The translations under genes were made by a program, and so were the position numbers. The notes beneath the pieces were generated by a model, which had not been told where the DNA came from, made no database searches, and saw only the letters and a program-made list of their open reading frames with translations. Positions 1 through 64,000 of a DNA stretch of 64,000 nucleotides are shown in pieces. The stretch spans positions 57,102,001-57,166,000 of the forward strand of contig NC_059434.1 of assembly GCF_021028975.2 (NCBI RefSeq), given 5' to 3'. This DNA is from Sphaerodactylus townsendi. Its lineage: Eukaryota. Within the stretch, counting starts at the first letter, position 1. Each line of letters opens with the position of its first letter.

Positions 1-1537
1 TGACAACCTAATGCTTAAATCACTATGATGTGCGTTTGGCCAGTGTTCACGCAGAAGCATCATTTAATCACTCATGAACACTAGATTTGTTTGGAGACAT
101 TACTAATATTAGTGAGCAAAAACAATAATTCAGTAACATGAACTTGCATTCTCATTTTTACTTATAGAATAACTGTGTTGATAAATGACTTACATGTTTC
201 TTTAGAAGTAGAATTCTTTAGAAGTAGAAGTGGTATTGATGCTGGAGAGCAGTTTGATCTGGGCCACTGGAATTCACAAGAGGCACAAAGTCTCATTGGG
301 TACCAAAAAGAATTTGCATCCAAATAGGGAAGCGTGACTTTTCAGTTTATATTCTGGCCACGCCTCCTTGGATCAGACTTTTGCTGCTGGCTGCTGCCCA
401 CCTGGGATTAGCTGGTTGCCAATGGGACCAAGCAAAAATGTTTTTTTGGGGGGTGGCTTCTTCCTAATTGGTTGGTGAGGTGCCTTTTCTGCCTTCCTCA
501 AGATGTCAAGGTGATGGATGGTTAGGTAAAGCTTGTCATTTACTGTGAAGACCATAGCTAGTTTTGCAGGGTTTGGGCAAGTTGATCACAATAGGGAGGA
601 ATGATTGGCAGCACCTGGAGACATCCACGTGATGGAGAGCATGTCTGGAACCATCGCTGGTTGTGATGTAAAGTGCAGCTGGAAAGGAGAGGCCCTTGGT
701 ACTGAGCAGCATCTTTCTGAACCTGGTAGTGACACATCATGTGACACATCATGTGAGGAGGCTGAGGCTGGGCATCTTGGGCACATTTGTGTGAAGGCGA
801 TGATAAACAAGGCCAGTGAGTCTGTGCGTCTTCCAGAAAAGTCTGTGGATCTGCCAGAAAAGGCAGCCTGCCTTAGTACAGTTCAACAATTTAAATATAT
901 TAGCATATCAGCAGATCAGTAAAATTAATTAAACACATTAGTTAAATCCAAGTCGGTTTCATTTTATCTTTGCACACGTGCCTGGGGAAAAAGATTTAAC
1001 ATTACACTTGAAGAGGGAGCAGAAATAAAGTGAAATCTCTCTCAAAATATCTGGTTTTAGAATTACTTTTTAAAAACCTATTTGAAAACTATCAACCTTT
1101 TTTTAAACTGTCTAATAAATATTGAAATATTTCTGTCAGAAATATTCTGTCAGAAAATGCAGAATAATAAAGAAATCTCTTGCAAGAGATGATTCACTAA
1201 TCTATCTACATTTGCTTTTTGAGTTTTTTTCTGGACAATAATAAAAGTGGCTGATGAACTAATAGTTTAAAATGTGGTTTTGCCAATCAATGTGTGAAAT
1301 GTGGTTTTGCTAAGGGGTGTCGGGGTGGGAGTGGGTGGGCTGTGTCCAATTTGTGCAGCTGGTTGTAAAGAAATGTCCGTTGTACAAATTTTGGTGTAAA
1401 CAGAAAACCACTTCCAGCTTAACCAAACAACACAGCCAGTAGACTGTAGTGGTATACTCTTCCTTGAAAAACATTTTTGCTTCTTTCATGAACTTATCAT
1501 ACTTTTAAAAAGTCTTAACATACTTATATAAAACTTT

Positions 1538-1915
1538 GGCCGTTTCTGCATGGCCAGAGGCAGCGGCGTCCCACTGGCTTAAATGAAGCCGGTGGAGCAT
1601 TGGGACTGTTTGCACGATCCTGTGCGGGCAATCCCGATGCTGACGCAGCCCGCAGGGGCAGCTCTGCATGGAGCCGCCCAGGGTGTTTGCGAGGGACTTA
1701 CCTTGCCTTCCTGTGCAGCTCTGGGTGGCTGGACAGACACACCCATGTCAGAGAGCAGCATGGGCGTGTCTTTCCAGCTGCCCGGAGCTGCACAGGAAGG
1801 CAAGGTAAGTCCCTTGCACACACCAGAGGGGCCAAAAGCGGTGCCCTCACAACAGTGCGGTTCGCACTGCGCCAGTGCGAAGACGCCGCTTTTGGAAAAC
1901 CTCGCTCAGGGAAGA
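1538..1915. mobile_element. PIF/Harbinger-type MITE with internal hairpin; right TIR not found
   Basis: Starts GGCCGTTTCTGCA, the same TIR type as 47617 and 20758. Inverted arms at ~1691-1747 and ~1759-1816. Confidence 0.7.
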
Positions 1916-4509
1916 CTGAATTCAGATACCCAATGGCTACCAGACTCTTGCTCTTTTCTAATAATATGTATCAGTTATCCTAGTGTCTTTACACTTGCTG
2001 GCCAGAACACTGGAAAACATTTTCTTGATATTTTTATTTCTTAATAAGATTCAATAATATTTTCTGTAGTGCTTTTTATTCGTTACCTTTAAAAATGAAA
2101 ACAGAAAAGGAGCTCAGAATACCCTTGAGAGGGCCTCTTTTGGCTATGCTTTGCAAACAACAAAAAAGAACTAGTGTCTGTCTACAATACTTGATTTTAT
2201 TTGAATAACAACTGTATGCAGAGATTAAAGCTAGTTTAAAGAAGGCTCATAAAGCTTTATTTTTCATAATAGAATGGATAAATTAGCTAAAGCATCACAG
2301 TGATTTAAACAGAGCCTGTTTCAGTATGACAGAAAATTAAACCCTTGGAAATATTCTGTTCTGCATTTAGGGGAGAGAATAAGCAGTATGGAATTGTGAT
2401 TTCTTCATTTTCCAAGCTGCAAGAAGCAATACATGGTTTCTTTCCCTGTTAAAGTTACTGAGGCATTGCAAATGTTTATGAGTGGGTAATAATGTTGCAG
2501 TGAATGGCTAATGTGTCTCACCTTTTTAAAAGTGTTTAATGACCTGCATACAGAGTCATGAGCCCAGATCAGTGATTTATACCTGTTTGTATAGCACAGC
2601 CATAGCCTAACGTGCAATAAATCAGTGTGAAGTGAAAGGCAGGTGGTTAGACTTGATCTGACTTGCTATACCGTTTTTGGCACCGGGACAGTAAAACAGA
2701 ATAGTCTTTGGGTAAACGAACACACACACACACACATTTGAAATATAGATATGATACAATGAATACTATTATAAATGTATTACTTTCCTGTGGATTCAGA
2801 ATTTAACCTTGCAAGGCAAGGATAGACTGAGAAGTTAAAACATCCCTGGAGAGAAAAGTATCGCAGCAATCTTCTTTAAGCTACACTGCACAACCCAACA
2901 TGGGGTGTCTAAAGCAGCTTATAGTGAGCTTCTACTCAGATTGCAGTCTTGCAGACTACAGTCTTGCATTCAGGATATTTGATGTGGGCGGGATTAAAGT
3001 TGGTCACATGGTAGCCCTTCCTTAATGAAGTCTTTTCTTAGGAGGCTGGCTTGGTGGTGTACAGGCTCTAAGCAGCAGCTCTGGTTCTAACTTACAATTG
3101 GCTTCTTGGCTTGCCATAGTGGTTGCTTCAGCTCATTCAAGAAGAAAAGGGAATTCATAAAATACTCAAGAGACAGTGGTATTATTTCAATCATGATGGA
3201 AGCAGATGCCTATCTTGTGAAGAGTAGGGGCTCCTCAGTCAGGATATGGACCGTCACCATGTGTCAGTGTGGATGTGGTGGCTGCTCTGCTCAGACTTAG
3301 AAACTTGTCAGAGGGGGAAGTACAGTAAAGCTACTGGATAGATTTTACATCTTCCAAGCAGGACACATACTTTCTGTTCAGAGGGCACTTGTACCCTTCC
3401 TCTGCATAAAACTGCAGCTGGAACTGCAAGTAATTAGTGTAAGCTCCCATCCAGGCTTGCTGCAGACGTGTTCAGCACTGCGGAGCAAGTTGAGCCAAAC
3501 TGAGTTAGGATCACTTCAAGATCTACTTTGGCCCCAAGCTATGATGATGACAACAAAGTGAATAGGCTTGCTGGGTGTCGGTACTCTCCAAGGCAGTGGC
3601 TCACTGGCCTCACTGGGAAATTGCCCAAATGTTCAATGGCCAGGCCAGTCAGAGAGAGAGTTAAAAAGAGCAAAAAAATTACATATGAAATGTGCAAGCC
3701 TTTTAAAAAAGTAATGTAGGGCTGTGGAACCATGGCTCAGATATATTAGAAATATTATCTTTGCTTAGTGTGCAGATGGTCCACATTACACCCTAGCATT
3801 TCCACTTTAGGGCCAGAGTGCACAATGTCTACATTGTAGATTAGTGTTTAATTGGTTTTAAAAGGCCAGTTCAGACATATTGTAAATACAAACAAACAAA
3901 TAATAGCAAGAAGTCGAAGTTAGGGCTATAATTGGAGAAAGATAGGTTTCAGCAGCAGCAGGCATCAGGATTGTTGCAGTTTGTGACTTCTTGTGCCAAT
4001 TTGACGATTAAATCATTTCATTTACTGGATAAGGGCCTCCATGGCCTCATGCTCTGCAGGAATTTTAACTCATTCTTTCCTGTATAACCTTTTCTCCAAA
4101 CTTCACATGCCCCCAAGGAAAAAAATTTCAAAGCATCCTCAACTTCTCTGGTGAGGGGTTTGTCATGGGTCATTTCAAATGACCTGGGATTATTATGCCA
4201 GTGAATAAAATGTCATAAATAATTCTGGAAAGGCTAATGCAAAAACTAATTGAAAGACCCAATCAGTATGGATTACAAAAAAACTGCAACTGTTTCTAAT
4301 ATAATATGGATGCTTCAATTTATGTTAGATTGCACACAACAAAATATAGACTCTGAAGTAATCTGACCTTTTTCTAGCATTATGCATGATAATACCATTC
4401 TTCAGAGGGACTTCTCCTGATTTAAAACCCAATTGCAATGGGAATTCCACTTGCCATTTATGATACAACCAGAACTGTTAAAAAAAATTATGCAAACTGA
4501 GAGTAGGTA

Positions 4510-5437
4510 TTCTGAAAGGCTGCTCCACAACAGAAATCAGAAGAGCTTTAAGACCAAGAAAAACCCAGAGGACTGAGGAGAAACAGCCCCCCCCCCAAAA
4601 AAAAATTTCTGCCATACATCAAAGGGAATCACAGATCAAATAGGGAAACTTATGAAAAAACATAATCTACAAACAATCTTCAACCCTACCAGAAAAATAA
4701 AACAGATGCTACGCTCAGCAAAGGACAAGAGAGACCCCTCTCACTTCTGCAGGAGTCTATCACATACCCTGCAGCAGTGGAAAGGTCTACATAGAAACTA
4801 CAAAATGCAGCATTCAGACTCATATTAAAGAGCATGAAAGACACTGTCGGCTTAACCATCCCGAAAAATCTGCAGTAGCAGAACATGCTCTAAACAAAAC
4901 TGGACAAATCATTTATTTTGAAAACACTGAAATTCTGGACAAGTCGGATGGTTACAATGTCAGACTACACAGGGAGGCTATTGAAATCCACAAACACCAA
5001 AACAACTTCAACAAGAAGGAAGAAACTTTGAGAATTTACAAAACTTGTCTACCAATACTTAAAAACACCAGAATCAAAGGCCAAGGGCATGCTAGGTTCA
5101 TGGACAATGAACTCCACCCAGACACAGGATCTGCATTCACTAATACTGCTGCTATTGCAGGGAATGCAAATGTGAATATTAATGTAAATGGACTGAAAAC
5201 CCCACCCACGATACAATGCAGTCAACTACACCTTTGCATAGCAAGTCCCACCTAAATACTTACTGATTGGTTACCACTCTGGGACATGGACAATACATAC
5301 CCCACTAAACATTCCCTTCTCACTGGACACAGTGTGTAACACACTTCCCTCTGTGATACATCTCTGAAGTTGTCAACCACAGATGCAGGCAAAAGTTAGG
5401 AACAAGATCCACACAGCCTGGAAAGCCCACAACAACC
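4510..5437 (+). mobile_element. Penelope-like element 3' part: decayed GIY-YIG endonuclease plus 3' pLTR with degenerate hammerhead
   Basis: Frameshifted translation gives GVYHIPCS..KVYI..IKEHERHCRLNHPEKSAVAEHAL..FENTEILDK..RLHREAIEIHKH.NNFNKKEE. 11-bp TSD GAGAGTAGGTA at 4499-4509 and 5438-5448. Confidence 0.9.
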
Positions 5438-6835
5438 GAGAGTAGGTAAATTAATTTTATATCTTGCTGATTGCATGGTTGTATAGCTCTGAAGTGTTTT
5501 TTGTTTCTGTTTTCTTGCCTGAACTGATAAACCTCCTTAATTTTATCTTCTCATTTTGAGCAATGGTCAAATTGTACAATCTTCTCTTCCCCTTGTAATA
5601 TTTGCTTTGTATAATAAGAGTAATGGAAATTCTTCAAAAGGGAGATGATTAATGGTTTATCATTTTAAAGTTTATAAATATATGACATTTTTAAAAGCAT
5701 CTTTTCAGAGCTAAAATTACTATGTAGCTGTTTACAGCATACAAGATATAAAATGCATAACATTATATGTGTGGACTTCTTTAGGAAATTTGTCTAGTCT
5801 TATTAACACAATTTTACTTTTCACTGGCATTTCTTCAATTTTTTGTGCAAGTAGGGCAAATTTTCTCCAGATCTCATTTGAGGGTGGAGGAAAATGTGTC
5901 ACAGCTTCAGGTTGTACCTTCAAAGAAAAGGAAGGCATGTGTTTGTAAAATGCTATTGTTATCACTGTTGTTTAGTTAAATGTGACAATAATATATTCTG
6001 AACACTAGAACTGAGCTATGTTAATCACAGTGGTGATGAGAGAAAAGTTAGCCCAGGTTTGTAAATCATCGATAGAAAATGACTTTCTGTCTAAACACTA
6101 TTTTTCTATATTTAATTTAATGAGCTTTTTCATACTTATATTACAGTGGACTTCTTAATACTTACACTACTTTACAAAACAAAAGATGAAATCAGACAGT
6201 TCTGTGGGAGGAAAGGTCATACTCATTATTGTTTTATTGCTGGTCCTGTGGGAAGTTGCTTTTTCTTCCCAAAAACTACAAATGAATGAACAAGTATCCA
6301 TTAAAAAGTTACAAGACATCCAGAATAATTCTGCTAGGGATTGTGTTTATTTAGTCAAAGCCAAATCAAGTTATATTCAAAGGAAACAGACTTGGAATTC
6401 TGTAATCAATTCCATAATGATGCATTCATTTACAGTACAGAATAGGTCTCAAAGGATGATAGTGTAATCCCTATAGAATAGTTCTCCATGGAAGAAGAAA
6501 AAAGCTCTGCTTGGATGGGGAAGGAATGGAAACAAACTCTTTCTCTCCGCTCTTTTGCAATGCAGAGATTAAAAGCATTGCTTCTGTCACCACTCTATTT
6601 GAATGGGATGGCAGAGAAACAAGCTCTTTTTTTCTTCTCTTTTGCAGATTCATGGTGTACCTATGTTGCTGGCAGGGAGGTCCAGCTTCCAACCGATCCT
6701 CCATCAGCTGTGACTGGGATTCTGCCCAACAGGCAGCTGCAAACTTGTTCTGTAGCTGTATTTGGGGGTTTCCTTTTGTATCAGTACAAATGTGTCTTGA
6801 ACAGTGGATGAAAAGTATCATGTGTTGCCTGATTA

Positions 6836-7410
6836 TGTGAATGAAAGTCAAGAACAGGCATTGATTGAAGTGAAGAACAGGCATTTACTGAAAGCCCAGA
6901 GAACCAAACAGGAATACAGAAAAAAAAATGTGATTACGGCGACAACTGAAAGCTGACACAACAAAGCATTGCTGGCCAATTTCTGGAGAAGATCAACGAC
7001 AAGGTGGACATTGAAAAGACCTGACTGTTGTTAACAACTAAAACACTGAAAAAGAAACTGAATCACTGATTTTAGCCACTCAAGAGAAAGTCATTAGGAT
7101 AAATATGTTCAAGGACAGCATTGAATAATCCTCAGATAATGGAAGGTGCAGATTGTGCAAGGAAGCCGACACAACTGTAGATCATGTACCCAGCTGCTGC
7201 AAAAAGATCACCCAGACTGAGTACAAACAGAGGCCCAACGCAGTTGCCAAGATGAGCCACTAGAATTTATGCAAGAGTTACTACATTAGGACAGCTAAAA
7301 ACTGGTGGGAACATTGCCCAGAGAAAGTCATGGAAAATGAGAAGGTGGAACATTCTTGTGGAACATTCGAAGGTGGAACATCTTGTGGAACATTCAAATC
7401 CAAATGGACA
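6836..7410 (+). mobile_element. R4/Dong-clade non-LTR retrotransposon remnant (CCHC knuckle and start of REL endonuclease)
   Basis: Decayed translation ..ETESLILATQE..CRLCKEADTTVDHV..CCKKITQTEYKQR.NAVAKM..NLCK..KNWWEHCPEKVMENEKV, with stops and frameshifts. Confidence 0.8.
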
Positions 7411-7414
7411 AAAT

Positions 7415-7610
7415 GTCCTCTCCCCCTTCCTCCCTCCCCTCCCTTGCATGCCACCACTCACTCACTCCCCTCGCTCCCTCCCCTTCCCTTCCATGCCACC
7501 CCTCCCTCCCCTCCCCTTCCTCTGCTAGGGGTGGGTGGGCCATGTCCAGATGCTGGACCCCTCCCTTGCATGCCATCCCTCTCCTCCCCTCTCCCTCCCT
7601 CCCTCTCCCA
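7415..7610. repeat. C-rich low-complexity tract
   Basis: Runs of CCCT/CTCC. Confidence 0.8.
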
Positions 7611-8434
7611 TTTTAGAAGCTTCATTTCAGCATTTTAAACTTCACCTTACTGTACCCCAAGAAATTTGATCCAGTTTGGCCCTATGTTTCAGCATGATCT
7701 CCTCTCAAGGCCACATTCAATGCAACTCTTTCTAAATTCAGCAGCAGCTAACTAAAGATTTTGCAAAGTTGTTAGTCTTATTCCTTTTTCTTGGTGAGAT
7801 GGACAGTCAAGAAAGACACTTTCTACATGATCAAAAATGCAGACATTTATTCATGATACCACAAAACTGACCAGATGATTTTCAATGGATCCTCATGGTT
7901 TTTAAGTGGGTTCACCCCAAACTTACTGTCAAATCACGTATCACAGACATAGGTGAGGGGACATTGTGAGGGGAGTCTGGAGGGCAGGAGCCCAGAGCAC
8001 TGCTCCCACAGTTCATGTGTGGGGTGCGTTTAGTTGTCTGCCCTCTCTCTCGCCCCACCAGGAGTGGGGAGCTGGAAGAGAATTGCGTTGCCTGCCACAT
8101 CCTTCTCCGGTGCCCTCTGCCAGTATTCCCATTGGTGCTCCCTCCCCCAGCCCTTACTTTGCCACCTTATAAATCTGGGATTCTGTGTGGGGAATCCTCA
8201 GGTTTGTACCCAGCACCCAGCACCTAAAATCACCACTCCAGGGTGGCCTTCACAGTCCTTTCTCAGTGAGGAAGGGTCTTGGAGGCCACACTGGGGACTG
8301 GATTCTGGTCAGGGGAATATTCAGGCTCTTGAGGACTCCCCTGCCCAGAATCCACCACCCAAATTGCTGCCCCAGCAACCACATTGGCTTTGGCAGTGGG
8401 GTGAAAAATGTGGGTGACATTTCTCCCTGCCCCC

Positions 8435-8776
8435 NNNNNNNNNNNNNNNNNNNNNNNNNNNNNNNNNNNNNNNNNNNNNNNNNNNNNNNNNNNNNNNNNN
8501 NNNNNNNNNNNNNNNNNNNNNNNNNNNNNNNNNNNNNNNNNNNNNNNNNNNNNNNNNNNNNNNNNNNNNNNNNNNNNNNNNNNNNNNNNNNNNNNNNNNN
8601 NNNNNNNNNNNNNNNNNNNNNNNNNNNNNNNNNNNNNNNNNNNNNNNNNNNNNNNNNNNNNNNNNNNNNNNNNNNNNNNNNNNNNNNNNNNNNNNNNNNN
8701 NNNNNNNNNNNNNNNNNNNNNNNNNNNNNNNNNNNNNNNNNNNNNNNNNNNNNNNNNNNNNNNNNNNNNNNNNNNN
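8435..8776. other. Assembly gap
   Basis: Run of N. Confidence 1.
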
Positions 8777-10865
8777 TTGATTGGTATTTCCCCTCCCAAA
8801 TCCACTGCTCCACTGCAGCTGAGTTCAGGCTTCAGGCAGGTGGTGGTGGCACAATTTCAGTGGTTGCTTTGGGCGCCATTTCTTTGTAGCTACACCCTGA
8901 TCACAGGTCCACACTGGACCCCTGCCTCCAAAGCAGTGTTTTGCTGCATAAAATTCAGCAAAAATAAAAACTTAAAGCAAGGACTACCCAAAGAAGCTTA
9001 AATCTAAATTTAGACAGTGGAGTAGAGAGCAGATAATGGGATTAAACGGTAGAAGGCTGACACAGTAATTGAAGAGAAGAACCTCCAGGCAGTGTCTGCC
9101 AAAAGCATAAAAAGACAAACAGTGTAACAAAGTGCAACCCCTTCTCAATGTAGACTGGAAAAGAATGCTTTCACTAACCGCTCTTTAGACACTTTCCTCA
9201 GCTGCAGCTTTCAAAATTTATCATGTGCCCTTTGACTAAATGTAGGGCCCTCTCCTTGCCTGCATCCCAAGGAGCAATAGGGGTGATTAATATTTTTTCT
9301 CTCACTTTTCTCTTTCCTTTGCACTGGTAATGTAGCCAAGTGAATTCGCTGAGTATCCCAATGGAATTTGCTAGAATCCTTTGTGATTTATGGGCAAACG
9401 TAGAGGTACCCATGAGACACAAAGACTATACCTTTCTTCTTTTCAGTGAGTTCAGTTACCACTTACTGCTAGTCCTCTTTTCTGTCATTTTAAGTCTGCT
9501 TCATCTGCTGATAGGACTGTTTTTTAAAAGGCTATCAAGCAGCTGCTAGTCAGTTTGTGAAACATTTGTGATGTTTGCCAGGCCAGCAGAATAATCCAGG
9601 GGTTGGCTCACCATAGCCACTTTCATTGAGTGAGACAAATTCTCCTGATGAACTCATTCTCAGTGAACATTGCAACATCACTGCTAGAACAGGATTCAGC
9701 ACAACACAACATTTTCGTTTTATATGGATAAAGGAAAATTAAAGTCAAGTGATCACCAGATGTACTACTTTGAGTAATTAGCTCAAAAGGTCACAATTAG
9801 CAAACCTAGAAGGTAACATGATATGACTTTAAAAGAATTATTTATTGGAGAACTGAACACCAGCTGGCCTGAAACTGCTGCTTCTAATGAATATATATGT
9901 TTAAAAATACCCTTCACGTGGATCTTTGATTGGTTGCTGGTAGTGTTCTTCAGGCGAAGATTTATTTTTAACCAAGATAATCCAGAAACAGAAAAACAAC
10001 TTGAAAGGAACTATAGACTTCTGTAAATTTCAAATCTGTTTTATTATCTAAAGTATTTTTGGCATAGTGCTGAAAAATTGTAAACTCTTCAGTGAAACAA
10101 TATGCTGTATTCTTTGTTAGGAGAGAACCAGCTGAAGCTGAAAGGCTGGAAAATTAAGAGTTGGAAGAGGTTTAAGAACACTAAGGAATGGAAGGATGGC
10201 AGAAGGATTTAAGGATGCAGTTCTACAGGGTATGGCAGCTACATATGGAATTATTTCTCCCCAGTGTAACTGGTTCTTGCACAGGACAAGAAAATGTGCA
10301 AAGCTGAGAATAAAGACACACTATTTATTTTTATTCTTTCTTTGAGAGCTAGGTGAAGTGCATGTTTAGTTACAGAAGAAACAGAAACATTATTTTACAT
10401 TCTTTACAATGCTTTCAACATGTGACACATCTAAGAGATGAGCATTTAGCTTTCAAATAATCTTTTTCTTGCATCCAGTGTAATATAATGTGCAAAAAAG
10501 ACAACAGAAAGGATGAAACGGTTGGTAAACTGTAGGTGCTTTTTCAGGAAGGTCATGGTGTTTGGAACTCTTTCGTATAAAAAATATATAGCTAATTCAC
10601 ATGATATTCAAACAGAACTTCATATGACATTCAATCAGAACTTTCCCATTGTTTTTATGGCTCAAGGGCCTACCAGAGACTTCCTATTTGCGACAGAAAA
10701 GAACTGTGGTGATGGGTAGAACTACACTTCTCCCTTCAAAATGGGGTTGTTAACCACCACCACCCCACCTTCAATAGGCTTTTCCCACTTTCCCAACTGA
10801 GGCATGCTATAGCTATAAGACATCTCAGTTAACAGGAAAGGAGATGTTCTGGGTCACATGGGTAT

Positions 10866-11333
10866 CATGGTTTCCGCACATTCAGGCTTGCAGGCTTGCA
10901 TCAGCATGATTGATGCCAATGCAAGCCCTGGGGCCGTTCGCACCAATGGCCCCACAGGCAGCGCAGCTGGCGGAGCACGCTCCGCACAGCCGCACAGCCC
11001 CCCGAACAGCTGCCTACCTTTTCCCTGCATTTCGTCGCTCCGAGGAGGGAAGGGGACACGCTCCCTGGCCAGAGCGATGGCTGAAGCGACAGAGGCAAGG
11101 AGGCGTGTCCCCTTCCCTCCTTGGAGCAATGAAAGGCAGGGAAAAGGTAGGCAGCTGTTCGGGAGCACTATGGGAATACGCCGGCTGCCACCCGCTGCTG
11201 TTCACTCAGCAACAGGTGGCAATCACCGTATTCCAACAAACTCACCCCCCGAGCGAGTTGCAGAAGAACAGTGCCCCAGGGACCGGTTTTTCCCGTCCCT
11301 GTAGCGCTGTTGATTCCCCGTGCGAAAACCGCC
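10866..11333. mobile_element. PIF/Harbinger-type MITE with internal hairpin
   Basis: Ends ..GGTTTCCGCAC and GTGCGAAAACCGCC followed by TTA. Inverted arms at ~11000-11065 and ~11100-11165. Confidence 0.75.
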
Positions 11334-11374
11334 TTAGCATTGGCAACAAAAGGGGAAGGAGTAACAGAAGTAAG

Positions 11375-11622
11375 TGGAAAAGAGATTTATGGAGGAGAGA
11401 TTGATCAGTGGCTGCTAGCCAGGGAGACTAAAAGGAACTTCCACACATTCAGAGGCAGTAAACCCCTGAATGCCAATGCTAGAAGACAACATCAGGAGAA
11501 GACCTCAGCCTCTATGCCCCATTGCTGGAATTCCAGAGGAATTGGTTGGCCACTCTGTGAGACAGGATACTGGACTAGACAGATGATATATCCGATCCAG
11601 AAGGACTCTTCTTATGTTCTTA
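11375..11622 (+). mobile_element. CR1 LINE 3' end
   Basis: ..GGTTGGCCACTCTGTGAGACAGGATACTGGACTAGA..GATCCAG..CTCTTCTTATGTTCTTA matches the typical reptile CR1 3' terminus. Confidence 0.75.
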
Positions 11623-12669
11623 AAGTACATGAATGCTATTCCTACCTGTCTTGACACTTGTTGCAGCTGCCATTCAATCAGTCTAAGGGTGTACATGGTA
11701 GCAATTCATAATATTATGGGTGGTATGGGGGGAAAAGATGCCTTGAGCTAAAATAAGGCATCCTGGGGATGCCTTGGGAAGTAAGCTGTGTGGAATGCCT
11801 TCCCAGGACATCCTTTTCAGTGTCCCCAGGATGTCTTATTTAAGTTGTGCAGCACAGACGGTATGTGTCTAATGCAAGAGGCTAGTGATTATATTGTTCT
11901 AAACTGGTGTTTTATTTATGTGTCTGAACAATTGGGAACTGTCGTACTCTGTGTGAGGGGGAAAATGATATTGCTATAAAGAAAGAATAGAATGAAGAGA
12001 AATGTTTAACTAGATAGATTGACAGACCACAGAATTCTCTAGAGTCTCTTACTGATGATATCATTACATTCCAGTGCTTTGGTCTCAGCAGTAAACTATA
12101 CTGTGTAACATAGGAATGGCGTTGAGAAAACCCATGACAGACAAACTTTTTTAAAAAAAACTAACAGTAAAGCTTCAGGCTTAGCCACCCATTTGCAACA
12201 AGAGCTTTTATCATTAATAACATCACTACTGGCAAATTAAAGTGGATTTGGGGGTGGAATGGAAAGAATTGTTTCACTATTGTGCAGTAATTCATCAATT
12301 TAACATTCTTGATACCTTTGGTAGGAATATCCACATTTTTTTTGATCCTATGCAGTTTGAAAAAAGGGAAGAGGGAATATGATGACCAATATTTATTCTG
12401 TTATGCGATTTTATAGTATCTAACTGCATCTGTTATTTTAATTGATGAACATAGGCTGTATGATGTTTTGGGAACTGATAATTTGTAGTTTTAGCTAGAT
12501 GGTACTAATGCACAGAAGCTATCTGAGCTTAACTTTGACAGCACATCAGATAAATATTAGCTATGGATCCATCAAACCAGCAGTTAAGAAGTAGCTTTTA
12601 CACTTCTTAAACACAAATTCATTTTGGAACCTGAATTTTTGACACAGATGGTGACACAAGTGTTAATAA

Positions 12670-14000
12670 TAAATTTATTTGCTGTCATTGACTAGTATTA
12701 TCAAAACATTAAAATACAATAAAACAAGGGCAATAAAATAACAAATATTAAATACAATAATATAATAAACAACATCAATAAAACATCTCATATCTCTTCT
12801 ATTTAGAGGATCCTGAAAGCCTTTTGCAAAAGAACCAAGCAAACTTGGTCACATTTAGAGAGTCCTCTCTTCAATTACAGCAGTGGCATGGGGGGGGGGA
12901 GGAATGGCGCTGGGGGCAAAATGGCACCCAGCACCCCCGTGATCCTTGCACCCCTCGTGTTCCCCACCACTTACCTTAGTTCAGCCAAATTCAAAGATCA
13001 GCCAGCTGAAAAAGATACCTGGTTAGAACTACACTTTCAGGAGACCCTGTGAGCCCCAACACCTGCAGAGGCCTCCCTGTGTGTGTGTGTGTGTGTGGGG
13101 GTGCTCGCAAGGTTTCCTGGGAAGTGAAGTTCCCACCCAGTCTGCTTTTTCAGCTGACTGCTCTTTGCAGCCAGCTGAACTAAGATAAGTGGGGGTGGGG
13201 GCATGGGGGGGTGGAACTATACTTCCCAGAAGACCTTGCAAGCCCCAATTCCTGCAGAGGCCTCCCTGAGGGTGGGTGCGAGGGGGCCTTTGTGGTTTCC
13301 ACTCCTGCCGCACCAGCAGGCAGCTCCGGGCTGCCGAGCCTGATGGGGCGTGGCAAGGGAAAGGGGGAGGGGTGTGGGGGTGATTTTTCACTCCACGTGA
13401 TCCCAATGGTGCATGCCAGGGGTGCAGTGCCCGTCCACCCTGTTGCAGCTACGCGACTGAGTTCCAGCTGTTAGAAAAGAAATAATGGTGTTCCTATCTC
13501 TACCCGGGTATTTACACAAAATTGAATTAATCAAAAGATCCTGTTCCTTCCTCATATTATTACAATCAAAAATAAGATGTTCTAGTGTTTCAGGAGAACC
13601 ATCATGGCAAGAACAGAGGCAATCTTCTTCTAGGCTCTTATTACATTTTCCAAGCAGTGTCTTTGTCAGAAGAACGTTATGTCTCATCAGCATAAAACTT
13701 TTCCTCAGGTTGGAATTATCCAATTGGCTTACATATGTTACCAGTTTTAAATCATTCAGAGTATTAGAATAAAAAAGAAATGATTTAATTCTATTTTTAT
13801 AATGGCTTCTTTCTACATTCAATATTCTTTAACTAATATTTTAGCCGGATTATAATCCATGACTGCCAGAGATTCACTGGAGAACCCATAGGATTTTAGC
13901 TTTAGTTCCACCCTTTCATGCCTGGGTGAAATAAATTAATCTTTACAAATGCCATGTATTAGGCCCTTGTTGAGATTTTGAGAGATGGTGATACAAATGT
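12670..14000 (-). mobile_element. Non-LTR LINE 3' remnant (RTE-X-like), interrupted by a hAT MITE
   Basis: ORF 13388-13822(-) reads LRKSFMLMRHNVL..LLGK..CLCSCHDGSPETLEHLIFDC, a C-terminal zinc-knuckle-like motif. It continues beyond the MITE to an AT-rich tail. Clade uncertain. Confidence 0.6.
12881..13459. mobile_element. hAT non-autonomous element (MITE)
   Basis: Ends CAGTGGC.. and ..GCTACGCGACTG. Degenerate 8-bp TSD AATTACAG / AGTTCCAG. Internal inverted arms. Confidence 0.7.
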
Positions 14001-14211
14001 TGATAAAAAGAATGACTTCTCATACCACAGAGCAATTCTTCAGACACCTCATGCAAAAATTCACTAAGCCATTTGAAAGTGTTGTTAAAAATAATATTCT
14101 CTTGGGTTTTAAACCATACATGCTCGGTGTCAATGTTACCGTTTGAATTATGATATGCTAAGGTTAAAAGCAATTTATTGTTCTTTCACAACCAGTTCTT
14201 TCAATGTACTA

Positions 14212-14560
14212 CAGTGGAACCTCGGTTTTCATTGACTTTGGTTTTCATCGATTTTTTTCATTGCCTCGGTTTTCATCGATTTGCAGGAGTTTGTGGAGAA
14301 AAATCACCAGGACAAAGCTGTTGAAGGCCGTGTCTGCAACTTGTTTAATGACAATGTCTTGCCCCATTCAGACAAATCCTAAAGAGGCGTCAGAAACTGG
14401 ACAGCTTTCTGGTGCGACATTGGTTCACTGGCTCTGAAGCTGGTCCTAGTGTTATTGTTTGTTACTGTTTTCAGCATTAAACACTATGTTTATTTACCAA
14501 AAAATGTGTTTTTGGTACGTTTTTTGGAATGCCTGGAACGGATCAATTGGATTTACATTA
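14212..14560. mobile_element. TcMar/Tigger-like non-autonomous fragment
   Basis: TA then CAGTGGAACCTCGGTTTT, repeated subterminal GGTTTTCAT motifs, and internal CTGGAACGGATCAATTGGATTTACATT. Confidence 0.6.
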
Positions 14561-17145
14561 AGGTTTCTCAGCAGCAGAAGCCACCAGAACTATGGAGGGG
14601 CATTCCAAAAGGTCTTTGCGGTTCTGGAAAGTCCTGTAGCAAAGCCACTGCTGTGGGGCATCACCAGGGCAAAAATGTGTCAGACACGCTGCAGCACTGG
14701 GTGTTGTGGGGAACTTCCATTGTGCCAGGGCATTCTCCATGCCAACAACGGGGCACTTTTAACATGCAAAATTAGCCCAAGTGGTTGTTGAGAAAGTCAG
14801 GATATATATATTCACCCGCAATATTAAACCAAGATCAAATTGTGCACAGGTGACTTTCCTCATACATGATGGTATCATTACTAAATACATTTTCTTAATA
14901 GCTGTTTGGAAATGATCTCATGCTAGAAAGACAAGTTCTAAATGAATATATAAGGTCTCCGTGCTGTAATTTTTCTAAGCAGGACTGCTGTTTCAACTTC
15001 TAAATAATCTAAACAGCTGTGGTGAAAGCTACTCCTTGACTAAATTATCTTTGATCATTAATTGAAATCATTTTTCATTGTTAATAAAACCTGATATCTT
15101 GGATGTGAGCTTTTGGAGGACGTTGTGAGGGAACATTCATATTAGGACTGCAAATGGCAGTCACCAATGTTCCATATTTAATAGGATCTTTTAAAACTCA
15201 TAGTTTAATTCAATAAAGAAAATGTTACATTTCAAGGATATTCTATAACTTTAGCCACAGACCTTAATCCTTCCTCTGTTGATGTCAATGTTAAAATTAC
15301 CACTGACATAAATACATAGTGTCTGCCTTCCTCAAGTCTGTTATGTATATTATGAGCCAGTGTGCTGTAGACTTAAAAGGCACAAGAGACTGGTAGAATA
15401 AGTTCCGGCACTGAAGCAGTTATATAAAGGCATGAAAGTAACATTGTTCTTCTGAGCTTGGCTCATGAGCTGAAAATGGCTCAGTCAGATCAGTTCTATG
15501 TCCTGTTATAATAGAATAAGGTCAAATTAGAATTCCATATGAAGAACGTATCTAACTTTACACCTACCACAAAATGGGAGATGTGACATCTCCTTGGAAT
15601 AGATCCTATGAGCAGTGAACAGAAGGCACAGTGAATATTTCTCTGCCTTTTGCTCTTCTAATACCCTCTTAAGATCTCCCCCAACCCAGTGCTAGGAGAA
15701 GAAGGTGTCTCAAACTTCCATGATGAATGGCAAAGGGAAGCTGCTGAGAAGGAGTACCTGGGCAGAACTGCTTTTTCTTTCTCTTGATGAAATGGAACGC
15801 AGCCACCACCATGCTTTCTCTGTTATTGAAAGGAAGGAAGCAGGTGATTTCATTGCATCTTCCTTCCTCACTACAGCCTTCCATGCCTTTCAATAGAGGT
15901 TCTTGAATGCATGCATCCATGAATCTATGAGGCTTAAGTGGGACTGCTGGGAAAAGACCCATTTAGGTAAGCACCTTCTAGCCACTGTTGACTAGATTCA
16001 ACCTTTTAGATCTCCGTTCTCTTATTGGTTTTACAGATGTTACAGTGAATTTCTGAATTTTGTTGAATATTGATATTCACCTTTATTTATTAAAATATTG
16101 GTTGGATTCCATGGCAAAAGGAATTTCCACTGGTGAAATGAGACTCTTTATGGTCGAATCCATGTAACCATGGGTATTATAATGGATTGGGCTGCCATCT
16201 CTATCCTTCCACTGCAGATCAAATGATTATTGAAATGCCATTCTTATGGAAGACAGCACCTCGAGAAACTGCATGGATGATATCCTTCACATTTCTCCAT
16301 TATTATTATTTTTTGCAGCTGGGGGGATAATATAAATCATACATTTTCCATTTATCTTGAATTCGATTGGTCACTTTGTTAATTTTGTCATTGTTTGCTA
16401 GTTTTACCATTTTGTTAGTTTTGCCATTGTTGCATGTTCCACATAATATGAAAATGGGCAAAAGTATATGAGGCATCCACAAATAAAACAAGAAAGCAGC
16501 CAGTTTATATAAACATTCAGCCATTTAATTTTCACAGGTAGTCAGCGTCACTAGTTGTCTCCTTCTGCACTGCAATCATTTTGTGGAATGAGGTAAACGG
16601 TAAGCCAGTGTCTATTGTTGGTGTCACTGACTGGTCCCTAAAATGCTGGTTTGCACCACCACAAGGACTGCACAGCAGTGTTTGCTCCAGGGCTATTTTC
16701 ACTTCCCAGTCTGCTCCTGATTGTCACCATTCATACAGGAAGACCAATTTTCACCAAGTTTGGAATGTTCAGTTCACTGTAATGCAAACATTACTGTGTG
16801 TTTATCATCTTTATCCGTTTGTTGGTGACTCCCGAATGCCGAAACGGCTGGACAGATCGCCCCAAAATTTTCACATGACGTCCCTCCCTGTTGCAGGCCT
16901 TCAAATCGCTGAAAGTCCATACCTGAGCCAGGTAAAACGTCTGACTGGGATAGCCTCCTTGCCCCAGTTCTGCCTTACCCAAGCCAGGACTGTGCGTTTC
17001 AACCAGCCTCATGGACAGCGGGATTCACACTCTGGACAGTTCCATTGTGGAATGGAAAGGGTTACCTTATACTAAAAACCAAGACAGCACCATATAATAA
17101 TGTGAATTGAAAAGGGAAAGAGGGATTCCATTTGACCACCCCAAA

Positions 17146-17480
17146 AGAAGAAGAAGAAGTAGAGGAAGAGGAAGAGTAGTAGTAGTAGTAGTAGTTTGGA
17201 TTTATATCCCCCTTTCTCTCCTGTAGGAGACTCAAAGGGGCTTACAACCTCCTTGCCCTTCACCCCTCACAACAAACACCCTGTGAGGTGGGTGGGGCTG
17301 CGAGAGCTCCGAAAATCCGTGACTATCCCAAGGTCACACAGCTGGTGTGTATGGGAGTGTACAGGCTAATCTGAATTCCCCAGATAAGCCTCCACAACTC
17401 AAGCTGCAGAGCTGGGAATCAAACCCACTTCCTCCAGATCAGAGTGCACCTGCTCTTAGCCACTATGCCACTGCTGCTCC
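17146..17480 (-). mobile_element. Full-length tRNA-derived CORE-type SINE (Squam3-like)
   Basis: Minus strand has A box (TGGCATAGTGG), B-box-like GGGTTTGATTCCC, CORE-like GTGACCTTGGG..CACCTCACAGGGTG, and a (CTT/CTA)n tail. Confidence 0.85.
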
Positions 17481-18989
17481 CAAAAGGCTATGCTGGGGAT
17501 CATTGGACCTGCATAGACATCTGTGTGGGTTGCGGACTGTGATGAGAAGGACAATTGCCACAGAAACGCGTGGCTGGGCCCCTCTAGTGTATATTAAATG
17601 AGTACATTCTCACCAGGAATATGAAGTAAAATAAAAAATGATGTGAACATGATCATTACAACTTAGTATTTCAATAGATTTTACCAAGGTGTAAACAGAA
17701 ACCTTTTTAAAACTCTCCTTGCAAATTGACCAAATTCATGAATTCCATATCTGTAATACACCTTCTCCCCCTTACGAACTGTTTAACCTTGGCAGTAAGT
17801 CTTTGTAGGATATTATTAAAATAACTCTTCCTTTCCAGATGTCGTGTTTTTTTATATGACAAAGGATACTCTTGTAGGCAGAAGGCATGAAAATAAATAG
17901 CTACAGGGATGTGTATATGCTGTTTAATTTTGCACTTCCAGGAGGAAATCATTTGAATTTAGCTATGCATGCTTGGGAGCATGAAAACTTCATTTGAGTA
18001 ACTCCTTACTTCACCAGATGGACCCCCAGTTCATAGAAAATAAACCAGAGCCCCAATAAAATTATTCAGTATTAGGCTCAGATATGAGAATGCTGTTATT
18101 CTCATCATATTAAGGATGGCTAAGATTAAACACTAAAGGTCAAAATCCAGATCTCTTTGCTTGGAGGTCTTCACAGAAACTTTACAAACTTCAGAGGATT
18201 TAGGCAGCATTTTCATGGATAAGAGAGGGAAACAATTGTTAATCCTGGATTTTCTGCTCAGCTGTAAGAAAAACAGTTACAGAAATGAAATAGTCTTTGC
18301 ATGTTAAATGAGCCTTTAATTGGAGCCAAGGTCTTGTTTAAAGTTACTTTCTGGCAGAAAAGTTCATGTTTTGAGGGGAAGAATAAAGTATGCCTGGATC
18401 AATAAATGAATATAACCTTTCCTGGTAAGTACTTCCTGACCTATAATAGACCTAAGCAAAGCAGTGTCCTTTATTAAGCCGGCAGCCTCCTATTTTGGGG
18501 GGCAAGGTCATTACATCTGCAATACAAAGAGACTAATTGTGATAGCAGGGATGTGAAAAACTGAGAAATTGTTACAGGCCATATTACAGTTCTGGTTTTA
18601 ATGTGTGTGAGCACCAGAAGACTACTTACCATATTTGGTAAACCTGCATGTTGAGAATATAAGTAACTTAAATATTCATGTAGGGGGAGGAAGATGTGAA
18701 ATAAAGAACCAATGAGGATATTGTTGCTAAGCCACATGCTGATTGAACTGTATATAAAGAATTGTGACCTGTGCGGCTGTCTTTTTGAGCTTTATGCTGA
18801 CTGAGTGCCTTTTGCAACTGCAAAATAAACTGCTCAAAGAAGACTGAGTAGGTGATGTCCACCAGAAACTCAATAACATCAAAGGTCAGCCTTTGCAGGC
18901 AAAATAATTGAACAGTCCAGCAACAATCTAGCCCTAACAAGGATTAATCTTCAAGGCAATCCATTTAGGTCAGTATAAAATCTCATGTG

Positions 18990-19166
18990 CAGAGGCGGAG
19001 CAAGGGGAAACCGTGCCCAGGACACATGTGCACCCTGTGACCCTGCCATGGTGTTGCCCGCTCTACCCCAGAATGCCCTGCCCTGCCCCACCCCTTGATG
19101 GCCCCGCCATGCCTCTGCTCCACCCAGGGCATCATGCCTCCATTGCCTGTGGGCACTACGCCACTG
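18990..19166. mobile_element. Short hAT MITE
   Basis: Ends CAGAGGCGGAGC and ACTACGCCACTG. Perfect 8-bp TSD CTCATGTG at 18982-18989 and 19167-19174. Confidence 0.9.
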
Positions 19167-20204
19167 CTCATGTGTATGACTATAGTTTGAAAATGAAACC
19201 AGAAGAAAAGATTATCAACAGATTAATATAAAGTAGAGTTGCCAGTTAGTTCCTGGCAACGGGTTGGGGATTGGGAGACCTTACTGGTAGGAAAACTAGG
19301 CCTAGGCCTGTGATGTCGGTGACTTGATTATGCTACTTCTGGCATGCATTGGAAGTGATGCCATCATGTTGCTAGTGAGATGGGAACATTCTGGTATTTG
19401 GACAAAACTCTATGGTAGGCTGGCTAGTTTTCATTTTTTCAAGAACTGCAAACTTACAAAAGCTATCACTGTTCCTACTGCAAAAGCAACAGCTTGGTTT
19501 CAGTAAGGAACTATATTACTATTTCACTGCCCACATGCATCTGTTGGTCTAATTCCAGTGTTCTTTACTCATTATAATGAAGAATTCTTTGAAATATTCT
19601 TTCAGCTTTTTAGCCACAAATGCTTCATAATACAGAAAATGCAAAATCATAGAAATACTGCTTGCTGCATCTGGAGCTGATATTCATTAAATTAATTATA
19701 TCCTTTCTACAGTTTTAAAAATGTGGAACTGAACCATAATGGGAAGCACATTAGGTGGATACTACTAAATGTGCAATTATTGCTTGATGAAGGAGAGAAA
19801 CTCCCAAAGCACCTATTTTCATTTCAGTGATCCCTAGCAGGATATGGTTATATTAGGAAACATGCTTTAAGGTTTGGTTGAGTAATTAAGACCCAATTTA
19901 ATTAGAAAGGGCAAATGGTAATGAGTGTTGGCCAAAGAAGGACACATTTATTTATTTTTGAAGTGATGGTGCTTCTGTGTATTCAACTGATGATGAAAGA
20001 AAATATTAAAATGACCTCTTGTTTATTAAATTATAAATTTTGTTATATTTTCTCAGCATCTCAAATAAGCACCAATGTGGAGTTTTTGGTAATGTGCAAA
20101 TGTGTCTAGATTTAATTACTTAGTATGCAAATAAACAGTGAGTTTATATGCTAAGTTAGTCCTCTATAAGCCCACTGATTTCAGCAGACCTAGACTGAAG
20201 TAAC

Positions 20205-20496
20205 NNNNNNNNNNNNNNNNNNNNNNNNNNNNNNNNNNNNNNNNNNNNNNNNNNNNNNNNNNNNNNNNNNNNNNNNNNNNNNNNNNNNNNNNNNNNNNNN
20301 NNNNNNNNNNNNNNNNNNNNNNNNNNNNNNNNNNNNNNNNNNNNNNNNNNNNNNNNNNNNNNNNNNNNNNNNNNNNNNNNNNNNNNNNNNNNNNNNNNNN
20401 NNNNNNNNNNNNNNNNNNNNNNNNNNNNNNNNNNNNNNNNNNNNNNNNNNNNNNNNNNNNNNNNNNNNNNNNNNNNNNNNNNNNNNNNNNNNNNNN
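20205..20496. other. Assembly gap
   Basis: Run of N. Confidence 1.
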
Positions 20497-20757
20497 GTTT
20501 GAATCCAGAGACTGGAGAGATAAACAGGTAAGACAGATCTTTCTACAATCCAGAGAAAAGCCCTGAGAAAATCATGGGATTAACTTCCCCATAATACAAT
20601 GCTTGTATCTTTAAGAACAGAATGCTCATTGAAATCTCAGTGGTCATTGTGAGAGTTGCTAGGAGACCTCAACTGTATTTCCAGCCTTCAAAATTTGCTT
20701 TCTGTCAATAAAAAGCAGAGGAAAGGGGTGAGAGTGTGTGAGGGTTTGTGTGTGTTA

Positions 20758-21050
20758 GGCCCTTTCCGCATGGGCCATAAACGGTGCCGTTCGCACAGGC
20801 GGTGCTGCGAAAATGCGCTGCGAAAATGGAGGTCGGAGGGCAGCATGGGCGGGTCTTAGGAGGCCAGCAGGGCGACGAAGGCGACGAGGTGAGTGGGAGA
20901 GGGATGGGGAAGAGATGGCTCCGTGCGGAGCCGCCTCTCCCGCACTGGCCTCTGCAGGGGCCGCTCGCACGCTCCGGTGCGAATGCCCCCCCTCCACAGG
21001 CAGAATTCCTGCCGGTGGGGGAGCGCCCTTTCCGCAGTGCGGAAAGGGCC
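20758..21050. mobile_element. PIF/Harbinger MITE
   Basis: Perfect 13-bp TIR GGCCCTTTCCGCA and TTA TSD on both sides; CpG-rich. Confidence 0.9.
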
Positions 21051-21379
21051 TTAGCTTTCCAGTGCTGTTTTGACCTTCTAGTTCATGCTGGTTCTCTTTC
21101 CTCCTATCTTATTCCATTCATCAGACTCAAGTTCAGCAGTAGTCACCATGCAATTTGTTACTATGAAATTTGCTATTCTCATCCAATTATGGAGATGGCT
21201 ATGACCTGATGCCACACAGCTTGGCTGGGCCCAGCATCAGCCCCCACAATTGCATGACTTGACTGATCTCAACAATGGCCACCATACAACTCACCAGGAT
21301 GTTGGGCTACTGCACGACTTTTGAAATGTCAGACTTTTTGTATGGAGAAGCTACCAGGGAGAAGGAAGGAAGGAAAGCT

Positions 21380-21560
21380 GGCAGCCAGTGTGATCTAGTG
21401 GTTATTGTGTCAGAGTAGGACCTGGGAGTCTCAGGTTCGAATCCCCATTCTGCCATGGAAACTAGCCCTGAGGTCTTGGACCAGGTCTTCTTTCTTTCAG
21501 CTTTATCTACCTCACAGGTTTGTTGTGAGAACTAAAGATAAGAGAATGAGATAAGCAGCA
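21380..21560 (+). mobile_element. Old tRNA/CORE SINE
   Basis: GTGATCTAGTGG..GGTTCGAATCCC B box..ACCTCACAGG.TTGTTGTGAG. Confidence 0.7.
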
Positions 21561-21587
21561 ACATTTATTTATTTTATATATATATAT

Positions 21588-21589
<2 letters not shown>

Positions 21590-21638
<49 letters not shown>
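21590..21638. repeat. (AC)n microsatellite
   Basis: Direct reading. Confidence 0.95.
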
Positions 21639-21639
<1 letters not shown>

Positions 21640-21641
<2 letters not shown>

Positions 21642-21790
21642 TTTTCTCCCCAATAGGGACCCAAATAGTTTATATCATTCTTCTTTCTTTTATTCTTACA
21701 ATAGTCTTGGAAGTTAGGTTAGGCTGAGAGTGTGTGACTGGCCCAGGGGACCTGGCTTTGAGTCCTCGCAAAAACAGCTGGGGATTAATG
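21640..21790 (-). mobile_element. Degraded SINE
   Basis: GTTAGGCTGAGAGTGTGTGACTGGCCCAG matches the CORE-SINE body seen elsewhere in the window. Confidence 0.55.
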
Positions 21791-24237
21791 AAGTAAATAA
21801 ATAATAAATAAAGCTGAGGACTGTGAGGAAAATTTAAAAGGCTGATTGGTGAGTTGGAAGGAGAAAAGGAGGCATGGAAAGAGAAGAGGATAAGGAGGAG
21901 TGAAAGACAGTATAGTATATGAAAGTGGATACAGGGGGAAATCAAGTGACCTGGCACAAATCCTTGCAGATCACATGTATATTTAATATTTTCCAACTAG
22001 ATACCAATTTGCAGCAGGTAATATTTTTGAACTTGCTACAAACTTGCAGTTTGTCAAGATATATTTAAATTCAGTTTCTTCTGTGCACATTAGATATAGA
22101 TCCTTTAAAAATTCATTTAGGAAAAATGAGCACAGCTGAAGAAATCCTGCAGATATTCTTAGAAATGGATATTTCTGTTTGCTCTTTGTTCTGTGAGAGT
22201 GCTCTAGTAAAACAAAAGTTTGAAAAAGATAAAGAGTGGAAGCACAAGCTGTTGAGGAAGGAATGGGAAACTTAGGAAATGCTATCAAGTATCCTTTTTA
22301 GTATGTACAAAGGATACCCCGCAAACATCTTCTCTCTAAGTAGCAAGATCTATTCAGTGCCCCCTTTTCTAAGGATTATTATGCAATGGTTCTTAAAAAA
22401 AAAGATACTCCATGCTTGTGGAACAGTCTCCCAGAAGAGGTTGGGTACACTTCTCCCTTTCCACCTTTGTGGTGAGGTAGCAAAACAAAATTATCCTGGA
22501 GAGTGTTGGAACAAGTATGATAATGGACAAAACAAAATATCCTTTAGGTCTTTTTTTAGACTGGTGCTTTAATGTTTTAGCTTATTTTCTGCTTATTGTT
22601 TTCATATTTAATTGTTTAAATCCTGTAATTGTAATATATGTTTGTCTTTTACTTAATTGTTTTTACACATCTTGAATCTTGAGTTAGCAGAAAAGTGGGG
22701 CATATAAATATTTTAAGTAAATCTTGTGAATTCCAGATTCCACAAATGAACAACAAGATCTAAAATCTGCAGCAAGCTTCACATATTCGATTTCTGGAAT
22801 TAATTTTAATGATTCTCCCATTTAAACTGGAATGCAGGTAGAGCTGTACACAGTGATCTACTACAGAAATATAATAATGAATCAAAGGAAACTCACTAAG
22901 CCCTTTAGAAAAGGGGAAAGGAAAAAGCTGATCAGTCAGCATTTAAAAATACAAGCAGTTTTTTATTTTTGTTAGAAAAGGAATAGCATAATTAGAATCT
23001 ATTACTTGCAGTTGTGCTTGTCTTGTGAGAACAAAATTGAAAGCAAACATGTGTGAAGATACCAGATCTTTCCAATGAGCAGCCTGTTAAGTGGTTAAGC
23101 CAGTTTCCAAGCAACTCTTCATCAGAACCACAAGATAAAGTTAGAATTGTTCAACTTGGAAAAACAACCACTGTGTGTAACTCCCTGTCTTGAACTGAAT
23201 GCAATACTACTTAAATGCAGTAGATTCTATTTACAAACAGAAAGCACATGTTAGATTAGACGAATCAAACAACAAGAAGATTTAAAGTCACGGGTCAGTT
23301 CCTGAAGACCTTTGGCTATTTATTAAAAGAATTTTTGGACAATGTCCCAGAAAGAAAATAGATGGATCAAGAATTAGTTAAAACCTTGCAATTTTCTGCA
23401 ACAGAATACGAATACAGCCTAAACTAAGATGTCCACAATCTCACTAAATAAAAATGTTATCCTCTACATTACATTATATTTTACATGGTGTTTCTTGAAA
23501 AGATAAGCAAAGCATCAATATTTAATAGCTGGTTTTTAATGATTGTGAATGCAGCCACTGACCAATCAGAATTGATGAAATTAAGAAAGAAGGGTGTAAC
23601 AGATACAAAAATAAAACATGAGATTTGTTATCCCATTTTCAAAATCCTTGAAACCACTGCAGTGAGACTTTACCTCACAACTGTACTTTGTGGGAAACTA
23701 ATTCTGTGAAAATGGGATGTATAAGTTGTTAGGTCTCAAGGCCAGGCGATGAGATAGCACCAGGGACTTGGGCACCTAGTTTGTTACATGTTGCAAATCA
23801 GAGGAATGTGGGAAACTGAAAGTAGAGGAGAGACAAGAGATCCATCAACGTAACAGAACACAGGGCCCTTTAGATGTTTGGAAGACCATTCCTGACACAT
23901 ATAAACAAGGATAGGAATAGACCTTCCGAGGAAGATATTTTTTTTCTGAACCACTATGTAGATCCTGTCTGGTATATTTGGGTTTGGTTTGTGTTTTACT
24001 TCAAGATAGTTATTTATGTTTGCTTTGAGTAGCTAGCCAACTGAAGGCTGTGTGAGTGTGTACTGGGAAAAAGTACTAGCCTGTTAGGACCCAAGGTCTA
24101 TGATAATCTGTAAGCCAGAAGTGTCAACAACAAACAGTATTATTTGAATAAAAACCTCTACAACATCAAAGCTACTGAAACTGAAACTTATAAAGCCTAA
24201 CTAAGATCCGGGCCAATGCTTAAAAACTGAAATCTAA

Positions 24238-24377
24238 GGCAGATTCTGCATGGACCAAAAACAGTGGTGTGAAAACAGTGTGAAAACAGTGTAAAATGGT
24301 TTAAAATGGTGTAAAAGAGTTTACACCGTTTTCACACTGTTTTCACACCACTGTTTTTGGCCCAGGTGGAATCTGCC
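24238..24377. mobile_element. Short palindromic PIF/Harbinger MITE
   Basis: Ends GGCAGATTC.. and ..GAATCTGCC, TAA TSD on both sides, near-fully palindromic body. Same family as 50893-51000. Confidence 0.9.
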
Positions 24378-24619
24378 TAAGCTTATCTTGTATATATTTG
24401 TTTCCTGCCTACTTTAAATTCACCTAAGTTTTGTACTATCCCCTCTCATCTGTTAATAAATTTAGTTTCTTGCCAAAAGTGAAGTAACAGGCTTCTTGCA
24501 GGTATAGGGCTCAGCACTCGTGCTTTAAATCATCTCACGCTTCCATGCCAAACAGCTCAGTCCCTATGAAAAGACAGAAAATCTGCCCAGCCAGGCCAGA
24601 GACTGATTAGCCTGACTCA

Positions 24620-25510
24620 GTAAGTTAAAAAGGTGAGGGGGTCCATCTCTGCATCATACATTTCACTGTTGATTGCAAAGTTTGGAAAGCCACATACAAT
24701 TGGGGAAGAACTCACACATGATGTAACTGAGATGATTCTTTTCAGAAACAATTCAGTGCAAAGATGCATAACTGAAATGGCTAAAAAAGTAGAAGATACA
24801 ATGTGCAGCATTACTAAGGACAATGGAATTTGCATTACAGCTAGATGAGCCAACTTTGCCACAATCTTCGCTTGTCGCTTATGTGTGCTTTCTAAAAAGC
24901 AGAAGTTTGTCTCAGCAGATGTTATTTGCAAGGCAACTTAGAATAGATATTACAGGGGAGTCAAATATTTTGTATAGTTGAGCAGTTCTTCAGCAACAAG
25001 GAAATTCTACTTATTAACATACATCCTTGTGCAACTGATGGAGCACCATCAATGTCTAGTCACTACCATAGACATATTGCTTATTTGTCTTTACTGTTCA
25101 TCTCTGATATCTAATTTCAAAAAGGTTCATGATCAACTGTAAGTCTTTATACACTGTCATTGCTGCAGTGAATAAAATTAAAGCCCATACTGTCAGTGAT
25201 CAACTGTTAACAATGTTGAAGATTTTAAACATTTGTTGATTCATTCTGAAGTTCTTTGGCTATCAAAAGGCAACTGTGTGAGATGCTTTTAAGACCTTTT
25301 AGATGCCATTGTAGAATTTTCTGAAGACATGAGTCCTTTTTTCAGTGATGAACTCAAAGAGATCAGGCATGACATTGCTTATTTATCCTTTTTTTTTGCA
25401 AAGTTCAATGAAATTAATTTGCAGCTACAAGAAATTAGACCAATCTTATTAAGGACAAACCTGCCATCTGTACATTTATTTTAAAGCTGCCTCTGTTCAA
25501 AAGCAGTGTA
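24620..25510 (+). pseudogene. Decayed hAT (Charlie/Buster-type) transposase
   Basis: Motifs ASYISLLIAKFGKPHTIGEEL..NNSVQRCITEMA..QLDE..CATDGAPSM..AVNKIKAH..HSEV.WLSKGNC, with frameshifts and deletions. Confidence 0.85.
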
Positions 25511-25552
25511 GGCTACTGCAAGCTATACTTTTTTTTCAGCTTGACTGAGAGA

Positions 25553-26014
25553 AGCGGATTCCGCACGGGGCAAAAACAGTGCCCCAGGGACAGTAAAAAC
25601 AGCATCCCTGGGGTGCTGTTCGCACGGCTGCTGCCTCCACAAATTCCCCCCACACTGGGGTGGAAAATTCTACCAGCAGCATGCAAATGGCACAGGGTTG
25701 GAGGCGCCATTTCCCCCCACACTTACCTTCTCTCCCTGTGAAGCTCCACAGAGATGGGGAAGCATGCCCACGCTGCTGTTTGACCCCCGCGTGTAGGAGG
25801 GAAGCATGGCATGCCTCCCTGTTCCTGTGGAGCTCCGCAGGGAGAGATGGTAAATGTGGGGAAACAAAACAGAGGCACCTCCGTGCGGAGGCACTTCCGC
25901 AGGCTAAAGTCACTCTGGGGCCGCTCGTATCTCAGTGTGTGAACAGCGCCAGGGCTTCACTGGCATCATATATGCCGGTGGGAATCCACTGTAGTAGCTC
26001 GTGTGGAATCCACC
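25553..26014. mobile_element. PIF/Harbinger-type MITE with internal hairpin
   Basis: Ends AGCGGATTCCGCAC and GTGTGGAATCCACC. Inverted arms at ~25710-25770 and ~25805-25865. Confidence 0.75.
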
Positions 26015-26020
26015 ATAGAT

Positions 26021-26235
26021 GAAGAAGAAGAAAAAGAAAAAGAAGAAGAGTTGGATTTATTTCCCCCCTTTCTCTCCTGTAAGGAGACTCAAAGGGGCTT
26101 ACAAACTCCTTTCCCTTCCCCCCTCCCCATAACGAGCACCATGTGAGGTAGATGGGGCTGTGAGAGTTCAGAAGAACTGTCACTAGCCCAAGGTCACCCA
26201 GCTATCATGTGTTGGAGTGCACAGGCTGATCTGAT
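26021..26235 (-). mobile_element. Squam3-like SINE, 5'-truncated
   Basis: Closely similar to the 3' half of 17146-17480, with a (GAA)n tail. Confidence 0.85.
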
Positions 26236-27599
26236 TATAGATATCATGTGTTGTCCTGACATATGGATAAAATAGATATTCATTGAACTTGATCATGGAA
26301 TAAAACTGGTTGACTGGTTGAGAGCAGTGAAAGATTAAATGAGAATAAAACGGATAGGGTTGGAAAAATTATGTAAGGCACCACAAATTACATGAAGACT
26401 GATTTGCGTCTGCACTATAGAAATTGATCAGCAATTTCTTTTCTTTTTTTCACTGGTTATTCAGCTACTATTAGCTCTTCTATAAAATTTACATAAAATC
26501 ATGTAAATAATGTGATGATTCAAGTGGAGTGAATAGTGGGTCCATGGGGCAGTTTTAAGAAGGTAGAGCACTGCTGAAAAGAAGGCAGCTCCAGCCCATT
26601 TGCCCTGGTTGCAAGGAGGAAAGCAAGATGCAGAGGCACAAATTCATGTGATATGTTTGCTATAAAGTCCTCATGTCCTCTGTCAACAGACATGAGAACT
26701 TTATTTCATGCATGTGTTTTAATTATTTTTTCTATCAGAAAACAGATAATCAGAAACAATTTCTAATTACCAAGCCTTTATGAATCAGCTGAATCACAAA
26801 GATGCCCTTGGACTAGAACTAACTCTTGGACTAGAATTACAACATACAGCACATTGAAATAATTTTCGTATAGTCTCATTTATGTTTTTTCTCAGCAACA
26901 TTCCATGCTGTGTGAAAATCCCCATAATCCTACTTTGAAAAATCGTGTATAAAAAGTATTAGTTTTATTATTTTTCATATTAGCATTTCAGGTCATTTGG
27001 AGCTATAATGAATGAGCTTAATTATACACAGGAATGCTTTGCTGCAGGGATAATGAGTTCTTTGCGAGCCTGTCTCTTTACTTTGACAGATGGGACTGTT
27101 CTAAATTATGCTGGATAAAAACGAGAAGTTTTCAAGACATGCCCTCTTTCCCATATTCTCTCTTCCATTTGCAACCAAGGTTTGGCTTCATATGTCAAAT
27201 GACATCTCTAGTGTTGAACAAATAGTGGAAAAAGTGTTCATAAATAATATAAATATCAAAACAATCTATATTTTCTGTACATTACTTTTGGAAGTTAAAT
27301 ATAGAATAACCAATTATTGGAAGTCCCCATTTCCTTTGCATTTTTTGTTGCTTAGTCTGATCACTGGAAACATAATAGTTCACTAAGGAAGACAAAGACT
27401 TAATTGAAATACCTACAAATTGATGGCCATTTCAGGGAACTCTTCTTGGTGAAAATGTTCATATCGATATATTGAACTCTCATGCCTGCCCAATCTTCTT
27501 TATTGGTGCATCTGTTCATCCAGTGAACAAGAAGGTATACATATGCATGAGGACCATGTGTTTGTAAGAGTGGACATGATCTTTGGATGAAATTAGACC

Positions 27600-28060
27600 A
27601 TGACTAGGGACATGAGGGGTAAACCTAGTATGGTTTATTTTTGTGTATTTGGGAACAAGGCCTATGCATGCATTCCAAAAGAGAAAACGTCTCAGCTGGA
27701 TGATGGAGCCATAGAAGTGATAATGGTAGGATACTCAGTTAAGAGCATAGGATTTTAGCATTAAGCACGAATAAGATCAGTCTCAACAAAGCAGTTTACT
27801 ATGGTGAAAACCAGAAAGTTCCAGCTTTGGAGTGGGCGTGTGCTGAATAAACAGCCAGATTGCATATTTTGGTGCAACCTGTCTTGAAGAAGAAGCTGAA
27901 AAACCTGAGATGATCCTGCTTGAGGGATAAATCCTTGACAACCAGAGGAACCTGACAAACTAAGAGGTCGCAGAGAGTGAAGTGATCAATGCGCTCAACC
28001 TAAGGTACTCCGGCCAACCAACTGTCCTACCTCACAAGAACTGTGGATGTACCTGAGCTC
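27600..28060 (+). mobile_element. Copia LTR-retrotransposon pol remnant (post-integrase region)
   Basis: Translation GKPSMVYFCVFGNKAYACIPKEKTSQLDDGAIEVIMVGYS matches the Copia VFG..AY..IPKEKR.KLD..A...F.GY motif. Confidence 0.75.
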
Positions 28061-28349
28061 ATCAAAAGCATTCCCTTAACAGAGGGCTGAAGTGGGTGGA
28101 AGGGGGACTGTAGTAGTGAAATAGCCGATCAGAATGAAGGAAAAATGGGATGTTTGCACCTGCACATTTGCACTGTAAAAAAATAAACAGTGGGTTCATG
28201 TGAAGGGACAGAAATAAAAAGGATTGTTTCCTCCACGGAAAATGGGCACCCATGCAAAGGACAAAAATGGAATAAAATAGACCCAGATTTAAATAACAGA
28301 TGTAACCCATCATTATTTTATGCTGTGAGGAATCCACCTGCGTTAGACC

Positions 28350-28645
28350 AAGAAGAAGTGTTTGGACTTATACGCCACTTTTCTCAGCCATAAGGAGTCT
28401 CAAAGATGCTTACAAACTCCTTCTCTTCCTCTCCCCGTAACAATCTCTTTATGGGGTAGGTGACGCTGAGAGAGTGCAGAGAGAACTGTGACTAGTTCAA
28501 GGTCACCCAGCAGCCTTCATGTGTAGGAGTGGGAAAACAAACCTGGTTCACCAGATTAGAGTCTGCTGCTCATGTGGAGGAGTGGTGAATCAAACCTGGT
28601 TCTACAGATTAGAGTCCACTGATCTTAACCGTTGTTCCACACTGG
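28350..28645 (-). mobile_element. Squam3-like SINE, older copy
   Basis: Similarity to 17146-17480 along its length. Confidence 0.8.
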
Positions 28646-31600
28646 TTTTATCATTAGTGATACAAGGGGAGGGGACTCTTTTTATCAAATATTAATGTAT
28701 CAGTTTCCTGTTATGGTTTGTTAATTCTGATCAATCACTGATTGTTTAATTATCAGATGGCCATGCTTTGGTGAAGGGATGCTTCTTCATGGAATAGCCA
28801 ATTCTCCCCAAGTAAGGATGATGAGATTAAATATAGTCATCCTTTTTTCTGCCTGTTCTCTGCCTTTTGTAATGAAAATGATGTGAAGCTCTATTCAGTG
28901 GTCTGATGAAATATACACACAGTCCCTTGTCAACACAGATGTTTTAACAAAATGGAGGCAACTTTGCAATGGCTCAGTTGATTACGGTTAACATTGATGA
29001 CTGACAGCTGATTATGCTTCAGAAAGGATTTGCTTTTACATTGTTGCCATTTGATACAACATCCAATTTATTGTTGTTTTATCTGTAATGGCATATGCAC
29101 ATGCAAGCAGGTCAATAATTGATTTTGTATTCATCAGTTGATTAACAAGTATGTATGAACCAGGTAAATTGCATTTTACCTGTAATAGGCAGACTACCAT
29201 ACTGATAGATGTTTAAAATGCAAGGAGGTGAGCATGGTTCTGAGCAAACATGGCAGAATTTTAATGGTGGCTTTCACTTTTTACTAGTTGAGCAATGAAG
29301 CTGCTAATAATATCAATTCCTTTGGGGCTGCCTGGATAAAAATGCTCATGTAATCAAGGACAATAACCACACTATTTGCTTGTGTTTATATGATGTTAAA
29401 GAGCTCTAGGCAAAAGCACTGAGAATCATCCCTGATTGCTACCAAGTAATCTTTTGCAGACTTGTGAATCAAAACTGTGGTTGATTTTCAATGGTGTGAT
29501 CGTCATGTTTTTGAAACTTTGCTGATTAAAACTTTATGAGCACGCCATTAGAAAGAAGACAGCTCTCCCTTTTGGCACTGCAGATTCTGTAAACCATGGA
29601 GATTCAGCAGCAATGAGCTTCCTTTCCTATTTACGAATCCCTGAATAAAAAATAAGTTTTTTCAGGCTTTCCCAATTGAAATAGTAATGTAGTATAGTGG
29701 TTAGAGTGACAGAAACCCCAAATTATGGTCATTATAGGCCATAGGGAGCTCTCATATAGTATCCTAAGGCCAAAAGTAAATCCTGTCAACAAATAACCAG
29801 TATTACCCTGTTGGGGTGATGCTTTAGCAAACTCAAGGGATGGGAGCATTTAACAGGGTCTCCCTCAGAACCACCACCTCAGTCACCTCTCTGGCCACTG
29901 GTGCCAAGATCTATTTTGCATCCTGGGCAAGAAGCAATGCTGGGCGGGGATGGGGAATCCGCCAGTTACAAATGTGGTAAAAGATGCATGCCTTTTTAGT
30001 TCAGCACAGCTGCTGAGGGTGACTGCCTGCCTGCTGTCCTTTGTCTGCAGTGCATCATCTGACACTGTAATGATCAGATTCTCCCTGTCAGAATATCTCC
30101 AGACATGGCCTGTGCTGGGCCTATATAATGTGACCAGAACTGCTAGTTTTCCTTATCTGTAGGTCCAGCACAGCAGTAGGTCCATCACAGTCCTCATCTT
30201 AACATTCCCATTGTACTTCAACTGAGCCAGTCCTGCATATTTTGTGTCAAACTTTACCAATTATAGCTGCTCAGATACTACATATATTATATGGTTAACA
30301 TCTCCACAATATCTGCTTCTGGCCCAACTTAGAAAGCAAGCCTGGCACCACATATTGTGAAGCACTGAATACAAGAGCCTGTATAATTGAATTTACCAGC
30401 TTTGCATGGATGCCTTTTTGTTCTATTACTTTATTATGTGGGAGATATGACTGGGCAGGGACCTTCACTCACTCCTATGGTCCACTAAGCCACTTCACCT
30501 CTTCCTTCTTACCCCCTCCCATGAAAGTGTTGTATATGTGTGTTGTTACATTTTAACACTCACTTTGAGCAAGTGCAATGTTGATTGAAGTATTGATTTG
30601 ATACACTGGACCCGCCCTCACCTTTGGATCCCAGGCATTCCAAGACTTTATTAAGTGCACTCTTTGTCACTCTGCAGACAAAGTTGCCATTGACATCCAG
30701 CCTCAACTGACCCTTGGAGATCTGCAAACCCAACCTTCATGGCCTCCAACCTAATGCTCTTCCTGATAAACCCACCTCCAGTGCTGCTAACCTAGCTGCC
30801 AAAGAAATGCAAGATCCATTACCTGCCTGCCAGGGTCAAATAATCACATCAGACACTTGCCCAGTTGAAGTCTTTGGCTGCTGGACTGCAAACTCCATTC
30901 TTCAATCCTTCCCAGCAGCCCAAAATTCACTTTCTCTTCTTCAGTAGAAAACAAATGGACAGGAACTCTCTTCCCAGGCAGGCTTGTTGCCAATCTACCC
31001 CTTTATTACGACGTTTTCTTGGAATTCATCTTGCAAAAGAAGCTAAACAACAATTTAAATACACATTACAATGTCAATTGGACCAACCTAACACCATAAC
31101 CACTAGACCACAGTTCACAGACACTCTAACTACTAAATCACGAACAGAATCTCTAACACTAGATGACAGATTAATCAGACTGGCAGACCCTCTACTTACT
31201 AAACCAGAAAAGATATGAGGTTCTCCTCTTTTATCCTGTATAGTAAAGGGAGTAAAACTAACTATGCTATGAACTGTCTTTACATCTAATTTGTATTGTA
31301 TATCTACTTCCAATTTTAATTTTTATATGTAGTGCTATCTATGCAACAATTATTTTGATTGTAGTTCTAATTATCCCATAAATCTAAAATACTAATTAAT
31401 TTACTGCTATAGAGGAAGGCGATTCGCCTAACTTATGAGCAAACTCAACAGAAACTCTATTCTACCCCCCCCCCCGCATGCTCAGGTTCTATGACTGCCT
31501 GAGTAACTCCAAGAGGAGAATAGGGCAGCTGATCTAAGATGGCAGCTCATAGATGCACTGTAGGCAAAACATAAAATGGTGCTCAAAGTTAAAGGTGACA

Positions 31601-33335
31601 AAAGGGCACTTCCAAAAGATATAAAATGGCATTTCTCCACCGTACATCTAGAATAGCCACAAAATGATGTTGATAGAAAAATAAGCAGCTCCCACAAGCC
31701 AAAGGGCAGCCAGCCATATCAAAAACAAAGACCAGGACTTCCCTGATCAAAATATGATAATAAGGCATAGAGGATAGGAAGGCAAAAAGAGCCAAAAAAA
31801 TTAAAATGGCAAAAGGTGATTCAACCTAACAGCAAATAGCTGAAAGCTTAAGATCACTCTAGCTACCAAATGTTGACCCTCCATAAGATCCTGTTCCCTA
31901 ATCTACAGAGCCTAGACTTCCCAAAACTATTAATGAGATTTGCTGTAACTGCTACTCAAAGGATTGCAATTGTGCTGAACTGACCCTACCTCAAATTGGC
32001 TTACCTGGCTGGTAAGTCTCAATGTGACCACTACCCCACTTATTTTTTTTACTTTATACTTCCATGTATAAGCCACTTATTTCCTTACTATACAGCTCAG
32101 TTTAATCCATTCAAATGATAGACTCCCAAATAATCTCCCAGTGCCAGTACTTATGTTTAAAAACCAATAGTGGAACCTTAAAATGAAAATAGAAAGAATT
32201 TAATACAGAGATTTTGTTTTAAAGTTAGTTCCTACAGTTTTTGCTAACTTCTTTGTGAACTGAAAATTTTCTGTTAGGTAAACATTAATTGATTTCTGAA
32301 ATAAAACTGAACTGCCTCCCCCCCCTCTTTAGAATACTCTTCACTTTCTGACACATTCATACTAGAGCAACAATCAGTGGTTAATCTGGGAGAACAGATG
32401 TCAAAGCAATTTTCAGTCAGATGACAAATCGCTCCAGTACTTATCCTATGAAGATACTGTAAGGCGGTGGACTCCTGCTTTCTGTAAACTGCACCTGTTC
32501 TACACCTGGAGTCCATTGACATCAGTGGGAGTTCTGCATATGCAATGAATATAGAAGAAAGGGCAACTGGACCGTGAATTGAAATAATAAAAAAAATACC
32601 TTAAAGCTATAACAGATAAAAGACAGATCTTGCAGATTTCAGCTACGTGGGACATAATAATGTGCACCCTGCAGAACAATGCTAATTAAGAGGTCTGTTA
32701 CTTTATTGTTTTCATGCTGTGTTAATTTGCAGAGACAACATGATATGAAAGCATTTGCTTTGGGTCACTATAGCTTTGCTAATGCAGGCACAGATTGTAA
32801 TTAAGCTCTACATGATTTACGGTAATAGTGTGCAGATTGTTTCAAAGTATAGGGCAATATTAAAAACTTATTTCAACAGGAATCAAATTCATTTTCATTC
32901 TTTTCTTATTCAGATGTCCATGCAGTGTCAGTTATTAGCCGTTTATTTCAAAGTATAATGTAGGTGTTGCATCATTGTTTCAAATGCAAGAAGCCCTTAG
33001 GCCCCTGGGTATCAACTATAAACTAGTTTGCCAGTTTGAAAGACAATAGTTCTCTCAGCTTCTTGCTAGGGACTGAAAGATGATTTAATCATAGTGATTT
33101 GTATCTATTGTACTGAACTATTCTTCTTCTTAGGTCCTCATATGGATCCTAGCACAATGCCAGAAAGCATGATCCTTGGTTCATTCATTAGTATCTTCAG
33201 TTGAGGTAACAAGGCTGGACATGTGTTCTTTCTGAAACTTTGAAGAGATACTATACTGCCAGCTAGAATCAGTAGTATATGTGTATATGTGTGTACACAC
33301 ACAAACATACACCACACACACACACACACACACAC

Positions 33336-33496
33336 TATGGCAACCCCTGGTAGGGTTTTTCAAGGCACAAGACATTCAGAAATGGTTTGCATCACAGCCC
33401 TGGTATTCCTTAGAGGACTCTCATCTAAATACTTGCCAGGGTTTACTCTGTTTAGCTTCTGAAATCTGATGAGATCAGGATAGCCTGGACTATCCA
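33336..33496 (-). mobile_element. 5S rRNA-derived SINE with RTE/Sauria-like tail
   Basis: Minus strand GATCTCATCAGATTTCAGAAGCTAAACAG..CCTGGCAAGTATTTAGATGAGAG..GGAATACCAGGG aligns to 5S rRNA; tail AAACCATTTCTGAATGTCTTGTGCCTTGAAAAACCC. Confidence 0.75.
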
Positions 33497-33682
33497 ATTT
33501 AGGGCTCATCAATGAATAGTGTGGTACCAAAAAAAATGGTATTGTTTGGATTTGGGATTATTGGACCCAGAAATATCAGTATTCCTGATAACAAATACTG
33601 GTATGGTAATAATTTATTTTTTCAGGTTTCTGAAAATGTTGACTCTAATATTCCCTATGGGGAAAATTTGGGGATAGAAGAA

Positions 33683-33956
33683 CAGGTTTATACCCTGCTT
33701 CCTCTGCTGTAAGGAGACTCAAGATGGTTTACAAGCTCCTTTCTCTTCCTCTCCCCACAACAGACACCTTGTGAGGTATGTGGGTATGAGAGAGTCCTGA
33801 AAGAACGGTGACTATCCCAGAGTCATCAAGCAGGCTTCATGTGTAAGAGCAGAGAAACAAATGCAGTTTAGCAGAGACTCCTCCTTTCATGCGGAGGAGT
33901 AAGGAACCAAATCCGGTTTTCCGGAGACCACTGCTCTTAACCACTATACCATGCTG
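33683..33956 (-). mobile_element. Squam3-like SINE inserted in an older hAT-like remnant (~33510-34120)
   Basis: SINE body as above; the flanks resemble motifs of the 39-43 kb hAT-like elements. Confidence 0.7.
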
Positions 33957-36900
33957 GATGGCTGTAGAGTTGTTTTTAAAGGTACATACCCCAAAATTTC
34001 AGATGAGCTGCTGGTGCCTGTCCTTTAAATAACCACCACATTTCTAGTAAATTTGACCAAGAAGTCTAATTATATTGGTTCCTGAACAGGGTGCACCCAA
34101 CTGTTCTCCATTTTTACATGTGAAGGAAATGATGGCTCTGGACCATATGATGTGGGGTTAGTCGTGGCATTGAGGCTGGAACAGAAAGGAAGTGTTTGGC
34201 TCAGGATTCAGTTGTGGTGATGCATCTTATCAAACCAAAGGGGCTTTGGAAAGTAAAAGTAGAGAATATTAATATTACTTGACCCTGACAACAGTAGCTC
34301 TTTTTGCCTGGGAGTCAAATGGATTGAAAGGACCATGTAAAATAAATTGCCAGCAGTTTTTCTAAAACTTTCTTGTGGCTACAAAAAGTAATGATGGTCA
34401 ATTGGGGGAGGGTTGTTTGCCTAGGGAGGCCTGGGATGGGAGGACTGAAGATTTGAACAAATACATAAGATAAAATCATTGTCAAAAATAAAACAAAAAG
34501 GTAAGAAGGCCTTTGCAGTTGTATTTTCATGTTGAAAATGAATATGAGGATTGAGTCTTAAGTTGCTGAAGCCAATGCCTTTACAAGATTACATGCATTT
34601 TGTGAATCATTATGTTCATACCATGGGATAGGAAGGCAGAAATTGTTGGAACAGAAGTTGTATAAATTGCAATTCAAAGTAAACTTCCATAGTAATAGTT
34701 CAGTATTTTAAAAATGCCTTTTGATTTAAGAAACATGATAGTTGTTGTGGTGCCAAGTATGAACATTTATCTTCCTTCATGTTGTTGTTGACTATTGGAA
34801 AAAAATATGCTGTCTCTACATTTGAGACAGGTTTTGTCTGTTTTTCCCATAAAGCACCTTTTATGAATAATAACTATATTTTATGGCAACTCTATTTTAT
34901 GCTGTGGTCTAGCTATGTTGAAGCTGGATGAGCATGGGGAAAAAAATTCTACCAAAAGAGTGACTATTTACATTAGTTATACATTCTCCTTGCCCAAATC
35001 CTTTGCTGACTTTAACAGAACTTATGGCAGATAAAAATATCTCCCACCTTTGCAACTTTTATCCCAGACCCAAACAATTTTTGACGCACCAAAGAAGAAT
35101 CCAAAAGACTCTTCAGAACCCACATGTTCCCTGAATACTTGTTGGCATCACAGTGTTTACTAGGCATACTCTTTGTATGTGGTGGTTTGCCACTGCCTTT
35201 CTCAATAATCTTCACTTTATTCCCAGCAAACTGGGTATTCATTTTACTGGCCTCTAAAGGATGGATGGATGATTCCTTTGGAATCAAACTCAGGTTGTGA
35301 GCTTTGACTTGCAGTACTGTAATTTAGCTCATTTTTTCGGCAAAAATTTCTCAGCCTTGACTCATTGGAAGCTATAGGACTGACAATTAAAAAATCAAAA
35401 TCCATTCCAAAATATTTTGTCTGTTTTGTTTCCTGAATGAATGTCACAAACAGAAAGATAAACCTTTCTTTGTTTCCGAGATTCCTAAGAACTGTGTATT
35501 CCATTTACATCAATTGCTTCCATGCCCAAAGTTGCAGAAAATGTTCTTTTAGAATACAACCTAGGTAAACTGAATGTTGGAAAAGACAATGGTTTGACTG
35601 CAAAGGTAATAGGAGGTGTCTTGCGAATAAACAGCTTGTGAATAAACATCTTGAGCAGAGTTGTGTAATACTTGCAACTATTTGAATCAGCATATGCAGA
35701 AGATGATACTCATCTCACACACATGGCCTTTAAACTCTTTGTCAAAATTTGAATTCATATATTTCCCTAATTTTTGGCCTAAGATTCATAAATAATATGA
35801 TCTTTTTAGAGAAAAATATTTCTCTTGAGTTTATAAGGTTTCACTTTGGATTACCATGAACTGAGACTAATAGCAACAGGAACATTTTTTGAAGGTCTTA
35901 ACAGGTTATTCATCACATATGTACTGTCATTTGATCACACAAAGCAGAACAGTGTTGGTGGTTTCATAAAACTGAAATCATTTATGTTCCCTTTCTAATC
36001 CCCAGTGATATCAACAGATACTTTCATTTCATGACTGCTTTTTTAATGTACCTAACTGAATGTAAAGGAGCATACAATTAAATACTATTGACTGAAACTG
36101 CATCTTATTATTTTAATAGCTCCTCAACTGCACTCCCCTTGTGTGGCCTGCAGAACATAGGTATAACACAGAAACTGCAGCTGTGAAAACAGCCAGCCTT
36201 CCCAATGTTTAGATATCTATCTGTGGCTAGGGACTAAATTTGTGGGTAGGAGATGAGGGCAGTCAAAACTCCAAGAATGTAATGAGCATTGAGAATTGTA
36301 CAGTAGGTGCATGTCTCATAATTTCTCCCAAAAAGCTATTTGCAGACCTTTGTTCAAAGAGGTATACAAAGACAAATTCCCTGTCTCCATCTTTCTGGAG
36401 ATACATCTGACTATATTTAAGAATTCTGCTTGATTGACATTGAAATAGAAGAAGTCATAGACTAGGAAGCTAGAAAGACCAGAAATAAAAATCAAATTTT
36501 TACCTCATGGGAAAGTGGCTTTTTATGGACTCCAGATTTTTTGTTAGAAATAGGCATTTGGGAGAATGAAATTGAAATACAGCTAAACATTCAGAAGTAG
36601 CATTGTCACTAATCTTTAGGACATGGTTGTTAAAATCTAGTTGATTGTATGTAATCTTAAGTTACCGTTACTTATTTCAGAAACAGTGCCATACTAAACA
36701 GGTCTTATAATAAATCTTACTAAAGTCCAGTCAATGAGGCTTATTCTCAGGAAAGTGTTATTAAGATTGCACTGTTAACCCTAAAATGTATTGCTCACTG
36801 CACAGGCTCCTTTCCAAAGCTAGAGAAAAGGGGGGGGGGTGTCCTGTAGTTGCTGTGTCCTGTGGTTTGGGGAGGGGAGAACCAATCAGAATGCAGCACA

Positions 36901-37099
36901 CTTGGACTGTTCGAGCATGCATGCTGCATCTACATTGTAAAAACAAAAAAAGAGGGGCTCGTGTGAAAGAAATTGGAGTATTCCCTCCCAGACTTCATTC
37001 AATTCCTTCACAGAAATGGACAGCCATGCAAAGGGAGAAACCAGGATAAAATAAAATGTTTCCAGCAACAGTTCTTCCAGGTTTTTTTTAATTTCTGGG

Positions 37100-38680
37100 A
37101 GGTATCTCCCCAAAAGTGCTTAGCAACTGTCACCCAATGTCCAGCATCCTATTTTTGGATAAGGTCCTGGAGTGGGTGGTGGCACACCTGGATGATGATT
37201 TTCTGGACCCATGTCAGTTGGGTTTCAGGCATGGCCATAGTACTGTCTTGGGAGAGAGAGACAGGGGCTGCATATCCCTGTTGGTTCTCCTTGATCTATT
37301 AGCAGCGTTTAATACTGTCAACCACAGTATCCTCCTGAACTGGCTGCGGGGGCTGGGAGTGGAAGGCACCATATTACGGTGGTTGTCTTCTATCTCAGTG
37401 GCAGGCTCCAGAAGGCAGGAGTGGAGGACAACTGCTTGGGAGCATGGGAGCTCAATTATGTGGTTCCCCAGGGCTCAGTGCTGTTCCCTATGTTGACCAA
37501 CATCCACTTGAAACCACTGAAAGAGTTCATAAGAGGGTTGGGGTGAGTTGTCACCAGTATGCTGATGACACGTAGCTTTAGTTCTTGGTTCCATCTGCAT
37601 CAGATGGGGAGTTGTCAGTTCTGGACCAATATCTGGAGGCTGTAATAGGCTGGATCAGGGCACATCAATTGAAATTGAATCCTGACAAGATGGAGGTGTT
37701 GTGTGTGCTGGGTCCAAGATCCAGGAGATCAAGGGGGCACTTGACACCAAATGGTGTGGTTTTATCCAAGGGTGCAGGACCTGAGGGTTATTCTTGATTC
37801 CTCATTGTCACTGGAATCCCATGTGGCAGTAATGGTGAGGAGGACCTACCAGGCTCTCCAGCTGGTTTGCCAGATCTGCCTTTACTTGGACTGGAGCGAT
37901 CTGAACACAGTCACTATGGAATGGTAACCTCATGGTTAATATATTTTAACATGCTCTGTGTGGGGTTGTCCTTGAAGATGGTCTGGGAGCTGCTGCAGAA
38001 TGCAGCAGTTCAACTGTTAGTGGATATTCCAGGACGTCATCACATAACACTTGTCTTGAGGGAACTGCACTGGCTCCCTATTCAAGGTACTGGTACTGAC
38101 CTACAAAGCCCTATGCAATCTGAAGGAATGCTTTCTGTCATATAGACCTGTCCAGGTGCTAAGGTCAGTCCGGGCCGGGGCGGGGGTCCTTGGAGCTCCA
38201 TTGCCTTCCTAGGTTCAGGGGATGAGGGTCACCCAGAGGGTCTTTTCTGCAGTGGCCCAGGCACTTTGAAATACTCTCCCCCCAGAGGTTTGCCAAGTGC
38301 CAACTCTGAAAGTTTAGGTGCCTGACCAAGACTCTATACCCGGACATATGGTAATCCCATCTGGGCAGTGCCCCTTTACACTCCTCCATTACACTCAACT
38401 ATACCAGCTCCCAATTAGTTCATTCCCAGTCCAATTTCTGAAATGTGTTGGGGGGAATTATGGGGGGTGGATGATTATATATATTTTAGAAGGGGGTTAG
38501 GTTAGGGGTGGGGATGGTTTTTAAAGGAGTTTTTTGATGGTTTTATGATTATTTTATGGCGTTTTTAGGATTGTACTCCACCCAGGGAATTTGCTGATGG
38601 GCAGGATATAAATGCAGAGTCAGTCAGTCAGTCAGTCAGTCAGTCAGTCAGTCAGTCAGTCAGTCAATAAATAAATAAAT
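37100..38680 (+). mobile_element. L2 LINE: decayed RT domain to 3' tail
   Basis: DPCQLGFRHGHST..LLVLLDLLAAFNTVNHSILL..PQGSVL..CHQYADDT..LKLNPDKME..LQNAA..HHITLVLRELHWLPI. Ends in (AGTC)n(AATA)n. Confidence 0.9.
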
Positions 38681-40212
38681 GCTGGCAAAAAACTACAAGC
38701 AAAGCTCACTTGAAAAAAAGTTTCTTGCACTGAAATCTTCTGCATGTGTATAGCTTGCTTTTGGCTTAGCAGAGGCTAATGAAAGGAGGGAAGAGAAAAT
38801 TTCCTAAATCTATGCTAAAATAAACTTTGACAAAAATGGGGCAACCAAAGTGTTATGAGAATTGCCTGGCAAAAATTCTCACCGCCCTAGGGTGTCATTT
38901 GTGGAGAAAACCCATTTTTTCCCTTCCAGAACTTCAAACTTGATTTCTGAAGGCATCAGAATTATTAGTTCCTGAGAGCTCTGTGTGAGAGTGTGTTAGC
39001 ATATTTGTGGCATAATACATTTTCTCAAATAGGGGTGTGCATTCAGCAAAGCTGAACTGGGAAAAAAACCCTCTAAGATACTTTATTCGTACTTTTCTGG
39101 GTTCTTTTCCTGAAAAAATGGTGAAAAATGCTGAAAAAACGTTTTCCTGAAAAAAGAAGCACATTCTTTAAAGGGCTGAACCCATGTTACCTGCTGACTG
39201 CCGCTGCCATTTTCAAAGTTCCTATGGGCTCAGAGGTGGGGGCAGCACAGAGCTGAATTCTGGGTCCATGTAGACTTCAGAGGGAGTAGCGCAGAGCTGA
39301 ACACAAAGCAAATATTCAGGTCTGTGCTGCTGCCTCCAAAGTTCACATGAGCTGAATGCTGGGTACTGCTTGCCACCTCCAAGTACTGTCTCTTAACCTC
39401 AGACATCAGAGGGGGACTTGACTAGCCACTCAGAGAGACAGAGGGGTCAAGTAACAGAGAATTATTTCCCTGTTGCTCTAACAATATCCCTTTGATGTGT
39501 AGATTGCTACTGTCAGGGAAACTTCCCTCCTTCCACCTTTCACACTCTCTTTCCACATCACTTCTTCACAAGGACGTAGGTAAGAGGGGGTTCTCGGGTT
39601 CAACTCCCCCATTACATGTCAGGCGCTCCCACACCCCCCGTTTGTTTGTTTTTTTTTTGTTTCCAGGCAGTGACTGGAAACCACAGATATAATCCAGGTT
39701 GCTTTTTTGTCTTTGCACGGAGACACTTCTTTTTTTAATTTCCAGAAACATGCCATACCAATTGTCCCATGATACGACTGCCTGCACTTGCTTAGCTACA
39801 CAGATGCAACCAGCAAAAAAAGAGAGAAGGAAATGGGGCCTCCCTGCAATGGCAGGGCAGGTTGATTCTTCCTGACTGTTGACAGCACTGTGGAAGAGAG
39901 GGGGGGGGGAAGCACCTCTTGCCTGGCTTTGCAGGAGCAGCTGCAACTCGGGATTTTTCAAAAGTTTAGCTGATTTAGCGATTTTTTAAAAACCCAGATT
40001 ATGGGAAATAAAATGGGGCAGGTTTGTTTTGGGGGTGGGACCTGGGTGAAATCCCCCCCCAAAAAAACAGGTTCCATAGTGCCCTGCACCTATGACTTTT
40101 GGCCAAGGACATAGGTAAGGGGGGGGGAGTTTCTCAGGTTCAACCCACCATTACATGTCTTGGGTGCTGTGTGGTTTCCGGGCTGTATGACCGTGTTCTA
40201 GCAGCATTCTCT

Positions 40213-40253
40213 CCTGACGTTTCGCCTGCATCTGTGGCTGGCATCTTCAGAGG
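40213..40253 (-). ncRNA. Minimal type I hammerhead ribozyme (Penelope-associated)
   Basis: Minus strand CCT-CTGAAGA-T-GCC(AGCCACAGATGCA)GGC-GAAAC-GTC-AGG gives stem I CCT/AGG, the CUGANGA and GAAA cores, and a GUC cleavage triplet. Confidence 0.85.
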
Positions 40254-40316
40254 ATCACACCAGCCACAGATGCAGGCGAAATACCAGCCACAGATGCCAG
40301 CCACAGATGCAGCCAC

Positions 40317-42754
40317 TAGGGTTGGAGATTCGGACAGTCCAAATCCGAATTTTTACCGAATCTGCACGGATTCGGACGGATTCGGATGAGCAGGAGCCGA
40401 ATCTGAGCTGTCCGAATCCTAACAGATCCGAATCCATGGGATTCGGATTACCAGCCGAATTGCGTTTTTATTTTTTGGTGTTTTTTTCACATTTTGGCCT
40501 GCAGGGGAGACATTTTTAAACATATCAGCACCAACTTTTCAGGATATCATCAGGAGACTGTCCTGATGATACCCTCCAAGTTTGGTGCATTTTGGTTTAG
40601 GGGGGGCAAAGTTATGGACCCCCAAATGTGGTGTCCCTATCCCCCATTCTTTCCAATGGGAACTAAGGAGATGAGGGCTACCCTTTTCAGGGTCCATAAC
40701 TTTGGCCCCCCTGAACCAAACTGCACCAAACTTGGAGGGTATCATCAGGACAGTCTCCTGATGATACACTGAAATATTGGTACCGATACATCTACAAATG
40801 CATTACCTGCAGGCACCCCCCAGAAATTTGCACAAGATTCTTTTGTTCTGCAGTGACTTTAGCTGCATTGCTGTCAATAGGGAATTTCTGAGGGGGCTGT
40901 GGAGTGCACTTTACCCATTTTCATGGTAAACCCACAAAACTTTCAGGAGTCTCTTTCAGGAGAGTCTCTGATGATGACACCATCGGGTTTGGGGAACTTT
41001 ACTTCAGGTGGAAGTGGGAGATGGGCCCTACCCCTTTGGGTCCCATAGAATTAAACCCCCTGAAGCAAAATTCCCAAACCTGGATGGTGATCATCCAGAG
41101 ACTCCTCCTGAAGATACCCTTGAACATTTTGTGACTATATCCTTGATACAAAAGTGAAATTCCCACATTGACAGAAATACAGCTAAGTCACTTGCAGAAC
41201 AAAGAATCTTGGAAGGCAGGTGCCTGCCGGGGACGCATTTTGAGATGTATCGGCACGCAAATTATCAGAGTATCATCAGGTGACTGTCCTGATGTTTGCG
41301 CCAACAAGTTTGGTGCAGTTTGGTTCAGGTGCATGGACCCTGCGAAAGTGCATCTATCCCCATTGTTGTTTCCAATGGGAGCTGATAGTGAGAGTCCATA
41401 ACTTTAGTTTCCCCTGAACCAAACTGCACCAAATCTCTTTCAGGGGTATCATCAGGACAGTCTGATGTTACCCCGCGAAAAGTTTGGTGTCACTTAGCTT
41501 TAAAAATGCTGGAGTTTGTGTGTTTTCACCGCTCCCTCACTCCAGGAGGCTTCTTGTGCAGGAGCGGTGAAACATGAAAAGCGCTGGAATTTTTAAGCCT
41601 ATGATGGCAACCAAATTTCAGGGTCCATCATCAGGAGACTGTCCTGATGACACCCCCAAGTTTGGTGCAGTTTGGTTCAGGGGCCAAAGTTATGGACCCT
41701 CAAAGGCCTCTATCCCCATTGTTTCCAATGACAGCTAAGGAGATGGTGGCTACCATTTTGAGGGTCCGCGCTTTGGCCCCCCTAAACCAAATCTGCACCA
41801 AGCGTGACAGTCTCCTGGTGACAATACCCTGATCATGTGCCCCTACGTTCTTTTTTTTCTGCAGTGACTTCTGACATTGCTGTCAATAGTGGAATTTTCT
41901 GGTGGGAAGGGCTGTGTGAATTGCACATTTATCAAGGTACAAAGTCATCAAAATGTTCAGGAATTATCTTCAGGAGAATGCTGACTGACACCACATCCAG
42001 GTTTGAGGAACTTTGCTTATGGGGGGGCAGTGGGAGATGGACCCTACCCATAACATTTGAACCCCTTGAAGCAACGGTCACCAAACCTGGATGGTGTCAT
42101 GAAGAGACTCTCCTGCAGAAGACACCCTGAAAGTTTTGTTGGGTTTACCATGAGAAATGCACTCCACAGCCCCCTCCCACAGAAATTTCCTATTAATGTA
42201 ATGGAGCCAGCCACAGCCACTACAGAGCACAGAATCTGGGAAATTTCTTTAGTGGTGACTGTGAGGGGTGCAGTTTTAGAGCTTACTGTCACCAAAATTT
42301 CCGGGTATCATAAAATGTAACTGTCCCTATGATACTCCCCAAGTTTGAGAGTGAAGTTTTCTGTCTCAGGGGTCCAAACGTTATGGACCTTCAAAAGTGT
42401 AGCCCCGCTCTCCTCAAAGTTAGCTTCCACCGTGGAAACAATGGGGGATGGTGTCAATAACTTTGCCCCCCCTGAATTAAAACTGCACCAAACTTAGGGA
42501 GAATCACTCAGATGATATCCTGAAATTTTGGGTGCCGCTGGCTTTACAAATTTCGTCCCCTGCAGGCCAACAACGTGTAAAAACACCCAAAATTCAAAAA
42601 TAATAATAAAACGGACCCGAATTTTTCGGATTTACCCGAATTTTCGGGTATATCCGAATTGGCTATGATTCGGATTCGGGCATACAAATCATTTTATGCC
42701 CCAAAATACCCAAATCCGAATTTTACCGAATTTTTTTAGTATTGACCAACCCTA
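40317..42754. mobile_element. Non-autonomous hAT DNA transposon (2.4 kb)
   Basis: TIR TAGGGTTGG / CCAACCCTA. Perfect 8-bp TSD GCAGCCAC at 40309-40316 and 42755-42762. Subterminal CCGAAT/ATTCGG arrays. No transposase ORF. Confidence 0.9.
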
Positions 42755-45700
42755 GCAGCCACAGATGCCAGCCACAGATGCCAGCCACAGATGCAGGTGA
42801 AACGTCAGGAGAGAATGCTGCTAGAACACGGCCATACAGCCCGGAAACCACACAGCACCCAAGTGATTCCGGCCGTGAAAGCCTTCGACAATACATTACA
42901 TGTCTATTTGTGTTTTTTTGTATTTTTAGTGTTTTTTTGTTTTTTGCCTGCAAGGAGGTGCAGTTTTTAGGCTAGCAGCACCAAAATTTCAGGGATTGTT
43001 TGGGAGACTCTCCTGATGATACCACCCAGGTTTGGTGAGGTTTGGTTCAGGGGGTCAAAAGTTATGGACTCCCAAAAGGGGTGCCACCATCCCCCATTGT
43101 TTCCAATAGAAGGGCACTTATATGATGGATACTAAATCCATTGTAAAAGAAGTAGATTTTTTGTGAAAATATTCAGCTTCAAAATCCCTTAATGACTTAT
43201 CAGAAATGTTTTAATAAGATTTGTACTGTTATATATATAACAGTACAAATCTAATTGTACTATTGTACAATTGTACAATTCTAATTGTACAAAAATCTAG
43301 CTAGCATTTTACCTTAACATTTTATTTGTGAGCCAGGGAAAATAAGTTAAGTTTCATAATAAATCAAATATATTTTGAAATCTTTCGACCCCAAATAGAA
43401 GACAATTTAGCTGATAACATTTCCTCTTGATTTCTACAAATGTATCACCAGCTTTTTCATCATTTTAACTTGTGGTAAAAGCTTAATGGAGCAATAAGTG
43501 AATGGTCTTATATCTTCAAACACTATTTAGTTCATAGCAAAATATATATGAAATATAAAATGATGACTTCATTTACTAAAATCAGCAAATGTTAAAATTT
43601 CAAGGTATATAAGAGGATAAAAGAGATACAATTTTTTATTTGATTCCAAGACAATTTGGTGAGAAGAAAAATCTGAATAATGCTCAGGAAGAGAAGGGAG
43701 TATCCCCCAAGCAAATTTCTGGGGAGAAAGCCTACACAGTCAATAAATAGGTGATAATTAACAGAAATGCAACTGACTAGAAAAAGCAGGAGGTCATAAG
43801 AAAAGCAAGTCACAAACTAGTAAAATTTAACTAGGAACAGCATTGGTTAATTTTTTATTAACCCTGATTAGGTTAGAATAGACTCTGAGAGATAGCAAAG
43901 TACCTCTTTCCTTTAAATTCTCTACTTTTTCTATGTTTGAGAACAATTTGATGACAGCAGGAATTTAACTGATGGCCAATGTATTTGTGATGATATGAGA
44001 CAGAATTATCAGTAAGCAATTTTATGAGCTGTTGCATTTGGTATTCAGAATTCTGGACTAGAGCCAGGGACTTTGGTTCAGATCCCAAATGAACCTTGAA
44101 GATCACAGAATGAACTTGTGAATTTAAAACTGACCTTCTTGAAAGATAGCCATACTAAACACTTAACGTGTATAGGTCATGCTAGATGTTTCAGTAACTC
44201 TATGGAAAAGAAAATGAGTCTGAACTGACAGCTCATTTTCAGTCTACCCTCCATAAAACTGTTGGTTTGTATGAAGAATCTCTTGTATTAATCTGTGAAG
44301 CTATATAGACAATTAAAATGAGCATGAAAGATAGGAAGCTATGGGTGGTATATCCACATTCCAATCCTGGATGCCTGTTCTGTGGGGATTATTTCTTAAA
44401 GCATCTATGGCCTTGTACCCTTCTGGAATCCCTCTCCACCTCAGGCTCTATCTCTAAATCTCTATAAGTTTCCCAAACTGGATCTGGCAACAATACCTTT
44501 CCACCCTGCACCAGTTGCTGCAGCCTTTTAAAAAGATCCAAGCGGTTGCTTTTATGCGTGTCAGGGAAGGCATGTTTGCAAAACATGTCCATGGCTTAGG
44601 CTCAGCATAATTCTGTGAGATTTCATACGAAGCAGATGGCATACAGTTTGGCTCTTTCCATTCTATTTTGCCAGCCATTGTGTCAGCTGGAGGTTAGCAG
44701 GAAGTTGCTTGAGCTTTGCAAATGTGAGGAGGATAAAGGTTCTCCAGGAACTGGAGGGAAGCTCAGCAAAGAACCATACTGAAATATGCTCCAATTAATT
44801 GTCTTCTCGGGAGAAAGTATGGTTAAATGGAGGAAGGAACAATACTACAGTTATTTTCTTTTCTGTCCCAACTGCAGGTGGTGGCAAAGTGGGATATAAA
44901 TATCTAAACAAATAAGATGTGAACGGTCTATAAGTTAAATATTTACCCAGTGTTTGCTGCTCATCTTTGTTCACCAGGGCAGCTCTCTAGCCAGTATAAT
45001 CAGTGTTGGTCTTCAAAGTTAGTGGAGCTGTGCTGCTAATATGGGCCAGGTGTGAGTATGAACCAGTCTTTCAGGCTATAGACTGTGGACACCACATCTT
45101 CTGTTGGCATGCACGATTTGGCTGTCATGCACCTGAAGGCATCCAGTTTATGCACACATTTCTTGCATGTTCCACAGCCTCATTGTTTTGAAAAGGCAGT
45201 CCCTTAATAGGTTATAGACCATAGTTTTGATATGCTAAGTGCAATGTGTTCTTTGCAGAACAAAATTCTTTTCATTGGAGCATGAAGTGAACATTGGAAA
45301 CAACCTCTGTCATTTCCATGTTTATGAAATAAAACAAAGGGGAAACATGCTGTTTTCTTGTTACTATTGGGATCTGTTCGCTTTTGGTTTGATTCATCTT
45401 TCAGCATGAGAATTCAACATTGTTTTCAGTTTGTGTTTCCCAAACCATATTAATGAAGTGCTAAAAATAAAAATGTAGGTTTGTTTTGTTTCAGAAGCAT
45501 CAAGGCTTTTTTCTTTTTTATTTGAGTGATTTAGCATATTGGTCTGGAAGGGCTATAATCAAATAGAAAGTCTGCTTGAAAAATACATAGCCCTTGATTT
45601 TCTGAAACTCTCCCTTCCTCCTTGTAGCTATTTATATATGAGAAAACTAATGCTGAGGGATTAGCATGCAACAAATTAATGAAGCTACAGCTCATGCTTA

Positions 45701-46039
45701 AATGGATGGATTGTATGTATTTCAATTTGAGTACTGCGGGTACACTTTATAGATGCATCTGTAACTTGCTTCTTGTATCAAAACCCAGGAATGGTTTGTT
45801 TTAGAAAATGAAAAAAAAACCCCACATGTTCATGGTGAAAGGACCTTACTCTAATACAATGTTAAAAGTCAAATGTGGAAATATTGGGAAATGCCCCAAG
45901 AAATCCTAATCTGACCAACCATCAGGTACATAGAAGAGAACCTGGGTTTATCATTTTATCAGGAATTCTATCATTGCAATACAAACCCGTACTAGTCCCA
46001 ATGATCGTAATGAAATATACTCCACAAAATCAGCCCCTT

Positions 46040-46568
46040 CACATGACCGGAGAGTCTGGTGAGGGAGGCGGAAGTCTGATGAGCACGGAACCTCGTCAGA
46101 CTTCGCACTCCCTTGGCTCCACCCCCGCGCATCCCTGCTGCCGGGCCGAGGGAGAGGGGAGGAGGCTGCAGCAGCCTGTGATGAACTCAGGACCTGGCAG
46201 GCTCTGATCCCGGTGCAGGCTGCAGTTGGGCTTGCCCTCTACATCTTTATTGGAGGCCCCGTGGGGTCCCTGAAGGAGGTGGGGAGGGGGCGGCTGCAGC
46301 CTGAGGCCAGCTTGGATCCAGCCAGGATATGAGCTGGGCACAGGCTGCAGCCGGCTGCTGGGCTGGGAAGAGAGGCAGCTGTTGGCTCCCCTTCTCTCCC
46401 AGTCAGGATGCCAGAGAAACTGATGCCCCGGCTGCCGAGCTGGGAAGAGGGACTGTAGCCTGACTCGTGAGTAAGCAGTGCTTACTCATGAGTAAGTGGT
46501 GCTCCACGGAGGGGGCTCCCAGAGGGGTTTTTGCCTCCTGGCACCATTTGGCCCCCCGTACGCCTCTG
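46040..46568. mobile_element. GC-rich hAT MITE fragment
   Basis: Right end ..GTACGCCTCTG resembles the hAT MITE TIRs at 19166 and 49794; left TIR not found. Confidence 0.5.
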
Positions 46569-46952
46569 TTCCATGATATGTTTTGGTCCAAACATTCAAA
46601 GGAATAAAGTAGCCAAATCATGAAGTGCTGTAATTCTGCACTACAATGCAGATAAAGGATCCCATTTGATAATGCTCCCTTACAATGAAACTGCCCATAA
46701 TTGGAAAGCCAACACAGCAAGTATGGGAGAGTAGGCCTCTTTATGCATGCAGTAATTACCTTGTGGCTGTTTGCTTTGCAGTGAGTTTTTCCCACTTTTT
46801 CTGTTCTAACTGAGAAATTCTCCTGCTACAAAGTATCCCCAGCTGATCCAATCTTCCATTTTGCCAGAACTTCCTTGTTCTATCTGTGCAACATCCAGCT
46901 GAGGAGGTTGTCCGCCTTTTTTTTTGGAGGGGTCTAGCACAGTGGTCTAGCA

Positions 46953-47138
46953 CAGTGGTTCTCAAGCTTCCTAATGCCGTGACCCTTTAATACAGTTCCT
47001 CATGTTGTGGTGATCCCCAACCCTAACATTTATCCATTTTACATATGGAGAACACTGATGCAGAGAGTCTTAGGCGACCCCTGTGAAAGGGTTGTTCAAC
47101 CCCTAAAGGGGTTGCGACCTCCAGGTTGAGAACCACTG
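46953..47138. mobile_element. SPIN-type hAT MITE
   Basis: TIR CAGTGGTTCTCAA, SPIN-like body CTTCCTAATGCCGTGACCCTTTAATACAGTTCCTCATGTTGTGGTGA..GGCGACCCCTGTGAAAGGG, and 8-bp TSD GTCTAGCA. Confidence 0.85.
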
Positions 47139-47616
47139 GTCTAGCATTAATTTGCTATACTGTGTAAGTTTTAGGTCAGTTTCAAGGGTATATTGCTTGC
47201 TCCATATGAAAATAAACAGCCCTTTTGATCCTTCTGGTGCCCAGAAAAGTGGGAGGAACTGTTGCTGTGTGAGTGGGGTAGGAATGAGAAAACTCGAAGT
47301 GAAACACATGTTGATTATCTTCATTCTCCCTGTGAAGGGAGAGGAAAAGTCATACTTTCAGAGAATTCAGAAACTGTGGAGGTTCTTTGATCCGAGGCAA
47401 TATGAGTTCAGGTGGAAACATGTGCATATCTGAGAATCCAACCAAAAGGGAATGAACACTCAATATGAAGGAAATCATAATTGCATAAATGGCTTGCATT
47501 CCTTCCTGCTGAACTAGTTTTCTGTTTGCATAGAATTTTTAAATAAAGGAATTTAAATCTGGAATCCACCATTTCCATTCTCAAGTGGTGCTGTTGTATC
47601 ATTGTTCTGCCACTTA

Positions 47617-48333
47617 GGCCGTTTCCGCACGGATTGAAAAGCGAGCGACGCTAATGACGCCAAATGTAGCCAGTAACGCGCGATTCCGCCGGTGCCGCTT
47701 AATGCACAGACAGGCGGAGCTGCGCGCGGCCGCGGTTCCCAGTTCTCTGCTCAGAATGTGACGGTTTGGTAACGGAAGCGCTGCTGAAGAGGCTGTCTCG
47801 CCATCGCTCCGCTACAGGCTGCGCGACCCCGAGAAGCAGCCGCCGATTGGCTGACGGATCGCTCCCTGGATGGCCTGGCCGCCCTAATCTGTCGTCATTG
47901 CCTCCTCCTTAGTTACTGCAAAGTCAGTCCCAAGTTCATGTTACCTGTGAGATCAGAGTGTGTATGGGCAGCCACCATCTGCACAGGCGACATGGATCTG
48001 GGAAAGGTGCTTGACCATGCAGGGAAATCACCAGGGACAAACGTGTGTGTGTGTGGGGGGGACGGTGACCAAGCTTGGCCTTTTGGCAGTCGCCATTGTT
48101 GAGAACGGCTCCGTGGCAGCAGTTCGCACGACTGCGGCATCAGTGCGTCACATGTGGAAAAAGAGTGCTTCAAGCTTTTTTTTTTGAATATGGCTGCCTT
48201 ATTGCCGCATTAAGCTGCTACGACGGGCGCCGACTGGCGCACTTCTCTGCCGCTTATGCGTGCAGTAAACGCCTCATTTGATGTTTCTTTTCCCGTTTCT
48301 ACAACGTCATATTTCGCCCGTTCGGAAATGGCC
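47617..48333. mobile_element. CpG-rich PIF/Harbinger non-autonomous element
   Basis: Ends GGCCGTTTCCG and CGGAAATGGCC, flanked by TTA and TTG. Confidence 0.8.
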
Positions 48334-48399
48334 TTGGAAAAAATTGATGTCAATATTTTTCATAACCTACAGGTTTAATGTCTGATTATTTTTGTTAGT

Positions 48400-48570
48400 A
48401 GTTGCATAGATGACTCCAAATGATGACACACCTGGCTGCCCAACTGTTTCCAGGCATAGTTCAAAATTCTGGTTCTTATAAGTAAAGCCCTATGTAACTT
48501 GAGACTTGGGTACTTGAAGGACTGCCTCATTCCATATTGTCCAGCCCACTAACTGAGAACTTAAGAGGAA
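48400..48570 (+). mobile_element. L2 fragment
   Basis: CACCTGGCTGCCC..TTCAAAATTCTGGTTCTTAT..AAAGCCCTA resembles the L2 ORF2 C-terminus near 38070-38120. Confidence 0.5.
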
Positions 48571-49434
48571 TGTTGAGTTCAAAGATTTCTGAAATAATGA
48601 GGACTGTTTAGCTCACCTTCCCGACATGAGTAGCACCTCCCCATCACCTGTTGATATCCTTCTAATAAGTGAAAAAGGTAAATTTTCACAGTGAAAAAAA
48701 CAGTTTCAAAATAGTCCCCTGCTTGGGCTCATCCCTAAATTGGGTGGTGGCGGGACATATCATCAAACTTTTTTTTAAAAAAATGAATAACTAAGGAATA
48801 ATGCAAAATAAAATCATGTTCCTTTTCCAGACCTCAAACTATCATGTAGCCACTGTGAATATACATGTTTGTAACTGGATATTGAGACTGACATATATAA
48901 CTGATGTTATGGATGAGGTGATGAAAGCAACAAAGACCACAAGCAAATCAAGACCCCATCAAAACAGTTGTAGAATGCAAACTCAACACAGCCGTTGTTC
49001 ACAAGCTCTTGATGCTGATGCTTAGCTTAGTGAAGCAGAAGCACGTATTATAACTAACGGCAGAGTAACATCTGTTGCTAGTCTCATTATTAAACTAACC
49101 GAAATATTGCCCCGATGTGATGGTCTGCTGAAGATATAAACACACAAGTTTCAGAAAAAGATCACTTACATACTATTCAGCTTCTGAAGTGCTCACACAC
49201 TTTTAAAAAATGCCCAGAAGGAACTCTTCTATCAAATAATTGATAATTCTCATGAAAGACAATGCCAATTACCAATGACCTTTCTACTGTAGCATACTTT
49301 GTCAGCATTTCTGTTTTTTAAAAAGACATTTTGTTCAATCCATTACATACCCAGTTGGTTTCCTTTGATAGAATCAGAAAAACTGATATTGACAATAGTC
49401 AGTATAAAGACATTGCAGTATAAGGACTGCAATG

Positions 49435-49794
49435 CAGAGGTGGAACTATCAGGGGACCAGGGGTGTGCATTGCACCAACTGCACGTCTGGGAGGTGGAAA
49501 ATTGCCCCCTGTGGCGCCCCCTCTGCGGCACCCCCCCATACACTTACCTTCATGAAACAGTGCAAACTGGAGAAGCGGCCTGTTCCCTTCAGGCTAAAAA
49601 CAGCCTAGTGGGAATTACACTTCCCAGTAGACCTTGCGAGCCCCAGGGTCTTATGGGAAGTATAATTCCCACCAGGCCGTTTTCAGCCTAAAGGCAACAG
49701 GCCACTTCTCCAGCCTGCACTAAGGTAAGGGGGGCAAGGCACGGGGGGGGACACAGAGTGTCACCGGGCTCACTCTGATCCAGCTACGCCTTTG
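49435..49794. mobile_element. hAT MITE with internal hairpin
   Basis: Ends CAGAGGTGGAACT and AGCTACGCCTTTG. Perfect 8-bp TSD CTGCAATG at 49427-49434 and 49795-49802. Inverted arms across ~49560-49720. Confidence 0.9.
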
Positions 49795-49799
49795 CTGCA

Positions 49800-49995
49800 A
49801 TGTCATGTAGTGGATTAGACCTGGACTAGACCAGGAACATTTGTGTTTAAATTCAACTCAGCCATGAATCTCATGAGGTGTCCCTCCTTTTCTCTTCCCA
49901 CTCCCAAGCTTAATCTAATCAGCCAACAAGGTTTTGTAAAGATAAATGGTGGGAAAACCTTGTGTACCATCCTGAGAAGGATAAAAATGTGATAG
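49800..49995 (+). mobile_element. Old tRNA/CORE SINE
   Basis: ATGTAGTGG..CTCAGCCATGAA..AAGGTTTTGTAAAGATAAA..GGATAAAAAT. Confidence 0.5.
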
Positions 49996-50629
49996 ATCAA
50001 TAGTTGCAATTTTGATCTCACTTCAATTTGGAGTAAATGAAAAAACCTAGTGAGTTATTTTTGAAAGGCTTTATGCAAACTATTATCTCGTATCAAATAG
50101 GAATAATAGTACTTCATTCATGGGCCAGCTGTGAAGATAAATGTTATGAAGTTTGTGTATCTAATTAAATCTTAATAATTACTTCAGGGCATCTCACAGT
50201 ACCTCACTAAACTGGAAAATAAATGGTCAGCATATGCAGAATGAGTGTCACAGTTCATGACAATGTTTGCCAGTTGCAAAACTGAATGTATCATGAATAT
50301 AAACTTGTACTTGTGGAGTGAAGAGAAGACTTGGAGCCCCATCCAAAGGGAGGGAGGCAAAAGGGCTTGTGGGAGCAGCATGCACTTGATACATGCCCTC
50401 ATGCCAGCTTGTTTGCCTTCCTTAGGGCACTTAATGTCGACAGAGAGGCAAAACTGCTGGTGTGCAGCCACTGGCCTCCCCTGGTTCTGGAACAGGGCCC
50501 TGGACACTGCACCAATGTCCCAATGCTCCTGCCACCGCCTGCGTAGTAGTGAGGGTCTGGGGTGTGGCCAGGGAAGGAGTCGACATTAGTCAGCTTTCTA
50601 CTGGTCATTTGCTGGGTTATACCAACAGC

Positions 50630-50691
50630 GGGAAATCTGGACATATACAACCATTTTGAGTCACACAAGTCTGTTCAGCCCTCTTCTCAGT

Positions 50692-50745
<54 letters not shown>

Positions 50746-51898
50746 GCTTTGTAAGCCTTCCTGCACTGCTGGAAAGTATCTCTGGGAGCATGGGGTGGCA
50801 TGGTTACGGGGTTGTGGGTACAAGTGCTAGAGGAAGAGAAGAGGTAGCATGAAATTGGAACAGAAGCAGCACTTGGGACAACTTGTAGGTAAGGCTGATT
50901 CCGCGTAGGTCAAAAACAGTGGTGTGAAAATGGTTTAAAAGGGTTTAAAAATTTTCACACCATTTTCACACAGCTGTTTTTGGCCCATGCGGAATCAGCC
51001 TAAGTTTGACAGACATCTGGCCATGGTGCATTGGTGCAAACTTACATGCCTAATGTTTTGTAATAATTTTGTATAAAGGGATGGCAGCTGACAGGGTATA
51101 ACAGAATGAATTTACTCCTAGCTAAGCACATAATGATTCCTTGCTACAGCTATGTGGGTTCCAAGCCATTGTGGGAAATCTGGACATATACAACCATTTT
51201 GAGTCACACAAGTCTGTTCAGCCCCCTTCTCAGTGACAGGGGGGCTGTTTTGCTTTGTAAGCCTTCCTGCACTGCTGGAAAGCCTCTCTGGGAGCATGGG
51301 GTGGCATGGTTATGGGGCTGTGGGTACAAGTGCTAGAGGAAGAGAAGAGGTAGCATGAAATTGGAACAGAAGCAGCACTTGGGACAACTTGTAGGTAAGT
51401 TTGACAGACATCTGGCCATGGTGCATTGGTGCAAACTTACATGCCTAATGTTTTGTAATAATTTTGTATAAAGGGATGGCAGCTGACAGGGTATAACAGA
51501 ATGAATTTACTCCTAGCTAAGCACATAATGATTCCTTGCTACAGCTATGTGGGTTCCAAGCCATTGTGGGTCCTGCACTGCTGGAAAGCCTCTCTGGGAG
51601 CATGGGGTGGCATGGTTATGGGGCTGTGGCTGCCTGCTTCATTACTTGGGTGGGGCTGTAAGTGCTAGGGGAAGAGAAGAGGTAGAATGAAATTGGAACA
51701 GAAGCAGCACTTGGGACAACTTGTAGGTAAGTTTGACAGGCTTTTTGGCCATGGTGCATTGGTGCAAACTTACATGCCTAATGTTTTGTAATAATTTTGT
51801 ATAAAGGGATGGCAGCTGACATGGTATAACAGAATGAATTTATTCCTAGCTAAGCACACAATGATTCCTTGCTACAGCTATGTGGGTTCCAAGCCAAT
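50630..51898. repeat. Tandem triplication of a ~330-400 bp unique segment
   Basis: Copies at ~50630-51170, ~51171-51570 and ~51571-51898 share CCTGCACTGCTGGAAAG..CTATGTGGGTTCCAAGCCA. Confidence 0.95.
50893..51000. mobile_element. Short palindromic PIF/Harbinger MITE
   Basis: TIR GGCTGATTCCGC and TAA TSD. The empty site GTAGGTAAGTTTGACAG is present in the sister copies. Confidence 0.95.
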
Positions 51899-53490
51899 GT
51901 CTGTGCCTAGTTATTTCCTCAGGTTTTACATGAAATTTATTATCATCTGGGAGGGATGGGCAGGTCCATTGTACTGGTTTGGGAATGAAAGATTCATGCA
52001 TTTTTTAGAGGACCAAACTACAAAGCTAGTTTGTGACTGGAGGGAAAATACAGTGCATGTGAAGAAGGCTATTTTCCTTCCCTAACAATTATTGCAGTAT
52101 GTTTTCATTGGTTGCAAAGTAATTCTGGTGAAAATGGCAGAAATGGTGTTTATAATCTGGCTTCGTCTGAACTATATCAGAAGGATTATTTATGTTTTTC
52201 AAAGCACACCTCATTCCATTCACAACTGCAGCTGTCATTTAGTATTTACCATGTTATGTAGGTCTTTTGTCTGGTCTTTCAGCTCCAGCTTTGTTTATAG
52301 AAATAATAGAAAATGTCACAGGTAGGCCAAACCAATTGTCAAGCAAGAGAAAGTTGGCAAGCAGGAAGTGTATCTTAAATCATGTTCTTTCCACATTATG
52401 TGAATGCCAAGAGACTGTTTGGATCTAGTTCTTTTGGAAACAATGGAAGACAAAATGTAGAATGTCAAAATATAAGCATAACTGCACTTGTCATGCATGA
52501 CTAAGTGCCAGTTTACCCATAGTCCAGGCATGAAGGCTGTATATGTGATGGAGCATAGGAGCAAATCTTTAACATGAGCCAGTTGATGTATACAAATGCC
52601 TATGGAAGTAGAGCCCAGTTTGGATGTAAAGTCATGTGCACAAACACACGTTAAGGAAAGATAAAGAAGACTCATTCACTTATTTATTTGCAAGCAAAAC
52701 TGTGTTTGAACTAGCCACAAGAATTGCACAAATTGATGTAGTATGTTCATAATTATTTGCTTTGTTTATATCTATAGTATGTTTTAAAGAAGAATACCAG
52801 AATGACTTGAATGAAATCTGTGGGAATTTATGGATGGATTTCACTGTATTATCATTAACTGTTTCTATAACACAATTAATCAGTTTCAATTATTCATTTT
52901 TAGTGCAGAACAGATGGCTCGAGATGAAAGAGATTTATTTTAATAGCTTCAGGTTTTTTTTAATGGTTTGATTTTTCTGCTCATTTTCCAAGCAAATCCA
53001 AGATGTTTCACACTGGGGATGTACATACAGTGAAGTGTCTGCAACAACTGGTCAAGGATATTAAAGTGATTCTCTTCTCATCAGCTTCCAAAAATGAAAC
53101 CTGCCAAACATTCTAATTGGGAAATAGTCTTATGAAATTATTTTACTGTTTGCCAAGATGTGCTTTTGAAACATTTGGCAGGAGTTTTCATTCACGATAA
53201 AAGAAAATATGGAAGAGTGGAAAACAATTAGAAGGATCCCTTTGAAAAGAACAGCTAAATATGCTTAATCCTTTTAAAGTGGGCGGGTGACTTTTTGCTA
53301 TTCAAGTTTAAGTGCTGCAATCAAGGAAAAGGAAGTAGGGATAAATGAAGAATATGGCTACATTATACTAATAACAGCCCAACCTAAACACACTTTTCTC
53401 TTAAATTCTATATACTGCATTATAGCCAATTCTATTATCTTCTTGTGCTGTATAATTTATGCGCTTTTCTTTATTGAATAATATACTTAA

Positions 53491-53570
53491 GGCTGCAATC
53501 CTGCTGTCAGTTAAGTCCAATTAATTTCACTGAGACTGATGTGTTTGTAAGTCTGTTCAGGATTGCAGCC
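53491..53570. mobile_element. Small old hairpin MITE (Harbinger-like)
   Basis: Perfect 13-bp inverted ends GGCTGCAATCCTG, preceded by TAA. Confidence 0.6.
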
Positions 53571-54252
53571 AAAATATACAAACTGAATAAGACGAGGTGG
53601 GTTTTTTTGGTTGCTTTGACTTATACCAATTAAGAAGCTGCTTTAAACCAAGTCAGGGGGTCTCAGATAGTGTGATAGTGAACCTCTTTAAGTCAAGCTA
53701 AAAACTGCTTGAGCCTACTCAGTTTTAAAACAAGACAAAGAAAGACTATATTGGCAGTGTTCACTCTTCCTCTTAACCAGAGGACAAGGAAATTTAAAAA
53801 AATGAAGAAGACTGTGAGCCACAAGAAGAGGAGTCATGGTCTTTTTCAGGCATTTGATTTTGACACTCAAATTTGCTTAATAGAAATGCACGCTATATGC
53901 AGTCATTCCAGAATGGTTGCTATTTTGTGTGAATGGACACACATGTTTTCTATATAGAAAATACAGCATTATCCCATGCACACAAATGGTGACCACATTG
54001 GAACACCAAAACAAAACATCTGGAAGGCCTTCTATGAAGCAAGAAATGTTTGTTTGCTTCACTGATTTGCACAAACAGCGATTGACACAATGGATGAGGC
54101 TTGCACACAGACCCAATTCACAGTTTGCATGGGTCCTCTTTCCCCTCTAACTATACCTCTTCCATTTGTCCTCCACATCTGTTTTCTTCTTCAGCCTCTC
54201 TTTTTCCCATTTCCATTTGATTATTCTGATCGTGTGAAATTTTGATTTCTTA

Positions 54253-54360
54253 CCGTATATACTCGTGTATATGTCGACCCATGTATAAGTCGAGGCACGT
54301 AATTTTACCACCAAAAACTGGGAAAACGTATTGACTCGTGTATAAGTCTAGGGTGGTAAC
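54253..54360. mobile_element. TcMar (Tc2/pogo-like) terminal fragment
   Basis: TA then CCGTATATACTCG, with repeated TGTATAAGTC subterminal motifs. Confidence 0.6.
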
Positions 54361-55086
54361 TCGAAAGCAGGCAGGGGCAGGGAAGAGTCAGGGCACCCAA
54401 TCCCTACTGGATCGCTCCTCCCCTGCCCCCTCCTGGATCCCCACAGCAACCCCAGCCTTTGGCTGCTCTGGCATTTCCTTGCTTGCAAGCAAGGAAACGG
54501 CAGACAGAGCATTCACTTGCTTTTGAGGTTTCCTTGTTTGGGACATTAGAGCTGTTCCTGGATCCAACCAGCTAATTGGACACTTCCAGACTATCATAAC
54601 CACAGCCACAATTGGCCACACCTGTATCTAAGTTTCTCTATGAGAATCTCCAAAGCTGTAATTAATGAGCTGTGACAGACAATTTTCAGCTGTGATGGAC
54701 AATTTCAAAAACACAACACGTGTTTGTTTGCACTTTCGATAACTCCTCAATCCTCAATCAATCCTCAATCGATAAGTACATTTAGCCAAGTCGGAACTAC
54801 ATTCCAATTGAATGGTACCAAGCTCCCCTAATGGCTTTTTCAGTTATATGATCCAGTCATTGATGGGTTGCCCAATTACCAGCCCTGAGATTTTCTTAAT
54901 GCTTAAGTCCATGATTTCTAAAATGGTGTGGATTTTTTTAAAGGACATCTCTTTTCTACTTTTGAGAGCTCAAAAAACAGGAGTTTAAAACAGGATAATA
55001 ATAGCAGCAATGGTAACTTGGGTCTCTGTGTGCAAGGGTGGCATAAAAATGTTTTAAACATATACATTTACATGGTCATTGATAAG

Positions 55087-55285
55087 AGAACCAGTGTGTA
55101 GTGGTTAGTGTGTTGTTGATCTAAGACCTGGATTCAGTTCCTACACTGACACGAAACTCACTGGGTAACTTGGGGCATTCTTTATCTCTTATCCTAACCT
55201 ACATCACAGAGTTGATGTGAAGAATAAACAGAAAAGAGGCAAGCCAAGTATACTATCTTGGAGGATCAGTGAGGATAAAAATGGT
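55087..55285 (+). mobile_element. Old tRNA/CORE SINE
   Basis: GTGTAGTGGTTAG..CTCACTGGGTAACTTGGG..CCTAACCTACATCACAGAGTTGATGTGA. Confidence 0.6.
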
Positions 55286-55744
55286 AGAGATAGGAATAAA
55301 CTAATTGACTACAAACATCTACTTAACTTACCTTATATCCCAATTTGAGCAGCAAGTCAGTCCAGTTTCCGAGGTAACCGTAACTGCTCTAACGGATCAT
55401 CAGTATATTTCAAGTGGTTAGTTGTACTTCATATAGTGTATGCTTGAACAGGAGTGCCCATTTTTATATAATACATCACTTAAACTACATTTAATGCTCT
55501 TCCATTACCAAGTATCTTGGGGAAAAATCACAACAGAGTTCTATAAACAGGCAATCTTATTTCCTCCCCCTCCCCTTTTAAAAAAGATCTGAGGAATGAC
55601 AAAGAAAATCTTTCATAACCTATAAGTCTCAATTGATGATGCTTGTTGGGCAAGGACACTATCAGAACAGTATATAATCCTGAGTATGTTTTGTTGATAT
55701 TAGACTATAGCAGCAATAGCCAAGGTATTCCTGTGTATTATTAT

Positions 55745-55972
55745 TTATTTTATTTACATCATTCATACCTTGCCTTTCTTCCTTGGGGAGAACCAAATCA
55801 GCTTATATCACTCTCCTTATGCTCTGTTTAATTCTCACAAAGACCCTGTGAGGTAAGCCAGATGGAAAGTATGTGACTGGCCCACAGTCACCCAGCAAAC
55901 CTCCATGTCAGAGAGGGGACTCAACCTGAGTGTCCCAACCCAAGTCTGACACTATAATCACTACATAACACT
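55745..55972 (-). mobile_element. Old tRNA/CORE SINE
   Basis: CCCTGTGAGGTAAG..GTGACTGGCCCACAGTCACCCAGCAA..CACTACA. Confidence 0.7.
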
Positions 55973-58139
55973 ACAGTGCAACTACAGTGAAAACAAGAAC
56001 TTCTCAAGCAGGAAACCTTCTGGTCAAGTTTGAAATACATTAGGCTTCCCTCATATACAGAAGAACATACTACATACTGATAATATTCCCCAGAAGCACT
56101 TTGCCTAGCTCTCTAGGCCTTCAGGAAACCAGGCCCTACTGTAATTTTATCCTTTCCCTCTCCACAGTCTTTGCAGCCCTGATTTCAAGAGGTGAAACAG
56201 AACAGAAAACACATATAGTCAGACTTAAGTGGTGGGGAAGTTGGAAGAAAAATATGTGAGTGAGTTCTGGGGAAATGAATAAAGTAGCATGTTGATGATA
56301 CATGAACCAGATCAATCTAGAAACAGCAGCACAAAGAACTTAAATTTGGGCAAATGAGCCTAATGAGATTTCTAGGAAGAGAGCAGACTGAGAGATGCAA
56401 GAGAATTTTTAAAACAATCTTTTGAAACCTGCAGATCTCCAATTTAACTGAGCAGGGGTCTTGACAGATGTTTTGAATATAAAAAGAGAAAGCTTTGTTG
56501 TTCACTTTCAATAAAATGCGTTCAAGGAACCCGAATGAACCAAACCTCACTAACCTATAATGTCTGCAGGTCCATAGTCAACTCCAGGTGTCAAAATGTA
56601 TTTGAAGGGAAAGAATCTTTTGACTTATGTTCTGTATGTTTTGCCAATAATGCAAGCCATATCCCATAAGTCCCCATTATTTACAGAGTATTGCTGGAAA
56701 TATAGGAAGAAAGCAAACTTTTGAATTACACACAACTCTTCTTTCAAGAAATATGTTTTAATGGAATAAAGCTGGATTGTATCGCAGCAAACGGATATAC
56801 TCTAATAAGTTATTGAGAAGTTAGTATCATCATCAACATATCTAATTCTTGACATGGCCCAGATCTGTGGATACTTAAATGTGTAGATTTTTTCACAAAA
56901 CATTCCAGGAATTACAGAAAATGTTGAAATATATAGAAAATACACTGGGGGCTAAACCCTCAAAATAACAGAAACAGTACCTGTAGCTGCCATTGCTAAA
57001 CATCCGCAACAGTGGATTGCCTGTTTTGGAGCCTTGCTTTCTAGCAGTAAATGTCCAGGGAGGGCTGCCATGACCTTTGAAGGACTCATTAGAGCCAGGC
57101 CTGCCAGCAACTGCTAGTCAACTTGCTACCACCTAATTGCATGACTCATCTAGCCACTGGGCAAAATCCAGCAGGAGATTTTAACTATCACTAGGATGAG
57201 TCAGAGGAAGTATAATCACATATTCATTATATAGTTTTTTGTATATGTTCAGTACTTGGGAACAATTCTTTTAGTAGACATTAAGCTAAAGCTTATTACA
57301 ATGTGACATCAATTGGGACTCAAAAGGCTTTCATATCTTAATATTGTAGTTTATACAATTCAGAGATTACAGTTGTACAAGTAACATTTAGGATATGCTT
57401 TCTTTTGGTGTTCCTTATTGTAGGAGTGGATGGTTTGAGTTGCTTATGGCATTTTTCAGCAAAAATGTTCAATGTTCTAAGAAACAATACACCCTTCTTG
57501 GTCCATTGCAGCTGGGGGTTGAGAAGGGTGTAACGCTGCTTAGAATCCCACAGTATAAATCAAAACACTGAGAAGTTAGAAAAGAGGGTGGGAAGAGATT
57601 CAAATATTTTGTTGAAATATTGGCAAATGTTATTATGTAATACATGTATACATGTCTGTGAGCACCTGCATTTTATGGATTAAGTCAATCAGCCAGAGAA
57701 ATGCTAAAATCTTGGAAACAATGCTAGTGTATATGACTTATTTCTGTCATATAAATAATGTTGTACAAAATCAACCAGTTCTGTGTCTGTGTGACGGCTC
57801 GCATAATTCTATGGATTAGGTTAGTAGTTTGTAGAATAATATTCTGTTGACAACGATGTGCGTGTGTGTATTCGTGTAGTTCTTTTTATTGCTGCTTTAT
57901 CAGGGGTTTATATAATTTTGGGAAATGATTTCTCAGTGTTTTCTATTATAGAGACCCATGGAGGGAGAGTGAATACCTCTTCTCTCCTCTCCCTAGTCAG
58001 TAACCACATATCCATGGCAATATTTGAAGACTACAATTTCTAAAGATCTGTTAAGACCTCATATAGCAAGACTATCCACATCACAACTTCTATATCTGAA
58101 ATGCAAACCAATGGCCATTCAGTTAATGTAGTATATGTG

Positions 58140-58450
58140 TAAGTACCATCAAGCTGCTTTCATCTCATGGCTACCCTTTGAATTAATGTTCACAAAATGT
58201 CCTATTTGTTAACAGCCTTGCTCAGATCTTGCAAATTGAGGGTTGCAGCTTCCTTTATAGAGCACTTCAGTTTTTCCTAACATTATTGCCTTTCCCAGTG
58301 AGTTGTCTTCTCATAATATGGCTAAAGTACGATAGCCTCAGTTAAATCATTTAACTTCTAAGGGCACTTCAGGCTTCATTTGGTCTAGAACCCTCTTATT
58401 TCTCTTTTTGGTGGTCTATGGTATTAGTAAAATTCTCCTGCAACACCAGT
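58140..58450 (-). mobile_element. RTE/BovB-type LINE 3' remnant
   Basis: TCTTCTCATAATATGGCTAAAGTACGATAGCCTCAG..CTCCTGCAACACCA is characteristic of RTE 3' regions. Confidence 0.7.
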
Positions 58451-58964
58451 AGAAATTCAGTGGTGGCATTTCTAGTCCCCTAACTTGGCTCAGTGACAGT
58501 GGAAAATTTCACATTCTTTTGCCAAATAAAGGTGCTACATTTTTCTTCTATTACTTGTAATTGCTGAAGAGTTTCTTGGCATGTGGGCAATTAGGTTCTT
58601 CTCTATACTAAGGAGGCTTTAGCAAGAGATGACTTTGTCCATCTGTCTCTTACTAGCTTGTAAAATGTGACATCTGTGACTATTTAAAGGAAAAGATAGT
58701 TGGAAGTACGCAAGGCAAAAACAGTGCAGTAGCCAAGAGTGAAGGGAATGATTCATGCTGACAGAAAAAGAAAAAAAAATCTGAATGTCAGTTTTCTTCT
58801 AAAAAATTTTTTCCTCCTACCGTTCTCCTTGCTCCCTCTATTATTGAAATAAAGTATATGGAATGAGGATCAATTCAATAATGGTCTGCTACAAATGATA
58901 TTTAAGTACAATTTGATTTTTTTTAAAAAAATCTTGAGATGATAAAAATGTTGAGATGATGAAA

Positions 58965-58990
58965 TGTATGTATGTATGTATGTATGTATG

Positions 58991-59019
<29 letters not shown>
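58965..59019. repeat. (TATG)n microsatellite
   Basis: Direct reading. Confidence 0.95.
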
Positions 59020-59022
<3 letters not shown>

Positions 59023-62000
59023 AATTAATTTTCATTTCAATGGTCATAGGAACAAAAAGCTCACCATGAAATCCAGATCGGATTTTATATGAGGATGAAT
59101 ATTTTATAATGGATTTCAATTCAGAGTTTTCAAATGTCCTTTGAGGGTGTTCTGGGTCATGGCATTGCTGGGAAGACTGGGAGTGATGGCAGATACTTCT
59201 GGAAACTCCCCCAACTTCTTATCCTAGAGGTCATTTTCTGTCCTATACATTCCAAAAAAAGAAATCTAAACACTGTGCTGCCTAAGGAGGTGATGTCACC
59301 ATGGTTTCACTTTGACAGCATGTCCTGTCAATCATACTATACTCTAGCCTGATATGTGTCAGATATGCCTAAGAGACATGACCTAAATTTTGACACTGTA
59401 CTTGAGCTTGGAAAACTAAGTATTGGCTTCTTATCACCATTCATACGCCTACAAAAATTTAGCAGATCTTAGAAAATGTGAACAAATATTCTTATTGTCT
59501 TTAAAATAATAAAGAAGAGTAGGCTTTTTAAGCTCTTTAAGAAGAGTAAGCTTCATGGTTTCCAGGGAAAATAATCTTTCAGTTCTGCTTACCATGGGAT
59601 ACAGAAAATACTGCTCAGGATTGGGAAAGTAACTATTATTACTGTTATTGCAGAATGCTGTATGTTTGCTAAGCAGGATTTGTTTTCCTACAGAGTCTAT
59701 GAGGAGGAAAAAAGATGCTTCTGGAACAGCAACAGGTTTATGACTAGGGGTTGACAGGGAGAGAGGATGGTTTGAGTTATGATCTTCATGTCTGAAGGAG
59801 CCAGAATGCTCACCGTGTCTGGCGCTGAGGAGAAGGCTCCTTGCTGAGCAGTGGTAAAAGCAGTAGTCAATTTTTGAAGCAGCTGTGTATAAAGGGATTT
59901 AAAGGCTTCAGAAGGAATTGTTTGGGCATATGAGTTCTGTGGAAGTAGCTTAAGTTTGTTCACTTTCTCTCTTCCATTTGATGTTACCCCATGCAGCAAG
60001 GTAAAATGCTTGGAAGCATTTCCATAGCAATGTCATATGTAGAAAAATATACCTATTTCAAATGTTTTCTAATAAAACACTTTTGGACAATGAACTCTTT
60101 TTATAGTCCACATCCTCCACAGTTCTGCACTTTACATTTAGACATTTTATCTAATGTTTGCTGATGCTGGCAAGTTGTCCTTTTAACCTTGTGCCTTTTA
60201 AGGCTACACATATTGAATCATTTCATGAAGCATATGTTTTTGAAAACTTACATGGAAACCTTTGGCAGCAGGCTTGCTCCAATGAGGAAATACTTCTTTC
60301 TTAGTGGAAGGAGCTCATTGGATCTGACTCAACTTTAACATTTTGAAACAAGCATTCACACAATCAGAAAAGAGGTGCAGACTTTTACAAGCTAAAATAG
60401 ATGCAATTCATTGCCAGTTTTAAGTGTAACTATTAATTTTTTATCAGAGTTAGCCTCCAATCCTGTTTTAAGAACCAAGACCCTACCTTTATACCGTACC
60501 TTTTCTATTGGCTCAATATGACTTATGCAGGTAATAATTGAAACATTTCTCATTAAAACCAGATAAAAAAATTAAATTGCATCTGAAATTCATAATATTT
60601 ATATTGAATTGACATGCATCATTTCAGAATGCCAAGTCACCTTCCCACATCTGTGGAACAGGCATTGGAGGAAGGAGATGGGGGAACAGTAGTTGCAGAT
60701 GGTGGTGTGGGAGGGGAAATAAACAGAATTTTTTCACCTTAACAGAAATCTAGAATCTAATTATTCTAGACCTAAAGTCAAAACTGAGGGGAAAGATCAG
60801 GTTAAAGTTAAGAAAAGGCTGTTGATCATAACTGTGATAACTAGTAGACTGTGTACATAATATATATGGGCTTTTATATAGGATTCTGGTCTCTGTAGCT
60901 AGATAATGGGTGTTCATATGGTGTATGTTCATTGCTAAGCTTAGCAATGAATATGCCATATAGGGAACTATTGATATAGTAACTGTTAAACTGTGGTTGT
61001 TTTTTTAAAAAAAACTGCATTCCTTCTAATGTTGTAGTCCTTGTTCTTTTGCATTGTTCATTGGATATCTTATGCAGTCTGTTTGCAATGTTGCTATATT
61101 TTGGATATTTTATGCAGTCTGGTTGCAATGTTACTATATTTTGTCATCCTGCTTCAATCTCAGCAAGAACTGTAGTCTGGAGATCAGCTATAATTCAAGG
61201 GGATCTCTGGATCTCCCTGTGGACAGAGGTTGACATCCCTATTAACTCACTATCTTTCTTACCCCAATTATGATTCAGTGAATGGTGCTTTTCTAGAAGT
61301 ATGCTAGGAAAGGAGTGGCACAACTTACTGTGGCCACCGTTGCTGCTGGGGAAGGGACACCCCAGCCCACAGGCTGCTGACTTCCCCTTGCCTCGCGAGA
61401 CCTCTCCAAGCGTGCTAGGCTCGGCCAGCCCCTTGCAGGACAATGACGTCAGAGAGGTCGCCCTGACGTCACGGGGAGAGAAGGACGTGTAGCTTGTTTA
61501 AGGCCTTGCTCTTCCCACTTCTCTCTCTCAGACAGAAAAAGAATGTTGGGGGGTTCTTTTCAAGTTGATTGACAGAACTTCTGGTTCACAAACTTCCTAC
61601 TACATGTCTTAAGGGGTTTTTTTGGTGTATGGGGGTGTGGATACAGTTTTCTATGGATGGGGGAGGAGAGGAAACCAAAGCAAACTAAATACTATGGCCT
61701 AGATACTAGATACCAGGCCAAGTGTGTAAGGAGTGAACTCTTTCAGTGTTGAACAGCATCATCTGAACCTACATGCTGGAAAGCAACACAGAATGGTTCT
61801 GCGGAACAGCATCTCTCAGCACATTTTAAAGAACAGGCAAGGATAAATGAAAAACGCTTTGGTTATATTAGTGCTCAAAGCTTTGACTCAAAGTAGTTCT
61901 GCCCAGACACTAGTGATCGCATTGGGTAGTCTCTTGGGCAAATCACTCGAGGAAATGTTAAACTTGGCGAACTGCTCTTTAGCTGTTGAAAATGATTAAA

Positions 62001-63220
62001 CTTCACTGTAAGGCATTTTCTTGTCTGACATCTTCATCTGAAGGTATCTATGAGCGAGGAAAAAGCTGAACCATTTATGTGACAGAGTTGGAGGGGATGA
62101 AAGCTTCCTTATCAAACAACTGAACAAGCCTCAGGCAAATTTGTGCCCCTGTAGTGCCAATAAGGAACAGATCTTTGATTTGTAAAATTCAGGTGTGAAG
62201 AAATGGCACAGTTTGAGGAAAGCTTTGCAGTTCACTGTCCAGGTTGAAACTTTACTTGAAACAATTATGTTATGCGACTTTCTATAAGAATATTCATCTG
62301 ACATAACCACAAGCCTTTGAAGTCTATATTCAAGGTCACATTTTATTTTATCCAGAAGACAGACTAGCTCTGTGGTGTTTTGTAATTATCACTCCATTGT
62401 TGTTGTATAACACAGAGTGTGTATTTGAAATTGTATTCTATTACTTTATCTTTTTGCTACTGAAAGCACAATGGTGCATATTGTTTGAGTTTCATAAACG
62501 TGAATATACAATCATAACACGTTTTCGTGATGGATATATTACAGGTGAGCCTATATTTAGTGTGAATATCCAGGGTCAGCAAGGGGGCTATTGTCAATGG
62601 GAAACACCAAGCCAGTGCAATTCCTGACAGCAGAGGATACAGGGGAGCATAATAATAACCTATTCATTAACATCTTTCAGGCACTCCGCCATTGTAAGGT
62701 CTCTCTATAGGTTTGGGCTGTCTCAGGGGGCTTCTAGGCAATCTCTCACTCCCAACATGGCAAACAGCAGGGATCTTGTTTCATCGTACAGTTCTTAGAT
62801 TTACATGTGACACTCTGGAGTGTACTATTTTTTGCAAAGCTGTAATGCAGGGAGAGGGAAAAGAAAATGAGGCATACTGGGGAACTATGAATATCCTGGA
62901 TATCCTACAACTATATAATCTGCAGAAATGACTGAGTGTTGAGTTATATTTGTACTTACAGGAGCTCTTCACAGACATTGCTTGAGCTATAAGGAAGCTA
63001 CATTTTCACTAGCAACTCCTGCCTGGCTGCATGTATGACAGGTCTGGTCATGTAAGTCTTTCAACAGAAATGTCAACTAGGGATGTGCATCACCAAATAT
63101 GAATCTGGAATTTTATTTTAAAAATTTAGAACTCTCCCAAATTCCAAAATTTAACATTACATTGAATTCAAGAGGAAATAACCCTTTCCCACTAAAAAGA
63201 AAGCAGATCACTTTTCAAAG

Positions 63221-63395
63221 CATTGTTGAAGGCTTTCTCGACCAGAATAATTGGGGTGTTGTGTGGTTTCTGGGCTGTCTGGCCATGCTCTAGTAGCATT
63301 TTCTCCTGACGTTTCGCCCGCATCTGTGGCTGGCATCTTCAGAGGATCTGATGGTAGTAAAGCAAGTAGTAAAGCAAGTAGTAAAGCAAGTAAAG
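63221..63395 (-). mobile_element. Short Penelope pLTR insertion
   Basis: Reverse complement is closely similar to 42790-42893. Imperfect flanking repeat CTTTTCAAAG / CTTTCCAAAG. Confidence 0.85.
63305..63345 (-). ncRNA. Minimal type I hammerhead ribozyme (Penelope-associated)
   Basis: Minus strand CCT-CTGAAGA-T-GCC(AGCCACAGATGCG)GGC-GAAAC-GTC-AGG; all core nucleotides intact. Confidence 0.85.
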
Positions 63396-64000
63396 TGCTT
63401 TCCAAAGGTTTTCCTTGGGTCATTAACCCTTTCCAGTATCTGTGCCAGCACAAAGAGCTAGCTAAGCAGCACTGGTGTTCCTGCCTAGGGACATGGGGTA
63501 CCCCTTGTCCCTGGGCGCATCAATTGAGGTCACGTGGGGGGCGCCAAAACATCCTCCTACACAGCCAGGGATTGAGCAATCCCTAGAAAGCAGGCACTGA
63601 AGCAGCCGACTGGTCCCAGTGCCTGTCGTAGCCCCGCCCACTCTGTACGGTGGCCTGGAGTGTCCAGGGGGTGGGGGAGAAGTCCCACTGGGCTCCCAGG
63701 AGCAGGACTGGGGAGCTCCGCCTCCCCTCCCTCTAACCCAGCATGCCTTATTCGCCTTAAATGAAGTGGAGCATTTCTCAGAAGCCTCCTCCTCGGCGGC
63801 AGGCACAGAAAAAGGCAAGCTGAGCAGGGAGCCCAGAAGCAGCAGGAGAACTGAAGATTATGCTGATGTTTTGCCGGTAAACCTTCAGATGGGGCACTTG
63901 CAGAGATTTACATGCTTAAAAAGTTAATTCCCACTTGCACTGGCTTGGAGCTCTTTCTGAGGCTAACAACCTACCTCATCGGGATGGCGTGAGGACACAA

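What the first reader, a model, noticed from the sequence alone, without database searches (positions are those of the whole stretch)
1696..49730. MITE hairpins of two superfamilies closed by a U1-like ACTTACCTT / AAGGTAAG splice-donor pair
Seen: the base of the internal hairpin carries the same motif pair in five elements. The pairs are ACTTACCTT 1696 / AAGGTAAGT 1802, GCCTACCTT 11012 / AAGGTAGGC 11144, ACTTACCTT 12969 / AAGATAAGT 13182, ACTTACCTT 25721 / ATGGTAAAT 25847, and ACTTACCTT 49542 / AAGGTAAGG 49722. These elements have Harbinger-type or hAT-type termini and largely different arm sequences. Established: AG|GTAAGT is the 5' splice-site consensus and ACUUACCU is the 5' end of U1 snRNA. 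Inference: in either orientation a transcript carries a strong donor together with its own U1-mimicking antisense mask. This could be a convergent strategy for U1 recruitment, escape from silencing, or harmless intronic residence. I cannot tell whether it has been described.
Basis: partly seen in the sequence, partly recalled or inferred. Interest (0 to 1): 0.7.

Follow-up and report, generated by a model that had tools for sequence, protein, structure and literature searches.

The report
Mini-transposon hairpins with outward splice donors
Five small jumping-DNA elements of two different types carry a splice-donor look-alike on both arms of an internal hairpin, facing outward from promoter-like DNA; the signal is inherited within each type and is likely a leftover gene start copied head-to-head, which base-pairing is predicted to hide in most RNA that reads through the element.

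Summary
All five motif pairs are at the stated places. They are not five independent cases. Three are homologous Harbinger-type (PHIS) MITEs and two are homologous hAT MITEs. The 'U1 mimic' is simply the other hairpin arm; it leaves the genome's own U1 after ACTTACCT. Donors face outward: 1062 outward against 11 inward pairs genome-wide, mostly from one lineage. The centre holds a ZNF143/ACTACA motif (hAT) or a GC-box-like motif (Harbinger). Folding predicts masking in read-through RNA for four of five families, and open donors in RNA starting at the centre. Across Harbinger sub-families the donor changes most where real donors vary (rho -0.72 to -0.87), but a motif-blind conservation test was null (p=0.34). 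Inserted copies decay neutrally. The largest hairpin families lack the motif. Best reading: a head-to-head promoter, first exon and donor module, inherited in two lineages; use is untested. The scan noted similar promoter-plus-donor Harbinger MITEs in shark-like genomes.

The parts
1538..1912 (.). E1, Harbinger-type (PHIS) MITE, 3'-truncated (386 of 536 consensus nt)
   Evidence: 88% to family consensus
1682..1824 (.). E1 main hairpin; donors AAG|GTAAGT at 1802-1810 (+) and 1704-1696 (-); GC-box-like GGGCGTGTC at 1762-1770
10866..11333 (.). E2, Harbinger-type MITE with an internal deletion after 11266
   Evidence: 92% to consensus
11001..11163 (.). E2 main hairpin; donors AAG|GTAGGC at 11144-11152 (+) and 11020-11012 (-)
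12881..13459 (.). E3, hAT-type MITE, full length
   Evidence: 8-bp TSD in 12 of 20 family copies with both ends
12964..13195 (.). E3 main hairpin; donor AAG|GTAAGT on - at 12977-12969; + donor decayed to AAG|ATAAGT at 13182-13190; ACTAYRNNNCCCR on both arms of the consensus, and an intact third copy at 13216-13228 in the window
25553..26014 (.). E4, Harbinger-type MITE, homologous to E1 in the opposite orientation
25715..25861 (.). E4 main hairpin; donor AAG|GTAAGT on - at 25729-25721; + donor decayed to ATG|GTAAAT at 25847-25855
49435..49794 (.). E5, hAT-type MITE with a perfect 8-bp TSD (CTGCAATG)
49542..49730 (.). E5 hairpin; donors at 49550-49542 (-) and 49722-49730 (+), out of register by a bulge; ACTACA/SBS-type motifs with one mismatch at 49614-49626 (+) and 49654-49666 (-)
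20758..21050 (.). Sixth Harbinger-lineage copy, internally deleted, keeping one arm with GAG|GTGAGT

Best explanation
These are non-autonomous Harbinger-type and hAT-type DNA transposons (MITEs) whose central hairpin carries two outward-facing splice-donor sequences around a promoter-like core, likely because a gene start (promoter motif, short GC-rich first exon, 5' splice donor, G-rich intron start) was duplicated head-to-head once in each lineage and then inherited. Shown: the termini, the TSDs, two lineages, the outward orientation, the motifs in the core, neutral decay after insertion. Predicted: RNA that reads through a whole element folds the donor into the stem, so U1 cannot pair (E1-E4), whereas RNA that starts in the hairpin centre lacks the antisense arm and leaves the donor open. 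Inferred and only weakly supported: the donor consensus was kept by selection on the transposing progenitors while sub-families diverged, for example because transcription or chromatin opening from the core helped mobilisation. Unknown: whether the module came from the parent transposon's own promoter or from a host gene.
For: Outward bias: 1062 against 11 pairs at spacing 95-125 and 157 against 48 at spacing 60-90. Retrieval by hairpin interior with the motif removed from the seeds: 32 of 50 Harbinger arms carry an outward donor of at least 7 bits against 2 of 50 inward; 17 of 22 against 0 of 22 for hAT. ACTAYRNNNCCCR lies on both arms inside the donor pair of the E3 and E5 consensi; PMC3082894 (passages seen) ties ACTACAN plus SBS to bidirectional promoter activity. 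A GC-box-like motif (label recalled) lies inside the pair in E1, E2 and E4; consensi are 65-69% GC with CpG o/e 0.38-0.93; 16-25 of the 25 nt after the donor are G in the hAT families. Opening energy is 22-26 kcal/mol in read-through RNA (E1-E4 consensi) against 0.6-8.6 from the centre. All 13 sub-family representatives keep GT and a purine at +3 while the arm before the donor is 49% identical at the median. Changes per donor position fall as the position's information rises: rho -0.72, p=0.017 (motif-blind alignment) and -0.87, p=0.002 (hand-anchored); post-insertion decay shows no such trend (rho +0.62). The acceptor side is not kept across sub-families (read by eye), which fits a first exon.
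Against: The motif-blind conservation test was null: core donor columns had 5, 6, 6, 6, 3 changes against a median of 6 in 33 other non-CpG columns, p=0.34. The significant version (p=0.007) used hand anchoring that required GT and +3 purine and dropped 4 of 50 arms. Without positions +1 to +3 the blind correlation is p=0.069. One sub-family has lost the donor region on one arm (L198, L240, L244, L260), another has AT for GT on one arm (L174, L287), and one has a weak GTACAG. The outward counts come mostly from one amplified lineage; the tool's reversed control was 133 beside 157. The four largest hairpin clusters of the sample (60, 45, 27, 26 copies) have an outward donor in 1, 1, 2 and 0 copies, and one cluster has an inward one in 5 of 5. 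No chance control was run for the promoter motifs. E1 has no G-rich run after the donor (6-7 of 25 nt). No parent element was found: 1 of 152 Harbinger transposase matches was read and it has no similarity to E1-E5 at E<=0.1.
Confidence: 0.5

Rival explanations
1. Neutral passenger: a donor-like 9-mer happened to lie in the ancestral fold-back of each lineage and was copied along; it never worked as a donor in the MITEs.
For: Null motif-blind conservation test; neutral decay, GT 38 of 520 against stem 536 of 6965, p=0.80, and G+1 26 of 259 against G/C background 397 of 4232, p=0.74; one-armed losses in two sub-families; absent from the most abundant hairpin families; only two lineages.
Against: Sub-family changes follow the donor's information profile; two lineages with no other similarity (best E=0.059 with donors masked) both have a near-optimal donor facing outward from a promoter-type motif.
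Confidence: 0.25
2. One reading: a convergent U1-mimicking mask, or U1 recruitment in read-through RNA, to escape silencing or to be tolerated in introns.
For: Masking is predicted for E1-E4; two lineages are unrelated outside the motif; the motif equals U1 nucleotides 3-10 of this genome.
Against: The antisense arm follows from palindromy; masking excludes U1 pairing in the same RNA; E5 is weakly masked; an element with no donor would be just as harmless; no host selection on copies; the model gives no reason for the outward bias.
Confidence: 0.1
3. The motif is a DNA-binding site (Myb/SANT partner, transposase or host factor) arranged as an inverted pair, and only resembles a donor.
For: It sits in DNA palindromes beside other DNA-type motifs; MITEs need no RNA stage (established knowledge); an internal region conserved across MITE families is known from CMITEs (PMC2872659, abstract seen).
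Against: The same motif occurs in two superfamilies with unrelated proteins; tolerated variants (A/G at +3, free -3 and +6) match the donor consensus.
Confidence: 0.1
4. The hairpin is a symmetric cassette exon: the left arm reads as branch point, pyrimidine tract and AG, the right arm as donor, on either strand.
For: A blind exon scan of the window ranked the E1 hairpin first on both strands among 34 candidates (1719-1804 +, 1702-1787 -); E4 also scored; many hAT copies read ACTTACCTTAG.
Against: The AG is missing or distant in several Harbinger sub-families (by eye); both sites would be base-paired in read-through RNA (one search tested the donor only); the scan used my own rough acceptor score.
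Confidence: 0.05

Closest known systems
Non-autonomous PHIS (PIF/Harbinger, NuwaII) elements; PMC4482050 (passages seen)
   Same: Short, non-coding, TIRs starting with G, 3-bp TSD; 26 of 36 exact TSDs have the C...G flanks described for NuwaII
   Different: The TSD is TNA in only 10 of 36 and TWA in 5 of 36; the passages seen describe no donor-bearing hairpin
Non-autonomous hAT elements
   Same: 8-bp TSD and CAG...CTG termini (the class criteria are established knowledge, and PMC4482050 gives 5-8 bp TSDs for hAT)
   Different: Internal palindrome with ACTACA/SBS motif and outward donors; some relatives are arrays of such hairpins joined by G-rich/C-rich linkers
Palindromic Xenopus MITEs Harbinger-N12A_XT and Kolobok-N2_XT; PMC12676858 (passages seen)
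   Same: Vertebrate MITEs with internal palindromes; regulatory activity reported
   Different: Described as liver enhancers; 'splice' occurs once, in methods, and 'hairpin' and 'ZNF143' do not occur
Multicopy Pack-TIRs, e.g. Pack-hAT-N8_XT; PMC8277862 (passages seen)
   Same: A TIR element can carry a GC-rich 5' part of a host gene
   Different: Those have a traced host source and few copies; here no source is traced, the module is palindromic, and the estimate is about 34,000 copies (26 in 1.4 Mb)
CMITEs of Acropora; PMC2872659 (abstract seen)
   Same: Internal region conserved across MITE families
   Different: piggyBac-related; the abstract names no donor or promoter motif
SOS splicing; PMC12779559 (abstract seen)
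   Same: RNA pairing of a DNA transposon's inverted repeats limits harm to transcripts
   Different: Spliceosome-independent, triggered by terminal repeats, excises the element; here the pairing is internal and would only hide a donor

Membership tests
PHIS/Harbinger MITE (E1, E2, E4) | Terminal inverted repeats, no coding capacity, many dispersed copies | tested here: met
   Consensi of 532-541 nt with GGC..TTC(C/T)GCAC ends; 1105-2635 first-look candidates, 40 scored each
PHIS/Harbinger MITE (E1, E2, E4) | 3-bp target-site duplication | tested here: met
   11 of 22, 16 of 27 and 8 of 14 exact
PIF/Harbinger group in the strict sense | TWA target (recalled) | tested here: not met
   TWA in 5 of 36 exact TSDs
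NuwaII group | C|TNA|G target | tested here: inconclusive
   C...G flanks in 26 of 36, TNA in 10 of 36
PHIS/Harbinger MITE (E1, E2, E4) | Autonomous partner with the same TIRs | tested here: inconclusive
   152 DDE_Tnp_4 matches in the genome; the 1 read has different ends
hAT MITE (E3, E5) | 8-bp TSD and short TIR starting CAG | tested here: met
   12 of 20 and 20 of 28
hAT MITE (E3, E5) | Autonomous partner with the same TIRs | not tested
   No hAT transposase search was run
U1-derived sequence | Similarity to U1 beyond its 5' end | tested here: not met
   U1 continues GGCAGG after ACTTACCT, the elements do not; no Rfam match in the window at gathering score
Functional 5' splice site | Match to the donor consensus | tested here: met
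   8.5-12.7 bits for intact window arms with a recalled frequency matrix
Functional 5' splice site | Junction reads at the GT | not testable with these tools
   Needs RNA reads of this species
Bidirectional promoter | Promoter-type motifs between divergent donors | tested here: inconclusive
   Motifs present, no chance control
Bidirectional promoter | Transcription starts in both directions | not testable with these tools
   Needs CAGE or reporters
Pack-TIR | Internal sequence traced to a single-copy host gene | tested here: inconclusive
   The best own-genome matches aligned were family copies; only 40 candidates were scored per search

The most novel reading that the evidence does not exclude
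Two unrelated DNA-transposon superfamilies independently evolved MITEs that are portable two-way gene starts with a built-in lock. A palindromic promoter core fires outward into U1-bound donors, which keeps the element transcribed and open for transposase, while the same palindrome hides the donors from host transcripts that read through. Tens of thousands of copies would then be latent first exons.
Probability: 0.18. Interest if true: 0.75.

Novelty: new variant of a known kind. Interest (0 to 1): 0.42.

Why it matters
What makes some MITEs far more successful than their parents is an open question, and conserved internal regions are unexplained. A head-to-head promoter and donor core that is open only to self-initiated RNA is a concrete design that can be tested with two point mutations. 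It would also supply many potential alternative first exons in this lineage. If neutral, it is a caution: palindromic repeats create perfect 'U1 mimic plus donor' pairs by geometry, and can top exon predictions on both strands.

Tried and rejected
RNA evidence: no RNA holder listed; this says nothing on expression. Three of the four listed runs were laid on 9500-14500; their flat depth looks like DNA, and contigs of the second organism run into E2 and E3, so those insertions are shared; no splicing information. U1 origin rejected. Five independent origins rejected. General enrichment across hairpin repeats rejected: 298 hairpins in 87 clusters; of the 20 multi-member clusters, 4 have outward and 2 have inward donors in at least half of the members. 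Host purging or retention of donors not seen. Host gene context: 30 candidate frames gave one reverse-transcriptase fragment (37092-37493) and one weak RING hit below cut-off (35482-35562), so intronic against intergenic stays open. Parent element: 1 of 152 transposase loci read, not the parent; the others were not read. Literature: searches listed no paper whose title or abstract start describes donor-closed MITE hairpins; I saw only listings there, the library lacks most subscription papers, Repbase and Dfam annotations were not available, and no supplements were read.
Full report
Observation. The five pairs are exactly as reported and lie in or beside hairpins with 82-90% complementary arms. 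I name them E1 (1696/1802), E2 (11012/11144), E3 (12969/13182), E4 (25721/25847) and E5 (49542/49722). Each was searched in the own genome (1.81 Gb); 40 of 1105-2918 first-look candidates were scored and the best 30 loci fetched, the window copy included. The consensi restore perfect pairs where the window copies of E3 and E4 have decayed.

What the elements are. E1, E2 and E4 have GGC..TTC(C/T)GCAC termini and 3-bp TSDs (11 of 22, 16 of 27, 8 of 14 copies with both ends). E3 and E5 have CAG termini and 8-bp TSDs (12 of 20, 20 of 28). Of 36 exact 3-bp TSDs, 26 have C...G flanks, 10 are TNA and 5 TWA: PHIS superfamily, nearer the NuwaII target C|TNA|G of PMC4482050 (passages) than strict Harbinger. 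Earlier notes of the scan call the genome a gecko; I did not test that.

Independence. E1 and E4 align over 525 columns at 70%, in opposite orientation. E1 and E2 share a 3' arm, and E2's hairpin aligns with the other Harbinger arms. E3 and E5 share their hairpin (69-75%). Between the lineages the only match was 18 nt that include the motif (E=0.004); with donors masked the best is E=0.059. So there are two lineages. Whether they converged or exchanged a short module cannot be told.

U1. The genome's U1 begins ATACTTACCTGGCAGG. The five elements continue with T after the shared part and show no further likeness. The antisense copy is the partner arm of the donor.

Orientation. Both donors point away from the hairpin centre. 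Exact-pattern counts are 1062 outward against 11 inward at spacing 95-125 (tool controls 17 and 52) and 157 against 48 at 60-90 (controls 133 and 98). Many of the 48 have G-rich then C-rich interiors, as in the linkers between consecutive hairpins of larger hAT elements. To avoid circularity I retrieved relatives with hairpin interiors stripped of the motif. This gave 39 Harbinger hits (27 with a hairpin, 2 dropped as other hairpins) and 16 hAT hits (13 with a hairpin, 2 dropped). Outward donors of at least 7 bits (recalled matrix) were found in 32 of 50 and 17 of 22 arms, inward ones in 2 and 0. These sets include the five window copies and one hAT copy first found by pattern. They are related sequences, not independent trials.

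Generality. In 140 evenly spread 10-kb stretches, 298 hairpins fell into 87 clusters; the four largest essentially lack the motif, and paired CTTACC occurred in 4 of 361 raw hairpins. The two lineages gave 26 hairpins in 1.4 Mb, about 34,000 genome-wide. The feature belongs to these lineages and not to hairpin MITEs at large.

Constraint. Results are mixed. With a motif-blind alignment of 50 arms, the core donor columns were no more conserved than 33 other non-CpG columns (p=0.34); that alignment visibly misplaces a few donors and includes four arms that lack the region. With hand anchoring on 46 arms they were (p=0.007; internal branches p=0.026; all nine columns p=0.34), and GT was intact in 41 of 46; this is a best case and partly circular. 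Changes per position ran opposite to donor information in both alignments (rho -0.72, p=0.017; -0.87, p=0.002; without +1 to +3, p=0.069 and 0.011). After insertion the donors decay like the stem: GT 38 of 520 against 536 of 6965 (p=0.80), G+1 10.0% against 9.4% for stem G/C. The whole 9-mer was slightly better kept (5.5% against 7.7%, p=0.0002); by base class this traces to positions -2, -1 and +4, not to GT.

Anatomy of the core. ACTAYRNNNCCCR lies on both arms inside the donor pair of the E3 and E5 consensi. PMC3082894 (passages) reports this motif with the ZNF143 site in bidirectional promoters and shows two-way activity of such a fragment. E1, E2 and E4 have GACACGCCC-type motifs there (GC-box label recalled; the pattern allowed decayed forms; no chance control). 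The 15 nt before the donor are purine-rich in the Harbinger families (10-13 of 15) and the 25 nt after are G-rich in hAT (16-25 of 25). The complement of the purine run reads as a pyrimidine tract, and a blind exon scan ranked E1 first on both strands, but the AG is not kept across sub-families.

Predicted behaviour. With ViennaRNA, opening the donor in read-through RNA costs 22-26 kcal/mol for the E1-E4 consensi, above the 9-12.5 gained from U1. From the centre it costs 0.6-8.6. E5 is the exception, at 11.7 and 3.4 in read-through RNA. These are equilibrium figures; co-transcriptional U1 binding could differ.

Source. The genome has 152 Harbinger transposase matches, many with open frames. 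The one locus read belongs to another family. It has GC boxes and ATTGG motifs upstream of its transposase frame, an antisense donor-like site at 681 and GGTGAG at 1001, but no similarity to E1-E5. The parent is not identified.

Comparison. Closest are non-autonomous PHIS and hAT elements, palindromic Xenopus MITEs (PMC12676858, passages), multicopy Pack-TIRs (PMC8277862, passages), CMITEs (PMC2872659, abstract) and SOS splicing (PMC12779559, abstract). PMC9179366 (passages) confirms two transcribed genes in Harbingers but says nothing on their orientation or promoter. Searches listed no description of this architecture; supplements and repeat databases were not seen. I wrote down the promoter-and-donor reading before the first look-up. 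Earlier AI notes report promoter-plus-donor Harbinger MITEs in shark-like genomes, and an ACTACA-bearing, end-swapping hAT core and DIRS-end donors in this genome; they are leads, not support.

Verdict. The pattern is real, inherited in two lineages and directional. It is best read as a duplicated gene start whose donors are predicted to be hidden from read-through RNA. Function is unshown and the evidence for selection is suggestive only. New variant of a known kind; interest 0.42.

Noticed in passing
window 1702-1804: The E1 hairpin reads as an 86-nt exon with acceptor and donor on both strands and tops a blind exon scan of the window
   Followed up: partly
L158, L162, L164: Larger hAT-type elements built of several donor-closed hairpins joined by G-rich then C-rich linkers, each linker end starting with a donor on its own strand
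   Followed up: partly
L234:6908-7282: Long inverted ends with TACTTACC...GGTAAGTA facing outward; looks DIRS-like (label recalled); a third element type with outward donors
   Followed up: no
G000:C1:34456745-34456866 and C2:88021308-88021402: Another family with an outward pair and unlike arms, holding GCAATTCCCAG
   Followed up: no
G000:C14:32635065, C10:84474638, C3:14144650 and others: AT-rich repeat family with several AGGTAAGT/ACTTACCT sites in both orientations
   Followed up: no
L159, L161: Copies with the donor duplicated in tandem on one or both arms
   Followed up: no
window 47617-48273: CpG-rich Harbinger-TIR element without the hairpin, with GATTGG and one antisense CAG|GTAACA
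   Followed up: no
window 40465-43107: Array of palindromic modules of about 195 bp, with many inverted repeats
   Followed up: no
window 50740-51903: Near-identical local repeats of about 330-400 bp, with TAG|GTAAGT at 51393 and 51725
   Followed up: no
L307:629-1613: Harbinger transposase locus with GC boxes and ATTGG motifs upstream, flanked by outward donor-like sites
   Followed up: partly
L224:4965-5343 (cluster 0): The commonest hairpin family of the sample (60 copies) carries ACTACAATTCCCA on its arms but has no donors
   Followed up: no
window 35482-35562: Candidate exon with a weak RING-finger hit below cut-off (E=0.007)
   Followed up: no

What the first reader, a model, noticed from the sequence alone, without database searches (positions are those of the whole stretch)
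40260..42793. Reiterated 13-mer at a Penelope 5' junction: possible telomerase-like repeat addition
Seen: with the hAT removed, the plus-strand pLTR lacks the CTGAAGA core and instead begins with about six units of (C)CAGCCACAGATG, one extended by CAGGCGAAA. In the intact ribozyme this unit is bracketed by the direct repeat AGATGC, much like a template with an alignment region. Established: Penelope RTs are the closest retroelement relatives of telomerase RT. Inference: the RT stalled at ribozyme stem II and repeatedly realigned, leaving a genomic record of repeat addition.
Basis: partly seen in the sequence, partly recalled or inferred. Interest (0 to 1): 0.7.

Follow-up and report, generated by a model that had tools for sequence, protein, structure and literature searches.

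The report
Stuttered join of a Penelope insertion
A Penelope retrotransposon copy carries five extra copies of a 12-13-letter stretch where its two inverted halves meet; similar stutters occur at about one in six sampled joins of this family and were likely made by repeated DNA-templated re-priming while the insertion was being sealed, rather than by telomerase-like repeat addition on RNA.

Summary
Six units (five extra, one native) sit at the head-to-head junction of two pLTR arms of one Poseidon-type Penelope insertion (12-bp TSD), later split by a 2.4-kb hAT-like element. The feature recurs: 130 exact two-unit matches genome-wide against 31,202 arm matches; 72 of 89 examined begin at the junction, and 0 of 51 inverted partner arms share it. 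So it is not consensus, and mostly not later slippage. The telomerase-like reading is weak: the 13-mer is one register of many (130 of 501), only 11 of 124 re-starts use 4 or more nt of alignment, the reciprocal deletion is common (88), a third perfect unit is rare (3 of 89), stutters also occur outside the ribozyme, and some repeats recopy the locus's own junction or target DNA, which the element's RNA cannot template. Best reading: iterative microhomology-primed DNA synthesis while two target-primed cDNA ends are joined (polymerase-theta-like; enzyme unknown). RT re-priming on RNA is not excluded: long partial tandems seem to need it, and no test assigns the template at this locus. Two look-ups of earlier scan notes found nothing relevant.

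The parts
40149..40160 (+). left copy of the 12-bp target-site duplication of the Penelope insertion
   Evidence: identical to 42894-42905
40159..40258 (-). inverted pLTR arm, element coordinates +91 to -6 (0 = C of CUGAAGA); starts at the short RT initiation site, holds the intact minimal hammerhead core, followed by 3 non-element letters ACA
40260..40316 (+). reiterated units 1-3 and first half of unit 4 (segments +9..+30, TA, +9..+22, +4..+24, +10..)
40317..42754 (.). hAT-like non-autonomous DNA element, 2,438 nt, 9-bp TIR, 8-bp TSD GCAGCCAC, inserted into unit 4 after the array formed; no stop-to-stop frame over 121 aa
   Evidence: the hAT label rests on the 8-bp TSD and TAG..CTA ends (recalled rule), no transposase seen
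42755..42780 (+). second hAT TSD copy, rest of unit 4 and unit 5
42781..42893 (+). direct pLTR arm with native unit, hammerhead 3' half, ORF start region and the 30-40-nt tail (to about +124)
   Evidence: matches the 5' part of the 819-aa RT ORF in L416
42894..42905 (+). right copy of the 12-bp target-site duplication
63214..63397 (-). second, non-inverted pLTR copy in the window with a 12-mer repeated 3.2 times at its 5' end (element -31..-11), upstream of the ribozyme: an internal control

Best explanation
The array sits at the join of two inverted Penelope arms and is likely a scar of end joining: the free 3' end of one target-primed cDNA would have primed on the other cDNA through 0-6 nt of microhomology, been extended 10-40 nt, come off and re-primed several times before the join held. 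Shown: the architecture (one TSD, two head-to-head arms), its recurrence, and that some reiterations in this family copy DNA that is not in the element's RNA. Taken from a paper: the Anolis Poseidon protein cleaves and extends both target strands and starts at two internal RNA sites (PMC11167929). Inferred: both strands were primed here, one at each site; cDNAs mostly run off the RNA 5' end near -6 and sometimes end near +4; the top strand then stutters on the bottom cDNA, and AGATGC is simply the best local microhomology. The enzyme (host polymerase theta, or the Penelope RT in DNA-dependent mode) is not identified.
For: Architecture: 53 of 77 unbiased inverted junctions pair one tail arm with one short arm, 1 of 77 is tail-tail; the two arms share the subfamily letter at +41 in 105 of 107 insertions, 6 of 8 for the minor letter. 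Reiteration is generic: 13 of 77 unbiased junctions; 501 and 628 genome-wide matches for two 12-mers repeated within 40 nt; 81 for a 12-mer 60 nt downstream, 18 of 25 distinct loci viewed lying at their own 5' junction by eye. DNA template: 21 matches switch orientation minus-plus-minus; where a re-start begins at the same place as the first segment, 7 of 16 loci recopy 4 or more junction letters (6 of 14 with a permutation pool vs 2.3 expected, p=0.0014; 5 are clearly locus-specific by eye); L367, L208 and L210 repeat their own target-site DNA with the 5' end (picked by eye); L308 holds 22 nt of its own neighbourhood. Short, mixed tracts: 11 of 124 re-starts have 4 or more nt overlap, 52 have inserted letters. 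First units start at +6..+10 more often than simple arms do (55:17 vs 9:12, p=0.006), as expected if they mark weak priming sites. Reiterated priming with inserts mostly under 25 bp from one flank is the described polymerase-theta signature (PMC5068794, passages). At this locus units 1 and 2 both start at +9 behind the same non-reference A, as in L067: weak support for one DNA template.
Against: No test assigns the template for the 13-mer class or for this locus: with perfect microhomology, leftward RT realignment on RNA and rightward synthesis on cDNA give the same sequence. The variant-tracing test had almost no power (1 informative CpG site). 9 of 16 informative loci show no junction recopy. 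8 of 30 ORF-bearing copies leave the ORF at +162..+506 and restart at about -7..-14, which seems to need re-priming on RNA, so this RT probably can jump. The 13-mer duplication favours the tail arm (44 vs 16, p=0.0004), which this model explains only partly (tail arms end at +2 or later in 17 of 46 vs 10 of 46), and other registers show no such bias (23 vs 29). Simple arms do show a second cluster of ends at +2..+9, next to the base of helix II. Only 1 of 16 long junction inserts clearly came from outer flanking DNA.
Confidence: 0.6

Rival explanations
1. The Penelope RT stalls near +4 (base of helix II) or runs off the RNA 5' end, releases the cDNA 3' end, re-anneals further 3' on the same RNA (AGATGC or AUG) and copies again: telomerase-like realignment or template jumping.
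For: Junction clustering and formation at insertion time; a cluster of arm ends at +2..+9; partial tandems reaching beyond both initiation sites (8 of 30); recurrent extra letters AT before GATCC at re-starts; L345 with three 14-mer units and arrays of up to about nine 74-nt units; tail-arm bias. R2 proteins make longer products by template jumping (PMC11371274, passages); Penelope and telomerase RTs are sister groups (PMC8557442, passages).
Against: No fixed register (130 of 501), deletions at the same repeat (88, against 11 of 89 duplications with the core intact), 86 of 89 stop at two perfect units; further re-starts after a first (18 of 82) are about as likely as a first (11-13 of 77); no peak at the ribozyme cut site (1 of 124 at +34); junction- and flank-spanning repeats cannot come from the RNA; in the long arrays the units carry a +58 variant missing from the terminal arm (L430, L440, L444), pointing to copying of an older array; the main text of PMC11167929 describes a dominant insertion band and has no 'ladder' or 'switch' (gels and supplements not seen).
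Confidence: 0.25
2. The repeats arose after insertion, by replication slippage or repair at the near-perfect palindrome, or by minisatellite expansion.
For: Some higher-order copies share CpG decay (L001/L070) or show graded variants (L343); palindromes are fragile (recalled); deletion loci tend to be older (arm divergence 0.077 vs 0.058, p=0.08).
Against: 45 of 89 loci lack the upstream AGATGC needed for slippage, yet the same structure recurs (L016, L082, L120, L121); duplicated loci are not older (0.048 vs 0.058, p=0.82); stutters also occur at non-inverted 5' ends; here unit 1 keeps a CpG that the main arm has lost.
Confidence: 0.1
3. The array was copied from a source transcript or subfamily that already carried it.
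For: Likely true for the long 74-104-nt arrays, which recur with one junction at neighbouring loci; L341 and L342 have units on both arms.
Against: 0 of 51 partner arms carry the 13-mer duplication although partner arms share subfamily letters.
Confidence: 0.03

Closest known systems
Penelope/Poseidon PLE insertions with inverted 5'-truncated pLTR and tail (PMC8557442, PMC3846280, passages; PMC11167929, main text)
   Same: pLTR with minimal hammerhead, ORF starting at helix II with the cut site 26 nt after the start codon, 30-40-nt tail on one arm, head-to-head inverted arm, short TSD, palindromes at the junction.
   Different: The passages read explain the inversion by self-priming or leave it open; none describes reiterated junction segments or counts one arm per initiation site.
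Polymerase-theta-mediated end joining with templated inserts (PMC5068794, passages)
   Same: Priming by about one base pair, aborted extension, re-priming, overlapping inserts from one flank, lengths mostly under 25-40 nt.
   Different: Here the two ends would be retrotransposon cDNAs that are each other's copy; the enzyme is untested, and group II intron-type RTs can do such joining themselves (10.1101/2022.03.14.484287, abstract only).
L1 twin priming and R2 5'-junction snap-back/join (PMC11702581, PMC11371274, passages)
   Same: Both target ends extended by RT, inversion junction resolved by microhomology, DNA-templated extension of the cDNA end before joining.
   Different: L1 inverted parts differ by 1-10-bp deletions or duplications; here the arms overlap by about 90 nt and reiteration is seen in 13 of 77 junctions.
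Telomerase repeat addition processivity and DRT2 concatemeric cDNA (PMC12039810, passages)
   Same: A unit bracketed by a short direct repeat, tandem copies at the cDNA 3' end, related RT (telomerase).
   Different: No fixed boundary or register, jumps in both directions, no raised chance of further repeats, part of the repeats DNA-templated.
Non-LTR retrozymes (10.64898/2026.07.22.740005, abstract, introduction, part of methods, passages)
   Same: The longer re-start units (74-104 nt) in this genome are tandem hammerhead-bearing arrays derived from the pLTR.
   Different: The 13-mer holds no ribozyme; the passages read give no mechanism for how arrays are born.

Membership tests
Penelope/Poseidon PLE | single ORF with RT domain | tested here: met
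   L416 holds an 819-aa ORF starting with the same 5' sequence; Pfam RVT_1 E=1.1e-12. The window copy itself has only the first 40 codons.
Penelope/Poseidon PLE | C-terminal GIY-YIG endonuclease with two Cys between the motifs | tested here: inconclusive
   No Pfam hit at E<=0.001; the ORF shows GVY-RIPCSC-GQVYIG by eye, the layout described in PMC8557442.
Penelope/Poseidon PLE | pLTR, optional tail, inverted 5' arm, TSD | tested here: met
Minimal type I hammerhead ribozyme | CUGAnGA and GAAAC-GUC core with helices I and II | tested here: met
   Motifs read directly, layout as in PMC4209133 and PMC11167929. Rfam gave no hammerhead match and the fold is not unusual (z=-0.47), so this rests on motif and spacing.
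Minimal type I hammerhead ribozyme | self-cleavage | not testable with these tools
   shown for the Anolis relative only (PMC11167929)
Telomerase-type repeat addition | fixed template boundary and register | tested here: not met
   130 of 501 stem II reiterations use the 13-nt register; segment ends spread mainly from +3 to +58
Telomerase-type repeat addition | alignment region used at each cycle | tested here: not met
   11 of 124 re-starts overlap by 4 or more nt; 3 of 5 re-starts at this locus do
Telomerase-type repeat addition | processive cycling | tested here: not met
   3 of 89 reach three perfect units; 18 of 82 have a further re-start vs 11-13 of 77 a first one
Telomerase-type repeat addition | RNA is the template of every unit | tested here: inconclusive
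   not met for junction- and flank-spanning repeats; undecidable for plain 13-mers
Theta-mediated end joining scar | short templated inserts from DNA next to the join, 0-3-nt priming, reiteration | tested here: met
Theta-mediated end joining scar | dependence on POLQ | not testable with these tools
   needs genetics
hAT DNA transposon | short TIR and 8-bp TSD | tested here: met
   (rule recalled)
hAT DNA transposon | transposase or an autonomous partner | not tested
   no frame over 121 aa; no partner searched

The most novel reading that the evidence does not exclude
Poseidon RT re-primes on its own RNA after running off the 5' end or stalling, adding a few untemplated letters and jumping back. 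One activity would then make the short stutters, the partial tandems that give Penelope its promoter, and the hammerhead-bearing arrays that become retrozymes: a surviving, imprecise precursor of telomerase repeat addition, with about a thousand genomic records and an existing in vitro system to test it.
Probability: 0.22. Interest if true: 0.75.

Novelty: new variant of a known kind. Interest (0 to 1): 0.38.

Why it matters
How Penelope elements finish an insertion is open: the in vitro paper leaves it to steps 'yet to be validated'. This genome holds thousands of junctions that point to priming from both target strands, one at each of the two known start sites, followed by error-prone joining. 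That would explain the long-known inverted arm and one-sided tail without an antisense template, and it makes clear predictions for a purified system. The telomerase link is the least supported part. If RT re-priming on RNA does contribute, it would bear on the origin of repeat addition and of retrozymes.

Tried and rejected
Rfam scan of 39,500-43,500: no hammerhead family, only hairpin-driven microRNA matches far below cut-off. Reads of four runs laid on the locus: swamped by paralogous copies, no allele with or without the array could be read; one contig of a second organism matches up to 40160 and then leaves the stretch, a weak hint of an empty site, not used. Variant tracing between first segment, main arm and inverted arm: 1 informative site in 1,229. 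Jumps to the ribozyme-cleaved 3' end: no peak at +34 (the samples were chosen by patterns that force ends at +8 or +21 and beyond). The first junction-recopy count (18 of 39) counted both orientations and loci chosen for switching; (9 of 18) held array-internal pairs and two loci whose upstream letters probably belong to a subfamily missing from my references; one search dropped L378, L341, L379, L195 and L206 and is the figure used. PDB sequence search: only distant RTs. Not done: comparison with other LINEs' 5' ends; a denominator for the downstream control 12-mer; 30 unlisted and 4 listed matches were not fetched. The segment parser is my own, uses 8 references built from stored loci, misses segments under about 8 nt (7 of 89 known duplications not called) and can inflate overlaps. 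Literature: 7 full-text searches found no paper describing reiteration at Penelope junctions; the library lacks most subscription papers and no supplements were read. Two look-ups of earlier scan notes gave nothing relevant.
Full report
Coordinates. Element positions count from the C of the hammerhead core CUGAAGA (0): start codon +6, AGATGC copies at +4..+9 and +17..+22, predicted cut after +34, RT start sites near +90 and +124.

1. Observation. Confirmed. One insertion lies inside a 12-bp TSD: an inverted arm (+91 to -6), three non-element letters, five extra segments, and a direct arm to the tail. A 2,438-nt element with 9-bp TIR and 8-bp TSD splits unit 4, so it is younger than the array. 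Segments read +9..+30, TA, +9..+22, +4..+24, +10..+22, +4..+22, +4..+125: mixed registers.

2. Family. A copy elsewhere (L416) starts at -4 and carries an intact 819-aa ORF with an RT domain. The ORF starts at helix II with the predicted cut 26 nt after the start codon, as in Anolis Poseidon (PMC11167929; I read its abstract, main text and the start of the methods). That paper shows cleavage and extension of both target strands and two internal start sites that bracket the tail. In this genome 53 of 77 unbiased inverted junctions pair one tail arm with one short arm, and the arms share subfamily letters (105 of 107). Most arms end near -6 (78 of 128 simple arm ends at -3 or upstream, mode -6), about 30 nt after a TATATATA run. 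I infer priming from both strands and run-off at the RNA 5' end; the start site is untested. A second cluster of ends lies at +2..+9.

3. Recurrence. Genome-wide exact matches: 31,202 arms, 5,390 inverted junctions within 60 nt, 130 two-unit 13-mers, 211 when the first unit may be shorter. I examined 89 distinct loci covering 93 of the 130 matches. 71 have an inverted arm. 72 first units start at +4..+10, against 21 of 120 simple arm ends (p=9e-21). In 51 loci the inverted arm spans the same stretch and never carries the duplication. 45 keep at most 3 nt of the first AGATGC, and duplicated loci are not older than simple ones. The duplications therefore formed locus by locus, most likely during insertion.

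4. Not specific to stem II, register or direction. The same 12-mer repeated at any spacing up to 40 nt gives 501 matches, the core 12-mer 628, a 12-mer 60 nt downstream 81, mostly at those copies' own 5' junctions (18 of 25 by eye). The second copy in this window has a 12-mer repeated 3.2 times at its 5' end, upstream of the ribozyme. The reciprocal 13-nt deletion has 88 matches. Of 124 distinct re-start junctions 11 overlap by 4 or more nt, 52 hold inserted letters, 1 ends at the cut site. 13 of 77 unbiased junctions are reiterated; a further round follows in 18 of 82. Five rounds, as here, is the tail of that distribution.

5. Template. DNA-only evidence: 21 minus-plus-minus matches; recopying of locus-specific junction letters in 7 of 16 informative loci of 80 (6 of 14 vs 2.3 by permutation, p=0.0014, five loci dropped as listed under Tried and rejected); repeats that include target-site DNA in L367, L208, L210; a 22-nt local insert in L308 (1 clear case of 16). 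RNA-side evidence: 8 of 30 ORF-bearing copies (of 136 matches) leave the ORF at +162..+506 and restart near -8; extra AT recurs before GATCC; the 13-mer favours the tail arm 44:16. Long arrays of 74-104-nt units exist (108 matches), with their own TSDs where seen, but in L430, L440 and L444 the units share a variant absent from the terminal arm, so they look copied from older arrays. For plain 13-mers, and for this locus, sequence cannot decide.

6. Mechanism. Likely: both nicked strands are extended on RNA; the two cDNA 3' ends must be joined; one primes on the other, often through 0-3 nt; extension aborts after 10-40 nt, perhaps helped by fold-back of the new strand on its own arm (inferred); the new end re-primes where homology is best, often AGATGC; the cycle repeats with a chance near one in five. 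This matches reiterated priming by polymerase theta (PMC5068794, passages) and cDNA snap-back before R2 junction formation (PMC11371274, passages). The RT could be the enzyme (10.1101/2022.03.14.484287, abstract). Confidence 0.6; RT realignment on RNA 0.25; later slippage 0.1.

7. Known and new. Inverted arms, tails, partial tandems and junction palindromes are known (PMC8557442, PMC3846280, PMC2377424, passages; hammerheads: PMC4209133, results and discussion). PMC11702581 (passages) covers L1 twin priming; PMC12039810 (passages) defines repeat addition; PMC2718515 (passages) added nothing specific; the retrozyme preprint was read in part. Seven searches found no description of reiterated Penelope junctions or of one arm per start site; supplements were not seen. 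It works like a theta-type junction scar, fails three tested features of telomerase-type repeat addition, and is a new variant of a known kind. Interest 0.38; 0.75 if RT re-priming on RNA proves to be the source.

Noticed in passing
L213 and L275 (inverted junctions): Telomeric (TTAGGG)n letters at the junction, 19 nt and 8 nt, 2 of 219 junctions; host telomerase may extend free cDNA ends.
   Followed up: partly
L422, L426, L430 (C1 167.8-172.5 Mb); L440, L444 (C3 168.0-168.5 Mb); L438; further rows: Head-to-tail arrays of 74-104-nt units holding the whole hammerhead, with the same unit end at neighbouring loci: retrozyme-like lineages that may hop locally.
   Followed up: partly
L416:699-3158: Intact 819-aa Poseidon-type ORF; about 200 nt of near-identical flank on both sides (400-600 and 3330-3530), far longer than the usual TSD.
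   Followed up: partly
L407, L408: Two loci share the same internal junction (ORF +174 to about -43): possibly a non-autonomous deletion subfamily.
   Followed up: no
window 63214-63397 (-): Solo pLTR copy with a 12-mer stutter at its 5' end, outside the ribozyme.
   Followed up: yes
window 42897-43107 and 40465-40657: A diverged fragment of the same hAT-like family lies just right of the Penelope insertion (73% over 193 nt).
   Followed up: no
window about 37100-38680: Looks like an old LINE remnant ending in (AGTC)n(AATA)n; label by eye only.
   Followed up: no
L023:3-539 and 1889-2614: Two open frames next to a Penelope insertion resemble a Harbinger-type nuclease gene (recalled resemblance, not searched).
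   Followed up: no
subfamily B arms (for example L021, L060, L126): A second subfamily lacks the GATC palindrome and often ends near -37 or -11, suggesting a different transcript start.
   Followed up: partly
L453, L455: The same complex junction at two places on C1 (14.9 and 16.5 Mb), probably a segmental duplication.
   Followed up: no
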